In this document: piece after piece, positions 1-64,000 of the stretch
Layout of the letters: each line of letters begins with the position of its first letter
How positions within the stretch are numbered: position 1 is the stretch's first letter
Virus record (IMG/VR): IMGVR_UViG_3300021256_000081
Span: 1 to 64,000 of that record
DNA: 64,000 bases
Reading direction: 5' to 3' (one strand)
Source of the DNA: a virus
Lineage: Duplodnaviria; Caudoviricetes
Position numbers and translations under genes: made by a program
Notes under the pieces: model-generated
Told to the model about the DNA's origin: nothing
What the model saw: only the letters and a program-made list of their open reading frames with translations
Database searches by the model: none

Positions 1-389
1 AAAGCATAGGCAATGAAGCAAGCTGGGGAGAGGTCATATTCATGAGCCAACCAAATATCTTCTTCGGTTGTTTTCAACTCCGCAACAGAACAGCAGCACT
101 TTGCCTTAAAATTCTTCACCATCCAGTCATATACATATTCATTTGCACCATTCCAGAGATATTTAACTCTAACTGGAAGTCCATAATGATGATAGAGATA
201 TTCGGCACAGCAGGTAAGAATAGTTTTGCCATACCCCTGGTGCATATAGTTTCGATCAACGAACCATTCGGAGATAGTCCATTTTCTATCTTTAACGCTT
301 ATGCAGCATCTTCCGATCTTTTTCCCATCGTCATCTTCCATAAAGGTTCTATAAACATTCTCACCCTGCTTTTCCGTCCAGACCAACAT
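1..389 (-). CDS. GNAT-family N-acetyltransferase-like protein (runs off window edge)
   Basis: Manual translation from ATG 389: MLVWTEKQG...WFVDRNYMHQGYGKTIL resembles GNAT acetyl-CoA motif A. AAGAGG SD and TATAAT upstream. Confidence 0.6.
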   Translation of the reverse strand, partial: MLVWTEKQGENVYRTFMEDDDGKKIGRCCISVKDRKWTISEWFVDRNYMHQGYGKTILTCCAEYLYHHYGLPVRVKYLWNGANEYVYDWMVKNFKAKCCCSVAELKTTEEDIWLAHEYDLSPACFIAYA

Positions 390-444
390 ATTTATACCTC
401 TTTCCTTATATAATAATTATATCATAAAAAAAGAAGATAATCAA

Positions 445-621
445 TTATTGATTATCTTTATCGCGGATAGCCGGTTCAATGATGCATGTAATCCAAACTG
501 TATTTGCTAGTACCAGAAAGAACGTAGCTTTTTCAATATTGCCTTGTGAGAAATTAATGCCTGCTACTACCATATCCAACAGTGCAGCAATGGTGGCGAG
601 TATTTTTGCAAAATCTGACAT
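445..621 (-). CDS. small membrane protein (58 aa)
   Basis: MSDFAKILATIAALLDMVVAGINF..., two hydrophobic stretches, AGGAAAGGA SD. Confidence 0.6.
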   Translation of the reverse strand: MSDFAKILATIAALLDMVVAGINFSQGNIEKATFFLVLANTVWITCIIEPAIRDKDNQ

Positions 622-678
622 TTACTTATTCCTTTCCTATATAGAAGAAAGGGGAGCTTATGCTCCCCTTGTTGTTGC

Positions 679-1008
679 TCAGGCTACCGCCCAGGTTGCC
701 TTCTCCTTGCCCTTAGCAGGAGTCTTGACGAGGTTCGCATCGTTGAGGACACGAGCCGCCTTCTGGTTGGAGAAGCCGAACTCGTTCTGGATGTCAGCGC
801 AGGTTACAGTTCCAACCTGAGCGACATACTCCTGAACCTTGGCGATGTCGTTCTGATGAGCGATCTGAGCCTTAGTCGGCTTGTCAGACTTCACAGTCTT
901 ATGAACGGACTTGCGAGCGCGTTCAACGAGGAAGTCGAAGTCCTCACGAGTGAGAGTTTCGTAAGCGATAGAGTCGATGCGAGCGTTGAGAGTAATCTTG
1001 TTAGTCAT
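679..1008 (-). CDS. winged-helix DNA-binding protein, paralog family B
   Basis: KPTKAQ motif plus C-terminal HTH/wing, similar to 13456-13815. Own promoter and SD, ends in TGA followed by a hairpin. Confidence 0.7.
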   Translation of the reverse strand: MTNKITLNARIDSIAYETLTREDFDFLVERARKSVHKTVKSDKPTKAQIAHQNDIAKVQEYVAQVGTVTCADIQNEFGFSNQKAARVLNDANLVKTPAKGKEKATWAVA

Positions 1009-1099
1009 AGTTTTATCACCTTTCCTTTTCTATATCTGTAAGAGATTTCTTATCTCTTTACATACTTATTATATCATGATTTTTTAAGTTTTTCAACTT

Positions 1100-1190
1100 T
1101 TCGTTTGTAAGGTTGAGAAGGTCCGGGGCGTATAGTCCAGCAGCTCTCCCGTTTTAATTTTTAGGACTTTGTGCCTTCCCTTATCTTACA
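1100..1190 (-). ncRNA. candidate small RNA (ORF-less promoter cassette)
   Basis: TTGAAA-17-TATAAT at about 1195-1223 followed by about 90 nt with no ORF before the next promoter. Confidence 0.35.
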
Positions 1191-1229
1191 TATTTATTAT
1201 ATCATGAATTTTTTAATTTTTCAAATTCG

Positions 1230-1505
1230 TGATATTTCGTCTGAACCCTATTTGTTCCTCACCCCCGATGCCTTCTTTATTTATAGACGCTGCGGACTAC
1301 GGGGAATTTCAGGTAGAGGTAGGGCAATAAGCTAACCATGAACTGATTGGCTTATTGCGATATCTCTATCGCAAGTAATTTAAGGTGAAGTCTATCATCC
1401 TCCAATAGTAGCCGCACCAACCGCAGGGGGCGTAGGTAGAGTGATTAGCTCTACTCCATTCAGCGCTCCCGAGGACTTGAACCTCTGCTTACTATCCCTT
1501 CCTTA
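1230..1505 (-). ncRNA. candidate structured ncRNA with a tRNA T-arm motif
   Basis: Promoter at about 1513-1541. No convincing ORF. GAGG-TTCAAGT-CCTC at 1471-1485 and other hairpins such as TTGCGATA..TATCGCAA. Confidence 0.45.
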
Positions 1506-1542
1506 CATTATTATTATATTATATTTTTTAAGATTTTTCAAA

Positions 1543-1856
1543 TAAGGGCGGAAGAGTTGCGGATGACGGTCCGCCTCTTGCTTCGGGTTTCATTATGCGG
1601 AGGTACCTGGAAGCCGTAGAGCACTAATATCCAGGATTCATTATGCATACACCTACTACCGCGCCAACGCCCATGTTTGAATTTTCATCGGTCACACGCT
1701 TTCGCCACCAACACCGATGTGTCCGCTCTATTTACCGCCGAGCCAGCCACGTCCTTTTTACCTTTAGGTCGGGGGACGTATCCAGGCTTATAAATCCATT
1801 AAGACTCGCCATGGCAGTCATAACTTTTTTATAATACCCGTAAGGCTTTCCTTACA
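1543..1856 (-). ncRNA. candidate structured ncRNA (about 310 nt)
   Basis: Promoter at about 1863-1890. GC-rich with several stems (ACGTCC/GGACGT, CATCGGT/ACCGATG around GCGAAAGC, CCTGGA/TCCAGG). No SD-led ORF. Confidence 0.45.
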
Positions 1857-1890
1857 TTATTATTATATAATATTTTTTTTAATTATTCAA

Positions 1891-2397
1891 TTATTCATCT
1901 TCAAATCCAGCCCCGTACAGATAATCATAGGTACATTCCCAATGAGTACCGTCCGGTTCAGTCATTTCCGCATAGTAAGGTCTGTTTGAAACAAAATGAA
2001 ACTTATATCCATGAGATTCATATTCTATATCATAGTCACCCCAGCGATCAAAATCATCGTTTTTAGTTTCAGGAATAACAATCTTTTCAGGATACTCTGC
2101 TTCTTCTGGCCAGTAATAGATTCCTGGAAGTCCTTGTTTATGACATACTACACGCATGGGACCATCTCCCATTATTCCATGATGGATATATTCTACCCAA
2201 TCTTTGTCAGGATAATCTGGTGTTTCCTTATCACTTCTTTTATAAATCAAATGCGCCCAAATTCGCAGACCGCTTGGAATATTATCTACACTATCGCCAA
2301 AAGTATCAATATCTGAAGCAAAAACTGCAACATCTTCTTTATCTGTTCTGCGTTCTCCGTTGCAAGTAACGAACGCACCATAATCACTATAAGCCAT
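1891..2397 (-). CDS. hypothetical phage protein (168 aa)
   Basis: ORF track, GGAGGAG SD. Confidence 0.8.
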   Translation of the reverse strand: MAYSDYGAFVTCNGERRTDKEDVAVFASDIDTFGDSVDNIPSGLRIWAHLIYKRSDKETPDYPDKDWVEYIHHGIMGDGPMRVVCHKQGLPGIYYWPEEAEYPEKIVIPETKNDDFDRWGDYDIEYESHGYKFHFVSNRPYYAEMTEPDGTHWECTYDYLYGAGFEDE

Positions 2398-2401
2398 TTA
2401 A

Positions 2402-2566
2402 TTATTCTCCTCCATAAGCTAAACATCCTGCGATAATAATAGACAGTCCAATAAGTTGTGCATCATCTGAAACTCCTGTCATGTCACCACCCCTTGCATA
2501 TAGGATAAAAGATATGTATAAATATGTACAAAATAACGCATATAAAATATTAATAAGTCTATTCAT
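2402..2566 (-). CDS. small membrane protein (54 aa)
   Basis: MNRLINILYALFCTYLYISFILY..., two TM-like segments, abuts its neighbours. Confidence 0.6.
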   Translation of the reverse strand: MNRLINILYALFCTYLYISFILYARGGDMTGVSDDAQLIGLSIIIAGCLAYGGE

Positions 2567-2758
2567 TTAATATACACCTCTTTTGTGATCTTCCATTTGT
2601 TCGAGAAAATCAGAATATCCTTGTGCGCCAAAATCAAGAAAATCAAAAAACTCTTTTGAAGTAAAACCATTGGCTTCACAAAATTCATTAAGAGACCAAT
2701 AACGTTCTTGACATTCATCCTCAATAGCACTCTTAATTCTTAAAGCAATATCCTTCAT
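2567..2758 (-). CDS. hypothetical protein
   Basis: ORF track, GGAGGG SD. Confidence 0.75.
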   Translation of the reverse strand: MKDIALRIKSAIEDECQERYWSLNEFCEANGFTSKEFFDFLDFGAQGYSDFLEQMEDHKRGVY

Positions 2759-2767
2759 ATTCCCTCC

Positions 2768-3022
2768 TTACCTATATATAATGGTATAAAATAAATGAAT
2801 CGTATTGCCGCGCGCGTTGTTGTGATAATGTACATCAACAGGAACTATTTTAATATCTTCAATAATAGGATTCTTTTCTTTAATCCAAGCATTAATACAA
2901 TCGTCAATATCTTCTGGATATTTTAGCTTGGTAATATCTTCTTTATACCATTCGGTATATTCGTCGTCTCTTAATATAAAACTTGCCGTATTAGATACTT
3001 CAAATTCAAAAGTTTTAATCAT
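2768..3022 (-). CDS. hypothetical protein
   Basis: ORF track, promoter and AGGAAAGGA SD upstream. Confidence 0.75.
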   Translation of the reverse strand: MIKTFEFEVSNTASFILRDDEYTEWYKEDITKLKYPEDIDDCINAWIKEKNPIIEDIKIVPVDVHYHNNARGNTIHLFYTIIYR

Positions 3023-3090
3023 AAAAAAATTCCTTTCCTATTATTATTATAACATATATAATAAAAAAATCAAGTGTTCGCGCACTTGAT

Positions 3091-3393
3091 TTAGTTTAAC
3101 ATTCCGTTTCCTTCTGGAACTTCGATATATCCAAGACCATCTTCGTCTGTTTCATAATAACTCAAATCGACTTGAGATCCAAATAGATCTAGAGTGTCAA
3201 TAACGCAATCTAATACATCATTAGGATCATAGTCATTATCTTGCGCATATTCACAGACCTGATCTATGATTAGCGCAGAAAGATGAGCGATATAGCGAAC
3301 TATTTCTTTCGCTTCTTCGACATCAACATCATCATCTGCTATAATATCTACATCACTAAGCTGCTCTTGAATTGGTATTTTGTACTTCTTCAT
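3091..3393 (-). CDS. acidic hypothetical protein
   Basis: ORF track, operon context. Confidence 0.7.
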   Translation of the reverse strand: MKKYKIPIQEQLSDVDIIADDDVDVEEAKEIVRYIAHLSALIIDQVCEYAQDNDYDPNDVLDCVIDTLDLFGSQVDLSYYETDEDGLGYIEVPEGNGMLN

Positions 3394-3592
3394 CTTCTGG
3401 TTCCTCCAATCTGGTAGAATTCTTTTTACGAGCCATTTCTTCCTCGTAATAACAATCTAAACACATTCGTTTCCCGAAGATATTTCGTACTGTATCCGAA
3501 ACATATCTGTGACATTTGGGACAGCGCCACTTCTTTTCTTTGATTCCGTGTTTTCCCTTGAAATCATCGAAACTGATATAACCTTTTGGCAT
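3356..3592 (-). CDS. zinc-finger protein
   Basis: CPKC...CLDC motif. Confidence 0.7.
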   Translation of the reverse strand: MPKGYISFDDFKGKHGIKEKKWRCPKCHRYVSDTVRNIFGKRMCLDCYYEEEMARKKNSTRLEEPEDEEVQNTNSRAA

Positions 3593-3594
3593 AA

Positions 3595-3807
3595 TTAAAT
3601 ACTATTTCCTTTCTCGTCTTCGAATTGTAAATAAGGGTATTTTATTGATGAAGTCGTTGTAAAATTGCATTTGCCGCACGAATACTTATATAGAGGAGGA
3701 TCAGTCATATAAACGACTTCTTCTGGTGTTAATTCTTCGTGGCAATAAGGACATAATGCTTGTACATAAACTGGCCTTACCACCGTTCTTTTCTCTTCAA
3801 TTTCCAT
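3595..3807 (-). CDS. zinc-ribbon protein, probably leaderless
   Basis: CPYC...CGKC. ATG lies 7 nt after TATAAT (3814-3819) with no SD. Confidence 0.7.
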   Translation of the reverse strand: MEIEEKRTVVRPVYVQALCPYCHEELTPEEVVYMTDPPLYKYSCGKCNFTTTSSIKYPYLQFEDEKGNSI

Positions 3808-3899
3808 AATCATATTATACAAAAATTTTTGCTTTCCCGCAACTTTCCATTACAAAAATTTTTTGGTATAATAATCATATAAAGGAAGGTGCTTTTGAA

Positions 3900-4154
3900 T
3901 TGACTTTTAAAGAATTAACTGATAAGTATTACGATGCAAAATGGACAGTTCAGGAGACGGAGAAGGTATTAGAAGCTGCCGTGAAAGAATATTTAAATAC
4001 CTGGACTAATTGTAAGGTAAAAGATATAACCTCAATATCTTATGCGCCGTTTCCAAATGTATTTGTAATTTATACTTACGATAAATATAGTAACTTTAAA
4101 ATTTATGAGATTCCGTATGATGACGAGGTACCTGGAGGAGAAAATGGAATTTAA
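3900..4154 (+). CDS. hypothetical protein
   Basis: TTG start after AAAGGAAGG, extended -10 TGGTATAAT upstream. Confidence 0.7.
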   Translation: MTFKELTDKYYDAKWTVQETEKVLEAAVKEYLNTWTNCKVKDITSISYAPFPNVFVIYTYDKYSNFKIYEIPYDDEVPGGENGI

Positions 4155-4362
4155 AATATTGGAAAAGATTCAGAAAGATCTTGATAGAATAGAGAAGTCA
4201 AAAATTGTAAAAACAGAAGACGGAGGAACTTATCGAGTTCCATATACTGAAAACGATACAGGTGTTCTTTTAGGTTATCAAGCTCAAATCATGGCCGCAG
4301 AAGCAGACATTCTATCTGAAATTTTAGAAGAATTAACAAAATTAACTGAAAACAAAGAATAA
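4144..4362 (+). CDS. hypothetical protein
   Basis: ATG 4144 after GGAGGAG. Confidence 0.7.
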   Translation: MEFKILEKIQKDLDRIEKSKIVKTEDGGTYRVPYTENDTGVLLGYQAQIMAAEADILSEILEELTKLTENKE

Positions 4363-4394
4363 AAAAAAGTCCCGCGAAGATACGGAATAACGTA

Positions 4395-4423
4395 TTGACA
4401 CGGGATTTTTATTATGGTATAAT
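4395..4423 (+). promoter_or_regulatory. consensus SigA promoter
   Basis: TTGACA-17-TATAAT with extended TG. Confidence 0.85.
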
Positions 4424-4445
4424 AGTATAAAGAGGATAATGGCAT

Positions 4446-4535
4446 ATGAATAAAGATTTAGTTGTGTATGTGTTTGTAGGTTTATACTTTTTAGCGCAAG
4501 CAATAGATATATATAATAGATATAAGAGGAAATAA
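4446..4535 (+). CDS. 29-aa single-TM peptide
   Basis: MNKDLVVYVFVGLYFLAQAIDIYNRYKRK directly downstream of the promoter. Confidence 0.45.
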   Translation: MNKDLVVYVFVGLYFLAQAIDIYNRYKRK

Positions 4536-4536
4536 T

Positions 4537-4728
4537 ATGTTTATAAGAGTTACTAAGGAAGTAGCAGCAACACCTGTATATATTAATGTAAATAGTATTG
4601 AAAGTATAGAACAAGATGGTAACACTACTATTATTGTTACTAATAATGATAAATGGTATTATGTAAAAGAATCTGCTGATGATATTATACGAATGATAAA
4701 CTGTACTAATATGTTATCGGTGAGTTAG
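4537..4728 (+). CDS. FlbD/SwrD-family (flagellar) small protein
   Basis: MFIRVTK...YINVNSIESIE...TTIIVTNNDKWYYVKESADDII matches my recollection of the FlbD pattern MIxvTrl...lNxdlIexie..pdTvitlxnG.k.vVkEs.eev. Confidence 0.6.
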   Translation: MFIRVTKEVAATPVYINVNSIESIEQDGNTTIIVTNNDKWYYVKESADDIIRMINCTNMLSVS

Positions 4729-4806
4729 CCAAGCCGAAGGCGCAGGCTAAACGAACCAGGAGAAAAGTTGCGAAGCAACTTTCTCTCCGTCTAAGCGGAG
4801 CGAAGC
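4725..4806. repeat. cluster of GAA-loop mini-hairpins (REP/ssDNA-signal-like)
   Basis: GCCGAAGGC 4733-4741 inside TTAGCC/GGCTAA, AAAGTTGCGAAGCAACTTT 4764-4782, GCGAAGC 4800-4806. Confidence 0.6.
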
Positions 4807-4827
4807 GACGCAAGTATAAAGGAAAAT

Positions 4828-4995
4828 ATGAAAGTAGAAGAAGTTATAGAAAAATTAGAAAAATTTAATCCAAAAGCCGAGATAATTTTTTATGATTGGC
4901 AGAGAGGAACTTTTATGGAAGTTTCTTCTATTTGGGGAGAAAGTGATATAGCTTACGTTCAAGTAACTATGGGAGATAAATGGTATGGCAATTAG
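4828..4995 (+). CDS. hypothetical protein (55 aa)
   Basis: MKVEEVIEKLEKFNPKAEI..., N-terminus similar to 20428-20622. Confidence 0.65.
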   Translation: MKVEEVIEKLEKFNPKAEIIFYDWQRGTFMEVSSIWGESDIAYVQVTMGDKWYGN

Positions 4996-5224
4996 AAAAG
5001 ATATAGAAGATTTAATGGCAACGGAAGTTCAGCGTTTTAGAGATGAACTTCTTACTGAAGCCGAATTGGCGCAAATAAAAAATGATGTAATGGCTTTCTG
5101 CATTATTGAAATAAGAAAGTTCTGCGGTGAAGATATCTTTGAGCGCAAGAATGAAGAGTTGAAAGAAAAAGGTTTTAATAGAGAGAAGATTAAAGTAAAA
5201 CTTAATCTAAAGAAGATGAATTAA
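4985..5224 (+). CDS. hypothetical protein
   Basis: ORF track, operon context. Confidence 0.7.
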   Translation: MAIRKDIEDLMATEVQRFRDELLTEAELAQIKNDVMAFCIIEIRKFCGEDIFERKNEELKEKGFNREKIKVKLNLKKMN

Positions 5225-5226
5225 AT

Positions 5227-5508
5227 ATGGAAGATAAATTAATAGTATGGTATAGTAGAAAGGGAGAAGTTCTTGCAGTATTTCCTGATCTTGAAACCGC
5301 AGTTAGAGAAACTGGTATTAATAAAAATATCATTTTCCGCAATCTTAAAGGATGGATGAATGACTGTCCTAATGGAACTAGGTTTAGATATGAGATAAAA
5401 GCAGGAGACTTGCGCCGCAAAAAGATTAAAGAAAGAAATTTAAAAGAACAAGCTAAAGCAGATAGATTATGGAAAGAGTTGGGAGATATAGAAGATGATC
5501 GACATTAA
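5227..5508 (+). CDS. NUMOD1-like DNA-binding protein
   Basis: VWYSRKGEVLAVFPDLETAVRETGINKNIIFRNLKG...FRY resembles the NUMOD1 module. Confidence 0.6.
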   Translation: MEDKLIVWYSRKGEVLAVFPDLETAVRETGINKNIIFRNLKGWMNDCPNGTRFRYEIKAGDLRRKKIKERNLKEQAKADRLWKELGDIEDDRH

Positions 5509-5818
5509 TGAAATGACAGAAGATAAGTTCTTAGAGATTTGGGATAAAGATAAAAATGCTATTAGACAATGGGATGATTTAAGAGAATATCTTGATGAAG
5601 TAATTGGCGTATATAAAATAGAGATGGAAGATATAGATACGTATAAGGTGCGTATTTATGGTTTTGATATATATAAAATAAAAGATAGATATTTTAAAGT
5701 ACCATATTTAGATTATAGTTGCGATTGCGAATGGTATCAAGATGATATGCAGGAAGTCCAAAGAAAAATATATACTAAAAGGATAGAAGTAGAAGAATGG
5801 CTCTCGATGCCAGATTAA
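5495..5818 (+). CDS. hypothetical protein
   Basis: ORF track, overlapping operon arrangement. Confidence 0.7.
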   Translation: MIDINEMTEDKFLEIWDKDKNAIRQWDDLREYLDEVIGVYKIEMEDIDTYKVRIYGFDIYKIKDRYFKVPYLDYSCDCEWYQDDMQEVQRKIYTKRIEVEEWLSMPD

Positions 5819-6051
5819 GATTAAATATGCGGCCAATAGTTCTCGAAGAAGAACATGAGCCAGTCTCAAGATGCTATTGTGGCGGCTGGCCGCATCTTAA
5901 TCATATAAGAGATAGAGTTTGGATTTCTTGTTCTGCTCCTGGATGCCGCGTGCGCAGTCAGATATATGATGAATTAGAATTAGATTATGCGATTCATGAT
6001 TGGAATATGGAAGTAGAAGAGATGGAGAAGATTTGGGGGAAGAAGAGATAA
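5797..6051 (+). CDS. Lar-like (restriction alleviation) zinc-binding protein
   Basis: CYCGG...CSAPGC...AIHDWN matches the Lar pattern CPFCG..C..C..A...WN. Confidence 0.55.
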   Translation: MALDARLRLNMRPIVLEEEHEPVSRCYCGGWPHLNHIRDRVWISCSAPGCRVRSQIYDELELDYAIHDWNMEVEEMEKIWGKKR

Positions 6052-6338
6052 TGCAAAGTGATTTTGTTGATTTATACATGGGGATTTATGGTATTTTAAG
6101 TGATTATCTTGATGGGAAAGAAGAAGGTATTAAAGATAGACTATTTGAATATTGTTTAGAGTTTTTCCTCAAGCGTAGAAATGATGCAGAAGATTATAAC
6201 GTTTCTGTTTATATCGGCCCGCATAAAGAATTGGAGCTTTTGGCGCAATTACTAGAAAAGAAAAATAAAGAGGAACAGGAGATTCTTTTCTCTCCATATA
6301 ATGGTTTTTTAGAGAGAATGGAAGTCTGGAAGAAGTAG
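6051..6338 (+). CDS. hypothetical protein
   Basis: ATG 6051 overlaps the upstream TAA. Confidence 0.7.
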   Translation: MQSDFVDLYMGIYGILSDYLDGKEEGIKDRLFEYCLEFFLKRRNDAEDYNVSVYIGPHKELELLAQLLEKKNKEEQEILFSPYNGFLERMEVWKK

Positions 6339-6345
6339 AAATAAT

Positions 6346-6516
6346 ATGGATAAAGAAGAAGTTTTTACTGCTTTAGATCGCTATTCGCGCAGTTTTATGG
6401 GAGATGCGAATGAAGTGGTTGAATTTATAGAGAAGAATAATTTAGAAGATGGAGATTTTATTATTTGCGCGGATAAGGGTGGATATGAGCTTCATGTATG
6501 GACTATTTTTTACTAG
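6346..6516 (+). CDS. hypothetical protein (56 aa)
   Basis: MDKEEVFTALDRYSRSF..., operon context. Confidence 0.55.
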   Translation: MDKEEVFTALDRYSRSFMGDANEVVEFIEKNNLEDGDFIICADKGGYELHVWTIFY

Positions 6517-6526
6517 GAGATAAGTT

Positions 6527-6595
6527 ATGGGTTGGTTTTGATTAGGATTATTCTGCGGCGCAGTTATCTATGTCTATTGGACTATTTCGCAGTAA
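6527..6595 (+). CDS. 22-aa hydrophobic peptide requiring TGA=Trp
   Basis: GGAGA SD, MGWF(W)LGLFCGAVIYVYWTISQ with TGA at 6539. Confidence 0.4.
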
Positions 6596-6733
6596 AAATG
6601 TAATGTTTTGGGTAAAACATGATATTTTAAACCGCAGAATCTTTAGAAAGATCGAAAGGAAAAATGTAATGTATTTTTAGGTAATCATATATATATAGAC
6701 TTCCCTAAAAATTCATGATACTTTTGGTTATTT

Positions 6734-7438
6734 ATGATAGAATTGAATAAGAAATATTCAGGAAAACAGTTAGCAGAATTACTGTTCAATGTTTCTCCTG
6801 GTACTTTTAGAAATGATAAAGAAAGTTATTTAAATTATATGAGTGAATTCTTTGAATGACATCAAGAAGGAACTCGTTATATTTTTACTAGAATTATTAA
6901 GGAATATATTCCGAAAGCAAAAGGTAGAAAATCTACAAAAGAACAAACTTCTACTGATTATAAACATGCAATTTCTGAATTAATTAAAGAGGAACCGTGG
7001 AATACTGGTGCAGGAATTGCAAGAGATATTACTATAAATAATAATTATATGGCATCTACATATCATCATAAGGTTAGAACTGCTTATAATTATACACAGC
7101 CTATAATGAAAACAGATTATGATATTGTTGATAGACGTTGGCGTGCGTATATTGGTGGTGAATATGTGGATATGGAAGATAATGAGCTTATTGAGTGGAA
7201 GAACTTGATGAATGCTTGTTTTGGAAATCGAAAAGATATTTCATTAGAGCAAGATCTTGCGGTTATGCATGATAATGGAGATATTACTGATCAAGAATAT
7301 CAAGAAGCATTAGCGAAGATTAATGATAATAAATATCAGGCGGCATTAGATATGTGGAAACATAAATATGGATATAAGCCCATTAAAGTTAATAAATATG
7401 AGATGAAACTTTTAGAAGCACCCGAAGAAAAAATGTAA
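6734..7438 (+). CDS. hypothetical protein (234 aa with TGA=Trp), possible DNA-binding/replication protein
   Basis: Frame open from ATG 6734 through a single TGA (6857) into the tracked ORF 7049-7438. Flanked by repeats. Confidence 0.6.
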
Positions 7439-7780
7439 TGAATTTTTAGGGAAAAGGGGTAAGCAAAAATATCATGTTTTTTTAGGGAAATGGGGTATTA
7501 GAAGTGTAATGTTTTTTCCATATTTGATCTGTTCTTTGGGAAAAAAATATGGATGAAGTGACAAAACTTTTAGTAAATTCATTTCAAAATCAAGGGGGTA
7601 TCAGTATTTTGTACGGGGGGTTGTCCCGACCGGGCTTAGTCTATATGGTATTTTCAAATGAAAAATCGACCGAGGACAGTTTCAAAACTTCATTTCAAAA
7701 ATCGAATCGAAAACCGTCCTAAAAACCCAGCCTTTTCATCCTTATCTTGACAAAAATAAAATTTTATGATATAATATAAT

Positions 7781-7847
7781 GGGGTGGGGTAAAAAACCGC
7801 CCAACCCACCGGCCCTGAATGCTTCTATAATTACCAGGCCCCACCCC
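7781..7847 (+). ncRNA. candidate small RNA closed by a 9-bp stem
   Basis: TTGACA-17-TATAAT at 7747-7775. GGGGTGGGG (7781-7789) pairs with CCCCACCCC (7839-7847). No ORF. Confidence 0.5.
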
Positions 7848-7932
7848 TCTTCTATTCTACTTCTGGATTTTTATCTTCCTCCTTGCATAAAATAAAAATT
7901 TTTGATATAATAATAATGTAAGGAGAAAGATA

Positions 7933-8280
7933 ATGAAAAGTGCGATCGAGCGGTCTAATGCGTTATATAAGGCGCTAGAGGATTTCATACTAGATGGCGA
8001 TGGGCTATATATGCCTAGAGATGTTGTGCATGAAGAGATAGATAATTTTCTTGATGATATTGAGAAACGCCGTGAAGGTTTTAATATGGACATGCTGGCC
8101 TTGGATAACGACATAGCGGATGTAGTGTATGAGAATATTTTTACTGAGTATCGGTGTATGCTTTCTGATCCGGATGTTAGCCTGCAGGTTTATATGGACC
8201 GCTTCATGGAGAATGATAAGTTCCAAGAAGGCGTACAGTTGATTCGTGAAGCCGTGCTGGAAGAGATGCGTAAAAAGTGA
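7933..8280 (+). CDS. hypothetical protein
   Basis: Own promoter and AGGAG SD, ends TGA, hairpin plus T-tract at about 8398-8438. Confidence 0.75.
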   Translation: MKSAIERSNALYKALEDFILDGDGLYMPRDVVHEEIDNFLDDIEKRREGFNMDMLALDNDIADVVYENIFTEYRCMLSDPDVSLQVYMDRFMENDKFQEGVQLIREAVLEEMRKK

Positions 8281-9201
8281 TTCCTCCTTACGAAGTAAAA
8301 TAAATCCCCTTCTTTCATGTTATGTGGGAATACCTTTCCTTTCTTTTGGTTATAATTTTATGATGCGCGGTAGAGCCTGATAATTTCCTATTGCGCCAAA
8401 AGCCTCTGCATGTTGTGCGGGGGCTTTATTTTTTTATTTAGTGCCGTTCGGTCCGAGAGGGTCCCCCTATTATATTATATAATATTTTATTAAATTTGTC
8501 AAGATGCGCTCTTGGAATGGAGAAACTTTCATATGACTACTTTTGGATTAGCTACGACTTAATTAGAAAGCCGTAGAGCGTTATAAAAGGCCTTCCAAGA
8601 GGCCCATATGAGGGTACAAGTTATGGTATAATATGGTACAACTTACGAACGGGTTGCGGCCAGGCCGTTAAACCGGACGGTTTTTTATTATATTTCCGTC
8701 CGGTATATGTATATACCCCACTTTATTATACCATATTTTTTATAAAAAATCAATAAAATTACGTTAAAACGCAGTCAATTTTGATTAAATATCCAGATTT
8801 TGCGGTATTTTTTGCGTTTTTTAGGTAAAACCGGGCGGTTTTTCTATCAAAAATTACGGTTTTTTTTGTAATTATAACATAAAAATTATGAAAAAGTCAA
8901 TAAAAATGTACTAAAAAGATAAAAAAAGTACAAATTTTGACACAAAATAGTACAAATTCCGTTCGGCGAGGCTAGAATTATTTAATTGTGGCAAAATATG
9001 AAGCATAGTTGCGGGAAAAGGGTTGGCATATGACGGACCGGAGTTGCGAGCTGAAAAATTCCATATGGGAGTGCCGGCCGGAAATTCGGGCCGCTCCTGC
9101 CGCCAGCGGCCCGCCATGCATGCAGGTATCATGCATGCATACACCCGGCAAACATGCATGCATGACCATGTATTAAAAAAAATAATGCATGGCGACATGC
9201 A

Positions 9202-9576
9202 TTACTTTCTGTGTGCTGTGAGTGAAACTGAATAATTCACACCGTTGTACGTAAAGTCGAAACTGCGTTCATCATTTACGATTTTGAGGTTCTCAATCTC
9301 ATCTTTCGGAAGCCCTCGAAACAAAGCGTCAATAAGATACTTTTTGTCGGGGTTATCCTTTTTGGTGCGTTTTGTAGGTGTTGCGCTTGTTTTGCGTGTT
9401 GTAGCGTTTGCGGCTTTGCGTGCGTTTTTCATCTGTTCCGCTGTCAAATCCCACGGCATTTCCTCGCCCCGATCGACTGCCTCGTCATCTTCTACGAGTT
9501 CCTCAGCCTCTTTCCGAGTGATACCCAATGCACGCATGTTTTTCTCGATAAGTGTTTCTTTCAGTTCAGGACGCAT
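9202..9576 (-). CDS. hypothetical protein, paralog family A
   Basis: Similar to 12053-12427 (TREEA..D...DxG; YsVxLTxHR C-terminus). Confidence 0.8.
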   Translation of the reverse strand: MRPELKETLIEKNMRALGITRKEAEELVEDDEAVDRGEEMPWDLTAEQMKNARKAANATTRKTSATPTKRTKKDNPDKKYLIDALFRGLPKDEIENLKIVNDERSFDFTYNGVNYSVSLTAHRK

Positions 9577-9599
9577 GTTTTACCTCTCTTTCTATAATT

Positions 9600-9628
9600 A
9601 TTATATCATAATAATTATTTTTTGTCAA
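9600..9628 (-). promoter_or_regulatory. consensus SigA promoter (representative of the cassette promoters from 8.5 to 21.4 kb)
   Basis: TTGACA-17-TATAAT. Similar elements precede most cassettes, e.g. 13850-13878, 14184-14211, 15397-15424, 17878-17905. Confidence 0.85.
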
Positions 9629-9660
9629 GGGGTGACCGAAAGGGGTTACCCCCTTTCGGC

Positions 9661-10014
9661 TCATGCTTTCGTGAAGTAAGCGATACCCTTTTCTTCGGTC
9701 TTTACAACACGACCATCGAGTTTAAGACCCCGAACGAGCGCATTGACCTTATTGATGGTAAATTCTGTGAGGAAGTCAAACTTCCCAATCTCGGAAACCC
9801 TGTAACGCTTGCCTGTTTCCATAGCGTCATAGATGGCGTTCATGAGTTCAACGTTCGCAAGCTGATTTTTAGTCGGCTTAGTAGAACGCCGAGAATTTTT
9901 AGCGGTCAAGAGTTCAACCTCATGATCGATGAATGCCACGAGGTCATTCTCTCCCTTTTCAACGAGAATCGCACGTACCTTCGCAAACTGTTCCTTTTTA
10001 GTTGTCTTTTCCAT
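9661..10014 (-). CDS. winged-helix DNA-binding protein, paralog family B
   Basis: C-terminal half nearly identical to 12493-12846. Ends TGA then GC hairpin at 9636-9659. Confidence 0.8.
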   Translation of the reverse strand: MEKTTKKEQFAKVRAILVEKGENDLVAFIDHEVELLTAKNSRRSTKPTKNQLANVELMNAIYDAMETGKRYRVSEIGKFDFLTEFTINKVNALVRGLKLDGRVVKTEEKGIAYFTKA

Positions 10015-10681
10015 AATTTATCACCTTTTACCTTTCCTTTTCTATAATAATTTTATCATGGATTTTTATTTTTGTCAATACCTTTTGTTGATTTTTGTAA
10101 GGTTTTTTCTTTCACCGTCCTTCCCTTCCTTACAATTCTATGATAGCACTTTTTAGAATGGCTGTCAATAGTTTTTTTAAGAGATTTTAGATTTTTTTTA
10201 TTTCTTTTTCCTTATCCCTTACAATTATTATTATACTGATTTTTTTATAAAAAACAACATACAGATTTGCAAAATTGTTGCTTGACAAATCGAAAAATCT
10301 GTGATCCAGAAAAAGAGGGTACGGCGCCCGGTATTTTAAAAGTTAGGCTTGACAAACTTCCGGGAATGTGCGTCCAGGGTGTCAAGTGCCTATTTTGGTA
10401 AAAAAAATTACCGTATCTGACACTTGACAAAAAACCGGTCGTTGCTGCAAGCCCGCGCGCCAACGACCGGCGGACATGCATGCATGGAAGTTCATTCCAA
10501 AAGAAAACATGCATGCAATCAGTCTGCAAGCATGTTCTTTAACTTCCTGCGGAAGGCACGCCGAGCACGCACCTTTTCAGCGTGCCATGCATGCGGGTTG
10601 TTCTTAACCCAACACGCAAACCTGCGCGCAAACTTATCTTCGAAAGTTGCTTTTTTGTGAATGTTGCTCTTGGTCATTTTA

Positions 10682-11371
10682 TCACCCCCTTGCAAAGCAC
10701 AAGCGATTCATTTTCTTGTGCTTTGCGAAACAGTATGCGAGAATGTCTTTCTCAATCATTACATCTTCAAGCCCTGTGTGCGATTCCTTGAAATCCTTTT
10801 CGCCTGTGATGAAGCGGTAGATAATTTCAGCGGTGAGCCGTGGTTGTCCTGTTTTTGTGAGGTAGCCATTTTCTACACAATACTTTTGGTAGGTCGGCAT
10901 GCATGCAATTACATCACGAGCCATGCGCAGAGTATCGCAGATTTCAATTCCGTAAGGGAAGAAAAAGCGGAACTTTGATTTTGTAATGTATCTTTGCGTA
11001 TTGTTCAGAGAACCATAGTCGAAACGCATGTTGTGAGCGTAAATTTCTTTTACGTTGTATTCATGCATGTCGTCAAGCAGAGTTTTTCTGATTGAGTACA
11101 TGCTTGCAAGTTTCCGCTCTCCGCTCTTGATTTCCTTTTCGTACTGCGGAAGTTTTTTTGCATAGTACGCAGATTTCATGAGCGTTTTTTCTCCAAGATA
11201 CACATCAGCATTAACAAATGATCGAGTTTTATAAACATTGCCCCTTTTATCGACAATCGCATAACCGACATCATAGACAAGCATGTTATAAGGCGAAACA
11301 CCTTCAAAATCCTTATCAAGCGGACATGTTTCTGTATCAAGCACGATTCTGTAATTAATTCTTTTATCCAT
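10682..11371 (-). CDS. DEDDh 3'-5' exonuclease (DnaQ-like)
   Basis: LDTET...AHNMRFD...CDT...HTGLEDV motifs. Confidence 0.85.
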   Translation of the reverse strand: MDKRINYRIVLDTETCPLDKDFEGVSPYNMLVYDVGYAIVDKRGNVYKTRSFVNADVYLGEKTLMKSAYYAKKLPQYEKEIKSGERKLASMYSIRKTLLDDMHEYNVKEIYAHNMRFDYGSLNNTQRYITKSKFRFFFPYGIEICDTLRMARDVIACMPTYQKYCVENGYLTKTGQPRLTAEIIYRFITGEKDFKESHTGLEDVMIEKDILAYCFAKHKKMNRLCFARG

Positions 11372-11417
11372 TTTCTATCACCTCACATGTATTATTATAG
11401 CAGATTTACAGAAAAGG

Positions 11418-11756
11418 TCAAGCCTTTTCTGTAAAAATTTCTGCAATTTCGTTCGCCTGTTCATAAATGGCAGGAAGTACCCTTTCCATGAGGTAACACA
11501 ATTCTTCCTCATTCTTGAAAGCGATTTCTTCCGCCGCATTGTCGGCTCCCTTATCATACGCAAACAGGGCGAAATGCGTAAATTCATGAATCAGGGTACG
11601 CTTCAACATGTGTTTCGGCATGTTGTTCGCAATGTAAATTTCACCTTCCGTGAAATAGGTCATTCCATGCGCGCCGTCAAGTTTTTTATGATTCGGCTTC
11701 ACATAGAAAACATCAACATCGTAAGCGTTAAAGGTTGCATAGGTCTTTTTCATCAT
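11418..11756 (-). CDS. HExxH zinc metallopeptidase-like protein (ImmA/IrrE-like)
   Basis: TLIHEFTH...EE. Start chosen after the AAAGGGGAG SD. Confidence 0.7.
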   Translation of the reverse strand: MMKKTYATFNAYDVDVFYVKPNHKKLDGAHGMTYFTEGEIYIANNMPKHMLKRTLIHEFTHFALFAYDKGADNAAEEIAFKNEEELCYLMERVLPAIYEQANEIAEIFTEKA

Positions 11757-12052
11757 GGGGCATCTCCCCCTTTCTTCTCTTAAATTATAAGCCCAAGCAG
11801 AAAAAAATGCAATAGACAATTTCAAAAAATTGTAAAGTTTTTGTGTAGGGTACGCGATCCGGAATTTCAGGACATGCGTGCATGCGTTGTCAAGTGTCAA
11901 ATTCGTCAAAAAAATTACCAGATCAGGCACTTGACAAAATCCCGGCCGTGGCGGGGTACCCTACGGGTCGCACACGGCCGGCCATGCATGCATGGGCATG
12001 CAAGCATGGAAACATGCATTAAAAAAAATCCTGCATGCATGCAGGATTCTTC

Positions 12053-12427
12053 TCACGCCTTGGGCGCGCGGTGCTTGGTGAGCTTCACAGTGTAGGCTTC
12101 ACCTGCATGAATGAAGGAGATTTCTGCTTCATTCTTCACTGCAGTAATTTCAACCTCACCTGCGAGCATGGCACGAATCTTTTCGAAGATTTCTGCCTTA
12201 TTCGCATCGACCTTGCGCTCACGCTTTACAGCGCGCTTTTCAGTCGGCGCCTTGTCCGCCTTAGTAAGCGAGCGAATCAGCTTTTTCTGTTCCGCGGTAG
12301 GCGCGCCCTTTTCCTTGTCGCCGTGGTCGATGTCATAGTCCCATGCGAGAATGTCAAGTGCTTCCTCACGCGTGCAGTGATTGCACTGCATCTGATGCTG
12401 AATTTCCTTTTCGGTAAACTGCTTCAA
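12053..12427 (-). CDS. hypothetical protein, paralog family A
   Basis: Paralog of 9202-9576. TTG start after AGGAAGGTGAT, ends TGA. Confidence 0.75.
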   Translation of the reverse strand: MKQFTEKEIQHQMQCNHCTREEALDILAWDYDIDHGDKEKGAPTAEQKKLIRSLTKADKAPTEKRAVKRERKVDANKAEIFEKIRAMLAGEVEITAVKNEAEISFIHAGEAYTVKLTKHRAPKA

Positions 12428-12492
12428 TTTTATCACCTTCCTTTCAGTTCATGCAGGCATGGCAGAGGGCTTGCGCCCCCTGCATGCATACC

Positions 12493-12846
12493 TCAAGCCT
12501 TGGTGAAGTAGGCAATGCCCTTCACTTCAGACTTGACAACGCGACCATCGAGCTTGAGACCGCGGACAAGTGCATTCACCTTGTTAATGGTGTAGTCAGC
12601 GAGGAAATCGAACTTGCCGATTTCAGACACGCGGTACTGCTTACCTGCCTGCATGGAATCGTAAATCCGATTCATGAGTTCAACGTTGGCAAGCTGATTC
12701 TTGGTCGGCTTGGTGTTGCGCCGTGCATTCTTGGCATCGGTCTGCGCGATACGAGAATCCACGAAATCCACGAGGTCAGTGCGACCTGCATCAACAGCGA
12801 GAGCGCGAAGAGCGAGATAGTTGTCCTTAACAGTAATCTTAGTCAT
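12493..12846 (-). CDS. winged-helix DNA-binding protein, paralog family B
   Basis: KPTKNQLANVELMN...INKVNALVRGLKLDGRVVK..KGIAYFTKA shared with 9661-10014. Confidence 0.8.
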   Translation of the reverse strand: MTKITVKDNYLALRALAVDAGRTDLVDFVDSRIAQTDAKNARRNTKPTKNQLANVELMNRIYDSMQAGKQYRVSEIGKFDFLADYTINKVNALVRGLKLDGRVVKSEVKGIAYFTKA

Positions 12847-13353
12847 AGTTTATCACCTTTCCTTTTCTATAATAATTATACTAAAGATTTTTTAAGATTT
12901 CAAATATTCAGTTTTCAAAGAGCACTTGATGCGAGCGGTTGGTCAGTGGGTGGCGCCGTTCCCTTTCCCTTTCCGCATTATTATAATATCATGAAAATCG
13001 GTTTCATGCTGAAAACTTTATGAAAATTTTATGAAAGTTTTTTTGAAAAAAATTGGCTCTTGACAAAAAAATTTTTTGTGCTTAGAACATTTTACCACTT
13101 TTGGCACTTGACAAACAGATGTAGGGTACGCGGATCAAAAATAGGGTACGCGGTTCCGGGAGTCCATGCATGCATACAACATGCATGCAAGTCGCGAAAA
13201 AAATTCACATGCATGCATGCCCTCAAAAATCGCGGCGTTCCAGCATACTGCGTCTGGGAACGCCGCGCCATGCATGCATGGTTAATGCATGTAAAGGAAA
13301 AAACCTGCATGCAGGTTTTTCCGTAAGAAAGGAGGACACATTTTTGGATTAAG

Positions 13354-13425
13354 TCCGCTCAGAGGGATTTGAACCCTCACCCCATCGATTAAGAGTCGAT
13401 TGCGCTACCGTTGCGCCATGAGCGG
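13354..13425 (-). tRNA. tRNA-Lys(CTT), CCA not encoded
   Basis: CCGCTCA/TGAGCGG acceptor, GCGC D-stem, ATCGA-CTCTTAA-TCGAT anticodon arm, GAGGG-TTCAAAT-CCCTC T-arm. Confidence 0.9.
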
Positions 13426-13455
13426 AGAAGGGGAAGGGGCTTTCGCCCCTTCGGA

Positions 13456-13815
13456 CTACTCGGCTTCGTCCTCGTCCTCAGCGATTGCGGAGAAGACAGT
13501 TGCCTTTCCGTCCTTCGCCTTGGCGATTTCGCCTGCATCAACCATCTGCTTGAGCAGAGCAGAAGCCTTCTGACAGGAGATTCCGACAACGTTGCCAACC
13601 TCAGTGGCAGTCAGTGCCTTTTCAGCACCTGCGAGAGCGTCAGCGATGGTCGCCTTGATTCCCTCGTTTTCCTTCTGAGCCTTGGTCAGACCCTTGCGAG
13701 CAGTCGCCTTCCGAACGCTCTTGAGCGCACGCTCCTTGAGGAACTCGAAGTCTTCAGCAGTCAGACCCTCGAATGCGATTCCGTTGATTCTTTCCTTGAT
13801 TGTAACCTTTTCCAT
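13456..13815 (-). CDS. winged-helix DNA-binding protein, paralog family B
   Basis: LTATEVGNVVGISCQKASALLKQMVDAGEI HTH, N-terminus similar to 679-1008. Confidence 0.8.
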   Translation of the reverse strand: MEKVTIKERINGIAFEGLTAEDFEFLKERALKSVRKATARKGLTKAQKENEGIKATIADALAGAEKALTATEVGNVVGISCQKASALLKQMVDAGEIAKAKDGKATVFSAIAEDEDEAE

Positions 13816-14019
13816 TTTCATCACCTTTTACCTTTCCTTTTGTGATTTCATTATAGCACCGATTTGGCTCAGTGTCAAGCCCCCTTTTCAGATTTTTTTA
13901 CCGCAATTCTTTTTTTTCTTGCGAACCAAGTAGGCACTGTCGATTGGGCTTTCAGTCGTTCCTATCTCTTGGTAATTCTATTGTAGCACTTTTGTTGTAG
14001 GTTGTCAATACTTTTTGAA

Positions 14020-14175
14020 GATTTTTTTGAGAGTTCCTGTTCTACTCTCTGCGTAGGATACGCGTCCCCTACTCAAGCCATCGGAGAACTATTGTTTTTT
14101 TGGTTGGTGGGAGTCGCTCCGAGGACTCTTAACGTCACACCCTAACGGGTTTGTGGGGTTTTCCTTCCCCTCTTT
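14020..14175 (-). ncRNA. candidate structured RNA (ORF-less cassette)
   Basis: Promoter 14184-14211, GC-rich hairpins (GAGTC..GACTC, GCGTA..TACGC, GTTCT..AGAAC), no ORF. Confidence 0.4.
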
Positions 14176-14242
14176 ACACTTTTATTATAGCACCTTTTGG
14201 CTATCTGTCAAGTGTTTTTTTAATTTTTTTTGTAAAGATTTT

Positions 14243-14369
14243 TTCAGCGTAGGATTTGAACCTACTTTTACACCTAATCCGATCACCAACCAAGGTCTGA
14301 ATGTGGGGAGAGAACCGAGTCGAACGGTTATCAGGTCTGCCTGAGTGTTACCCACCGTGGGACATCCCC
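14243..14369 (-). ncRNA. two tandem tRNA-like elements lacking a normal anticodon arm
   Basis: T-arms AACCG-TTCGACT-CGGTT (14313-14329) and GTAGG-TTCAAAT-CCTAC (14249-14265), each followed by a strand partly pairing with its 5' end. Own promoter at about 14384-14411. Confidence 0.55.
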
Positions 14370-14622
14370 TCTTTACAATTATTATTATACGCTTATTTTT
14401 TAAAAAATCAACAAATTCCGCATTTTCACACAATTTCACATAAATAGGGTACGCGCCCCGGGTTTTGGGAAAACATGCATGCAGATCACATGCATGCAAG
14501 CCCGGCGGTTTTTTTACCATTCATGCATGGCGCTGAAATTCGGCCGCCCTAGCGCACAATGAGCGAGGGCGGCGCGCCCATGCAAGCATGGAACATGCAT
14601 GCAAACCAAAAGAAAAGATACC

Positions 14623-14832
14623 TTAATAGGTATCCAATCCCATCATTTCAGCCTCAGCCTGTCCGACCCGACCATAGCACTTCAGAATCTCTTTTGGAAA
14701 ATTTTCCTTTGCGATTTTCATGGCACACTTTTTCGCCCTATCCATAGGAACATTGACTTCTACGAAGAATTCTTCTCCGCAAAGATCGCTATTTTCATCT
14801 TCGATACCGAACCACCATGTTGTTGTATTCAT
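14623..14832 (-). CDS. hypothetical protein
   Basis: Cassette with promoter and SD. Confidence 0.75.
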   Translation of the reverse strand: MNTTTWWFGIEDENSDLCGEEFFVEVNVPMDRAKKCAMKIAKENFPKEILKCYGRVGQAEAEMMGLDTY

Positions 14833-14881
14833 TTATTTTTCCTCTCTTTCTATAATTATTATAACAGATTTTTTTTAATTG

Positions 14882-15094
14882 TCAACAGTAATCTTCTATA
14901 ATATCGTTAAGAAGTATAAATGCGGTGTAGATATCTGCGGGGGTATAATCTGCCTCATTAAAAGTAAGTTTTCTTACTTTGGTATCCACTACCATTGAAT
15001 CCATTTCCTCTAAAATGGCTCGAGCATCATACAGAGCTTTCAATTCATTTTCGCTGAAATCAATTTTTACTTCTGTTCTAGTAGTGTATTTCAT
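14882..15094 (-). CDS. hypothetical protein
   Basis: MKYTTRTEV..., its TGA stop lies inside the next cassette's TTGACA. Confidence 0.7.
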   Translation of the reverse strand: MKYTTRTEVKIDFSENELKALYDARAILEEMDSMVVDTKVRKLTFNEADYTPADIYTAFILLNDIIEDYC

Positions 15095-15126
15095 TTTTAT
15101 CTCTCTCTTTCTATAATTATTATAAC

Positions 15127-15372
15127 TCACTTGTATAGCAATGTCAAGAAGTAAATATTCAAAACTACACTTGAAAGATGCATCAGCAGGTCATTAATGT
15201 GTCTGCGGTTTGTGAGGTCTTTCACAACCCCAAACAACGCAATCGTAAGACCAAACCAAGAGACAGATAGACCAAACATCATAATCAATACAACATTCAA
15301 AATCTGAATACTTGCGCGCAGGTCATTCCATTCAAATTTATAAGATTCTGTAATTCCGAAAAATTCCTTCAT
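15127..15372 (-). CDS. membrane protein
   Basis: Several hydrophobic segments, cassette promoter. Confidence 0.75.
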   Translation of the reverse strand: MKEFFGITESYKFEWNDLRASIQILNVVLIMMFGLSVSWFGLTIALFGVVKDLTNRRHINDLLMHLSSVVLNIYFLTLLYK

Positions 15373-15518
15373 TGTTGCCCCCCTTATTACAATACTATTA
15401 TAACTCCTCTATTGGATTTGTCAAGAGTTTTAATAAAATAATTTTTTCACAAATAGATCCTCCCGGGCGCATGCATGCATGGTAACTGCGCCAAAAGAAA
15501 AGCGGATTTTTAATCCGC

Positions 15519-15923
15519 TCATGCATTCAGAATCGCTTCGAATACTTCAATCTGTTTTTTCTTTTCCGCGATTTTCTGCTCCTTCTGCTTAATCTGATAC
15601 TTGATGGTCTGAATGTCATCATACAGTCCCTCTACCTCTTTACACAGAGATTCCTTCAACTGCTTGATGAAATCCGTATTAACTTCGTAGAAGTAACGAG
15701 TACCGACAATCTTTTTGCCGTAATCATCGCGAGTGATGAAATCTTCTTCACGCACCTTTTTAACCATGATGTTTTCGCGGTTAGTGTTGCAAACTCTTGA
15801 AGCACAATAGCAGTTACCTTCCGAACCGAGTTTCTGCTGATAATCACGAGCGCAGAACTCCTTGGAGCCGAATGCCTGCTGAATTGCATTTACAGTGTTA
15901 ATCATTTTAGCGTAGTCTTTCAT
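15519..15923 (-). CDS. hypothetical protein with C-terminal coiled coil
   Basis: ORF track, cassette promoter and SD. Confidence 0.75.
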   Translation of the reverse strand: MKDYAKMINTVNAIQQAFGSKEFCARDYQQKLGSEGNCYCASRVCNTNRENIMVKKVREEDFITRDDYGKKIVGTRYFYEVNTDFIKQLKESLCKEVEGLYDDIQTIKYQIKQKEQKIAEKKKQIEVFEAILNA

Positions 15924-16054
15924 GTTTTCTTACCTCTCTCTTTACAATTATTATTATACGGATTTTCAAAATAAAGTCAATAGTTTTTTCAAAAATTTTT
16001 AAGTTAATTTTTTCACAAGCAGATCTTCCGGGTGACATGCACGCATGAAAAAAA

Positions 16055-16465
16055 TCAACCCCACAGAATTGCAGGATTGATTGCGGTACCTCTCCAAGAG
16101 TTCCGAATCGGTTCAGAATCATCAATCAGAATTGCATTTTCAGAACCTTTCAGATTTTTATTGTGTCCATAGACTTTGTAAATGCGTTTTGTGATTGAAG
16201 GGAAGAACCTATCGAGCCAAGCATCTTTCTGAGCCTGAACGTTTTTGCAGTATTCTTCAGATGCTCCAAGCGGTGTCATGGACAGCACTTTAATTTCGTA
16301 TTTGTCTTTTGGAAAACATGCAAGCAGGGTTTCTTCACTGATGAGCGGTTTGCACTCAAGGAAGATTTTTTCGTCAGATTCACGCAGACGAGGAAGCCAA
16401 TTTTCGATTCCGTACAGGTCTGCGATTGTTCCGTCCATGTCAAGATACACATTGATTTTTTTCAT
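16055..16465 (-). CDS. HAD-superfamily 5'(3')-deoxyribonucleotidase-like protein
   Basis: YLDMDGTIAD...VLS...K..W...K...ILIDDS motifs. Confidence 0.8.
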   Translation of the reverse strand: MKKINVYLDMDGTIADLYGIENWLPRLRESDEKIFLECKPLISEETLLACFPKDKYEIKVLSMTPLGASEEYCKNVQAQKDAWLDRFFPSITKRIYKVYGHNKNLKGSENAILIDDSEPIRNSWRGTAINPAILWG

Positions 16466-16512
16466 TTCCTTACCTCTCTTACATGTTTATTATAACAGAT
16501 ATTTCTTTATTG

Positions 16513-16797
16513 TCAAGCCATTAAAGAAACATTTTGCGCTTTTTCCAAAAGATCAATCAATTTATCGGCGTCTGTGGGTTCTTCCACATTCTCAATTTCG
16601 AGAATTTCTGTAACCCTTTCAAACAATTCTCGACTAACCGCTTTCAAACCCTCAATATTATTTACCGCAAAATTAGTTGCCTGTTCTTGAGTCATTCCGA
16701 AACCCTGCGCGGTGGTGCAAAAAATTGCACATGCCGCTTTCAAGTTTTCATCCATAATGCTTTTTGCCTGCGCCCAAGTAATTGTGTCGTTTTTCAT
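16513..16797 (-). CDS. hypothetical protein
   Basis: ORF track, cassette. Confidence 0.75.
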   Translation of the reverse strand: MKNDTITWAQAKSIMDENLKAACAIFCTTAQGFGMTQEQATNFAVNNIEGLKAVSRELFERVTEILEIENVEEPTDADKLIDLLEKAQNVSLMA

Positions 16798-17033
16798 TTT
16801 TCTTTACCTCTCTTTACGTATTCATTATAGCACCTGCGCCGTTGGGCTGTCAAGGTTTCGGGAGAAAATAATTTATAAAAAATTTTTAAAAAATCGCTTG
16901 ACAAATTTGCGTTTGTGTGGTACGCCGAAAAAACCGACCCGCGCGGGCCACCTCCGGTCGCAGGCGGGCGGCCGCACATGCAAGCATGAATCCAAAAATA
17001 AAACGAAAATAAAAATCATGCAAGCATGATTTT

Positions 17034-17189
17034 CTATTTTGATTTTGAAATGTCCTGCTGGAGCGATTCATTTTCTGATTCTAATTCCGCAATACGAAAT
17101 TTCAGATTGCGGATTTCATCTTTCGCATCCATAAAATTCTGTCTCCAGATTTCCGCCATGTCGATAGTGTCTTTTTCTTCTTCAAACAT
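17034..17189 (-). CDS. small coiled-coil protein (51 aa)
   Basis: MFEEEKDTIDMAEIWRQNF..., AGAGAGGTAA SD. Confidence 0.65.
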   Translation of the reverse strand: MFEEEKDTIDMAEIWRQNFMDAKDEIRNLKFRIAELESENESLQQDISKSK

Positions 17190-17242
17190 AACTTTACCTC
17201 TCTTTACATAATTATTATAACATTATTTTTTTAAAAAGTAAA

Positions 17243-17653
17243 TCACTGCAAGCAAGCAGTGATTTCTTTGTTCCATGCATCCATGTCGGTCATGTTGTAG
17301 TAGGCAATCGCCCAATCAGTAGCGACCATTTCGACCTGTTCGTAAAAGTGTTCATTTGCTTTCACGCATGCATGCTGACTTTTTCGCACTTCCTCTTGAT
17401 CGAAATATTCGAGGGTGTAGTGATGTCCGAGTTCATGCAGAACGGAGAGAGAGAACCAATTTTCATGAGTGAGGTCAAAATTGAATTCCTTTTTGAGGAA
17501 CTTTTTCCAATCAAGATTATCGAGGTAACCCTCATTAATGTTAATCTCGATTGCGTTGTCGCCCCAATGATACATGAAGGTATCACCTGCGATGATACTG
17601 CAATCATGCCCAATCATGTCGCCAACGACTTTCACCAATCTTTTAACATCCAT
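17243..17653 (-). CDS. HExxH zinc metallopeptidase-like protein
   Basis: LHELGHHYT...VEMVATDWA. Confidence 0.7.
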   Translation of the reverse strand: MDVKRLVKVVGDMIGHDCSIIAGDTFMYHWGDNAIEININEGYLDNLDWKKFLKKEFNFDLTHENWFSLSVLHELGHHYTLEYFDQEEVRKSQHACVKANEHFYEQVEMVATDWAIAYYNMTDMDAWNKEITACLQ

Positions 17654-17696
17654 AAGGATTACCTCTCTTTCTATAATAATTGTATCATAATTTTTT

Positions 17697-17852
17697 TTAG
17701 TTGTCAATACGGTTTCTGCCGATGTACTGAATGTTATCCATTACATAGCAGGCACCGAAGTTGTCAGCGAGATCCATCCACGCTTCATCCTCTGTTTCTT
17801 TCATCATTGTGATTGTTGCGCCTGTGCAGGTATCATAGAATGTGTATGTCAT
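17697..17852 (-). CDS. hypothetical protein (51 aa)
   Basis: MTYTFYDTCTGATI..., promoter and AAGGAG SD. Confidence 0.65.
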   Translation of the reverse strand: MTYTFYDTCTGATITMMKETEDEAWMDLADNFGACYVMDNIQYIGRNRIDN

Positions 17853-17925
17853 AATCTTATCTCCTTTTTACAATTTTATTATAGCACGCTCTTGGATTTT
17901 GTCAAGCCCTTTTGAGGGAATTTTT

Positions 17926-18105
17926 TTAAATTCCCTCTGAGAGCATTTCCCACTCTTCGCGAGTATTGCAAGAGTAGGAAGCCCAGCCGTAAGGCTCCTC
18001 GAGGATGTCGGCATACTTGAAGCCGCCGTCCTCGTACCAGATGGCACCGCCTGCCTTAACAGCGAATACCGTGCAGTATGCGGCAATCAGATCCATGTGT
18101 TCCAT
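17926..18105 (-). CDS. hypothetical protein (59 aa)
   Basis: MEHMDLIAAYCTVF..., promoter and SD. Confidence 0.65.
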   Translation of the reverse strand: MEHMDLIAAYCTVFAVKAGGAIWYEDGGFKYADILEEPYGWASYSCNTREEWEMLSEGI

Positions 18106-18171
18106 AACTTTTACCTCTCTCTCTTCCCTTATAATATAGCACCTTTTGGCTTGCCTGTCAAGAGGGTTTTT

Positions 18172-18609
18172 TCAAGCCCTCTTGAACTTTGCAATCTGTT
18201 TGGTGTTCATCAGTGTAGCAGAATCAAGTTTAATCTGAATCTGTTCGCCATTGACTTCGATGTCACCCTGTACCCAAAACGGAACTGTATCTTTTTCCCA
18301 AGTCTGACCGAAGTATTCAGTAACGATTTTCTCGAAGATTTCGCCCTTATTGTACTTTTCAGCGGTCAGCAGGTCAGCACTTCCGAGGAGTACCGCGCCC
18401 TTATGGAGCAACTGCTTTTTATACTGGCGCTTGATGCGGAGCCTGAGGTTTTCGCCCTGATTGCGGCTTGCCTGTTCTACCTGTAAGAATCTAGGCATAA
18501 TTTCCGCAACTTTGGTCATGTACAGATTGCCGTCATAGGTGAATCCGATAATGTAGGAATCAGCGGCGGAGTGAGTGCGGTAGTGCTTAATCATCGTGGT
18601 TTTGTTCAT
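18172..18609 (-). CDS. putative PD-(D/E)XK-fold protein
   Basis: NKGEIFE...GDIEVNGEQIQIK resembles a restriction-nuclease-like core with QxK. Confidence 0.5.
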   Translation of the reverse strand: MNKTTMIKHYRTHSAADSYIIGFTYDGNLYMTKVAEIMPRFLQVEQASRNQGENLRLRIKRQYKKQLLHKGAVLLGSADLLTAEKYNKGEIFEKIVTEYFGQTWEKDTVPFWVQGDIEVNGEQIQIKLDSATLMNTKQIAKFKRA

Positions 18610-18810
18610 GGTCTTAACCTTCCTTACACTTATAATTATAATCACTTCCGGAATGATTGCAAGGGTTTTTATAAAAAAAGTTAAATTTTTTTATTTTTTT
18701 TGGCGGATCCATGAAACAATTTTCAAAAACATGAAAAAATGTAATGTAGGGTACGCGTGCGAGGTTTCGGGATGTTACCGATTTTGTCAAAAATTTTTTT
18801 GATTTTCCTC

Positions 18811-18839
18811 TTGACTTCTGGCCCTACGTGTGCTATAAT
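18811..18839 (+). promoter_or_regulatory. counter-oriented SigA promoter
   Basis: TTGACT-17-TATAAT with extended TG, followed by the GTTAG-N6-CTAAC palindrome at 18848-18863. Confidence 0.7.
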
Positions 18840-18884
18840 TTTCGATCGTTAGCGGTGACTAACCGAACGCAATAAAAAAAGCGG

Positions 18885-19049
18885 TTATTCCGCTTCACAA
18901 CGGCGGAGAGCCGCCTTGCGGGTATCGAACCCCGCCATGCCGCCCTCGGCATCGATGACGTACCACGTCACCCGTCCGCTAGTAGCGGCAACCACCTTCT
19001 TGATGGTGTAGGCTCCAGCAGCCCAAGTGTTTTCAGCGATTTTCTTCAT
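18885..19049 (-). CDS. hypothetical protein (54 aa)
   Basis: MKKIAENTWAAGAYTIKK..., promoter and AAGGAG SD. Confidence 0.65.
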   Translation of the reverse strand: MKKIAENTWAAGAYTIKKVVAATSGRVTWYVIDAEGGMAGFDTRKAALRRCEAE

Positions 19050-19109
19050 GTGTTTATCTCCTTTTCTTTACATTCTTATTATAGCAGATTCCGGAATAAT
19101 GTCAAGCAG

Positions 19110-19271
19110 TTAAGCAGAAATTTTTTCAATTTCTGCTTTCGCTGCCTGTATCCGCAGGTGCAGCAGCATGATGTCTTTCCGCACATCCTGCAGTGCCTCT
19201 TTCTGCATACGTGCCTTGTTAATGAGATTATCAACTGCCTGCTCCATTTCGATGAGTTCCTGCTTTGTCAT
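19110..19271 (-). CDS. small helical protein (53 aa)
   Basis: MTKQELIEMEQAVDNLI..., cassette. Confidence 0.65.
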   Translation of the reverse strand: MTKQELIEMEQAVDNLINKARMQKEALQDVRKDIMLLHLRIQAAKAEIEKISA

Positions 19272-19347
19272 AGTTCTTACCTCTCTTACATTATCATTAT
19301 AACACTTTCCTTCTGGTTGTCAATAGTTTTTTATAAAAAAATGAAGC

Positions 19348-19527
19348 CTATTTGAAGGCTTCGAGAGGGAGTTCCACCCATTCCCCGATGGAGTTGCCCA
19401 CCATGTCGAGGAACCTCTCTGCGAGGCTTGCCCGTGCCTGCAGGCGAGTGAGGGCCTCGTCACGGATTGCGAGGGTGATTTCCTCACCTGTTACTGTATT
19501 AGTCCAAGTTCTGCTGATTTCTGTCAT
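19348..19527 (-). CDS. hypothetical protein (59 aa)
   Basis: MTEISRTWTNTVTGEEI..., cassette. Confidence 0.65.
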   Translation of the reverse strand: MTEISRTWTNTVTGEEITLAIRDEALTRLQARASLAERFLDMVGNSIGEWVELPLEAFK

Positions 19528-19707
19528 GTTCTTATCTCCTTTTCTTTACATTATTAGTATAGCACACTTTTAAAGCGTGTCAAGTATTTTTTAGGATTTT
19601 TTTAAGTTATTTTTTTCACAAGCGATCCGCTCAAAATTTTCTGTAATGTAGGGTACGCGCAAATTTGTGCAGTTAGCGACCGCTAACCGCATTCACGAAA
19701 AAAAGAA

Positions 19708-19857
19708 CTAGGCGATTGCCGCCAGTTCCTTTTCGACCTTTTCGATTTCCGCTTTCAGCGTCTTGGCGAGGTTGAAGTCGTAACCTCTGTCCTTATTCTC
19801 GTTTCTGAGGTACTCCCATTCGAGTTCAGCGAGTTTCTTTTCGAGCATTTCTTTCAT
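19708..19857 (-). CDS. small helical protein (49 aa)
   Basis: MKEMLEKKLAELEWEYL..., cassette. Confidence 0.65.
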   Translation of the reverse strand: MKEMLEKKLAELEWEYLRNENKDRGYDFNLAKTLKAEIEKVEKELAAIA

Positions 19858-19906
19858 TTCCTTATCCTCTCTTTCTACTTTTATTATACCTTTTTCCGGG
19901 GTTTTG

Positions 19907-20029
19907 TCAATGCTTTTTAATAATTTTTTTAATTTTTTCTGTAACTGTTACCCATGCCCACGCTACTGCTACAAGTGGCGCCGCCATCAGTAGAATTCCC
20001 ATGTTGTGTGCAATCATCCAGTCGATCAT
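19907..20029 (-). CDS. single-TM peptide (40 aa)
   Basis: MIDWMIAHNMGILLMAAPLVAVAWAW..., cassette, TGA stop inside the next TTGACA. Confidence 0.55.
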   Translation of the reverse strand: MIDWMIAHNMGILLMAAPLVAVAWAWVTVTEKIKKIIKKH

Positions 20030-20093
20030 TTTTTTATCCTCTCTTTACATTATTATTATAACATTTTATTTTTATTTGTCAATACTTTTTTTA

Positions 20094-20204
20094 TTAAATG
20101 CGTGTGCTGTCAAGCAGTAACAATGTAACGAATCCAATTGTAAGTGCGACAACTGTGAAGGCGATTGCCAGCAGTTCAAGGTCAAACAGTGCGCTAGGTG
20201 TCAT
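20094..20204 (-). CDS. single-TM peptide (36 aa)
   Basis: MTPSALFDLELLAIAFTVVALTIGFVTLLLL..., cassette. Confidence 0.55.
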   Translation of the reverse strand: MTPSALFDLELLAIAFTVVALTIGFVTLLLLDSTRI

Positions 20205-20427
20205 AATTTTATACCTCTCTTTACATTATCATTATAACGCATTCCGGTGAAATGTCAATAGTTTTTTATAAATTATTTTTTTCACAAAGTCACGTTTCGG
20301 GATCACATGCATGCAGGTGACATGCGCGCATGTCGTCGCGATTTATCTGCTTGTTAATTATTTCACAAATTTTGGGCCGTTAGCGGTAGCTAACTCAAAT
20401 CAAAATAAAATAAAAAAAGATGAGGAC

Positions 20428-20622
20428 TTAATCCTCATCGTCATCCCAGCCCGCAGGCTCCGGAGCTTCGGAACCCTGCAGGGCGATGGCATTGTCTGCC
20501 ATGTCGAAGTCGGGATCGACTCCGTCAAGCTTGACCCAGAAGTCAAGGCAGGTGTCGTGCAGGATAACCTGCTTGTCCTGCGGAAGCTCAGCGAGCTTAG
20601 AGATGAGTTCGGAAACTGTCAT
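20428..20622 (-). CDS. hypothetical protein
   Basis: MTVSELISKLAELPQD..., AAGGAGG SD. Confidence 0.75.
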   Translation of the reverse strand: MTVSELISKLAELPQDKQVILHDTCLDFWVKLDGVDPDFDMADNAIALQGSEAPEPAGWDDDED

Positions 20623-20895
20623 GTTGTTTGTCCTCCTTGTTCCTTACAATTATTATTATACTCATCCGGTAACTGATTGCAATACTCGAAACGCAATTTG
20701 ATAGACTTTTTTAATTTAATTTATTATTTTTTATGAAAACTTTTTCATAGAATGTAACAATGTAATGTAGGGTACGCATGGCGCCTGGTGCGCACATAGC
20801 CATGCACGCATACACCTTGCATGCATGTCTGCTCCTGGACTGTGTGATTTTTTTCACAAGTGGTGTCGGATCGCAAACAAATAAAAGAGAGCGGT

Positions 20896-21162
20896 TCATC
20901 GCTCTCCGTAGAGTGTTCTCACGGGTTCGCCTTCGTAGAAGAACACTGTTACCCTGTCCTCTACATCAAGGTCGTCTGCTTCAATCTCGTGAATGTTTCC
21001 ATCGTCAAGCACAACAATGTAGTAGTCGTTGCTCTCTGCATAGCCTTCATAGGTCTGTTCTACTATTGTGCCATGCTGTGCTGTTACACCTACAGCCTGC
21101 AGGTCGATGTTGTTACCACGTGCGTACAGCGTGATGATGATGGCGATGATAACCCTCAGCAT
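20896..21162 (-). CDS. secreted or membrane-anchored small beta protein
   Basis: N-terminal hydrophobic segment, abuts the upstream gene. Confidence 0.7.
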   Translation of the reverse strand: MLRVIIAIIITLYARGNNIDLQAVGVTAQHGTIVEQTYEGYAESNDYYIVVLDDGNIHEIEADDLDVEDRVTVFFYEGEPVRTLYGER

Positions 21163-21333
21163 TTACTTGCCCTCTCTTTCTGCTACTGTGTAAGTGTGCA
21201 GTACCTCGTAGCAATGTTCCTGTACAAGATAGCAGACACTGCGTGAGTACAGATTCTTTCTGTTACGCAGAGCGTTGTAGTATCTGTGCGCCTGTGCCTT
21301 GTCATTGAATGTGCGTCTGTAGGTCTTTGTCAT
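21163..21333 (-). CDS. hypothetical protein (56 aa), first cassette of the leftward array
   Basis: MTKTYRRTFNDKAQAHRYYNAL..., promoter at about 21364-21393, AAGGAG SD. Confidence 0.65.
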   Translation of the reverse strand: MTKTYRRTFNDKAQAHRYYNALRNRKNLYSRSVCYLVQEHCYEVLHTYTVAEREGK

Positions 21334-22194
21334 AGTGTGTATCTCTCCTTACCTTACATACACATTATACACCTTGATGCACTAACATGTCAATACCTAA
21401 TGATTGACAATGTTGTATTATTGTTAATGTTTTGTTGTTGCGTTGTTCTTCTCTCTTCTTCTTCTCTCTGTCTCTCTTGGCTGGCTGGCGCCTGCCCTGC
21501 CCCTTGCCTGCCGGTACCCCTGCATGCATGTCCTGCTGGTAACGTTTCTGGAAACGTTTCCAGCCTGTTCTGATCTAAACCGGTTTAGTTGGTGGTGTTG
21601 TAGTTAGTGCTGACTAACTACTAATAGGTCAAGGTGTGTTCATCACCTGTTAGTGGTTAGCCTTGACTAACTCTACATGCATGCGTGTCACATGCTTGCA
21701 GGTTACGGGCAGCAGACAACGCTGGCCAGCGTGTCGCGTGCGAGCGACAGATTTCTGTATAGTATAGGCACGCTAAACAACGGCCGCTGCGCCCATCAGC
21801 GGCCGTACGAGCATCTATTATGTATTATTATCTCTTGCAATTATTTATTTATTGTTGTTGTATTGTTCTATCATTGTGTGTGTTGCTGTTGTGTCTCTCT
21901 CTGTGTGTGCTTGTGCCTTACTGTGCTGCGCAGGTGTGCTTGTCTGCTGTGTCTCTGCGGGGCCTTTGACGGGGGCCTGCATGCGATGGCCTTGTCGAGC
22001 TTCTAAGAATCTACCAACGTACTTGTGTATTTTTTGTCAGATGAAAACCCGGGGGGTGGGTTTCGGGATAAAAATTTTTTGAAAGGAAGGAAACATTATT
22101 CTCTCACCCCCACTCCCAGTCAATCCCTTTTTAAATCCGAAATCACGATTTCCTGAAAATTTCCTATATGGGCAGGAATTTTTCCAAACACGGT

Positions 22195-22452
22195 CTATCG
22201 CTTAATAAACACATGCCATACTAATCCCATAGCATCCTGCAATGTTCTAAAATATTCAAATTCTTTCAAATCTTCTGTACTAATCTCTTGTCCAGTCCAA
22301 AAAAGCCTAATCTCTATCTTTTTATTATAAGAAGAGTCTTCATTCACTAATGCCCACATCACTGGAATACCATCTTGCAACTGAATATCCAAAATTTCCA
22401 TAACAGGAGCTTCTACCGCTCCCTCCATTAAATTATACTTATAAATTTTCAC
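22195..22452 (-). CDS. hypothetical phage protein
   Basis: MKIYKY...ILDIQLQDGIPVMWALVN...WTGQ...LVWHVF. Confidence 0.75.
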   Translation of the reverse strand: MKIYKYNLMEGAVEAPVMEILDIQLQDGIPVMWALVNEDSSYNKKIEIRLFWTGQEISTEDLKEFEYFRTLQDAMGLVWHVFIKR

Positions 22453-23248
22453 TCTGTATCTCCTTAGCTTTTACCACATTTTCCAGAAGTGCGCATCTTG
22501 TCAATAATCCAACTCCACCAGGAACAGGAGTTACCTTCGCTTCGCTACTTGCGCCATTATAAACATCTCCAACTAGTTTGCTGCCATCCCAGTTAGTCCC
22601 CACATCAATAATGACCGCATCCTTTTTCGCCATAGTCGCGTCTAAGAAGTGCGCTCGCCCCACCGCGCACACAATCAAATCCGCTTTCGCCACCATGTCA
22701 TCCAATGTATGCACATTAGTTCTACTATGCGCCTGCACTACTGTCCAGTTCCTATCCAAAAGTAGCTTTGCTGTTGGTTTTCCAGCTAATGGTCCTCTAC
22801 CAATTACTAAAGCCAGTAGTCCAGTACCATCGCCCATTCCTAGGCTATCCAAATACGTAATAATTCCCTGCGCTGTTGCGGGATTATGCGGACTATCTGG
22901 TAAAAATCCATCCACGTCCCTCTCAGGAGATAACGCAGCTTGGATTGCTTTATTTACGTCTAGTTCTTTTGGAACAGGTAACTGCACAATTAACCCATTG
23001 CTTTCATCCTGATTGATAATCTGCGCTAATTGCACTGTGGTAGGACAACTGTCTTTTGGAATTCTATATAAAGTAGGTCTAATTCCTACTTCATTACAGT
23101 CCTTAATCTTATTATCTACATACTTTGTACTTGCTTGATAATCTCCTACTTGAATAATCGTTAAAGTAGGAAACTTATCCATTCGCGCAATTTTACTCTT
23201 TAATTCGTCTTTCCAGTTGCGCACAAAGGTCTTTACATCTAAATACAT
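22439..23248 (-). CDS. folD: bifunctional methylenetetrahydrofolate dehydrogenase/cyclohydrolase
   Basis: YxxxK, IVQLPVP, DVDG, GRG..AGKP, HSRT, IIDVG and VTPVPGGVGLLT motifs. Confidence 0.95.
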   Translation of the reverse strand: MYLDVKTFVRNWKDELKSKIARMDKFPTLTIIQVGDYQASTKYVDNKIKDCNEVGIRPTLYRIPKDSCPTTVQLAQIINQDESNGLIVQLPVPKELDVNKAIQAALSPERDVDGFLPDSPHNPATAQGIITYLDSLGMGDGTGLLALVIGRGPLAGKPTAKLLLDRNWTVVQAHSRTNVHTLDDMVAKADLIVCAVGRAHFLDATMAKKDAVIIDVGTNWDGSKLVGDVYNGASSEAKVTPVPGGVGLLTRCALLENVVKAKEIQSENL

Positions 23249-23250
23249 GA

Positions 23251-23409
23251 TTAGCCTTCTTTCTGCACTTTCTGAATAGTAATTTTCATATTTGGTTCAA
23301 GATAATATTTATTAAAAAGTCCCTGAACTAAAACCATTGCAGTTTCTAATGTCATATTCTCTGCGGCAAGGACACTATCAATATAAACACTAAACTTATC
23401 TTCTGTCAT
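23251..23409 (-). CDS. hypothetical protein (52 aa)
   Basis: MTEDKFSVYIDSVLAAENMTLETA..., AAGGAG SD. Confidence 0.65.
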   Translation of the reverse strand: MTEDKFSVYIDSVLAAENMTLETAMVLVQGLFNKYYLEPNMKITIQKVQKEG

Positions 23410-23461
23410 AATATATCTCCTTTTTTTCATAAATATTATACCAAAAATTTTTGTCTTTTGT

Positions 23462-23490
23462 TTGACTTGCGCGCAAAATTCTGTTATAAT
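23462..23490 (+). promoter_or_regulatory. SigA promoter at the head of the late cluster
   Basis: TTGACT-17-TATAAT with extended TG. Confidence 0.8.
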
Positions 23491-23517
23491 AGTTCTATAA
23501 ATACTGGGAGGAAGAAA

Positions 23518-24618
23518 ATGATCAAATTAGATTATTCTTTAAAAACTCCTGAAGAAAGATTAGAATTAGTTAAAAAGATATTAGAAGAAAATCCACATCC
23601 GAATTCTTCTTACTTAGAAATTTTAGCGAACTACTTAATCTTCTGTATGGAGAAAGAAGAGAAAAAGGAGAAAAAAATTCTCACTGAAAACCGTATGGCG
23701 ACAGTGAATAAAAGAGAAACTTCCTATGAAGGACTTGTATCCCAGTTTGAAAATGGAGAAGATGGTGTTTATAACATCACAAATAATGACAAACACGTAA
23801 TATTCCAACCAAAAATTTCAATAACAAAAAAAGATAGAGAAGATATACCAGAATTATCACAAACAGATGAAGCTATTGCGGCCTGGAGCGAGCGTCTCAA
23901 AAGATGCGAGGGTCGTGATGCATACATCGCCAAAACAGCACAAATAGACGCAAGAAAAGATCAATATATAATTAAACAACATCGTAAGCCTCCTGTTCAA
24001 GCTATGCATTTAGTGCATTCTGAACACCACACAGTTTTACCCGATGATACATGGATTGATGAAGATGGGAATGTAGTTTCAGAAGGAGTGTCCTTAACAA
24101 ATCCTACCGTCTGCTCAATAATTCTATGCAATTATTCTAAGTTGCGCCAGAATTGTTATGGAGACTTTTTTAGTGATACCTGATACCTTATGGAGGAATT
24201 TGATAAGGTTAGTTTGCGCGCATTGCATGACAAGCCTTTATATTACCGCTTAGTAGAATGTAAGATTGATGGTATGCAAAATGTAGAAATACAGGAAGTT
24301 TTAGAAGAAGAATTTGGCATTAAACATAGTCTTGAATATATCTCATCCCTTTGACGCAATAAAATACCTATCTTAATTGCGTCTGCGGCAGAAGATGATT
24401 TTCTTGACTGATATTATTTAAACATTGAAAAAGGTGTTTATAAACGTTGCAGCAGATGCGGTCAAATAAAATTAGCTCATAATAAATATTTTAGTAAAAA
24501 TAAAACAAGCAAAGACGGCTTCTATTCTATTTGTAAGGAATGTCGTAATAAGAAAAAGCCTAAATTTGAAGAAGATGGACAAAACCCCCCAATCTCATTC
24601 TCTAATTCTAAGAAATAG
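23518..24618 (+). CDS. 366-aa putative regulator with HTH-like region and C-terminal Zn finger (3 in-frame TGA)
   Basis: Frame continues through TGA at 24181, 24352 and 24409 to TAG. CSRC...CKEC motif. Confidence 0.7.
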
Positions 24619-24635
24619 AAAAGGAGGAATAATTT

Positions 24636-25874
24636 ATGGCTGATGTAAGCAAGAAAGATTTAATATTTTGTGAAAAATGTCATAGAACTTTAAAAAGGTC
24701 AGAATTTTATAAATCAAATAATTTAGAAAAATATCCAAACGGCGGAACTATTCCTATTTGTAAGAAGTGCGCGACAATGCACGTTAATAATTGAGACCCA
24801 TCTACGTTTCTTTGGATTCTTCAAGAAGCTGATGTCCCCTATATTCCAAAAGAATGGGATCAGCTTTTAATGTCGTATGGAACAGATAAATCTAAAGTTA
24901 CTGGCTTAACTATTATTGGGCGATATATTGGTAAGATGCATCTTAATCAATATAAAAAGTATCGCTGGAGAGATAGTGAAGCATTGCGCTTAAAAGATGA
25001 AAAAGAACTTACCGAAGCGATGGAACGTCAAGGTAAGAGCCAAACAGAAATAGACGAGGTTCTTGAAGCTAACCGATTTATAATTCCAGAAGGTGAGCTT
25101 AAGGAACCTGAAACTGCGGTTGCGCCGATGCCTGCGGACAATGGTCCAGAAGCATTTGTATCAATGCCTCTAGGGGGTAATTTTGATGACACTGCGATTT
25201 CTGCAGAAGAGCTTGGATTAACTGAAGATGATGTTCGTTATTTAAAGTTGCGTTGGGGACGTGCCTATAAGCCAGAAGAATGGATTTATTTGGAACGCTT
25301 TTACCGCAATTTTGAAGAAACATATGATATTCACACAGCAGGTCATAAAGACACTTTAATGAAACTCGCAAAAGTATCTCTTAAACTCGACCAGTTAATC
25401 GACCTCGGAGATATTGAAGGTGCGCAAAAGGCCGAAAAAATGTATGATAGTTTAATGAAGAGTGGCTCTTTTACCGCACATCAAAATAAGGAGGAAGAAA
25501 AACGTGGAATTGATTCTCTTGGAGAAGTTGTTGCTCTTTGCGAATCAAAGGGCTTTATACCCAGATATTACGTTGATAGTCCAAAAGATAAGGTTGATAG
25601 AGTATTGCAAGACTTACAAGAATATACTCGCTCTCTTATTATGGAAGAAACTAATATCGGTGACCTCATTGACAACGCGGTTCGTCAGATTGAGTTAGAA
25701 AAACAAAAAGAAGCTGAAGCTGATTTAGATGGTCAGACAGAAGAAGAGGCTTTAGAAGAATCTCTATTCTCTGAAAATAAGCAATATCTTTCTGATAATG
25801 CATTTACTGAATTTGGAGAATTTGAAGAAGAGTTAGAAGCAGAGAATGAAAAACTATTCTCAAAAGGAGAATAG
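24636..25874 (+). CDS. Zn-finger protein, probable terminase small subunit (TGA=Trp)
   Basis: AAGGAGG SD, CEKC...CKKC, one TGA in VNN(W)DPST, directly upstream of terL. Confidence 0.6.
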
Positions 25875-25876
25875 CT

Positions 25877-27706
25877 ATGTCATTACAAGATATTTTAGAT
25901 CAACACAAACAAGAAGATTTAAATGGCGTATCTCAAACAATTTGAGATTTATTAGATATTAAAAAATCAAGAAAAGTTGGTATATCACATGAACGTATAG
26001 ATAATATAATTCCTGTAGCTCGAGATTATATAGCATATTGGAGAGAATACCCTGATATGTTTATAGATTTCTTACAAACAGGAATAGATGGGACTATTCC
26101 TGAAACAGGTTTAAGATTCTATTTCTATCAAAGAGTATTCTTACGTGCGGCAATGCGTTATCGTTATGTTTATGCAGTATTCCCTCGTGCGTATTCTAAA
26201 TCATTCTTGTCAGTATTGACATTAATGTGCAGATGTATTCTTTATCCAAGAGCAAAGTTATTCGTAACTTCTGGTGGTAAGGAACAGTCTGCACAAATTG
26301 TTAAAGAAAAAGTTCAAGAATTATGTACTATGATTCCAGCTCTTGATAGAGAACTTGATCGTCGTTTAGGTAAAACTAGAGAAGGTAAGGACTATGTTAT
26401 TTATATGTTTAAAAACGGTTCTTACTTTGATAATATTGCGGCAAGTGAAAAGTCAAGAGGTAAGCGTCGTCATGGTGGTCTTGTAGAGGAGTGCGTAGGT
26501 GTAGATGGAGATATTCTCCAACAGGTTATTATCCCTACCATGAATATTTCAAGACAGTGTATGGATGGAAGTACGCATAATGAGGAAGTTCTTAATAAAT
26601 CACAGTTGTATATTACTACGGCAGGATTTAAAGGAACTTTCGCATACAATAAATTAATACAGACTTTGGTTCAAATGGTAACTGAACCAGATAAAGCCTT
26701 TGTAATGGGTGGTACATTCAAGATACCAGTTATTGCGGGCTTGCTTGATAAAGATTTTATTACTGACTTAAAGAAAGATGAAACTTTTAATGAAATTTCA
26801 TTCTTACGTGAGTATGAAAGTAAATGGGCTGGTTCTTCTGAAGATGCATTCTTTAAAGGTGAAGCGTTTGATAGAAACCGAGTTCTCCAAAAGCCAGAGT
26901 ATGAAGCATCTGGTCGTGCTAATGTTCAAAGTTATTATGTTCTTGCAATGGACGTTGCGAGAAAGAATACTGGACGAGATGGATGCGATAGCGTAATTTG
27001 TGTATTTAGAGTTGCGCCACAGAGCTATGGTGAAGTTTCATTAAAATATTTGGTAAATATTTATTCTCTTACAAATATGCACTTTGAAGACCAGGCAATT
27101 TGGGCGAAGCGTTTGTATTATAAATATGATGCTCGTAAAATTGTAATTGATGCCAACGGTCTTGGTATTGGTCTTGTCGATTACATGGTTAAATCACAAG
27201 TTGATCCTTTAACAGGTGATGAATATCCTGATTTTGGCGTTGATAATGATGAAGAAGGATATTATAAGAGATTTAGAACAAATAATACAGAACAAGATGC
27301 AATGTATTTAATTAAGGCAAATGCGCCACTTAATACAGAAGCACATTCAAATGTTCAAACACAACTTACTTCTGGAAAGTTAAAATTCCTTATTGATGAT
27401 CGTGCAGCAAAAGTAAAATTGCTTGGAACGCAAAAAGGAAAACAAATGACTCCAGAGGAAAGGTCAGAATACTTAAAACCTTATAATCTAACTTCCATAT
27501 TAAAAGAAGAGATGCTGAATCTTCGTGAGGAAAATGAAGGTGTTAATATTATATTAAAGCAAGCAAATAAATCTATTCGTAAGGATAAATTTTCTGCACT
27601 TGAATATGGATTATACTATATTAAACAATACGAAGATAGCAGGCGTAAGAAAAAGAAACGTTTCGTTGCATCAGAATGACGATTCAGTTCCCATATCGGA
27701 GGTTAA
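25877..27706 (+). CDS. terL: terminase large subunit (TGA=Trp at 25943 and 27677)
   Basis: YFYQ Q-motif, PRAYSKS Walker A variant, RGKR..GLVEE Walker B, TTAG, nuclease MDVAR...IDANGLG...DKFSA. Confidence 0.9.
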
Positions 27707-27708
27707 TT

Positions 27709-28065
27709 ATGAGAGCAAGTAGAGGCGAAATTAAGATTGAAGAAATATTAGAAGAAGCAGGATTGAACTTTAAAATGGAAGTATCTTTTGAGGGTTTGAA
27801 TAGTCCAAATGGGAAACCTCTTCGTTTTGACTTTGCGGTTTTTGATGATGACGGTAATCTTGATTTTCTTATTGAATATCAAGGACGTCAGCATTATGAA
27901 GCTAGTGGTAAGTTTGGCGGCAAAAAGGGTTTATACCAACAGCAGTTCAACGATGCGAAAAAACGTAGATTTTGTCAGCTCCATGACATAAAGTTAATTG
28001 AAATTCCATATACCGATGAGTATATTTTGGATTACGATTATATTATGACTAGAGCTGGTTATTAG
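27709..28065 (+). CDS. PD-(D/E)XK endonuclease-like protein
   Basis: SRGE...LRFDF...LIEYQGRQHY...D..K...C...I.LIEIPY. Confidence 0.75.
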   Translation: MRASRGEIKIEEILEEAGLNFKMEVSFEGLNSPNGKPLRFDFAVFDDDGNLDFLIEYQGRQHYEASGKFGGKKGLYQQQFNDAKKRRFCQLHDIKLIEIPYTDEYILDYDYIMTRAGY

Positions 28066-28076
28066 GAGGTGAGACC

Positions 28077-29687
28077 TTGGCCAGTAATAAAGAAAGACAG
28101 GAACAAATTAGAGAAAAAGGTTTTTCTATGAATGGTTCTTCCCAATATGGGAGCATAAAGGTCGGAACAAAAACTCTTGAAGATGCAGTTATTAATTTAG
28201 GAGCTTATCAGAAACTAAAAGATACTTCATGTTTAAGATTTTATGATAAGATAGCGATATTGCGTGCAATTGCGGAAAATGATGTTAAAGCAATTCGCGC
28301 AATATCTGACTTCTTTTATCGTACTAATGGTATCTATCAAAGAATTGTAAATTATTATGCAACAATGTATAGATATGATTGATACACTGTTCCTACTATT
28401 TATGATGATAAAATTCTTAGTAATGAAGAAAAAAGTAAAAAGGTTACTACCGAATGATTCAAAGTAATAGACTATTTGGATAATACAAACATTAGAGAGA
28501 TTACTCAAAATATTACATTTAAAGTTATTAAATATGGCGTATGCTATGGATATATGGTTGAAGGAAAAGATGGTATTCTTTTTCAGGAATTACCAGTAGA
28601 TTATTGTCGTTGTAGATATTATGTAAATAATCTTCCAGCGATAGAATTTAATATGGCATATTTTGATCAAAAATTTCATGATGTTAATTATAGAATGAAA
28701 GTTCTTAAAATGTTTCCAAAAGATATTCAAAAAGGTTATGTCCTTTGGAAAGAGAGAAGATTAACTCCTGATTTTGAGGGAGATACAAGTGGTTGGTATT
28801 TACTTGACCCAGGTAGCGCTGTTAAATTTTCTTTGCCAGGAACTAATGAAATTCCTTTTTTCATTAATGTAATTCCATATTTATTAGATTTAGATGCGGC
28901 ACAAGATTTAGATCATCGTAAGCAATTACAGGATTTATTGAAAATAATTGTTCAAAAGTTGCCTATTGATAAAAATGGTGATTTAATTTTTGACGTAGAT
29001 GAAGCAAGAGATATTCATAACAATACAGTAGCGATGCTTCATCATACCATCAACACAGATGTTATTACAACATTTGCTGATGTTGATTCTATTGATTTAT
29101 CTGATACTACGAATGTAGATAACGATGATTTGGAGCGTGTTGAACGTTCTGTATATAATGCCGCAGGTGTTTCTAAAAACTTGTTTAATTCAGACACGAA
29201 TTTATCTATCAATAACTCTATCTTACAAGATGAAGGATTGATGCGTAATTTAAAGTTGCAATTCGAGAAATTATTTGATACAATAATTCAGAGAAGAATG
29301 CCTAATAAAAAGAAATATACATTTAGATTTTATATTTTAGATACAACACAATATAATTATAAAGAATTATCAAAAACATATAAAGAACAGATGACTGTTG
29401 GATTTGGTAAGATGCTTGCGCAAATTGCGTTAGGTCATACACAAAATTCAATTTTGGCAACAGCATTCTTTGAAAATGATGTATTATCACTTAGCACTGT
29501 TATGATTCCACCAATGATGTCTTCTACAATTGGTAGTGAAGATATTCAAACTTTGGGCAAAGGAGGTAAAACTCAACCTTCTGAAGGTCAAAATACTACA
29601 GGAAGTGATAATAAGGGTGGTAGACCAGCTAAAGAAGCAACAGAACTTTCTGATAAAACCATCCAAAATAAAGAAAGTCAGAAGTAG
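28077..29687 (+). CDS. portal protein (TGA=Trp)
   Basis: Two tracked ORFs share a frame and join through YRYD(W)YTVP. About 536 aa, positioned after terL. Confidence 0.8.
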
Positions 29688-29698
29688 GAGGAAATTAA

Positions 29699-30994
29699 AT
29701 GCCACAGCACACAAGTATAGCATTAAATTCTCCAGTTGAAATTCTTCATGATTTGGTACCACTAAACCCACTTATTAGTAAATGCCAAATCAAGGTTTGT
29801 TATGTAGGAGATGAGCCAAACCGCAATGGTAGCGTTATTACAAAAGCTGTTGCGAGAGAAATGGCGAGATCCCTTCCTGGCTCTCCTATCGTTGGTTATT
29901 ACAACGAAACAAGCGAAGACTTTGAAGGACATAATCAAATTATTGATATTTCAAATGGAGAGTGGAAATTTAAGGACACCACTCAACCTTATGGTTTCGT
30001 AGATTGAAACGCTAAGGTTTGGTTCCAGAAATTCCTCGATGATGGGGTTGAACATGAATACCTCATGACTGAGGGATATTTATGGACAGGTCAATATCCA
30101 GAGGCAAAACGTGTTATTGAAAAAGGTAACAACCAGTCTATGGAACTTGACGAGAATACTTTGCAGGGATTTTGGTCAGAAGATGATAATGGAGGACCTT
30201 CTTTCTTTATTATCAATGAAGCTATAATCTCTAAACTCTGTATTCTTGGGGAAGATGTTGAACCTTGCTTCGAGGGTTCTCAGATTACCAGAGTTCAGTT
30301 CTCTTTTGAAGAGAGCATGCAGAAGAAATTATTTAGTATGATGGAACAGGTTAAAGAGATTATTAAAGAAGGAGGTAATTCCGTGGAGAATGAAGTAAAG
30401 AATCCAGAAATGGAAAATGAAGAAGTTAAGCCAGAAGAAGAAACTCCTGAAGTAGAACAGGAAGAAAAGCCTGAAAAAGAGAATCCTGAAGAACCTGAAG
30501 TAGAAGCTCCAGAGAAAGAGGACGAACCTGAAGAGGAGCAACCTGAAGAAGAAGAGGAAACTCCTGAGGAAGAGGGCGAAGTTAATAAATATAATCTTGA
30601 CGAAATTCAAGAATATATAGAATTAAAGGCTAACTATGAAGAGTTAGAAACTAAATTCAACGAAATGAAAGCTGATTATGACAAGCTTGTAGAATTCAAG
30701 AATGACGCTGACCGCAAGGAAAAGCAAGCCATGATTGACCAGTTCTATATGCTTTCTAATGAAGACAAGAAAGATGTAATTGAGAATATTGACAATTACT
30801 CTGTCGATGAAATCGAAGCAAAGCTTTCTGTAATTTGTGTTCGTAACAAGGTAAGTTTTGATCTTGACGATGATAGTGAAGACGAGGAGAAAACTCCTAC
30901 ATCTATCTTCAATCTTGAAAATGATGGAATTGAAGATGATATCACACCTGCTTGGATCAAAGCAGCTTTAGCTACGAAGAAAGAAATGGAATAA
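29699..30994 (+). CDS. prohead protease/scaffold fusion (TGA=Trp at 30005)
   Basis: NRNGS...PIVG...H...QSMEL...LCILG..VEPCFEGS, acidic linker, helical C-terminus. Confidence 0.75.
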
Positions 30995-31012
30995 TATAGG
31001 AGGAAGACAAGA

Positions 31013-31738
31013 ATGGCTAAAACAAGATTAAGTGAAAAAGCCACATATGTCACTCGTGGTTACGGACAAGTTGAACCTAACCATTTATCAGCTCAGAAGA
31101 CAGGTCAGATCTATGCACAGTTACCTGCAGCAGCAGATATTGACATTCTTGAGAATGGTCAGTTTGCTACTTATAACTATGCTGCAGCTGATGGTGGAGC
31201 GGTAGATTTTGCTGGTGCTGGCGAGTGGATGATGGTCTTTAATGAAATTAAGCTTTATCGTGATTTCGAACAGGATTGCGATTTTGCAATGAAGAAAGAA
31301 GATTATGTGGCTCGTGTATATAGCCCAATTGATGGCACTCAGCCATTAACAGAATGGCAGTCTCGTTTCTATGGACCAAAAGATTCTGAAGGTAATGACA
31401 ATGCTGAACGTGTAACAACTCCAGCAACACCTTATGAAGTTGATTCTACAGACGATCCATTCAAAACAACTCAGAATTATAAGACACCTAAGTATATGGC
31501 AGAAGGAACACGTATGGTTCCTCGTCTCTTTAAGATTAATGTTGGCGATATTTGGACAACAAATACTATTAAAGCAGAACCAGGCAGCCTCAAAGTTGGC
31601 GATATGCTTACACCAGATACAGATGGCTATCTCAAGGCTGGTGAAGGTGCAGATGCTCAGCATCCAACAATGCAGGTTGTTAAGGTTTATACAATGCCTG
31701 ATATGCAGCCTGGCGTAAAGGTTATGCGCGTTAAGTAA
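31013..31738 (+). CDS. capsid-associated (decoration-like) protein
   Basis: Lies between protease and major capsid, no in-frame TGA. Confidence 0.6.
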   Translation: MAKTRLSEKATYVTRGYGQVEPNHLSAQKTGQIYAQLPAAADIDILENGQFATYNYAAADGGAVDFAGAGEWMMVFNEIKLYRDFEQDCDFAMKKEDYVARVYSPIDGTQPLTEWQSRFYGPKDSEGNDNAERVTTPATPYEVDSTDDPFKTTQNYKTPKYMAEGTRMVPRLFKINVGDIWTTNTIKAEPGSLKVGDMLTPDTDGYLKAGEGADAQHPTMQVVKVYTMPDMQPGVKVMRVK

Positions 31739-31756
31739 TAGAAAGGAGTAAAGGAC

Positions 31757-32893
31757 ATGTTAGATAAGAAAAATTTCGTACAATTAGCTAAGATTGTTGC
31801 TAAAGCTGATCCTAAGGCTCCTCAGGCGTATAGCTACAACGGCGCTAATTTTAACTATGCTGAACTCAATGAAACACTTCGTAAAGAGTTCAATGAAATT
31901 GCTGGTACATACCAGTTATATCGTGAAAACAAGAATTTAGTATTCTCTATTATTGAAGAAACATTAAATGACGTTCTTCCACAGAAAGTCATTGAAAACT
32001 ACGGTCAGTTTGCTGAGGTTAAGACTTTCGCACAGGGCGATAAGCCATTATTCCGTAGAAAGATTGATGGCACAAATCGTGCTAAGCAGTTCATTACAAG
32101 AGTAGGACTTGCTGGTGATTATGAAGTATTCAAGCTCGCTAAGAGTTCTGAAAGCTTCGAAGTACCAACTAGTGCTATCGGTGGAGCTGCACAGATCGGA
32201 TTCGAGGAATTCCTTGATGGTCGTGCTGACTTCGCAGAACTTACAAATATCGTAATGGAAGGTATGGATGACCTTGTTTATGAGGAAATCGGTAAGGCTC
32301 TTGAAGGTGCTATTAATCAGCTCCCAGCTATGAACCGCGTTGTTACAAACACATTCGATCCTGCATCCTTCGATGAACTCGTTCGTATGGCTGAATCTTA
32401 TGGTAATGTAACAATCTACTGCACAAACGAATTTGCAGTTAAGATGATCCCACAAGAAGCTTGGAGATACACAGAAGCTATGAAGGATGAACTTTATAGA
32501 ACAGGTCGTCTTTCTGGTTATCGTGATAAGAATGTTGTTATTCTTCCAAATGCTTACAAGGATATCGTTTCTGGTAAGGAAAAGGTTATTGATCCTTCTT
32601 TCTGCTGGATTATTCCATCTGGCGCAGATACAAAGCCTGTTAAGGTTGCTTTCGAAGGTGACACACTTGTTGATGAGCGTGCTAACCGCGATTGGAGCCG
32701 TGAAATCCAGGTTTATAAGAAGGTTGGCGTAACTTGCATGATGAACAACGCTATCTGTGTTTATAAGGATACATCTCTTTCTAAGAATGGTGCATTCAAT
32801 CTTGCTGACACAGTTCAGAACATTGTTCATGTTGTTGATGACTCTGCTAGTGGCGAAACTACACCAGCTGGCGGCGATGATTCTGGTAACTAA
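31757..32893 (+). CDS. major capsid protein
   Basis: 378 aa, position, high-expression codon bias, followed by a terminator. Confidence 0.85.
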   Translation: MLDKKNFVQLAKIVAKADPKAPQAYSYNGANFNYAELNETLRKEFNEIAGTYQLYRENKNLVFSIIEETLNDVLPQKVIENYGQFAEVKTFAQGDKPLFRRKIDGTNRAKQFITRVGLAGDYEVFKLAKSSESFEVPTSAIGGAAQIGFEEFLDGRADFAELTNIVMEGMDDLVYEEIGKALEGAINQLPAMNRVVTNTFDPASFDELVRMAESYGNVTIYCTNEFAVKMIPQEAWRYTEAMKDELYRTGRLSGYRDKNVVILPNAYKDIVSGKEKVIDPSFCWIIPSGADTKPVKVAFEGDTLVDERANRDWSREIQVYKKVGVTCMMNNAICVYKDTSLSKNGAFNLADTVQNIVHVVDDSASGETTPAGGDDSGN

Positions 32894-32911
32894 TCGAATA
32901 TAACAAGATAA

Positions 32912-32949
32912 AAGGGGAGTAGGGGTAAATCCCCTCTCCCCTTATTTTC
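32912..32949 (+). terminator. intrinsic terminator after the capsid gene
   Basis: AAGGGGAG..AGGGG/CCCCT.CTCCCCTT hairpin plus ATTTT. Confidence 0.7.
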
Positions 32950-32980
32950 ATTAATAAGAGAAAAAGGAGATAATATTAAA

Positions 32981-33550
32981 ATGGCAAAGAATGATAGTGT
33001 AATTGTAGCAAATCGTACTGCGGCAAAAGTTGTTTATAATATTCCAGATAGGGGTATTCGTAGAGAATTGGCGCCAGGACAGTCAATTAGAACTACAAAA
33101 GATGAAATTGAAGCATTATCTTATGTAAGTGGAGGCTTAGATCTCATTAGAAACCACCTCTTGGTAAAAGATGAAGAGATTCTCAATGATTTAAATATCG
33201 ACAGAGAACCTGAGTATTATATGAATGCTAATGATGTTCTTAATCTTTTAAAGAATGGAACTCTTGATGAATTCCTTGATGCATTAGATTTTGCTCCAGA
33301 AGGTGTAATTACGTTAATTAAAGATCTTAGTGTTGAGCTTCCTTTGAATGACTATGCAAAACGTCAGGCTCTTAAAGAAAAGACTGGCTTTAATGTAGAT
33401 GCAGCTATTGCTAATTATCAAGCAAATAATGCTCCAGAAACAGATGAACCAGCAGCTCCTGCACAGCCTAAGAGAGTTCGTAGAACACAGCCTAAGACTA
33501 AAAAAGCAGATGCTACACCTGTAAAAGTAATTAAAAAGACTGCTGAATAA
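32981..33550 (+). CDS. hypothetical head-module protein
   Basis: ORF track, SD. Confidence 0.8.
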   Translation: MAKNDSVIVANRTAAKVVYNIPDRGIRRELAPGQSIRTTKDEIEALSYVSGGLDLIRNHLLVKDEEILNDLNIDREPEYYMNANDVLNLLKNGTLDEFLDALDFAPEGVITLIKDLSVELPLNDYAKRQALKEKTGFNVDAAIANYQANNAPETDEPAAPAQPKRVRRTQPKTKKADATPVKVIKKTAE

Positions 33551-33570
33551 TATTGAAGGAGGAGATATCC

Positions 33571-34161
33571 ATGGGAACTCAGTTCACAGAAGTATATAAT
33601 CGCTTCCTCAGCATGATTACGGATGATATGTACATGGAATTAACTCCAGAAGACACAGCAAGGGATCTTAGATCCCTTTTAATTAACGCTATTCCTGGAT
33701 TTGAATTTCCTCGTAAAAATCTAATGGATTATTCAATAGAAACTCTTGTTATCAGAGAAGATACTGTTCAAGAAACAGATTTTATTATTGGTGTTGTTTG
33801 GGATACTCCAGATGGACCAGAAGATGAAAACATTCCTGATGTTTATATTGAGCGTTCTCATTTTACAGATGATTTAACTCCAGAAGAACAAAATATTCTT
33901 GCACTTCTTATGATGTGCGGTTGAGTTCAAAGACAAGTTACTTCTATTGAAAATACCCGTATGAAATATAGCGGTTCAGATTTTAAAATGACCTCACAAG
34001 CCAATCATTTAGCCAAATTACTAAGTCTATTGTCTGAATGTCAAAGACAATCTTTTCACATGCAACGTTTATATAAACGCAGACGTTTAGATGATGTCGG
34101 TAAGTTTGAATCTAATTGAGATGTTTTTAGAAATGGTGTTTATGGCGACTACAAAGTATAA
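33571..34161 (+). CDS. putative head-tail adaptor (TGA=Trp)
   Basis: Reads through TGA 33922 and 34117 to TAA, DFKMTSQANHL motif, gene order. Confidence 0.6.
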
Positions 34162-34444
34162 TTTTGATATACCTGATGAAAGTTGTCAATCTGACGTAAA
34201 TCGACTAACAAATCAATTATGAAAGCTTATCCCAATGCGTGAAAATGAAGAGAATTGATTGGAGCAGTTAAATACCGTGATTATAGAGATTGCGGGACTT
34301 GGAGAAATTTTTAATAAAAGTGACAAATTCTTAATTCTTTTAAGTAAGTTAGAAGGATTGAGAGTCACCGAAGTTGCTTTCTCTACATATAGAAAAACTG
34401 TGTTTGAATCAATTTCCTTATTAAGAGAGGTTATGTATGGCTAG
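34142..34444 (+). CDS. hypothetical neck-module protein (TGA=Trp)
   Basis: NQL(W)KLIPMRENEEN(W)LEQL joins the tracked ORF at 34259. Confidence 0.65.
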
Positions 34445-35423
34445 TTCTCAATATCATGGAATTAGTATGATGGCGAAAAGGCTCGATTGGCGAGGAGGTT
34501 TTCCTCAACAAGATAGAATGATCAAAGATAAAAGATGAACTTTGGATCATGCAGTAAAATATTCTTATCAAGCAGCAAAGATAAGACATACAGATTCTGA
34601 AAATTTAACCGAAGCGCCTTCTTTAATAAATCCAGATAAAACAAAACAAAATTATGATGATAAGATTGTTTCTGTTGGATATGAATATGGATTTCAACCA
34701 GGAGACGTTTTTGATTGGCTGAATACGGGTACAAAGTGAATTATTTATCTTCAAGATTTAACAGAATTGGCTTATTTTAGAGGAGAAATAAGACGATGCA
34801 ATTATCAGGTTTCTTGAAAGGGTGAAGATGGTACAATATATACACAACATCTTGCGGTTCGAGGACCTGTTGAAACAAAAATTAATTTTATTCAGAAGAA
34901 TGGTATTAGTGTAGATGAACCTAACCATTCTTTAGATATTCTAATGACAAAAACCCCAGAAGCATTACAATATTTTCAACGTTATGCAAAATTTTATTTA
35001 AAAGGCATTGAACGTGCTGATAAAAAGATTTGCTGAAGAGTTGAAGCCGTTGATACTATTAGTATGCCTGGCATTATTCAAGTCGTTGCTGTAGAATACT
35101 ATGCTAATGAAACTAAGGACGATATTGTTGATGGAGTAGCTAATGGTTTAGTATTAGATCCAGTAGATCCAAATGAAGAAGATGGAATCAACGATATTAT
35201 TGAAGGTCCTACTTTTATTAAGCCTAGAGTTGAGTATAGTTATTTCTATAGAAAGAGACTGGAATCTGCGCGTTGGTCTCTTGTGACGAAAAACAGTCCT
35301 GCGGAAATTGTTAAGATTGATGATCATAAGATGATTGTCAGATGGAACAGTTCTTATCATGGACAGTTTGAAATTGCTTGTAATGGTTACAAGAAAACTA
35401 TCGTGGTAGAGTCTTTATTTTAA
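34437..35423 (+). CDS. putative head closure/neck protein (TGA=Trp)
   Basis: Tracked ORFs 34542 and 35064 are in frame with ATG 34437. Confidence 0.6.
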
Positions 35424-35440
35424 GGGAGAAAATGGAGTGT

Positions 35441-36025
35441 ATGATAATTAATAATTATGAGATACCGCATTCTTCTTTTATGGCTGTAGATAAAGATTTA
35501 CAGCTTATAACAGAATGAATGATGAAGAATAAAAACTTATGTAAAATGCTTTATTATACAGATAGAGATGCATTAGATAGACCAGCTCTTTCTAGTGCGC
35601 AAAAAGCTGATTTATTTGGTAAGCAAATAAAGATAGTACCTAAACTATATGTAGATGGGAGTGTTTTGGCATATGTAATTATTTCAATGGATAATTTCAC
35701 AAGAAGTGCGAATCCGGAATTTCGTGATAATATAATATCTTTTGATATTGTCTGTCATTTTGATCAATGGCAGTTGAAAGACTTCCAGTTGCGTCCATAC
35801 CGAATTGCCGCAGAGATTGATTCAATGTTTGATAATAAGCGACTAACGGGTATAGGTGAATTACATTTTGTGGGAGCGAATCAAATTATTTTAAGCGATG
35901 AATTTGCAGGACTCACTCTTATGTATGAAGCTATTCATGGCGGAGAGGATAAAAAGAAGACGCCTAATCCTATTGATCAAAATCAATTTGAAAAAGATTT
36001 CGATGAATTATTTAATGATAGATAA
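35441..36025 (+). CDS. putative tail terminator/completion protein (TGA=Trp)
   Basis: FDIVCHFDQW...RPYRIAAEIDSMF, gene order. Confidence 0.6.
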
Positions 36026-36028
36026 TTT

Positions 36029-36751
36029 ATGAAAGATATTGACCTTGCATTATTTACTGGGGTTGATATTCCTATACCAGAATGTCAGTTAATCATTCAT
36101 CAACCTACGATTAAAGAAATTTCAATGGTTGGCGAACGAGAATTTTTGGCTGGTATAAGAGTATTAGCCATCAGTAAAGAAGACTTGGATAAGGGCGGAA
36201 ATAATTTATCAAATACTCCTAATTTTCAAATATTTATGACAATAATGGAGGCCGAAGAAGCAAAAGATACCAAGGAGGCTGTTAGAGAAGCTTTATCTTT
36301 AATAATTCCTAACTGTAAGGTAAATTTTACTCCTCGGTCATTATTGTTAAATTATAATGGAACAAATACCATTATAGATGAAGGAAATTTTGAATATTTC
36401 CAAGATGTTTTACGGCAAGTATTTTGTTTGAAGAAAAAAGAGGATGATTATAATCCAGTAAATGCTCAAGCTGCAAAAATTGCAGAAAAAATTAAAAAAG
36501 GCAAAGCAAGAGTAGCTCATTTAAAAGGAGAAGATGTTGGTAGTATTTATGCTAGATACATCTCAGCTTTGGCTATTGGATTACAAATACCTTTACAAGA
36601 TTTATTAAATTGTACTATATATCAAATTCAAGATCTTTTGGAAAGATTTTCTCTTTGAACAAATTGAGACATTGATATTAAGTCTAGACTTGCTGGGGCT
36701 GAGGCCAAAGGCAAGCCTGAAGACTGAATGAGAAATATCCATAAAGATTAA
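36029..36751 (+). CDS. hypothetical tail-module protein (TGA=Trp)
   Basis: Extends through 3 TGA to PED(W)MRNIHKD-TAA just before the tail tube SD. Confidence 0.7.
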
Positions 36752-36772
36752 TTTAGAAGGAGGAAAAAGCCC

Positions 36773-37837
36773 ATGAAATATGGTGTTCGTGACGTCGTTG
36801 ACGTTGTACTAAGAGCTAAGGGAACAATGGATCTTGGAAACAAACGTTTCTACAAGAATGAACCTGTATTATATTTCGATACGCTTACTACTTCCACATT
36901 AGAGGGTGCTTCCACAACTGTATATGCGCAGGGTGGTAAAGGTAACGCTCGTTTAATGGCTTGGGAAGGTGAACGTACTGTTACTTTCACAATGGAAGAT
37001 GCTTTGATCTCACCAGAAAGCCTTTCTATTCTTACTGGTGCAGGTTTAATTGAAGCTTCTGAAGATGCTCCTATTTATCAGCATATTGTTGAAACTACAG
37101 ATGATTATACTCTTGGCGATGGCAGTTTAACAGTTAATGTTGAAAAACTACCTTTCTTACCAAAGCCACCAGTTGCTGATGGTGATCCAGCAATTCCAGT
37201 AGAGGAAGAGAACTATGCTTGCGTAATGTTTACTAAGGATGGCGAAATCGTTTCTGAACCTTATATCGTTAGCCAGCAAGAAACAAATGGAATTCAGCAG
37301 ACAAAAGATGGCAAGTATTCTATTATTGTTAATGAACACACTTGCAATTTCGGTAAGAGATGCCATGACTCTGGTGAATCATATACACCAGCAGACCTTG
37401 CTCTTGATGAAAGCAAAGCAAATGGTGTATTAGTAGATTACTATACACCTGTTAAGAAGGGTGCTAAGCAGATTGAAATCGATGCTGAAAAGTTCGCTGG
37501 TTCTTACTATCTTGAAGGTTCTACTCTTTGGAGAGATACTAATGGTGTAGATCACCCAGCAGAATTCATTATCCCTAACTGCAAGATTCAGTCCGCATTT
37601 ACATTTACAATGGCTGCAACAGGTGATCCATCTACATTTACATTTACAATGGATGCATTCCCTGATTACACTCGTTTTGACAGAACACACAAAGTATTCG
37701 CTGTTATTCAGCTTATGGAATCCCAGACAGCTGCTTCTGATGCCGAAAATGATCTCCATCGTGGTAGAACATGGCATGCAGACGGTGTTGCATCTCGTGT
37801 ATATGAAGATGAGGGAATTGATAACCACGATAACTAA
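36773..37837 (+). CDS. major tail tube protein
   Basis: Beta-rich, YAQGGKGN...FTFTMAATGDPSTFTFTMD, high-expression codons, no TGA. Confidence 0.75.
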   Translation: MKYGVRDVVDVVLRAKGTMDLGNKRFYKNEPVLYFDTLTTSTLEGASTTVYAQGGKGNARLMAWEGERTVTFTMEDALISPESLSILTGAGLIEASEDAPIYQHIVETTDDYTLGDGSLTVNVEKLPFLPKPPVADGDPAIPVEEENYACVMFTKDGEIVSEPYIVSQQETNGIQQTKDGKYSIIVNEHTCNFGKRCHDSGESYTPADLALDESKANGVLVDYYTPVKKGAKQIEIDAEKFAGSYYLEGSTLWRDTNGVDHPAEFIIPNCKIQSAFTFTMAATGDPSTFTFTMDAFPDYTRFDRTHKVFAVIQLMESQTAASDAENDLHRGRTWHADGVASRVYEDEGIDNHDN

Positions 37838-37854
37838 TAGCGGAGGTATAAACT

Positions 37855-38055
37855 ATGTTTTCTCGCTCTAAGAAAAAGAGCAGTTCTGTTAAGACAGTAA
37901 AAAAGCAGGCTGCTGTTTCAATCATTAAACCTGGGCAGGGAACTAAGGTAGAAGAGCCACCACTAGATTTATCTATGGCTAAAATTTCTATTATTAAACC
38001 TGAAGGTGGTTTAATGGTTCAAGTTGATGAAACTGAAGGAGAGGAAGACGAATAG
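37855..38055 (+). CDS. small hypothetical protein
   Basis: GGAGG SD, followed by terminator 38041-38070. Confidence 0.6.
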   Translation: MFSRSKKKSSSVKTVKKQAAVSIIKPGQGTKVEEPPLDLSMAKISIIKPEGGLMVQVDETEGEEDE

Positions 38056-38090
38056 TCTTCCTCTTTTTTTGTTTATTGAGGTGATAGTAT

Positions 38091-39233
38091 ATGGCTCTTT
38101 ATGATATTAGAGATGGCGAATTAAATAAAATAGCTTCGCAGTTACAAAAAATGGCAGTAGATGAAAGTGCTGCAGAAATTACTGAAGCTCAAAGATTAGA
38201 GAGTATTCCAGAAATTAAAGCGATAGCTAATAATTTTATAGAAAAAATGAATTCTTATACGGAAGAAATTGAAATATTTAGAACAAAATTAAAAAAGCAA
38301 CGTGATTATCATAGACAAATAAAAGATAAAAAAGTTTTAAGTAAAAAACAATTAGCAGAATATGAAGATTTAAAAAAGTATATAGGTGATTTTTTAAAAA
38401 GTACAACTGTGAAAGAAATGCTTGAAACAGCAGAACAATTTCAAATAGATATTAATGGTGTTTTAGGACAAGTTGTAAAAACAGTATATGTTTATCAAAA
38501 TGAAGAAGGTTACCCAGAATTATATGAAATTACAGGAACAGAAATTTTAACTCCTGATATTGCAAGTAGATCTAATAATATCGCAGCTAGATTTCGATTA
38601 GATGGCGCAATAAAAAATTTAAATTTAAATACAGCTGATGAGCATATGAAAAAAGCGATTCGTTCAATTGGAGGTTCTGACTATAATTTTAATAAATCAA
38701 ATTTAGATGATGCCTATGTTGAAACTATGAATAGATATAGGTATAGTAGAACAAAAAATCTTAGATGAGTAATGTGAATAAATCAAATGCGACAGTGATC
38801 AATTATGAAGGTATCTGCAGCAGGAGATATTAATGAAGGATATGCGGCGGCAGTATTATTAAATAAACCAATACCAAGTTTTGCTTGACATTTCATTGAT
38901 TGAAATATAGGGGATTTTATGGAATGTTATGTTGCAAAAGTAGATAATATGTCTGGTTTATTAGCAGGAGACGTAACTGTAGGAAATATTGAATATGCAA
39001 TAAAGTCTTCAGATGCTTCTATGTTAAGTATTCGACAAATGGTTCTTCTTGCAGAATTAATTCAAAAAGACATTATTAAAGATCTGGTTGATTTAAATAA
39101 ATATAAAAAACTATTAAGCAGTAAAGCAAAGACTAGAAATAGAGAAATTGAATGAACTGCTAAACAATTAAATTCTTTAATGGATGAAGATTTGTTAGAT
39201 TATTTTGACAAACAAATAGAGATAATGTTATAA
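38091..39233 (+). CDS. 380-aa hypothetical protein with a possible C-terminal PD-(D/E)XK-like core (TGA=Trp)
   Basis: Tracked ORFs 38091 and 38919 share a frame. GDINE...GDVTVGNIEYAIK. Confidence 0.55.
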
Positions 39234-39260
39234 TATAGGAGAAAAAGGAGGTTTGGTTAT

Positions 39261-39785
39261 ATGGCAAAACCAACATTTAGTAAGTTAAAGCTTGCCGCAA
39301 ATGTAGATAAAAAAGAAATTACTTGAGAAGATCAAGTAATTGAAGTTAAGCAATATTTATCTATTGAAGACAAATTAAAACTTGTTACAGAAGTATTAAA
39401 TGCGGCAGCAGATGAAAATAGATTTTATAATAAAGGTAAAATTAATTTATATTTTAAGTTATATATAACTTATTTTTATACGAATATTAGTTTTACTGAT
39501 AAACAAAAAGAGGAAATTATTAAAACCTATGATGTACTTTATTCTTCTGGACTTTGGAACTGTATTAAGAAAGCGATTCCAGAAGAAGAGTTAGATTATA
39601 TGTATGATTTAGTTGTCGATGTGGCAAAACAAGTTTATTATTATCAAAATTCTATTTATGGAATTTTGGATAGTATTAATACAGATTATAATAAATTAGA
39701 TCTAGATATTCAAAAATTAACTGAAAATCTTAGAGATAAGGAAGGCGTTCAATTTCTTGATCAAGTATTAACCAAGATGGGTTAA
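39261..39785 (+). CDS. putative tail assembly chaperone (TGA=Trp)
   Basis: Promoter TTGACA-18-TATAAT at 39205-39234, AAGGAGG SD, just before the tape measure. Confidence 0.55.
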
Positions 39786-39822
39786 TTTAGGTTAATTTGA
39801 TTTAAGATATTAAGAAGAATGT

Positions 39823-39861
39823 AAATACCCGTGAAAATTTTTCTTCACGGGTATTTTTTTT
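39823..39861 (+). terminator. terminator-like hairpin upstream of the tape measure gene
   Basis: AAATACCCGTGAA / TTCACGGGTATTT plus T-tract. Confidence 0.65.
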
Positions 39862-39886
39862 ATATAGGAGAGAAAGGAGTAGAAAT

Positions 39887-42800
39887 ATGCCAAAACAGTT
39901 AAATATTAATTTAGCGGTTACTGCTGATGCAAATCAAGCTAAACGTCAATTGCAAGAATTGCAAAAACAATTAAGCAATTTAACGGGTGGCTCATTGTCT
40001 AAAACTAGTACTTTTGGACTTACAAAAGAAATTGAACAAGCAACTGTAGCTGCTGCTAAATTACAAGTTCAACTATCTGAAGCAATTAATCCACAAACTG
40101 GAACATTAGATTTAGGTAAATTTACTGAATCAATGAAAAAAAGTGGAATGGATTTAGAGCAGTATAAAAACCAATTGGTTCAATTAGGACCAGAAGGAAA
40201 GCAAGCTTTTCTTTCATTGGCTGATTCTATTTCAAATGCAGAAATTCCTCTTTTAAGAGCGAATTCTTTATTAAAACAATTTGGCGTTACTATTGCAAAT
40301 GCAGCAAGATGGCAAATGTCTAGTAGTTTTATTCACGGAGTCATGGGTGCAATTCAAGGTGCATATGGATATGCGCAAGATTTAAATAAATCTTTAAATA
40401 GTATTCGAATTGTTTCTGGACAAAATACAGACCAAATGGCTCGATTTGCCAATCAAGCAAATAAGGCAGCTCAAGCTTTAAGTACGAGTACGTTAGCATA
40501 TACAGATGCTTCTTTGATTTTTTATCAGCAAGGCTTAACAGGTGATGATGTTACAGAACGTGTTGATACCGTATTAAAATTATCTAATGTAACTGGAGAC
40601 AGTGCAGAACAAGTTTCTGACTATATGACAGCTATTTGAAACAACTTTTATGATGGTAGCGAGTCATTAGAATCATTTGCTGATAAGATTACTGCGCTTG
40701 GTGCTGCTACAGCATCTAGTTCTGCAGAAATTTCTGCAGGCTTGCAGCAATTTGCCGCCATAGGTCAAACAGTAGGATTAAGTTATGATTATGCTGCAAC
40801 AGCGTTAGCTACTATTGTAGCGCAGACACGTCAATCAGAATCCACTGTTGGTAATGGATTAAGAACAATTTTTGCTAGATTATCAAGCTTAAAACAAGGC
40901 GATGCCACTGAAGATGGCGTCGATTTAACTAAATACACTGCAGCTTTACAAGAAGTTGGTGTAAGCGTAATGGATCAAAATGGCCAATTAAAAGAGATGG
41001 ATCAAATCTTGGAAGATATTGGTTCAAAATGAAGTACATTAAGCAAAAACCAGCAAGTAGCTTTAGCGCAAACTGTTGGTGGTGTTAGACAATATGCTAC
41101 TTTAATTGCATTGTTTGATAATTGAGATCAATTTCAACGTAATTTAGATGTAACTAGAAATGCTGATGGTACTTTAGAAGAGCAAGCAGAAATATATGCT
41201 GAATCTTGAGAAGCAGCACAAAAACGAGTGAAAGCAGCATGACAAGCAATCTATCAAGATTTAATAGATGATAAATTTTTTATTGGTTTATTAAATACTT
41301 TTGAACTTATTTTAAAAGGTATTGATAAAATTATTGATTCTGCAGGTGGTTTAGCCGGTGTTTTAAGTGGCTTAGGTGTTCTTTTTACTCGCATGTTTGG
41401 AGATTCCATGGCTAGAGGAATTGAACAAATAGGTATGCGAATGCAAAGTCTCACTAAAAAAGGGCGTGAAGCAATCGAGCAACAGCGAACAACTGCTTTA
41501 GATCTTGCTAAAGAAATTAGATTTGATTCTTCTACGGATGAAGGTATCGCATCAAATGCAGTATATCAAGAAATTAATAATACTCAACAACAATTAATTA
41601 AAAATGCAAGCAAATTAAATGATGAACAAACTAAATATTATCAAAGTGCTTTAAATATATTAAAAGTTAATGGGCAACAAGTTATTCAAGAAGGAAAAAA
41701 ACTTGACTTGCTTAAGCAACAAGCAGAAAAAGTTGCTTTTGACACCCAAAGAAAAATGGGTGCTGATAGTTGAAGAAAAAATCAACAAATTTATTCTAAT
41801 TTAACAAAAGAATCACGTTCTTTTGGTGCTGAAAAAGAATTATATGATCAATTTCAAAGTGCAGTGAAAGCTGGAACTAAAGTTGATGATATAAAGAAAA
41901 AATGACAATCTCTTAAAGATGATGATAGCTTTGACGTTTTAACTAAAAGGGCAGAACAAAGAATTGATGCTTTAATAGCAAAATTAGAAACTTTAGAGAA
42001 AGAGAATAAGGATTTAAACGGAGCAATAAGTGAAGCATCTGCTTCTGCTGCAGCCGGTCAAGTTAGGAGAGAGGGAGGTTTTGCAAAAGGACTTGGTCTT
42101 GATCCAGAAGATGTCCAAAAGGTTGCTGATGCTTCTATTGATGTTGGTGCGGGTACTGTCCGAGCAACAAATGCGCTAAATAATTTTAAACAAGGTGCTA
42201 TTGGAGTTAAACAAAGCCTTCAGAATCTTGGACCCGCTATTACTGAAACAGCTCGATCTTTTACTAAAGCAGCTCAAGGAATTTCACAAATAACTTTTGT
42301 ACTATCAAGCATTATTAATCTTTTTAAAGTGCTAGAAGATGATTCAGTATCTTTAAAAGAAAAAATAACAACTCTTGTTATGTCTGGCGGTATGGCAATA
42401 GGCATGTTTGCTTCTTTAACACCGCCTTTAATGGCAATTACAGCAGGAATTCTCGCGTTAATTTTAGCTTTGCAACAATTATATGCATTATCTCCTTTGA
42501 AACGTTTTGATGATGCTAAAAAAGCTGTTGAAGATATGAAATCTGCAGTGAATGAAGCACAAGAAGCTGCTACAAGAGCTGCAGAAGCTTATAAAAATTT
42601 AAGTGATGTTTTAGATGGCTTAGAAGACAGAGAAAAAAGTATTAATCGTTTAGCAGAAGGTACTTTAGAATGAAGTAAAGCTATTTCAGAAAGTAATGAT
42701 CAGTTATTAAAAACTTTAGAAACTGCTGGACTATTGAATGAAGCAGAGCTTACTTATAACAAAAATGGTTTAATTACTGTTGAAAATGCAGAAGAATTAA

Positions 42801-45800
42801 AGCAACAAGCTCTAGAAACAAGTAAAATTGCTGATATAAATACAGCAATGACTCAAGCTGGATTAAAAGAAGCTCAAAAAAATCTTTCGATAGAGACTCT
42901 TGCTAAAGATCTTTGAAAACAAAATATTTGAGACGGAATTACAGATGGCTTAAATAGATGAGCATTATCTTTAGCTAACGATTATCAAGGAATCGCTAAC
43001 TATGAATCAAAAACAATTGATGGTAATTTAATAAGTAGTGAAGCACTTGAGGGTTATGCTCAACAATTAGTTGATAATGGTTTAGCTGGTGTTCATATTA
43101 ATGAAGAAATGGCTCATATGTTAGCTGAAGCAAATCCTGAGTTAAAATTCTTAGAACAAATTGCAGATAGACAAGATATTTTAGATGGTATTTCTCAAGT
43201 TGCTGAAGCTATTCAAGGCTCCGAAATTGGTGGAAAGGCTTATCGAGTAGAGGCAGCAAGAAGAGCTGCGGATTTTGCAGGATTTGAAGCACCAGATTTA
43301 CCAGAAAGCCAATTAGATGATTTTTATGATAATCTATATAATCAATTATTGAGTGGAATTCTTGAAGAAAGAGGATTAACTTCAATAAACGATTTAAACA
43401 TAGGCAAACATTCTGCAGATAGAGCTGCAGCATATCAAGCTTTCGCAGATCAATCTGGCGGACAATATAGTTATGATGCTACTCAGGATACTTTAGTTGA
43501 TAATGCTACTAGTAAAAATGTAACAGATGTTAATGAAACTCTTATAAAATTAGCTTATTTTACAAGTTTAATGACTTCTGGCTTTAGTGAATTATATGCC
43601 TCAAGTGTTAAATTAAAAGATACAGAAAATGCTTGAGATACTCAATTAAGAGAAAGACAAGAAGTATCCGAAAAAGAAGCTAGAGATAATATGGGAACAA
43701 GTGATTTGTTCTCTAGTGATCAAGATATAGATAATTATCTTGGTAATCATAAAAGTTCTATTGAGTTAGAATTTTTAATGAGCGGAGATTTATCTCAATT
43801 TCACAGTTTAGCAGAATTAGATGAATATTTAACAAAATTAACTACTGAGGAACATAATATTCCTTTAAATATTAATGCAGAAGATTTAAATAATTTTAAA
43901 GGAAAAACAGATGACTTAATACAAGAAGTCGAACAACTTTCTCAATTTATACAAAATAATGCAGAAGATTATGAATATTTAAGCAAGCATTTAGCAGATT
44001 GCTCTCAAGCTGCAGATGCTGTTGCATATTCTTTAATCCGTTTTGATGATGCTATGCAAGATGTTGCTTCTAATTATGATAATTGGAAGAAAATGTTGAA
44101 TAGCAAAGATGTAAGAGAAGTTAGTGAAGCTGTTTCAGATTTAAGAAAAACATACGGTAATTTATTTGATATAGATGGCTCTACTCTTTCTGATGATTTT
44201 TTAAAACAGGGTGATAATTTAGAAAGATTAAATACTATTTTAACAGGGACAGAAGATGAAGCAGTTAAAGCTTATGATGAATTACAAAAAATTGCTGCTT
44301 TAAATATTGCTGAAAATGCAGCTACTGAATTGGGTATTTCTATAGATGCGGATCAATTTTATGCAGAATATGATAATATTATGTCTATTATTGATCAGCT
44401 ACATTTGGCGGCTGGAGATCCTATTACCCTTGAAGCTAATCCTGTAGAATATAGTGCTTTGGTTGATTCATTAAACAGCATGCTTGCTTTAATTGGAAAT
44501 AATGTAGATGCAGCACATGCTTTAATGGCTGAAATGGGATGACAAGGAGAATTAGAAAACATTCCTGCAGAATCTGAAGATACTACAGATGTTCAGGGTT
44601 ATACAGTAACTCCAGAAGAAGTTACTGCAGAAGTTGTTGGTGCAGAAATTTCTAATGGAGATGGAGATGACGTTTTACCTAAAGCCACTAAACCAGTAAC
44701 AATTAAACATGCTAGTATGCGCATAGATGCTGATGAACCAACACATACTGAAGGAAAAAAGGTTACTAATGTTCAAGGCTTTAGAATTAAAGCAGGCAGT
44801 GACTTACATTATATCGGTGGAGGAGCACCAAAAATAAAAAATTCTCCTGTCCGCAGAACTGGAAATAGTGGAAAATCTGGTGGAAAAAGTGGCGGTGGAG
44901 GAGGCGGTGGTTCTAAAAAGAAAACCGTTAAAGAACATACCAAAACTGTTAAGAATGAAGATCGTTATCATGATATAAAAGAACGTATTGATGATTTAAA
45001 TAGATCATTAACTCGTTTAGGAAAAACTGAAGATAGAATATATGGTAAGGCTAAACTTAAGTACATGGATATGGAAATCGAAAAACTTGAGGATCAAATT
45101 AAACTTACCGATGAATATATAAAAGAAATTAAGAAATATGCAGCTATTGATCAAGCTAATTTACGTGGTATTGGAATGGGTGCAGAATTTGATGAGAATG
45201 GAATGCTTACTAATTATGAACAAGTTCTCGCAAATATTACCGATTCTTACAATGCCGCTATTGGAGCTTATAATGGAGCAGTAGATGCATTTAATGAAAG
45301 TGCGCAAGAAGAGGGCGATAACGATGCCCTTGAAGGCGCAAAAAAACAGCTTGATGCTGCAAAAGAAACTTATGATGAAAATCAAAAGATTTTAAAGCAG
45401 TATGAAGATACTTTTAATCTACTCCAAGAGCAAGTAGATAAACGTATAGATCAAGTATGAGCATTATTTGATATGCGTTTAAAGAAAATTACTTTTGAAG
45501 TAGAATTTGAAATTAATTGAAACGAAAGAGAACTTAAATATCTTGATTGGCTTTTAGATAATATTGGTGATACTGCCGAAAGAGGAGTAGATAAAATTGC
45601 TAATCTTGCTCAACAGATGAATGAATATGCTGATACTATCGAGTGGGCTAAGAAAGGTATTCAAGGTATCTTTGGATTGCATGGTATTAACTTTGATTTT
45701 GATAATGCTGATCCAGTAGCATTAACAGATCAATTAACTGATGCAATGCATCGTTTAAATTTTGAATCTCAATTAACTGAAGATGAGGCTAATGCGCTTC

Positions 45801-48094
45801 TTGATTATTGCGACACTCTCATGGAGGCCATTGATGGTATTCGTGACAAATGGAAGGCAGCACATGATGCGGTTAATGATACATGAGATAAGTGAAACGA
45901 ACGTCTTGAAAGAGAAACTGATAGATTAGAAAATTATGCTAAAGAAATGGATAGCATAAAAAATATCATTGATCTTACAGGACGTAAAATGTTAGGTCTT
46001 TCAACACAAGATATTGATAAGATGAATCAATCTCAGATTGAAAATAATTGAGCGCAAGTAGAATCTTGAAAAGCTATCATGGAAGCTCGTAAAGCATCTA
46101 TGGAAGAAGCTAAATATTATATGGAAAATGCTCAAACAGAAGAAGTTCGTGAGCAATGAAGAAAGAGTTACGAACAGTTTGAGGATGACTATAATAATGC
46201 ACATCAGAATTATTACTCAGCATGAGAAGATACTTTAAAGAAAGTCCAAGATGCGTTTGAAGAAACAATGGATAATCTTGGAAAAGATTATAATGATGCA
46301 ATGGGTGATTTAACACTTCTTCAAGAGCAGTTTGCGCGAAAGCAAGAAGTAGATCATTTATATCTTGATGATTATGAGAAATATCATGAGTTAAATAAAT
46401 CTTCCGATGAACTTCGTAAGAGTCTTGAAAATACTAATAGCACAATGATGAAGTCCAAGATGAATGACCTTTTGGATGAAATGAATGCATCTATGCGTGA
46501 TGGTGTTGATATTTCAGAAGCGCAAGCTGAAATATATGCACGTAGAGTAGCATTATTACAAGCTGAAGCTGAACTCTTGGATGCGCAAAATGCTAAGAGC
46601 GCAGTTCGCATGACTCGTGATAATGAAGGTAATTTCAGTTATACTTATACAGCAGATCAAGATCAAATTGATGATGCTGAGGGTAACTTCCAAGATAAGT
46701 TCTATGAAGTTCTAGATTATGAACGTCAATATATGGAAGATATTCAAGGTCAAATGTTAGACATGACAGAGCAATTCTGGAGTGATTATTATGACCTTTG
46801 TGAAAGATATAAAGATGATTCAGCTGCATTAGAAGAAGCTGTTGAGGCTTTAGTAGATGATTATAATTTAAAAATGGATTTCTTGGTAGCTGAACAAGAA
46901 ATGGATATGGGCGAAATGGCTCGTTTGAGAGATGAAGACTGAAAAGACTTTGAAAATCTCACGGGAAAGAAACTTGCTAATCAAAATGATTTCATAGATC
47001 AATTTAAAAATACGATTGTTGGAAGATTACGTCCTCAATATCAAAATGCAAATGATTATGCAATTCAATGGCAAAAAACAGTAGAAAAAACTACTCAAGA
47101 AGGAAATAAGGCTGTAGATAAATATCAATCTAATACTGAAAAAACATTTGAGAAAGCTGGAGAAAATATTGAAAAATATGGAAATAAAGCTGTTGAAAAA
47201 ATGAGCAATATTGCTGGTCAAAGTCAGGTAACAAAAGATAATGTTACTACAATGGCTGGACAGATGCAAATTGATATGGGTCAAGTTATGACCACTGCTT
47301 GAAGTCTTGATAGTGCGTGAGCTACTGTAATGAATAACATGCGTACTCAAATTCAGCAAACAGTAAGCGCTTTATATTCATTATTACAAAGATTACAAGA
47401 AGTTCAGGCACAAGCTGCCGCTACGATTGCTGCAGTTCAAGCTGCAGCTCAAGCACAGGCTATGGCTAATATGGGTAATAGTCTTGGTGGAGGCGCAGGT
47501 GGTGGATCTGGAGGAGGAACTGGAAGTGGTCCAGGAGGTCCTGGCAGAACAACTACTGGTTCAGGAAATTCTTCTTACCATAGTCTTTATGGTGGAGCAG
47601 GAACTGCAGATCATGCAATAACAGATGGAAACGGAGGTTATGTAACTGGTGGAACAAGAGGTTCCGGGAATACTGGTTATGGAGTAATTACAACTGGTAA
47701 TAACACAAGTATGCCTACCGATGTTTATGCAATGCTAAAAAGACAGGGTCTTGTTAAAGCTTCTGGTGGTTATACAGGTGCATGAGGTCCAGAAGGAGTT
47801 GTAAATATTCTCCATGAAAAAGAATTTGTTTTAAATAAAGATGATACTGCTAATATTTTTAAAGTTGTTGATATGGTAAGACAACTAGATGATAAATTTG
47901 GCCTTTCTCAAGGTTTAAATAATTTAGCTAGTTCTATTGTTGGTTCTGGTTCCCTTGCATTGGCAGGTACTGGAGCAATGGATCAAAATGTTCATATTGA
48001 AGCAAATTTCCCTAATGTACAATCACATACAGAAATTGAAACAGCATTAAATAATCTTGTTAATTCTGCTGCTCAATATGTTAATCGTAAATAA
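39887..48094 (+). CDS. tape measure protein, about 2735 aa (many TGA=Trp)
   Basis: Twelve tracked fragments lie in one frame. Tape-measure N-terminal core, e.g. MTAI(W)NNF and YAES(W)EAA. Gaps spot-checked only. Confidence 0.9.
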
Positions 48095-48097
48095 TTT

Positions 48098-48132
48098 TAA
48101 GGGTTCCCTTATGGGAACCCTTTTCTTTTTTG
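48098..48132 (+). terminator. intrinsic terminator after the tape measure
   Basis: AAGGGTTCCC-TTAT-GGGAACCCTT plus T-tract. Confidence 0.75.
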
Positions 48133-48205
48133 GCCAATTACTTGTCATAAAGCCGACGTTTTTTTTATAATAAAAGAGATATAGGAGAAAAAGGAGGAGA
48201 ATGGT

Positions 48206-51200
48206 ATGGCTGATGATTTAAACTTAACTCAAAAGTATCTTGATGCAATTAATGAAGCTATATCTGTTCATACTAAAAATGCGGTTCAAGGACTAGCATT
48301 TAATAAAACAGAAACAGCTACTATTGTTGGCGAACAAGATGCCGATGGGTTTTACCCAGTCTATAATGGTTCAGTAAGATATATGGCGAAGTCTGAAAAA
48401 ACTAATTATAGAAAGGGATCAACCGTTTATGTCACAATACCAAACAATGATACTTCGCAAGAAAAGTATATTATTGGAATGTTACGTGACAAAGACGGAA
48501 AAGGACTTACATACGTTTCGCCTTTACAGAAATATGCACCTGATGAAAAATTAGGAAATTTCTTAGAAAAAGAAGAGTGAAAAATTGATCAAAACGATGA
48601 CTTTTGAACTTCTCTATTGCAATCCAATGGAGCTACAAATCAATTAAATTATAATAATACGGAAGGAACAGGACTTGTTGCAAATTTTAATTTACAAAAA
48701 AATTCACAAGGACCTGAATATGTATTTTTATATCAATCTAAGAATCTCCAAGAGTGTAAAGATATTAATGAAAAGAACTTCAAATATATGGGAGTTTCTG
48801 TTGATTTCAAAACTTTGCTTAGTGCATATCACGTAATAAAAGGAGATTATGGAATACAGATTTTTATTCAGTATTCTTATAACCAAGAAAACAGAGAATC
48901 TGAAAAAGTTTATAAAGTTTCTACATATAGATTAAGTACCAGAGATATGGTTGGTGCGGTTTATAATTTCAATACTTACTATAAACAAGAGGCTTTATTT
49001 GAGATTGATAATGACATTGAAGCTGGAACAAAAATACATCGAATTGGTATTATGTTCTATCAAGATGGTAATTTTATTAATTCTGATGGTCATATTGATA
49101 CTAAATACAATATCAATAAATTAAAAAATATCTTATTGAGAAATCTTTCTATTGAATTTGGCGATGATCTTCCAGAAGATGTTATTGATGAAGTTAAAAT
49201 TTATACCACAAATGGTCAATATTATGATTCCGCGCAATTGAATGAACAACTTAATGAAAAGCGCATTCAATTAAAATGAAGACATCTCGATTATGACAAT
49301 GCAGAGGATGAAGATGAACCTGGTAAATTAGTAGAAGTAACAAGTGCTACCTCTAAAATTTCTAGTGAAACAGATGTAAATTTATATCCAAAGATAACAT
49401 GGTATAAAGATTCTCTCCATACTTTAGCTGATTTTAGAGCAGAAGAAGCAGCAGCAGCTGCTGAGAATGATGCATTATATGCTTTATTAGAAAAATATAA
49501 GGCTTCTATGAGTGCGCGTGATGCATTTTTAGATGTGTGGAAACAAGAGTACGATAGAATCGTTGGTGAAGAAAGTTTAGAGACTATTGAACAACGCGCC
49601 CTTGAACAACATTATGCCGCAATTAGAGACGCTTCTGGTCAAGCATATGAATATCATCCAGATGCTATTACTAGAGATGAGATGTATGATTTAATTAATG
49701 AATTAAATCTTAATCCATCTAAAGACTATTTCTACAATATGGAAACTCAACAGTATTATCTTACACCAAGTGGAGAAGATATTGTTGATAGAACTATTAC
49801 TCGTAATGCCAAGGAGGCTTTATCTCCTGCGGCAAGTAGTGAAGATGGTGGCGATCATTGAGTTCCTATTGCAGTAAATACTTTAAAAGTAGATTTTACT
49901 CCAGAGGAAGAACTAAAGCGCAATGATTTCTCAATAAAATGTATTGTAGAATATGGTCCAAGAGATAATAATGGAAATATTATTAAGGAAAGTGACCATT
50001 ATAGAAAGATAGTTTCTAATATTATTACATTTATTAACTTGACCGCAGTACCTGATCCTAATACACAGGATGCGGCAATAGGTGTAAAAATTATATATGA
50101 TGATGAATCTAATGGACAATATCCTTTATATGATGGTCAAACTGGGAAAATATTAGATAATTTTGATAGCAGTGAAGAACGTACTTTAACGATGGATTTC
50201 GTTTCTAAATATAGTGGAAAAAGTTATCTTAATGGAAATGAAAGTATTATATGAGAAGTCCCAAAGACTAATACAATGATTGATCCTTCTGGCTATATCA
50301 ACCTTAAAGCAACTAAAGATTCTTCTGAAGATGTTGATGGAGTAACTACTCGATATATTTTAGGAGAGACTGAAGGTAAAGAATTAGCCAAGAAATATTA
50401 TATTAATTATGATCCAGTAAATTATTATTATATTAAACTAGATTGCTATAATAGTAATAATGTAAAAATTTATGCTAAATTGCACTATCAAATAAAAGAA
50501 TATTATGTTCAAAGCGCAATTAGTAATACTGTAACGTGTCATTTAATTAAGAACCAGCAAATATATACTGGTACAACGACAATGTTGTTTAGCCATAAAG
50601 GTACGAATGGAACAGATTATACATTTACTCTTGGTTTTGGTAAGCTGGTTGATATTAATAATAACTGGGAAGAAAAAGGTCCAGCTGATTCAGCATTAAC
50701 TATTGGTGAGCAGTATTGGCGTTTAATTAACTTTGATTTATTTGACGCAGATTGCAAACAAATAAATTTGACAGATCAACAAAAAAACGATATAATTAAA
50801 TTATGGGTAGAGCATAAAGAAGATGGTTTTTATACATCAAATGTTGGAAATGCATTAGATATTCAAGGAAAAAGAAATACACAAGGTTTATATACACAAG
50901 TAGCGATTAGAGTTAAAAATAATTATACATCTATTGTAGAAGATTTAAAATATATAGTATTACAAGCGTCTTTGAAATCTAACGCAACATCTACTTACAA
51001 TAATAGAATATATAATTTAGATAATATTTTATTCACGCAATTTTTACAAATTCCAGTAAAGACGCAACAAAAATATTATTTAAATGGTTCTGGTATTATT
51101 TTTTATGACGATGATGGAGCAATAGATAATGGTACTAATTCTCCAAAATACGCTTTAAAAAATAGAACTGGAGCACAGCGTTTGGTAATAAGAGCGAATG

Positions 51201-53014
51201 GAGTAGAAATAACTCCTTCTACAGCTAACGCACAATATTATCCATCTTTTACAGCAGAATGAGAATTAGAGCCAACTTCTATTTTCTTTTCAAATATTGC
51301 TTATGAAAGTCAATTTTCTAAGAAAGCAAGCAAGTTAGCTATTGATTGTTATGATGGAACAAGCCTAGTATATACAGTTCCATTATTAATTTTACAAAAT
51401 AAATATCAAATTCCAGCTCTTAATAGATGGAATGGTAAATTATTAGTAGATAGCGATAACAACCAGATTATGGCTGCTACTATTAGCGCAGGTCATAAAG
51501 AGCAGAATAATTCTTTTACTGGAATTATTATGGGAGATATTCGAAAGAAAGATGGCCTACGAGAAGCATATACACCAATATCTGGATTATTTGGATATAA
51601 TACAGGTGCGCAATCATTTGGATTTCAGACTGATGGTACTGGATTTATAGGCAAATCTGGAACTGGTAGAATTGAATTTAACGGAGAAAATGGTTGAATT
51701 CAAAGTGGCAATTATAGTGCTTCAGAAAATGCGGTTAATCGTTCTGGAACTAGGATAGATCTTGATGATGGATCTATTGATATGTGAGGACGAGGTGTTA
51801 CTTATACTTATAGAGAAGATAAGAATAGATATGAAACTTCTAATACCGGAGTTGGCGATGTTAGTACAAATATCCATTTAGATACTGCTGGAACTATTAG
51901 CAAACCTTATTTTAAGATAGAAGTACCTAGATATTATACTACTAATAATAGGGGTACTGTCAGTAGCTCACAAACTAATAATCCTTCTTATGATAGAATT
52001 TCTTTAATGCAAATAGATCAAAGTAATTTCTATTTACAAACTGCGGATTATGATGAATCTAGAAATACTGGATTAAAGATTGATTTAAGGCAAGGAATTT
52101 TTGATAGCAAAGGAAAACTTACTATTAATGGTGCTCTTGGTTCTGAAATTAATTTTGGCTCTGGTGACAATAATATTAGAATGGGTATCTATGGAAATGG
52201 TACTGCTTATTTAACCGCAACAGGTACATTAAATATTACTGGTAATGAAAATTCTAGAATTGATTTTGGTGAGTATTTAACTATTACAGGTAGTGGTACT
52301 GGAAATAGAATTGGTGGTAGTACATTATCTAATAGTGGTATTCATGCAGATAATGCTAATTGAGGAATTAATTCTGATGGTAGTGCTTATTTTAAAAACG
52401 TAAGTGTTACTGAAAATAGTACATTTAATTTAGGTACTCAAGGAATTGGCGGAAATGGTATTTCTTTTGGAAATGGATTCGCAAGTTTTTCTGGAGATAT
52501 TTATGCAAATAATGGATACTTTACAGGAACTGTAAGTGCTGCTACTATTACTGGTGGTACAATTACTGGTGCAGCAATAAGTGGTGGATCTGTTACTGCT
52601 GAAAGTTTGACTGTTGGCGGTGTTTCTGTTAGTCCATCAAGCTTTAATTTTATTACTGGATTAACCGTAAATTTAAGTAGTGGTTCTATGCCTATGGTAA
52701 CTGATGTTACTTGAAATGGTGCTTCAATTTCTAAATCAACTACTAATTTAAATTTTGTTAATAAAGTATCAATTTCTTGAACTAAAGCAAAAGCATATAT
52801 GCTTGGTGGAGTTTCAATAACAGGGGGAGATTCTCAAGTAGAAGTAAATAATACTTCTGGTGGAACTCCTCATACAGTAGTTAATTTAAATGACTACTAT
52901 GCAACTAAAGGACATGATCATGATGACGTATATGCTAAATTGGGTCATAGTCATAGTGGTACTAGTGGTCCAGGTGGCGCAGATTATCATACACATTATG
53001 TATCAGTAGATTAA
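48206..53014 (+). CDS. tail tip/spike-like protein, about 1602 aa (TGA=Trp)
   Basis: Eight fragments in one frame. Gly-rich beta-repeat C-terminal third and HxH motifs (GHDH, GHSH, HTH) at the end. Confidence 0.7.
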
Positions 53015-53024
53015 GAGGAATAAT

Positions 53025-53306
53025 ATGAATAATTTAACAATAAAATATTTTCATGAGCAACTATTACAATTAGTAAATTCATGTGGTTTGCCTGTCGGTA
53101 CTGCATATTTTATATTAAAAGATGTTCTACGTGAAGTAGAAAAAGTTTATAATGAGTGTCTTTATAAAGAAGCTCATGAAGAAAATAATTCAACTGAAAC
53201 TCAGACAATAAATCTTGTTCAACCAGAACAAAATAAGGAGGAAATGGAGAATGAAGGAACAAACACAGATGCTTCAGAACATTCTGGAAGCACTAATGAC
53301 AATTAG
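53025..53306 (+). CDS. hypothetical tail-module protein
   Basis: ORF track. Confidence 0.7.
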   Translation: MNNLTIKYFHEQLLQLVNSCGLPVGTAYFILKDVLREVEKVYNECLYKEAHEENNSTETQTINLVQPEQNKEEMENEGTNTDASEHSGSTNDN

Positions 53307-53436
53307 TACAAAAGGTAATGATACAATTACAATGGCTAACGTGCTTCAGGCTTTACAAAATGTAATTACAGAAGTTAAGAACATGCCTGAACCAGCTCCT
53401 GCTGTAGTTGAGCCAGAAGTTGTTGAAAATAAGTAA
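53251..53436 (+). CDS. small hypothetical protein
   Basis: MKEQTQMLQNILEALMTISTKG..., GGAG SD. Confidence 0.65.
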   Translation: MKEQTQMLQNILEALMTISTKGNDTITMANVLQALQNVITEVKNMPEPAPAVVEPEVVENK

Positions 53437-53454
53437 GAGAAGGAGGAGAAAGAT

Positions 53455-56400
53455 ATGGCAAAGTTATACCCTCCATATTTAGAAGGAACATTGCCAGCTT
53501 TCTGCCTTGATGCGAGTGGGGATGGTGTTTTAACCATCCCTTTTGCGCATAATAAGGCAGTAAGTATTGATGATTTTGGAAGTATTTCTGTCAAAGTAAA
53601 AACTGTTCAAAATGATTTATTTATTGCTGATTTTAATACGAAAGATGAAGATTGTGGATGAGAAAATAAAGCAATTACAGAATTAAAATTTACTGTTAAA
53701 AATTTTGCCATAGGTGATAAATGAACCGATATTAAAGTAGGACAGTTTTATAAAATCCAATTAGCTTATAGGGACAGAAATGACGTTGTTGGTTATTTCT
53801 CAACTGTTGGAGTAACAAAATGTACATCTTTACCAAGCGTAACGATTAAAGGTTTTGAACCTCCAAATGTAGTTAATAATAATGCTCCAGAGTTTTTAGG
53901 AGTATTCATGCAGGCTAAGGATGGAGATATTACTGAAAAAGTATATTCTAGTCGTTTTATCATAACAGATATTGCGAACAATGTTATAGAAGATACTGGT
54001 GATGTTTTACATAATATAGAAAATAATCCAAATTCATATGAATCTGTTGATAGCTTTGAATTTAATAGAGATTTGAATTTTGGTGAGATATATAAAATAC
54101 GATATATTGTAACTACTACTAATGGATGCGAAATCTCTAGTCCAGCATATTTAATGACACAGCAGAAATCTTTAGCGATGGAACTTAAAGGAGATTTGCT
54201 TGTTGATTTAAATTATGATGAAGGTTTCGTAGATGTTAGTATTAAAGGTTATGTTGATGAAAATGGAATAGAAGAAAAGGGTAATGGAACTTTCTTGTTA
54301 TCAAGAGAAGATTCTGTAAATCCAGGAGTATGAGAAAAGTTATATAAGTTTGCGCTTAAATACGAATCTCCTACTAAAACTATTTTTAGAGATTTTACTA
54401 TTGAGCATGGTAAAACATATACATACTCTTTACAACAATATAACGAGAATAAAATTTATTCTGGAAGAAAAAAGTCTAATTCTATATATGCGGATTTTGA
54501 GGACATGTTCTTATTTGATGGAGAACGTCAATTAAAGCTTCGTTTCAATCCGCAGGTTTCTAACTTTAAGACTCAGTTATCTGAATCCAGAAGTGAAACT
54601 ATTGGTAGTAAGTATCCTTTCTTCTTCCGTAACGCAAAAGTTGGATATAAAACATTCCCAATCTCTGGATTGATTTCAATGTTAAGTGACGATAATGAAT
54701 ACTTTACTTCTTATAATAGCATTTTAAGAGAAGATAAAGAAGGAGAACGTCATGATGTTGAGTATGATAAGTTTATTCGTCCAACAGTTCAAAAAGATAC
54801 TGATTTAATTTCTGAAAATATCGCATCAGAACGTTTATTTAAACTAAAGGTTCTTGACTGGGTAAATAACGGAAAAGTTAAATTATTTAGATCTCCTAAT
54901 GAAGGTAACTATATTGTGCGCTTAATGGATAACTCTTTAACTCCAGAAAACGGCCTTGGCCGCATGTTGCACAATTATAGTGGAACTGCTTATGAGTGCG
55001 CAGATTATACATACAGAAATCTTGTAGATTTTGAGATTATTGATGATACATCTAGCGCAGATAATGAAGAACAAAAGGCGTATGTTACGACCTGGAGAGA
55101 AAAACGTTTAGAGGATTTCGCTAAGAATAATATACTTAGTCCTTCTGGATTGGATTTTGAAACTGGCATAAATGGTGGAAAGGCTTCTAAAAATCTTCTT
55201 GAAGCTGATATTCAAGATGTATATACTAAGAATTTAAAATTTACAGATTTCTTACCTGGAACCAGAATTAGATTAGTATTTGACTTTACTGGTGATTTTG
55301 ATTCAGATGATTATGAAGAAATCACAATTGGCTCTACTGGCGCATATTTTGCGAATGACATTAGAAGAGTCTATGGTATTTATTTATTAAATGATAGTCA
55401 GACTTGGATAAGTTATCAAGATTATCTTCGTTATCAAGATTTAAAAGAATCTAGAATCAAAGAGGCTCTTGGTGAAGATAATTATGCTGTTTATGAAGAT
55501 ATTAGAGATTTTACAAAAGATTTAGTTAATCAGCTTGATAATGGTATCGATAAACAAACAGTAATGGATTCTTGGGTTAATAAAATTATTACAATTCTAT
55601 ATGAATCAAATAATATTATTGATCCAGTTACTGGTGCAACAATAAATGGGTTTGATCATGATAATACATGACAAATCTTAAATAATTCTCCTTTGGCAAA
55701 AAGTGATGTTATAGGAATGTTGGTTTATTATCTATGGAATACGCAAAAAGATCCTTCTAAGAGAAATGTTTTAAATAATTTTAAAGAAGAAGTCGTCAAG
55801 AAATTGCCAGAAGATGTTATTGCTGCTTATGCTAAAGAAAATCCAAAATGAGCAGATAATTTTACCTTAACAACTCAAGATGAATGAAAACAAGCTTGAG
55901 AAAAAGAATATGCTAAGGATAGAGAAACTTCTCTTAAAGAAGAATTTTATCAGAGATATGGAGAAGATATTTCTGATGAAAGATTTAATGTCTTATGAGA
56001 AGAGGATGAGTATGAGGAAGGAATTACTTGGAAAGAGAAATTAGAACAAGAAATTCAAGATCATAGTTGAAATAAAGTCTTCATTAACAATATTACCGAA
56101 TGGTGAGAATCACCTCGTTTAACCGCAAGAATGAGTGAATTAGTTAATTGAAATACTTTTGTTTCTCTTCAGACGGTTAGATTACAGCTTTCTGGTTTAG
56201 AAGAAAGTTATGAATCTGCGGTAAAAAATATTGATGCAGTTAAAAAGAAAAAGAAGAGTTTTGAGAAAATATTAGAAGAACGAGTTGCTCAAAAAGAAGA
56301 AATTACTGCTGATGTTACCGCATTAGAAACTCGTTTAACTGCTGTACAAGAATCTATTGAAGAAAAAGAGACAGCGATTGAAGAGGCAACTGCAGCAGAT

Positions 56401-58911
56401 AGTAGTGATTTAAGTGTTTTAGAGAATGAGCTTAAAGAATTGCAAAAGAATAAATCTGATTTAGAGAGAGATATTAAGGGATTGCGCAATAGTATTGTTA
56501 ATATTGAAGATATTCTTGTTAATACTCAAAAATCTATTGATGAATATGCGGAAAAGATTGAAACATATGAAAATATTATTGAACATTATGAGGAAGATAA
56601 AGCTAATTATTTGCAACAAATTGCCGATAATAATGCAATTTTAGCAGAACCTCCTTATAGTGAATTTAGTCTAGAATATAAATTCATAGAACCTTCTGAT
56701 AGTTTAATTCTCTGGAACAATTGGAATAATGTAAAGACTTATTTACAAGAAGCTACTTTAAAAATGCCAGTTCCATGGACAAATGTAAAGCCAGATGGAT
56801 CCACTGAAACAAGTAATTTATATCGTTTGCCTGTTGTCTATTCAACTGCTAAAAACGCAGTAAATTCAGCATGAGATCAGTTATATCAAACTTTAATGGA
56901 TAAAACACCTTATGATGAAATTGAAGATGCTGTAAATAAAGTAGTCAGTGAATTAAAGAATATTCCTTATCCTACTGGAGAAGGAGTATATTATGATAAC
57001 AATGGTAACCCTGTATATACTGATAAATATTGGTGAGATAAATGATCTATGGCAACTGATTCTATTTATTGCGGAACGTTGCAGTCAGGAAGTGGAACCA
57101 TTATTTATCAATATGATGTTCCTGTTAGAAATAATTTTGATTCTATAGAAGCAGTACAAACAGATATTGGTTCTTATAGACAAATTGTTGGTCCAATTAA
57201 AGATATCGTTAAATCTGCTATTTCTCCCGATAATGGCGTTACTGAAAATGTGCGTGAAGAAATGACTAAGATTTGTATGTCAAATTATCACAAGCGTCCA
57301 GTTGGTTATCTTTACTCTAAAGAAGAATGAGATAATCCTATTTATGACAATATCTTTGAAAATCGTAATGTAGATCAACAATATAGAACGGTTAGAGAAG
57401 ATTTGAAACTTTATTGGGACAATAATTTTGATGAATCTAGAGTTTTTAATGACGAAGAATCTATGAAGCAATCACCATTTGCTTTATATGTAATAGCTTC
57501 TCCTATTATCGGAAATCAAAATTATTATGATCATATACACACTTCTGCTTACAGTGATTTTACGGTAAGCAATAATAAGATATGACTTAAGTTACATCAA
57601 CAAGCTAATTCATTAGATACTATTATTAGATATGGTGAAATTAGAGATGCTGAAGCTGTTGCTATTTTGAACTATGGCATTCGAACACATTTAGACTGGG
57701 AACAACAAGATGATAAGTACAAGATAAATCATCCTTGAAAAGACTTCTCTTTAAGCTATGGAACGCAGATAGGTACAGATGAAGAAAAACTTATTTATAA
57801 AAATTCTAAGCAACTATGGGATTCTAATAACAAAAATATTCGCACAAGAACCTGGGCTGTAATGCATTTGAATGACGAAACTTTAGCAAAGAAGATTGAA
57901 GATTTTTGAACTAATAATATTAGACGAAGAGCTGACAGCAATAAAACAGAATTCTCTATCTTATTCCCTTCTGGAGTGGTAGATTTATCTAATATAAATG
58001 ATAATCAGTTAAAGTGGGTTGTAAATAATTTATCTGATTTAATGTATGAGTTAGAGAATCACCCAGATAAAGGTATTTCTTCATATTTCGCAGTTTCAGA
58101 CGAACAAGTGCATGATGAGTTATTCCCTAATGTAGATGTAACAGAAGAGGTTGGCGCGCATGTAGCATCACATCTCTTTGAGAAGTATTTTATAGACGCT
58201 ATTATAAATCAGAGAAATGCTGAAGAGCTTATTACTAGATTAAGTGGTTTATATACTTCTATTCAGAATTCAAAAGATAAGTGATATTCAGAGTATATTA
58301 AAGAAAATTCTACAATAACATATGATGAATATTTGGAAGCATTAAATAATTTAAATGAAATTTGATTAGAGCAACCAAAAGTTTATGTGCTAGATGCTTG
58401 AAGCGGTAAGATTCATGCTATTGGAGATGATTATTTATATGAACCAATTATTCGTTTTGATGGCAGTAGAATTGATTTAAGAGAGATTGAAAACTATTCA
58501 TTAGATGATCTTGATGCTTCAATCACAACAATCGACGTGGGTAATGGCGTTTATGGTGAAATATTCTTCAGACAAGCAACAAAGACTTATGAGTTAGAGA
58601 AGATAGAAAAAGAAGTAGTTACTTTAAAAGAGAACTGATCTACTCAAAAAGGCTTGCTTGACAATGTTCATTATTATTATCCTTTTGCTAAGGATAAGAA
58701 CAATATATATAAATATACATCAAATCCTGATCAATATAATAAAGATATTTCTACTGATCAAGAAGTAGTAGATGATTATAGTATTAAATATTTAAATGCT
58801 TTAGATGCAGAAAAAGAGGCTTATATTCTATATCTTGCCGCATTAAAGAAGGCAATAGATGAATGAGTTACTCAGAAATCAGAAGAAGTTTCTAACGCGT
58901 TGAATCAGTAA
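53455..58911 (+). CDS. large tail/baseplate protein, about 1818 aa (TGA=Trp)
   Basis: Eight fragments in one frame. Ig-like beta N-terminus, ETIGSKYPFFFRN...FPISGLIS distal-tail-like segment, internal coiled coil. Confidence 0.7.
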
Positions 58912-58928
58912 GAGAGAAAGGAGAGCAT

Positions 58929-61900
58929 ATGAGAAATCCATTGTTAGATGAAGATTTTCTTCATGAATTAGATTTATATCATCATCATCATACTTGGGCA
59001 AAAATTATTTCATTGGATTTTAATGAATATCCATTAGAAGAGATAAGTGGAAAAGTTTCTGCTGGAAGTATAAATATTGATGGAAACTCAGCGGTTAGAA
59101 GAACATGCTCTCTAACTCTTTTGAGTGATGAAGTAAATATTAATGATTTCTACTGAGGATTAAAAACTAAGTTTAGATTATATATTGGTTTAGAGAATCA
59201 AATTAATGATCAATATATAATTAAGAAAAAGGTAGAATTACAAAATAGTATAGATGCGGCTATGGCTAAAGGCGAATCTACGGTAGATTTACGTTATCGC
59301 TTAGAACATATAGAGGAGTTATACAGATACCCTGATATTATCTGATTTAATCAGGGTATCTTCCTCATATCTTCTTTCAATTGCGCCGCAGGTGTAAATA
59401 AATATACTGTATCTATTCAGGGTAAAGATAAAATGTCTTTATTGAATGGAGATATGGGCGGTGTTATTCCAGCGTCATGAGATTTCGGAACTATGGATGA
59501 AAATGTCCTTGATGAAGAAGGAAAAACTGCTTATGATGCTTCTGGTTATGCAATTATTAAAAATACGCAAATACCTATCAAAGATATTGTTCTCCAAGCA
59601 GTCCATGAATTCGCGCAAGAGAAATGACAGAATATTATAGTTAATGACCTAGATGACTATGGTATTGAGTTATTAGAATATGAAGGAACTACTCCTTTAT
59701 ATTATATCATTAAAGTAACTAATAGTGGAACGGATTCAAGAGAAGTATCCAATATGACGCTTGATGAAAATATGGAATGTATGGTAAAAATCGTCGATTG
59801 AATTGACGATAAGCCTGTTTCTCTTGGATGGGCATCTACTCGAACTAAAGTAGAGACAGACGAGAACAATAATTCTGTTTCTAAACAAGTTGCTATAAAA
59901 ATTAGTGAGCTAGATTCTGATTGGATCACGGAGACTGCGACCGCCGAGGGCGCAATGGCTGAGCATCCCCCAAAATACTCGTATGAAAGGCTCATTGAGG
60001 AGTTAGATCCAAGCGGTGCAGTAACCGAGTCAGTTAATTATTATAGAACTAGAATTGCATTTCCAGATGATTTCTATTATGAAACAGCCTATGATGATGA
60101 AGGAAATGAAGTTCAAGTTAAAGTATATAATGAATATACTGTTGCTAAGATTACTAGAGATAATGGATTAAATGTTTGTGGTTATAGAATCTGTGACATT
60201 GTTTATCCATATGATTTAATAGCTTCTCCTGGAGATACTGTTACTTCAGTTCTAGATAAGTTAGTAAAAATGCTTGGAAACTTTGAATATTTTTTCGATG
60301 AAGATGGACGTTTCATTTTCCAAAAGAAGAGAACATTCTTAGATGTTTCTTATAATAATATAATTAATGAACACTCTATCTCTCCAGAAGTATGGGCAGA
60401 TAGTAGTATGTTTAATACAAAATATAGTTATACTTTTGATAGCAATACACTAGTATCTTCTATCCAAAATAATCCAAATTTACCTCAGTTAAAAAATGAT
60501 TATTCTATTTGAGGCGCGCGACAGAATGGAAATGTTACAATTCCAATTCACATGCGCTACGCAATAGATAAAAAACCTTATGGTTATAGAACATTTGATA
60601 CTGTTGATGAAAATGGCATAATAACCAAACCTGGTGCATGATACTGAACTGAAGAGGGTTTGGGTTATAGACAAAGACGCATGGAAGTTTTAGCGCAAGA
60701 ATTTAAAGGAGAAGAAGGCGGAAGTGTCGAATCTTATGAAAAATATTCTTACACTAAAACTCCAAATGAAAATGGATTGCCAGAAACTTGGTGAGATGTA
60801 CAAGACTGGGCAAAATATTATGGTTTAATTGCGGCACTACAAGATGGAAAAAATCCAGATAGAATGACGCAAGAAGAGCTAGAAGAGTATTATCCTAAAA
60901 ATTACTTAATGTTTTATAAATCAGATGAAACAAAATATCCATTACCAACTTATAAAGAAGTTGCTTCTTATTTAGGGGTGGAACCAGATTATGGCTGAAA
61001 TGGAACTTTACAGATGGTTATCCAACAAGAAGATGGATCTTGAGATAGTCATGGTTCTAACTGTTCTCATTCCTATTTCCAATTTATTCCTAATTATGAA
61101 GTATTAGATGAAAATGGAAAAACTAAATATTATATAGATAAAGAACATGGCATTTCAGTCCCAATGAGAACAACTTCGGGCATTTATGAAAATACTAAGG
61201 TTTATATTTATAGACCTACCTTCCCAGGAGAATTGGATTATTCCTATGAAGATGGTGGGGTTACAACTATTGATGTTTCTGATTATGCAAAAGATCAAAC
61301 CTATATTGTCGATTGAAGAGAAGTTATTTATCAAATGGCAAATGATTATCGAAGACATTATAGAGAAGATGATTTCTTAATTACATTAAGAGATAATAAT
61401 AAGATTTTATATTATAATAATACTCCTATTGAATCATTATATCCTACTGGATATACTGGGTATGAAAACTATTATATAGATTTTGAAATGAATCTCAGTC
61501 AAGGAGTTGTGGCTTATTGAAGAGAACTATATAATCCAGAAACTATTAATGATAAAAAAGAAAATCATACGGGATATTATAATTCTGATGGAACTTTTGA
61601 ATTAGATACAGATGTGGCGCTCTGATCTGCAGGAACTACTTACCAAAAAGGAGATAGAGCTGCCGTTGAAGAAGATGGAGAACGAGTTATTTATAAATCT
61701 TTAAAAAATAATAATGTAGATACAGTTCCTTCTTCAACCAGTCCAAGTTGATTAGAAACTCCAGGTCAATTCACTTATAATTCAGATGGTTGAAATATTG
61801 AAATTTTAGATAATCCTGAAATGTTAAATTTCTGATTTGATTTCCTTGATTCCAAGGGAGAGATGAACAAATACACTGTCCATAATATAGGAATGAGGTC

Positions 61901-62306
61901 AAAAGCTACAAATGATGATAAGATAAAAGCCATCTATTTTAGGGAAACGCCCAATGTAATTTTTGATGTTGAGGGAGAAACGGTTCAAAAGGATAATTGA
62001 ACTAAACCTGGATATTGTTATATCAGTATTCCAGCAGCATTAAATGATTTATTCCATATTAGTTCGCGCGGTAAAAACTGCATGGATGTAGTAGAGGAAT
62101 ATTTGTATAATTATGCTTATCCGATAAGCTCAATTACATTGAGTACAATACCTATTTACTACTTAACTCCTAATACCTTGATCTATGTAAATGATCCAGA
62201 TACTGGAGTTGTAGGTGAATATATAATGACAAAATATAGTATTCAATTAGGTTTAAATTCTAGTATGTCTATAACTGGAAATGAAACCGCAAAGAGACTA
62301 TATTAA
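58929..62306 (+). CDS. tail hub/Tal-like protein, about 1125 aa, with a CBM5/12-like insert (TGA=Trp)
   Basis: Four fragments in one frame. GSINIDGNSAVRRTCSL, FEYFFDEDGRFIFQKK, IPIYYLTPNTLIYV. Confidence 0.7.
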
Positions 62307-62321
62307 GGAGGAAAATGAGGA

Positions 62322-62714
62322 ATGGCTAGAAAAATCAAACAATTTCGATTGTATAATGCTCCAGTCCGCAAAAGTACAGGTGAATATGATTATACATATT
62401 GTACAAACAATTCACCTGCAGAAACTTCTGCCTCAAAGAATATTTTAGAAATGTTTGAATCTGGAGAAGTATTTGAAAGTGTTTATCCAATTTCAGAACT
62501 AGGCATACAAGCTCCACCTGGGACAAAATTCTATTTAAATGGAAGTGTGTATCCAATAGTAATGGGAGCTTCTGGAATTTACGATTTAGATATTAAAAAT
62601 GGTGCAAGAGTCACTGGTTTAAGTTTTCATCGAGAGTCTTTACAAGACATCGTAACTAGTGGCTCTAGTTACCTTATTGTAGATGTATTGTATGGAGAGG
62701 AGGATTTAGACTAA
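62322..62714 (+). CDS. hypothetical tail protein
   Basis: ELGIQAPPGTKFYLNG...GIYDLD. Confidence 0.75.
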   Translation: MARKIKQFRLYNAPVRKSTGEYDYTYCTNNSPAETSASKNILEMFESGEVFESVYPISELGIQAPPGTKFYLNGSVYPIVMGASGIYDLDIKNGARVTGLSFHRESLQDIVTSGSSYLIVDVLYGEEDLD

Positions 62715-64000
62715 TGGGTTTCTATGGCAATATAACCAACATAAATAAATCTAGTTTTAGTTTTGATAAGATTTATGCCAATAGAAAAGAAATGGACGCA
62801 AATGCGGCCATTGATGGTGTTTATGTTGGAAGATATGTTCTTGTAGATTATGATAAAAAGAGCATACTAGCAACTCAGGCAAGTGAAGTTGCGGATTCAT
62901 TTAATGTTTCCAATGATCCTCTTCGATATGCAAATATTGTAGAAGGCTTTGAGAAATACTATAATTATAATTTAGATTTATTAGAGCAAAAAACAAATTC
63001 TAACTTGCGTCCAGCTTGAATGATAATACAAACAGATGGAAGTTATGAATTTCACACAGGTCCTTCTTATGCAACTCCAGTATATGAATTTTCCGAAGAC
63101 AGCGGAGAAGGATTACACGCAGGAGATTTAGTTCTTTTATTAGGAAAGAGAAAGTGTATTTCTGAAATTCCTGATAACTTGAAATTTACAGATGCATATG
63201 AACTAGAGAATTATCAAAGTAATGAATTAGCTAGTATTATAACACAAGATGGTGCGGTTTATTCTTACTTTATTCCTGAGATATGGTACTGCACTGGTGG
63301 CAGACCTATTGAATGGTCAAGCAATGGAATTGACTATATTAAAACAGTTGCAACATTTGAAAAGAGTTCTATCACTTATTCCGAACAGATTGATATGAAC
63401 AATGCAACCCTCTTCAATAGCAACTATTCAGAAGATGCTGTTGCTTATGGAAAGATTGGTAGAGGTTGGGATTCTACCGTTTGACAGAAAACAACTGGCG
63501 TAAATGCAAAGGGACAGGTTGTTAATAAATATGTAATGATCGCTGAACTTAATTCAGTAGTTCCTACATTAGATATTTCTGTTGATGCGCCTACACAAAC
63601 TCCAATCGCGCCACATTTTGGTACAGATATTTCAAATGTTTATTATAAAATGCATATTCAGCCAACTTGGGGTATGAGAATAAAGAGTTCTTACTCTGAC
63701 TACACAACAGATCAAAAGAGATATCCTTCTGATATTAGTGGAGCTTTCTTAATTGATACTTTACTCAGTGATGGTACTGTTGCTAGAATTGGTAGAAGAG
63801 TTAAGACATTACCGGACGGAACAACTCAAATTGTAGATTATCCTCCAGTATTGGATGAATTTGGCAATGTTGTTCCAGAAGATATCGAGGATATGCCATT
63901 AGCAATTTACTTTAATAAAGATGGCTTTGATCCATATCAAGCTTCAGATGCGCTTACAACAGTTGAACATGATTATGGTTCAGAAGCATTAAAGAGTATT
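62714..64000 (+). CDS. large tail fibre/receptor-binding-like protein, truncated by the window (TGA=Trp)
   Basis: TAATG coupling, fragments 62714 and 63020 in frame, GRGWDSTV(W)QK. Confidence 0.65.

Follow-up and report, generated by a model that had tools for sequence, protein, structure and literature searches.

Comparison with orthologues confirmed a predicted double use of TGA within a single phage genome, as stop codon in a block of early genes and as tryptophan codon in the late virion genes. The stretch of DNA analysed (64,000 nt, hereafter the window) is best explained as the left part of a tailed phage genome of roughly 165 kb, and the contig to which it belongs (87.7 kb) represents 46% of the genome by completeness estimate. 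Near-complete relatives (G001, G002 and G003) and a complete relative (G007) were used for comparison. The phage family also has TAG-recoded and standard-code members.

Block-wise dual coding has already been published by Borges et al. (bioRxiv 10.1101/2021.08.26.457843) and by Yutin et al. (2021; PMC7886860), and Mgcod is an annotation tool for block-wise multi-code genomes (bioRxiv 10.1101/2022.06.29.495998). The first-pass annotation, made from the letters of the window, was right that stop-codon recoding concentrated in late genes is described for gut phages (Borges et al.). Since the two-code switch is known from gut phages, the phage studied here is a clear new example and no new principle. 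It is an unusually clean, orthologue-tested case of one codon with two meanings per genome, and single-code gene calling errs in one half of such genomes. Two observations go beyond the published picture: TGA was not depleted as a stop, being instead the most frequent one among early-block genes and in four cases part of a following -35 box; and in the relatives a suppressor tRNA is present but usually split by an intron.

Early genes

The early block (8474..21333, minus strand, standard code) consists of about 28 small genes in a row, arranged behind consensus promoters of sigma-70 type. For most of them, a separate TTGACA-N16-18-TATAAT promoter and an AGAGAGG-type ribosome site were recognised; between 8474 and 19910, the minus strand has 13 perfect promoter matches (12 of 12 positions). 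Repeat families D1, D3, D5 and D7 lie within the block. Stops of the 28 ORFs preceded by a ribosome-binding site were TGA in 13, TAA in 11 and TAG in 4 cases. All 15 positions at which the first-pass annotation had placed TGA-ended genes (679 to 20896) proved to be TGA ends of minus-strand ORFs, which contain no internal TGA and 20 TGG in total. The lack of internal TGA in ORFs called with code 11 is a circular observation, and comparison with orthologues was therefore taken as the decisive test.

Early orthologues in G001-G003 terminate at one and the same residue, with TGA, TAA and TAG interchangeable, and similarity ceases there, so that TGA is a genuine stop of the early genes. Orthologues did not routinely extend past the TGA, in line with the earlier reading: for six of the eight TGA-ended early genes having orthologues in the relatives, one or more orthologues terminate at the corresponding residue. 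The gene at 12053..12436 ends in HRAPKA-TGA, and the same residue is followed by TGA in G003, TAG in G001 and TAA in G002. The gene at 16055..16465 (weak NT5C-like signal, ILWG-TGA end) has its stop at the same residue in all three relatives (TGA in G001 and G002, TAA in G003). An early-type gene at 679..1008 ends in TGA followed by a hairpin; TAG stands at the same residue in G002 and one residue later in G001 and G003. The KFKRA-TGA end of 18172..18612 corresponds to KLKNA-TGA at the same residue in G002. BLAST matches that seemed to span this TGA were extension artefacts on inspection. The paralogues 9661..10014 and 12493..12846 both end in FTKA-TGA and continue into hairpins (-20.9 and -26.8 kcal/mol; repeat family D6), as had been described, the former hairpin being of terminator type. 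Orthologues of 9661..10014 end in FTKA-TGA (G002), FTKI-TGA (G001) and FTKI-TAA (G003).

Exceptions were the TGA-ended gene 17243..17653, with two orthologues longer by 6 and 16 residues, and 10682..11371 (229 aa, weak DnaQ-like exonuclease signal, TGA-TAA end), with one orthologue 2 residues shorter and another 18 residues longer. A genome-wide BLAST map of TGA codons as "spanned or ended" suffered from noise, since ORFs that are off-frame or antisense score as well, and inspected cases alone were used.

Directly after the early TGA stops, a hairpin or the next promoter follows. The gene at 15519..15923 ends in TGA with a terminator, and 4 of the 15 TGA stops sit inside the -35 box of the next promoter. 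These belong to 11418..11756 (weak M78/IrrE-like peptidase signal), 14882..15130 (stop within the TTGACA of the next cassette), 16513..16797 and the 40-aa ORF 19907..20029. TGA also ends 15127..15372 and 20896..21162. All of these genes lie on the minus strand. Tandem back-up stops were considered and rejected, the next TAA or TAG within 10 codons in 8 of 15 genes being not clearly above composition by a rough estimate. A DUF7352 gene and a FolD-like gene (22195..23248, minus strand) use the standard code with TAA stops. The sole tRNA of the contig is a tRNA-Lys(CTT) (13353..13425, minus strand), which G002 has too.

Late genes

The plus-strand block that extends from 23.5 kb up to the end of the contig contains 30 ORFs, ending in TAA (25) or TAG (5) and never in TGA. 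In-frame TGA (136, vs 149 TGG) occurs at least once in 22 of the 30. Late genes for portal, TerL, tape measure and tail proteins each form one frame with TGA read as tryptophan and end in TAA or TAG, in agreement with the first-pass annotation. On the plus strand, these are the terminase large subunit TerL (25877..27706, 2 TGA, TAA end), the portal (28077..29687, 2 TGA, TAG end; phrog_2739, 2.1e-80), the tape measure protein (39887..48094, 2735 aa, 25 TGA, TAA end) and giant tail/baseplate proteins at 48206..53014 (11 TGA), 53455..58911 (23 TGA), 58929..62306 (18 TGA) and 62714 onward to 64000 (7 TGA). A TGA-free virion protein of 378 aa (31757..32893, plus strand) is probably the major capsid protein, judged by its position. 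The TGA at 63017, directly followed by an ATG at 63020, was rejected as a late-gene end and taken as sense because the relatives have both flanks in one frame.

Alignment of 18 late proteins with 55 related loci gave 884 cells opposite late TGA codons. Tryptophan occupied 487 of these, followed by TGA (110), F (72), L (59), Q (34) and Y (33). Of the 21 TGA positions with at least 20 aligned cells, 15 had tryptophan as their most frequent residue, and at portal TGA position 102 it was present in 52 of 55 cells. In the reverse alignment, in-frame TGA of the relatives stood opposite TGA of the phage in 110 cells and opposite W in 80.

Recoding was previously assigned to the late genes, which held, but it is not confined to structural genes. 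A non-structural gene to the left of the early block (6734..7438, plus strand) also has an in-frame TGA read as tryptophan; it is 62.8% identical to its G001 counterpart over 253 aa across the TGA, and a stop-like codon occupies this column in all three relatives (G001-G003). The two-block arrangement recurs in G001, where a plus-strand block (22.9-99.9 kb) is full of TGA and 23 of 27 minus-strand ORFs of at least 200 aa (105-159 kb) are TGA-free. The complete relative G007 has the same two-block TGA pattern.

The recoded block is opened by an HTH and zinc-ribbon protein (23518..24618, plus strand) with 3 in-frame TGA and a sigma-70-type promoter upstream. It matched phrog_5767, which is labelled "sigma factor" (1.1e-45), and had no Pfam, NCBIfam or PDB sequence match. 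Its structure model (pLDDT 75) gave no Foldseek match at E ≤ 0.001. With VIA-align, all scores were below Z = 8 (small terminase HTH 7.4, sigma-H 6.6, SigB 6.0).

Suppressor tRNA(UCA) and its intron

Neither a suppressor tRNA(TCA) nor a release factor had been seen in the window, and none was found in the rest of the 87.7-kb contig. With 46% of the genome in the contig, the lack of a suppressor in the window is explained and uninformative. In the related genomes, a Trp-like tRNA(UCA) follows the orthologue of 82221-82928 at a distance of 19-25 kb, so that the expected site is beyond the contig end. Five intron-carrying records were searched for the missing half of the genome and had no overlap with the contig. 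Matches to release factors (PF00472) and to class Ib synthetases including TrpRS (PF00579) were absent from all four records searched (G000-G003).

Split tRNA(UCA) genes were detected in G001 and G002 by the intron option of ARAGORN. G003 has an intron-less tRNA(UCA) that is syntenic with the split site of the other two, and by blastn with this gene neither G001 nor G002 had an intact copy. A search with the intron core yielded nine loci, all with the same tRNA exons split by a group-I-like intron of roughly 200 nt. With 196-211 nt excised, default ARAGORN called tRNA(tca) in 8 of the 9 loci; the remaining locus is distinguished by a long extra arm. All four stems (acceptor, D, anticodon and T) form across the intron, with a compensatory change in 36 of 70 consensus pairs, and the insertion point is in the anticodon loop between anticodon nucleotides 34 and 35. 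The group I model RF00028 matched in G001 over the full model with 34.9 bits (gathering 50) and E = 4.3e-7. It gave no match in G002 at E ≤ 0.01 and none in a joint search of the nine loci at E ≤ 0.1.

The tRNA(UCA) was carried by G001, G002, G003, G007 and five further loci, i.e. by every relative examined. In the complete genome G007, there is no Trp or TCA tRNA besides the split tRNA(UCA). A tRNA-Trp(CCA) is present in G001 and G003 and absent from G002 and G007. ARAGORN intron-option calls with "introns" of 0.3-2.4 kb, including one at 14242-14687 of the window, were false and disregarded. Two extra Rfam tRNA matches missed by ARAGORN (in G002 and G003) had CAU- and UCC-type loops and are no suppressors.

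Standard finders miss the tRNA(UCA) in this clade because the intron splits the gene. A "missing suppressor" puzzle is raised by Borges et al., Yutin et al. (PMC7886860) and Babkin et al. (PMC10607447), and for this clade there is a concrete answer, a tRNA that is present and intron-split. The passages on introns in Borges et al., Yutin et al. and the Zeta-crAss paper mention no intron-split suppressor, and no published description of one was found in the freely accessible main texts covered.

Proposed mechanism and alternatives

Sequential use of the two TGA meanings, with a phage tRNA-Trp(UCA) as the switch, is the preferred reading, at a probability of roughly 0.85. The host would be a standard-code, probably Gram-positive-type bacterium, its code being suggested by early genes in which TGA stops function downstream of host-type promoters. 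At the start of infection, the small cassettes, with their consensus promoters and strong ribosome sites, would be transcribed by host RNA polymerase, and translation of the early proteins by host ribosomes would stop at TGA through release factor 2, and also at TAA or TAG. Later, the phage Trp-type tRNA with anticodon UCA would build up and TGA would be read as tryptophan. Packaging, head, tail and fibre proteins would be completed only after the switch, which the product of 6734-7438 and the HTH protein of the late block would likewise need. The suppressor gene would lie outside the contig, as expected from the relatives, usually with a group-I-like intron. This order in time is suggested by the promoters, the genome studied here presumably has the same tRNA(UCA), and the intron of the relatives may be self-splicing. 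Several points count against the scheme. With 25 TGA in the tape measure gene and host RF2 present, very efficient suppression would be demanded, for which no explanation is offered. The contig has no suppressor, release factor or TrpRS gene and three relatives have no release factor or TrpRS, the group I score of 34.9 is below the gathering value, and the orthologues of 17243 and 10682 differ in length.

If the host always read TGA as tryptophan (uniform code 4), early proteins would simply have short unconserved tails. The TAA or TAG within 10 codons of 8 of the 15 early TGA would fit such tails, and so would a contig without suppressor tRNA and two near-complete relatives without an intact tRNA(TCA). 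However, TGA, TAA and TAG interchange at one aligned residue where similarity ends, and some read-through extensions would be 45, 54 and 81 codons long and enter promoters or the next gene. Moreover, replication genes of the relatives are TGA-free and use TGG, which would not be required in a code-4 host, and the relatives have their own tRNA(UCA). Uniform code 4 is thus rated very improbable. An explanation that dispenses with a phage suppressor is judged improbable: host RF2 would be disabled late, and an ordinary tRNA-Trp(CCA) of host or phage would misread TGA. A tRNA-Trp(CCA) is indeed encoded by G001 and G003, no release factor gene was found, and a suppressor was detectable in only 35% of TGA-recoded genomes in Borges et al. 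Against this stands a conserved tRNA(UCA) with compensatory stem changes in every relative examined. A Hirsh-type reading via phage tRNA-Trp(CCA) was dropped because G002 and G007 lack that tRNA and all have tRNA(UCA).

Reading TGA as glycine under code 25, the situation in Gracilibacteria or Absconditabacteria phages, would account for the open frames and nothing beyond them. The first-pass annotation had named glycine opposite TGA as evidence against recoding to tryptophan; it was found in 0 of 884 cells, against 487 with tryptophan, which refutes code 25 and leaves it with next to no probability. An assembly chimera, in which standard-code sequence at 1-23 kb (partly with GC of 40-48%) had been joined to a recoded phage fragment, would agree with the GC content of 0.39-0.48 at 8-22 kb vs 0.28-0.38 in the late block. 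In each of G001, G002 and G003, however, these early genes likewise adjoin this late block, and a chimera is regarded as extremely improbable.

Within the preferred reading of a tRNA-Trp(UCA) switch, the two meanings of TGA might form a working timer rather than a tolerated relic, a doubtful proposal in which three steps act jointly. A pre-tRNA-Trp(UCA) would have to be spliced and then accumulate. The HTH/sigma-like protein, expressed from a host-type promoter and, given its 3 TGA, made only after the switch on the timer reading, would drive late expression or packaging. TGA-ended early proteins (13 of 28) would then be read through and extended, which would help to shut off the early programme. 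If this were true, the high use of TGA stops in early genes would be selected, the opposite of "deplete first, then recode".

Comparison with known systems

Group I introns are known from bacterial tRNA anticodon loops, for example in cyanobacterial tRNA-Leu(UAA) and Azoarcus tRNA-Ile. The intron of the relatives is similar in length (~200 nt) and in its insertion behind U34 of the anticodon loop, with a U at the end of the 5' exon, a G at the end of the intron and a conserved GACUA...UAGUC core. It differs in that the host gene is a phage stop-codon suppressor, the Rfam score is below gathering and splicing is predicted; the element lies outside the window. A reference on such introns is PMC13168695.

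Borges et al. describe TGA-recoded (code 4) gut and rumen phages, e.g. of the Agate and Jade clades. As here, structural and late genes are where in-frame TGA read as tryptophan is concentrated, replication genes keep the standard code, a standard-code host is predicted, suppressor tRNAs often escape detection, and one clade unites standard, TAG and TGA codes. These authors propose that TGA stops are depleted before recoding, with 4 of 146 genes ending in TGA in a standard-code relative, whereas TGA is the commonest early-block stop here (13 of 28 ORFs). With clades compared by description, a further difference is that the relatives studied here have no RF1/TrpRS "code change module"; such "code change" genes occur in some clades only and are no required feature. 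The crAss-like phages, with late-gene reassignment of TGA or TAG (Yutin et al. 2021, PMC7886860), resemble the present case in genomes built of blocks with different codes and in switches over short phylogenetic distances, but belong to an unrelated order and have Bacteroidota hosts.

The nearest named phage was phAss-1 (OQ749652), whose portal shows 35.3% identity across 87% of the query. As described by Babkin et al. 2023 (PMC10607447), the Phassvirus group shares a similar gene order, recoding mainly in virion genes and, with the clade studied here, many tRNA genes. According to the same text, phAss-1 reads TAG as glutamine and has intact tRNA-Sup(CTA) genes, whereas TGA is read as tryptophan in the present clade.

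Late genes

The contig is a single sequence of 87,733 bases, of which the window covers the initial 64 kb; its completeness is rated at 46%, and no terminal repeat was found on it. From 23.5 kb onward, the plus strand yielded many short ORFs under translation table 11 and a continuous row of large genes only under table 4. PHROG profiles assigned terminase-related families (25877-27706, plus strand), the portal (28077-29687, plus strand, 2.1e-80), the tape measure protein of 2735 residues (39887-48094, plus strand) and further virion proteins in this late block. The probable major capsid protein (31757-32893, plus strand) was assigned from its position. Giant tail and fibre proteins fill the remaining contig to 87.6 kb. 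By portal, the nearest named phage is phAss-1 (35.3% identity), described in the available text of Babkin et al. (PMC10607447) as a gut phage of 136 kb in which TAG is decoded as Gln. The next portal matches were SPbeta-like, phiCD211-like and similar large Firmicutes phages.

The late block of the whole contig holds 30 ORFs, which end in TAA (25) or TAG (5) and never in TGA. Together they contain 136 in-frame TGA and 149 TGG codons, with 25 TGA in the tape measure gene; eight, among them 31757-32893, lack TGA. For residue assignment, every TGA in 18 late proteins was rendered as X, and the translations were aligned in tblastn with 55 related loci, of which IMG/VR supplied 53 and GenBank relatives the others. 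Opposite the contig TGAs, 884 cells were obtained: W 487, TGA 110, F 72, L 59, Q 34, Y 33 and R 26. Gly was found in none, so the alternative that TGA encodes glycine was not borne out. At 21 positions there were at least 20 aligned cells. Trp was the most frequent residue at 15 of them; the other six, mostly in variable N-terminal parts, had Q, F, L, R/K, M or Y. In the reverse comparison, in-frame TGAs of relatives lay opposite a contig TGA (110 cells) or a contig W (80 cells). Judged from these alignments, TGA is read as tryptophan in the late genes, as the first-pass annotation had proposed. A candidate late gene end at TGA 63017 was rejected; this TGA is better read as sense because its two flanks share one frame in relatives.

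Three further genes were recorded in this region. A FolD-like methylenetetrahydrofolate dehydrogenase/cyclohydrolase gene lies just before the late block on the minus strand (22439-23248, Pfam 8.7e-36 and 3.2e-22). An HNH or homing-endonuclease gene (27676-28065) lies between terminase and portal, overlapping the terminase end, and contains no TGA, whereas homing endonucleases reported for other recoded phages are recoded. A tail protein of 2614 residues (contig 71536-79380, or 9536-17380 in L001, the right part of the contig) has a BspA-type leucine-rich repeat and a weak CotH-like segment, with 5 TGA vs 36 TGG.

Early block

The early block (8.5-21.3 kb, minus strand) consists of small genes arranged one after another. 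All 15 accessory ORFs listed earlier as ending in TGA did so, with no internal TGA and Trp as TGG (20 in total). Alone, this test is circular, and orthologues were therefore compared in three near-complete relatives, G001-G003 (161-178 kb, rated 93-95% complete). Eight of the TGA-ended genes, named here by the coordinate of that end, had orthologues there. Across four genomes, 12053 ends in HRA(P/K)KA followed by TGA, TGA, TAG and TAA, both 9661 and 12493 in FTK(A/I) followed by TGA, TGA, TGA and TAA, and 16055 in TGA, TGA, TGA and TAA. Against the TGA of 679, orthologues have TAG at the identical residue or one residue later, and the G002 orthologue of 18172 stops with TGA at the identical residue. 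Under a uniform code 4, early homologues should routinely extend past their TGA. Clearly longer orthologues were found only for 10682 (one by 18 residues, another being two shorter) and 17243 (two, by 6 and 16), and in none of the eight genes did similarity continue beyond the TGA. BLAST extensions across TGA at 12053, 12493 and 18172 were rejected as artefacts of a shared terminator or an in-frame downstream gene. Early TGA stops are followed by a hairpin or the next promoter. Orthologue ends thus indicate that TGA is a stop in the early block, again as first proposed.

By a rough count, the 28 RBS-preceded early ORFs end in TGA (13), TAA (11) or TAG (4). TGA ends 11 of the 13 early ORFs of at least 88 aa; those below 70 aa mostly end in TAA.

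The early cassettes (8474-19910) are of very regular design. Perfect TTGACA-N16-18-TATAAT matches (12-of-12 sigma-70 consensus) number 13 on the minus strand at 8474-19910 and only 2 on the plus strand within the first 20 kb. Every perfect match has an AGAGAGG-type ribosome site downstream, and most have an extended -10 TG. At 11418, 14882, 16513 and 19907 gene end and next promoter overlap, the TGA stop forming part of the next TTGACA (-35 hexamer).

The palindromic motif CATGCATGCA occurs 83 times at 9100-21700 with one mismatch allowed (5.7 expected). All copies but one lie in the early block, mostly intergenic and often paired, and the motif may be an operator or other protein-binding site. 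A lone tRNA-Lys(CTT) gene lies inside the block at 13353-13425, with two copies in the equivalent regions of G002.

Extent of the two codes

The proposed division into recoded late and standard-code early genes held for both blocks. It did not cover the plus-strand gene 6734-7438, which lies outside the late block and has an in-frame TGA that is conserved in 3/3 relatives and flanked by similar sequence on either side. The boundary between the codes does not just separate virion genes from all others. The first late-block gene, placed by orthologue alignments at a true start of 23518, is preceded by a sigma-70-type promoter in 4/4 genomes and still holds in-frame TGA codons. PHROG labels it 'sigma factor'; only a helix-turn-helix region was confirmed, with weak likeness to sigma region 4 and small-terminase HTH domains. 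On the replication side of G001, 23 of 27 minus-strand ORFs of at least 200 aa lack TGA and end in TAA or TAG, and the complete genome G007 has the same pattern. Among the 55 loci (L003-L058), 15 have in-frame TGA, 33 in-frame TAG and 7 neither; one phage family holds all three code states.

Suppressor tRNA in relatives

The first-pass annotation saw no tRNA(TCA) in the window, and none was found there or in the remaining contig; tRNA-Lys(CTT) is the sole tRNA of the whole contig. The near-complete relatives carry 22-29 tRNA genes. There, default ARAGORN called tRNA(TCA) only in G003 (95 nt, long extra arm). With the intron option, tRNA(tca) was called in G001 and G002 at the syntenic position just past the late block. 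The split exons begin with AGGGG and carry A1-U72 and G73, features of bacterial tRNA-Trp; their D and T arms are similar to those of the phage's own tRNA-Trp(CCA). The insert separates nucleotides 34 and 35 of the predicted mature loop, CUU|CAA(A/C); U is the last base of the 5' exon, and G that of the insert.

The G001 insert matched the entire Rfam group I intron model (34.9 bits, E 4.3e-7), short of the gathering score of 50. For the G002 insert no match was obtained at E <= 0.01, nor did a joint search of nine loci yield any at E <= 0.1; we attribute this to the filters of the search, given the plain homology of the inserts. An intron-core scan of IMG/VR returned these nine loci, all with the same kind of exons and two in records rated 100% complete. 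After in silico removal of 196-211 nt, default ARAGORN called tRNA(tca) in 8/9. In a consensus fold of five distinct sequences, all four tRNA stems close across the insert, and 36 of the 70 pairs show compensatory changes. In complete G007, the split tRNA is the only one of Trp or TCA type.

In relatives, tRNA(UCA) is reached 19-25 kb past the orthologue of 82221-82928; the present contig stops 4.8 kb past that gene, and absence here is therefore expected. The tRNA(UCA) of G003 (58412-58506 in its locus L100) and of another relative's locus, L121, has a long extra arm with CCA in the loop; in L121 this loop is CUCCAAC and thus identical to the anticodon loop of tRNA-Trp. Such an arm could keep TrpRS recognition. 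Searches of the relatives for release factor and TrpRS genes were negative. Next to the tRNA arrays lies a tmRNA (G001 138397-138751, G002 147276-147625) with the tag peptide ANF(V/I)K...APSYQV(T/A)(F/L)AC.

Proposed mechanism and comparison with published recoding

In the mechanism we consider most likely, host polymerase and standard decoding would express the early cassettes first, many of them ended by TGA. Phage tRNA-Trp(UCA) would then accumulate and open the TGA-containing genes; suppression would have to outcompete RF2 across 25 TGA in one gene. The early-then-late order, a standard-code host and self-splicing of the tRNA intron are presumed here.

The two-code observation is confirmed and its interpretation supported; dual coding of this type is already known. 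Late-gene TGA or TAG recoding beside standard-code early and replication genes is described in the available text of Borges et al. (bioRxiv 10.1101/2021.08.26.457843), Yutin et al. (PMC7886860), Babkin et al. and Mgcod (bioRxiv 10.1101/2022.06.29.495998), as are code changes inside one clade and suppressors that could not be found. A search of openly accessible main texts turned up no published account of a suppressor tRNA split by an intron. The route in the available text of Borges et al. has 'TGA stops depleted first', whereas the present early block uses TGA stops heavily, which is the one point against that route.

Follow-up and report, generated by a model that had tools for sequence, protein, structure and literature searches.

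The mycobacteriophage stoperators, the KorB operators and the PeSL modular cassettes are partial analogues of the locus considered here, the PeSL cassettes being a described precedent for modular shuffling (PMC2839356 and PMC4122927). The preliminary description of the locus stated that no described system matches it, which is too strong, although all three resemble it only in part. The window, that is, the whole stretch of DNA that was analysed, covers 64,000 nucleotides (positions 1 to 64,000) of the 87,733-bp virus record IMGVR_UViG_3300021256_000081. The phage is a rumen phage.

A 12-bp dyad confined to 13 kb

The tetranucleotide CATG occurs 144 times within 9000-22000 and 158 times in the remaining 74.7 kb of the record, with the Markov observed/expected ratio (O/E) being 1.74 inside this interval and 0.72 outside it. 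There are 30 copies of CATGCATG inside and none in the rest of the 87.7-kb record, GCATGC occurs 32 versus 3 times and ATGCAT 40 versus 27 times, and all 26 matches of CATGCATGCA lie at 9115-21530. Counted in 2-kb bins from 8001 to 22000, CATG amounts to 20, 32, 27, 18, 22, 11 and 18, as compared with 0-9 in every remaining bin of the window. The counts thus bear out both the enrichment and its limitation to about 9.1-22 kb.

The excess of CATG-core repeats described before is real, but the repeated unit is the 12-bp dyad CATGC-NN-GCATG and not (CATG)n as such. With at most one mismatch allowed, the dyad occurs 36 times in 9000-22000, the first to the last site spanning 9115-21702, and twice in the other 74.7 kb, whereas 200 Markov-1 simulations of the domain averaged 0.53 sites and never exceeded 3. 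Perfect arms are present in 14 of the 36 sites, where the centres are AT (6), AA (4), GT, AG, AC and GC (1 each), and 8 of these 14 contain neither ATGCAT nor GCATGC. The information content is 1.2-2.2 bits in the arms and about 0-0.2 bits in the flanks, and among the CATG-N4-CATG occurrences other than (CATG)3 the inner positions are C..G in 8 of 11. The dyad is not a microsatellite, with the arms being kept and the centre free. The suggested perfect purine-pyrimidine alternation, with its bearing on Z-DNA, does not hold, because AA/TT centres interrupt it. The flanks of the sites are unrelated, and the recent copying of a single spacer therefore fails to account for them. The distance between adjacent sites is exactly 15 bp in 5 of 35 cases and 14 bp in one. 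Tandem pairs at the 15-bp spacing number five, or arguably six.

The CATG excess stems mainly from the roughly 36 dyads, with about 38 half-sites besides. When the 36 sites are taken away, 76 CATG are left, corresponding to 5.9/kb versus 2.0/kb in the late region, where the CATG O/E of 0.72-0.78 represents a mild avoidance.

Sites along the early block

Some 28 small genes, read leftward and grouped into many short units, make up the block, and every unit has its own consensus sigma-70 promoter. Sixteen perfect TTGACA-N16-18-TATAAT promoters, which span 8474-21393 and lie without exception on the minus strand, drive these genes. The phage sigma-factor gene (phrog_5767; 23518-24183, plus strand) opens the rightward late block and marks the far side of the early/late divide. 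In our best reading, the 13-kb domain is the phage early region, transcribed by host RNA polymerase. An avoidance of short palindromes is specific to this region (O/E of 0.20 for ATAT and 0.38 for AGCT, and 11 GATC versus 28.9 in coding sequences).

The dyads lie at the boundaries of operons, in the interval from an intrinsic terminator to the promoter that follows, at variable distances from the promoter, with many of them directly 5' of a GC-rich hairpin. A 12-mer site is present in 10 of the 13 intergenic regions of at least 130 nt and in 1 of the 14 short ones; the earlier statement that every long spacer carries the motif is too broad.

At the left end, three sites (9115, 9130 and 9153; 9115-9164), with 9115 and 9130 forming a 15-bp pair, lie downstream of the block's last gene, and at 9183-9204 there is a terminator-like hairpin with the stem AATGCATG/CATGCATT and then T8 on the minus strand. 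A site at 10475-10486 and CATGCATGCA at 10508-10517 are both in a 3' region ahead of a GC-rich terminator hairpin. Downstream of gene 12053-12436 there are three sites (11873, 11983 and 11997; 11873-12008), and on the minus strand at 12030-12045 a 16-nt perfect palindrome, CCTGCATGCATGCAGG, followed by T8, forms an intrinsic-terminator-like hairpin made of the motif itself. The perfect-arm site CATGCAGGCATG (12450-12461), located in the 56-nt intercistronic spacer of a winged-helix cassette, is shifted in register in the strain variant L186. Four sites at 13165-13280 (the pair 13165/13180, 13208 and 13269) surround a GC-rich hairpin having one compensatory change in L186, with 13165, 13180 and 13208 unchanged in that variant, and a bidirectional terminator-like hairpin, AAAAACCTGCATGCAGGTTTTT, lies at 13297-13320. 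The presence of the motif inside terminator hairpins, pointed out before, is thus confirmed at 12030-12045 and 13297-13320, and the motif makes the stems of two or three such hairpins when 9183-9204 is considered.

Farther to the right, the cluster at 14474-14603 consists of the pair 14474/14489, with 14474 having 2 mismatches, then 14518, 14579 and CATGCATGCA at 14594. The perfect CATGCATGCATG (15470-15481) has a terminator on one side and the promoter 15424-15397 on the other, the perfect-arm site CATGCACGCATG (16036-16047) is upstream of the promoter 15980-15953, and of the two perfect-arm sites CATGCAAGCATG (16977 and 17017; 16977-17028) the former abuts a GC-rich terminator hairpin. The 15-bp pair 20306/20321 (20306-20332) is 18 nt from a Rex-like box with 1 mismatch (20351-20368), and the pair 20801/20816 (20801-20827) adjoins another with 2 mismatches (20842-20859). 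It is noted that the ORF called over the latter pair, 20711-20899, is doubtful. Site 21519 and the pair 21676/21691 (21519-21702) form the right edge of the domain. A second lineage-specific motif, TAGGGTACGC, is present in seven copies at 11846-20777 (11846, 13122, 13142, 14445, 18747, 19649 and 20768), all seven in the plus orientation and often 20-40 nt away from CATGC sites.

Copies inside genes, in strains and in relatives

The 28 conservative genes contain 55 CATG versus 39.4 +/- 3.8 in codon-preserving shuffles (0 of 500 reaching 55), and the intragenic 12-mer sites number 8 versus 1.30 (0 of 500). The ORF enrichment, which thus persists after shuffling, is real, of smaller size and partly a product of synonymous codon choice; the peptide examples given before (IACMP, QHACV, LACF, and SMQAG versus AMETG) are all confirmed. 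This CATG excess falls largely on two minus-strand genes, without which the count is 35 versus 29.4 in shuffles (23 of 500). One of them, the DEDD-exonuclease-like gene (phrog_20187; 10682-11371), with CATGCATGCA at 10898 and a site at 11099, has 10 CATG versus 0-5 across 12 orthologue rows, with the CATG arising by synonymous codon choice being present in 0 of 5 orthologues. The other (17243-17653), with sites 17274 and 17363, also has 10 CATG, versus a shuffle mean of 6.5 and counts of 3 and 1 in two orthologues. A context-dependent codon choice is seen in the domain genes only: before ATG, C versus A+G has an OR of 1.9 (p = 0.015), and His CAT:CAC is 11:4 before G versus 8:19 elsewhere. As T versus A+G before ATG has an OR of 0.42, the C-before-ATG bias is in part TATG avoidance and not CATG gain.

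When the strain variants L186 and L210 are compared with the window, 3 of 121 site positions differ versus 62 of 693 other non-coding positions (p = 0.011). This low divergence, together with the 36 dyads versus 0.5 expected, the ORF excess after shuffling, the synonymous CATG and the domain-only codon context, argues for the earlier proposal of DNA-level selection on the sites across a delimited domain.

The dyad is nearly absent in the genomes of four relatives (142-178 kb), which have 4, 3, 0 and 1 sites, and CATGCATG has 0-2 copies in each of 39 relatives' loci. Some relatives (L029 and L030) are nearly without CATG (3 in 20 kb). The relative G001 has a similarly confined domain built on a different motif: 12 perfect TTGTGAA-W4-TTCACAA boxes, every one inside its early region, occupy equivalent terminator-to-promoter spacers and lie just downstream of equivalent winged-helix cassettes. 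These boxes have the Rex operator consensus (PMC2883068). This shows a motif swap in relatives, with a different palindrome standing at the equivalent places. In a scan for the tandem form among 185,579 species genomes, 37 stretches were found versus about 17 expected by our own estimate, with no array and no evident host.

A proposed operator array and its rivals

The explanation that we favour, putting its chances at around one in two, is that the dyads are an operator array for a putative dimeric DNA-binding protein governing early transcription. Among the options raised before, a protein-binding lattice fits best with the 5-bp conserved arms and free centre, the 15-bp pairs and the known operator type of the relative. 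The favoured candidates for the binder are the phage's early winged-helix paralogs, with a host regulator being the alternative. The domain has three such paralogs, assigned as winged-helix-like from a sub-threshold Pfam match of one of them and the sequence pattern, with no useful match in a PDB sequence search or the Atlas. Two are 117-aa proteins on the minus strand (9661-10014 and 12493-12846, the latter containing site 12644) with 69% identity. They belong to a duplicated two-gene cassette whose two copies are flanked by the densest arrays and whose minus-strand partner genes encode 124 aa (9202-9576) and 127 aa (12053-12436, containing sites 12159 and 12342), with 29% identity. The putative recognition helix TINKVNALVRGL is common to both 117-aa copies while the two copies of G001 have SGNKVSALVRGL; however, G003 has Rex-like boxes and yet a third helix variant, NSQKVTALVTKL, so that the helix-motif correlation, which covers two to three genomes, is weak. 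The 122-aa protein of 13456-13824 (minus strand), the third paralog, with a weak MarR/TrmB-type winged-helix match of E = 7.5e-4, below the Pfam cut-off, is a less likely binder because its G001 orthologue has an identical putative recognition helix. The half-site centres are 7 bp apart, which is short for a classical helix-turn-helix dimer. The motif-made terminator stems and the variable distances from the promoters also speak against the operator reading.

It is possible, though unlikely, that the operators are owned by a host transcription factor, through which the phage would either tie its early expression to the physiology of the host or, as the genome replicates, titrate the factor away from its regulon; the factor would be Rex in relatives and a CATGC-binding regulator here. 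This is consistent with the perfect Rex consensus copies lying only in the early region of G001, with no Rex DNA-binding domain being above cut-off in G000-G004, with Rex-like boxes being present in both G001 and G003 despite unlike putative recognition helices, and with the degenerate Rex-like boxes and half boxes adjoining CATGC sites in the window. However, we know of no bacterial regulator with a CATGC-NN-GCATG operator, a literature search for CATGCATG with operator and repressor found no such factor, and the genome scan gave neither a CATGC array nor an evident host. ArgR boxes (PMC5839063) have a geometry unlike the CATGC dyad. For the methylation switch suggested earlier, in which a host or phage methyltransferase would mark CATG over the domain and the state, full on incoming DNA and hemi or none after replication, would be read in the Dam/SeqA manner to time early expression, the probability is low. 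It is true that CATG itself is favoured in ORFs via synonymous choice and left in excess beyond the 36 sites; single dispersed CATGs in ORFs are unneeded by a strict 12-mer operator and equally suited to a 4-mer reader, and the near-absence of CATG in L029 and L030 implies that CATG-specific systems exist among this phage group's hosts. But the unit is wider than CATG, with the inner C and G of the arms also conserved, part of the C-before-ATG bias is TATG avoidance, and the proposed search gave no D12, N6_N4 or C5 methyltransferase domain in the 87.7-kb record (46% complete) and no D12 domain in four relatives 93-100% complete.

Quite improbable, too, is that the motif is a near-functionless homology patch, possibly derived from terminator stems and spread by recombination or gene conversion among promoter-terminator cassettes in a PeSL-like way. 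Besides the PeSL precedent and the motif-made stems, this would explain why promoter repeats far from one another are joined in contigs from other strains (e.g., 14189 to 20075 and 14231 to 20047) and why the variant L210 is joined at or beside CATGC sites 14579 and 13269, but not the unrelated flanks, the arms kept while centres vary, the ORF excess made partly via synonymous changes and the lower divergence of sites than of flanks between strains; moreover, a patch of 12 bp would serve homologous recombination poorly beside the 36-60-nt promoter repeats. An RNA-level element, with copies pairing in early transcripts to form hairpins for processing, stability or termination, is very improbable: many sites do lie in 3' regions immediately ahead of GC-rich terminator hairpins, and tandem pairs fold to 8-10-bp stems (the terminator scan caught 14498-14476), prolonged by the flanks in 3 of 6 pairs, but most sites are single and a lone dyad with a 2-nt centre cannot self-fold, several sites come after a terminator and before the next promoter, and the folds have modest z-scores (minus strand, -0.5 to -3.4; plus strand, 0.0 to -3.0). 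Furthermore, sequence and not complementarity is conserved, and the AA-centred copies are all in one orientation, so that pairing between two copies would leave the centre mismatched. The idea that the sites are a decoy for restriction or defence proteins that recognise CATG, ATGCAT or GCATGC is the hardest to maintain; the strong palindrome avoidance of the early region makes restriction pressure on this DNA plausible, but more than half of the perfect-arm sites (8 of 14) lack both hexamers, cleavable sites in cis on the first-expressed phage DNA would be a liability, and CATG is only mildly avoided in the late region.

Returning to the operator array, we propose that the protein recognising the dyads would be a symmetric dimer that binds DNA sequence-specifically, and that weaker half-sites within some ORFs would extend its occupancy. 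Once bound, it would coordinate the control of the whole early block, perhaps by shut-off, perhaps by insulation or by road-blocking read-through.

The CATG excess and its 12-bp unit

The CATG-rich domain claimed in the preliminary description is real. In the 87,733-bp record (CheckV completeness 46%), of which the window is the first 64 kb, 144 CATG tetranucleotides are present in the 13 kb at 9000-22000 versus 158 in the other 74.7 kb, with 11-32 per 2-kb bin over 8001-22000 and 0-9 in all other bins of the window, and the Markov observed/expected ratio (O/E) is 1.74 inside and 0.72 outside. Over the whole record, CATGCATG occurs 30 times inside 9000-22000 and 0 times outside, GCATGC 32 versus 3 times and ATGCAT 40 versus 27 times, and every individual sequence example that had been cited was located. 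While the enrichment is confined as claimed, the repeated unit is the 12-bp dyad CATGC-NN-GCATG rather than a CATG repeat. The pattern CATGCATGCA gives 26 matches, all within 9115-21530, and its reversed control pattern gives 0. Allowing one mismatch or none across the ten positions of the arms, we count 36 dyads within the domain and 2 over the other 74.7 kb; simulated sequences of the same dinucleotide make-up as the domain average 0.53 and never exceed 3.

The 14 dyads with perfect arms have the centres AT (6), AA (4), GT, AG, AC and GC (1 each), and therefore over half of them are not (CATG)3; these other copies contain neither ATGCAT nor GCATGC. A count that does not presuppose conserved arms gives 17 cases of CATG-N4-CATG, 6 of them (CATG)3, with the inner C..G present in 8 of the 11 others. 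The Z-DNA-type alternation of purines and pyrimidines suggested earlier is broken by the AA/TT centres. The arms carry 1.2-2.2 bits of information and the centre 0.5-0.8 bits; since the 15-nt flanks on each side have about 0-0.2 bits, the sites are, as judged from sequence, islands amid unrelated sequence and not remnants of a single duplicated spacer, the explanation that had been set against selection. Neighbouring sites are exactly 15 bp apart in 5 of 35 cases and 14 bp in one, and a sixth 15-bp pair (14474/14489) appears on admitting a 2-mismatch copy.

The enrichment persists in coding sequence under the codon-preserving shuffles that had been proposed as a check. In the gene set of 28 conservative ORFs, from which three doubtful ORFs were removed, there are 55 CATG versus 39.4 ± 3.8 in synonymous-codon shuffles and 8 of the 12-mer sites versus 1.30 ± 1.07, each with 0 of 500 shuffles reaching the observed value. 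The CATG excess is largely in two genes, the exonuclease-like gene 10682-11371 (10 vs 3.7) and 17243-17653 (10 vs 6.5); without them the counts are 35 vs 29.4 for CATG (23 of 500 shuffles) and 5 vs 0.73 for the sites (0 of 500). In 12 orthologue rows of the exonuclease-like gene there are 0-5 CATG. Four of its ten arise from a synonymous codon at places where none of five orthologues has CATG, as with AAC-ATG here and AAT-ATG in all five, while the other six accompany amino-acid differences.

The codon choices point in the same direction. The base preceding an ATG codon in the 28 genes is C 32, A 17, G 12 and T 7 times; the background counts are C 642, A 541, G 573 and T 645. Compared with A+G, C is used more often (OR 1.9, p = 0.015) and T less often (OR 0.42, p = 0.036), and a part of the stronger C-versus-T contrast (OR 4.6, p = 6e-5) is accordingly avoidance of TATG. 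Before G, 11 of 15 histidines are encoded by CAT and not CAC, a share that elsewhere is 8 of 27 (p = 0.01). None of these biases is present in the 51 late ORFs, which contain 67 CATG versus 67.9 in shuffles, in agreement with the earlier remark that the clustering is not evident in the late operon. Note also that after removal of the 36 sites the domain still has 76 CATG (5.9/kb), half of which have a G or C half-site flank versus 29% in the late region.

Architecture of the early block and its strain variation

The domain consists of small genes transcribed leftward. To its right lie a folD-like gene (phrog_7320; 22439-23248, minus strand, just outside the domain) and other leftward genes, and beyond these the phage sigma-factor gene, divergently oriented, and the structural genes, which run rightward. 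Nearly all units have a TTGACA-N16-18-TATAAT promoter and a AGAGAGGTAA-type ribosome site; a promoter scan gives 65 sites versus 31.9 ± 5.6 in shuffles, and the 16 perfect 12/12 promoters are exclusively on the minus strand. RNA-library contigs map to parts of the domain, a match that by itself does not demonstrate transcription. The dyads are present in 10 of 13 intergenic regions of at least 130 nt versus 1 of 14 short promoter-only spacers. Along the direction of transcription a long spacer begins with the stop codon and an intrinsic terminator, followed by CATGC sites interleaved with GC-rich hairpins, then by one or two copies of CGCGTACCCTA(CA), the half box TTGTGAAAAAA and the next promoter. 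In six spacers a CATGC site abuts the 5' foot of the GC-rich hairpin, and at 9183-9204, 12030-12045 and 13297-13320 the motif itself forms terminator-like stems.

The block has other features. A second lineage-specific motif, (TGTAA)TGTAGGGTACGCG, at 11846, 13122, 13142, 14445, 18747, 19649 and 20768, is on the plus strand in all seven cases, opposite to the early genes, and is missing from the relatives save the strain variants L186 and L210. Consensus promoters with no ORF after them are found at 14411, 14211 and 14008 (region 13825-14420) and at 8900, 8753 and 8502 (region 8300-9100). These units may be small RNAs; one of them terminates in a tRNA-like T-arm (GGTTCAAATCC), at which ARAGORN and Rfam call nothing, and Rfam at E <= 0.1 gives nothing beyond tRNA over 8300-22200. 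A tRNA-Lys(CTT) gene lies inside the block (13353-13425, minus strand); in one goat-run contig about 80 other letters replace it. Hairpins of the form GTTAG-N6-CTAAC, at 18811-18870, 19672, 20379, 21603 and 21656, are also present in the related loci L022, L023 and L017, and a plus-strand TTGACT-17-TATAAT promoter (18811-18839) is directed at one of them; this may be a small antisense RNA.

An early promoter and a stem-loop are repeated around small variable ORFs; the promoter/RBS repeats fall into families D1-D9, and the long spacers contain terminators. In three other runs, contigs that match the domain at 85-99% likeness have distant promoter repeats joined, the joints in the cattle, sheep and goat run contigs being 14189/20075, 14231/20047, 14394/19318 and 10099/15934. 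This indicates cassette shuffling, and the strains therefore differ by whole cassettes, as in the promoter and stem-loop (PeSL) modules of T4-type phages.

A scan of metagenome contigs returned at least 118 stretches, and among the matches listed three come from relatives of this phage. The variant L186 is 90% identical over 981 nt, with the sites at 13165, 13180 and 13208 unchanged, one compensatory pair change in the adjoining GC hairpin and a shifted register at the 12450 site; L210 is a recombinant with junctions at or beside the sites 14579 and 13269. In the aligned strain parts, 3 of 121 positions within sites differ. The figures are 62 of 693 for the remaining non-coding positions (p = 0.011), a value inflated by counting each deleted position separately, and 38 of 541 for coding positions. 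In a separate observation, an uncultured-bacterium MAG contains, in at least four contigs (L089, L091, L106 and L116) and with a like case in L118, a dispersed intergenic element of 15-bp period with CATGCATGCA, made of GGCATGCATGCAARA units, which looks unrelated to the phage. In IMG/VR, an exact-match search for pairs of CATGCATGCA separated by 1-30 nt found 24 stretches, none from a relative and none with a homologue of the 34 domain-region proteins, and 37 stretches with the tandem form in species genomes gave no arrays and no homologues.

Relatives, Rex-type boxes and avoided palindromes

The stretch is contained in public runs of metagenomes from the gut or rumen of cattle, sheep and goats (20 rows, 9 studies), and it may derive from one of these samples. 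Relatives with genomes of 142-200 kb were retrieved via a 229-aa gene and the sigma-factor gene, and four of them (G001-G004, completeness 93-100%) were searched whole. The portal gives as closest named relatives Phass-1, at 35.6% identity, and, at ~26%, large siphoviruses of Firmicutes. A megablast search of 50,697 phage records with the domain as query returned zero matches. Because no Phage_integrase or Resolvase domain is found in the record (G000) or in the four relatives, the phage group is probably virulent. What was taken for a direct terminal repeat in G004 is a mere 127-bp overlap, uninformative on the genome ends.

The relatives share the early-region architecture, with a different palindrome. 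CATGCATG occurs at most twice in any of 39 related loci, and dyad sites number 4, 3, 0 and 1 in the four relatives searched whole and 38 in this record; the three CATGC-like sites at 3150-3298 of G001 and the one at 146892 of G002 lie within coding sequence and look like chance. In the relatives the same terminator-to-promoter spacers are occupied by TGTGA-N6-TCACA boxes (11 in L023, which belongs to G001, and 6 in L017), often followed by an AGTTAG-N6-CTAACT hairpin. In the 176-kb genome G001, TTGTGAA-N4-TTCACAA boxes are present in 12 perfect copies, each with a centre of A/T and all in the early region: nine at 12042-13876, 2-3.7 kb from the sigma gene, and three (1241, 172834 and 173409) beside the winged-helix cassettes, with 0 in the remaining roughly 150 kb. 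A comparable confined enrichment of another motif, which the preliminary description had suggested looking for, is thus present in a relative.

The form TTGTGAA-W4-TTCACAA is given as the Rex operator consensus of Staphylococcus aureus (PMC2883068). No Rex DNA-binding domain above the cut-off is found in the five genomes G000-G004, and in the literature searched we found no Rex-box array in a phage. The Rex operator of Gram-positive bacteria is similar to the present dyad in that it is likewise a palindrome, one bound by a winged-helix dimer, and fills the equivalent spacers in G001 and L017; the difference is that its sequence is unlike the CATGC dyad, and the present record has 0 perfect Rex boxes. 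It does have 3 with 1-2 mismatches, two of them within 20 nt of CATGC pairs, and several half boxes. Because these degenerate boxes are retained and the relatives have Rex-type boxes in the same spacers, the CATGC dyad seems to have arisen within this lineage, either in place of the Rex-type box or in addition to it.

Other palindromes are avoided in the same block. In the window at 9100-22000 compared with the rest, ATAT occurs 10 times versus 51 expected (O/E 0.20; 5 vs 27.4 in shuffled coding sequence), AGCT has O/E 0.38 (coding sequence 10 vs 26.1) and GATC occurs 11 times versus 28.9 in coding sequence, while outside the domain the O/E is 1.04 for ATAT and 1.02 for AGCT; TATG/CATA is likewise avoided in the early block alone. 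When the early and late sides of L022-L024 and L033-L039 are compared, the closest relatives have an O/E of ATAT of 0.30-0.49 on the early and 1.08-1.14 on the late sides, and there are lineage-specific gaps (in L024, GTAC 0.05 and GCGC 0.21; also GGCC). The early block would accordingly be exposed to host nucleases under other conditions than the rest of the genome, as is the first-step-transfer DNA of T5, and the five-fold CATG surplus is the more pointed given such avoidance around it. As a side observation, the related loci L029 and L030 are near-devoid of CATG (3 in about 20 kb) and have 3 AGCT on the early side and 0 on the late side, an indication that their hosts have restriction specific for CATG and AGCT.

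The first-step-transfer region of T5, which is free of certain restriction sites, and the host-takeover module of SPO1 are terminal blocks of ~10-13 kb in which small early genes have strong host-type promoters. The present block resembles them in its small early genes, host-type promoters and avoidance of ATAT, AGCT and GATC there only.

Candidate binders and the weighing of the readings

Three related proteins, tentatively of winged-helix type, are encoded in the domain. The products of 9661-10014 and 12493-12846 (117 aa) are 69% identical, and after each gene comes a partner gene (9202-9576 and 12053-12436; products of 124/127 aa, 29% identity), so that the two-gene cassettes 9202-10014 and 12053-12846 are duplicates, the copy at 12-13 kb being the GC-richer (0.51 vs 0.45). 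The densest CATGC arrays bracket both cassettes. The 117-aa paralogs have no Pfam match and align with the product of 13456-13824, which matches MarR_2 at E = 7.5e-4 (20 bits, below the cut-off of 27); a PDB profile search with the winged-helix candidates gave nothing below E = 0.26. The relatives have 2-5 paralogs each, and in G001 the Rex-type boxes lie directly downstream of the same cassettes. The putative recognition helix is TINKVNALVRGL in both 117-aa copies here and SGNKVSALVRGL in both G001 copies. Because G003 has a third helix, NSQKVTALVTKL, although it has Rex-like boxes, a simple one-to-one link of helix and motif is disfavoured, and 13456-13824 is a poorer candidate because its G001 orthologue has an identical putative helix. 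Pfam and PHROG assign no DNA-binding family to the other small domain ORFs, all of which are without a family.

We favour an operator array governing the early block, because the dyad has conserved arms and a free centre, the pair spacing is fixed and the sites lie between transcription units, the sites diverge more slowly than their flanks between strains, and the corresponding positions in relatives are occupied by an operator type already known; from sequence, we regard the balance for and against it as even. A symmetric protein would recognise double-stranded CATGC-NN-GCATG and control the block, and the binding lattice for a phage protein that had been offered as an option fits the dyad geometry, the fixed spacing and the relatives' operators, with the binding being predicted. 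A pure RNA hairpin is counted against: a single dyad is unable to fold, sequence rather than complementarity is conserved, several sites lie in stretches expected to be untranscribed, and the fold z-scores are modest. If recombination alone had spread the motif, the intragenic sites and the synonymous-codon signal would be left unexplained. A cis decoy for restriction enzymes, as had been considered, makes little sense, since the array would sit on the phage's own first-expressed DNA. A pac site, origin or parS was rejected, the sites being spread over 12.6 kb and more than 10 spacers with no ParB found, and ArgR boxes as described in PMC5839063 differ in geometry from the dyad.

A switch read through CATG methylation was another option of the preliminary description. 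Clusters of GATC read via Dam methylation are known at oriC, with SeqA, and at P1 pac, and they resemble the present case in being a locally crowded 4-bp palindrome under DNA-level selection. The part of this proposal that stands is that bare, dispersed CATG is also preferred at the codon level; however, the conserved unit is a 12-bp dyad with conserved inner C/G, wider than CATG and spread over 13 kb of transcription units, and no PF02086, PF01555 or PF00145 methyltransferase domain is found in the 87.7-kb record (46% complete), nor PF02086 in G001-G004. We consider methylation very improbable. That the binder of an operator array is a host factor is quite improbable; it would let the phage tie its early programme to the host metabolic state or, alternatively, the array would after genome replication titrate the regulator and derepress its regulon. 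An unlikely but wider possibility is that this rumen phage family has a swappable operator array for host transcription factors in its early host-takeover region, for Rex, a redox/NADH sensor, in relatives such as G001 and for another CATGC-NN-GCATG-binding regulator here, which would gate the early programme on metabolic state or soak up the regulator, codon-level selection extending the lattice.

The operator-array reading has partial parallels. Stoperators are asymmetric sites oriented with transcription and distributed genome-wide, which are bound by the monomeric immunity repressor of temperate phages, a protein thought to stop transcription besides repressing promoters. As outlined for the Cluster A mycobacteriophages L5 and Bxb1 (PMC9283540, PMC6550527), dozens of short protein-binding sites lie across transcription units and their sequence varies by lineage; here too there are many copies (36 sites in 12.6 kb, 8 in ORFs), with the difference that the site is a palindromic dyad, is confined to 13 kb and stands in a group that lacks the integrase and resolvase domains. 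The operator OB of KorB, a global regulator on IncP plasmids and a ParB-family protein, is a 13-bp palindrome with roughly a dozen copies, some close to promoters and others distant from them, and it is similar in that one palindrome read by one regulator is so repeated; no ParB_N domain is found in G000-G004. PeSL cassettes have, to our knowledge, no separate palindromic operator array, and the CATGC dyads are an added layer here. In the PeSL cassettes as described (PMC2839356, PMC4122927), near-identical promoter and terminator modules surround small variable ORFs and strain differences arise via recombination between modules; both are seen here, in the repeated promoter/stem-loop units and in the recombination of the three runs and L210.

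If the dyads are operator sites, one regulator would be wired to more than 10 early transcription units, a compact natural example in a large, probably lytic, uncultured rumen phage. The sites and perfect promoters are, besides, ready parts for transcription studies in rumen Firmicutes. The codon-level signal shows that a regulatory or DNA-reading constraint can extend to protein-coding sequence. In the same genome one palindrome is enriched in the early block while ATAT, AGCT and GATC are purged there only, a contrast that gives a handle on which DNA host defences meet first. Moreover, if the dyads are operator sites, the swap from the Rex-type box to the CATGC dyad between lineages would show the rewiring of a circuit, and the Rex-box arrays of the relatives offer a testable link between phage early expression and the host redox state.
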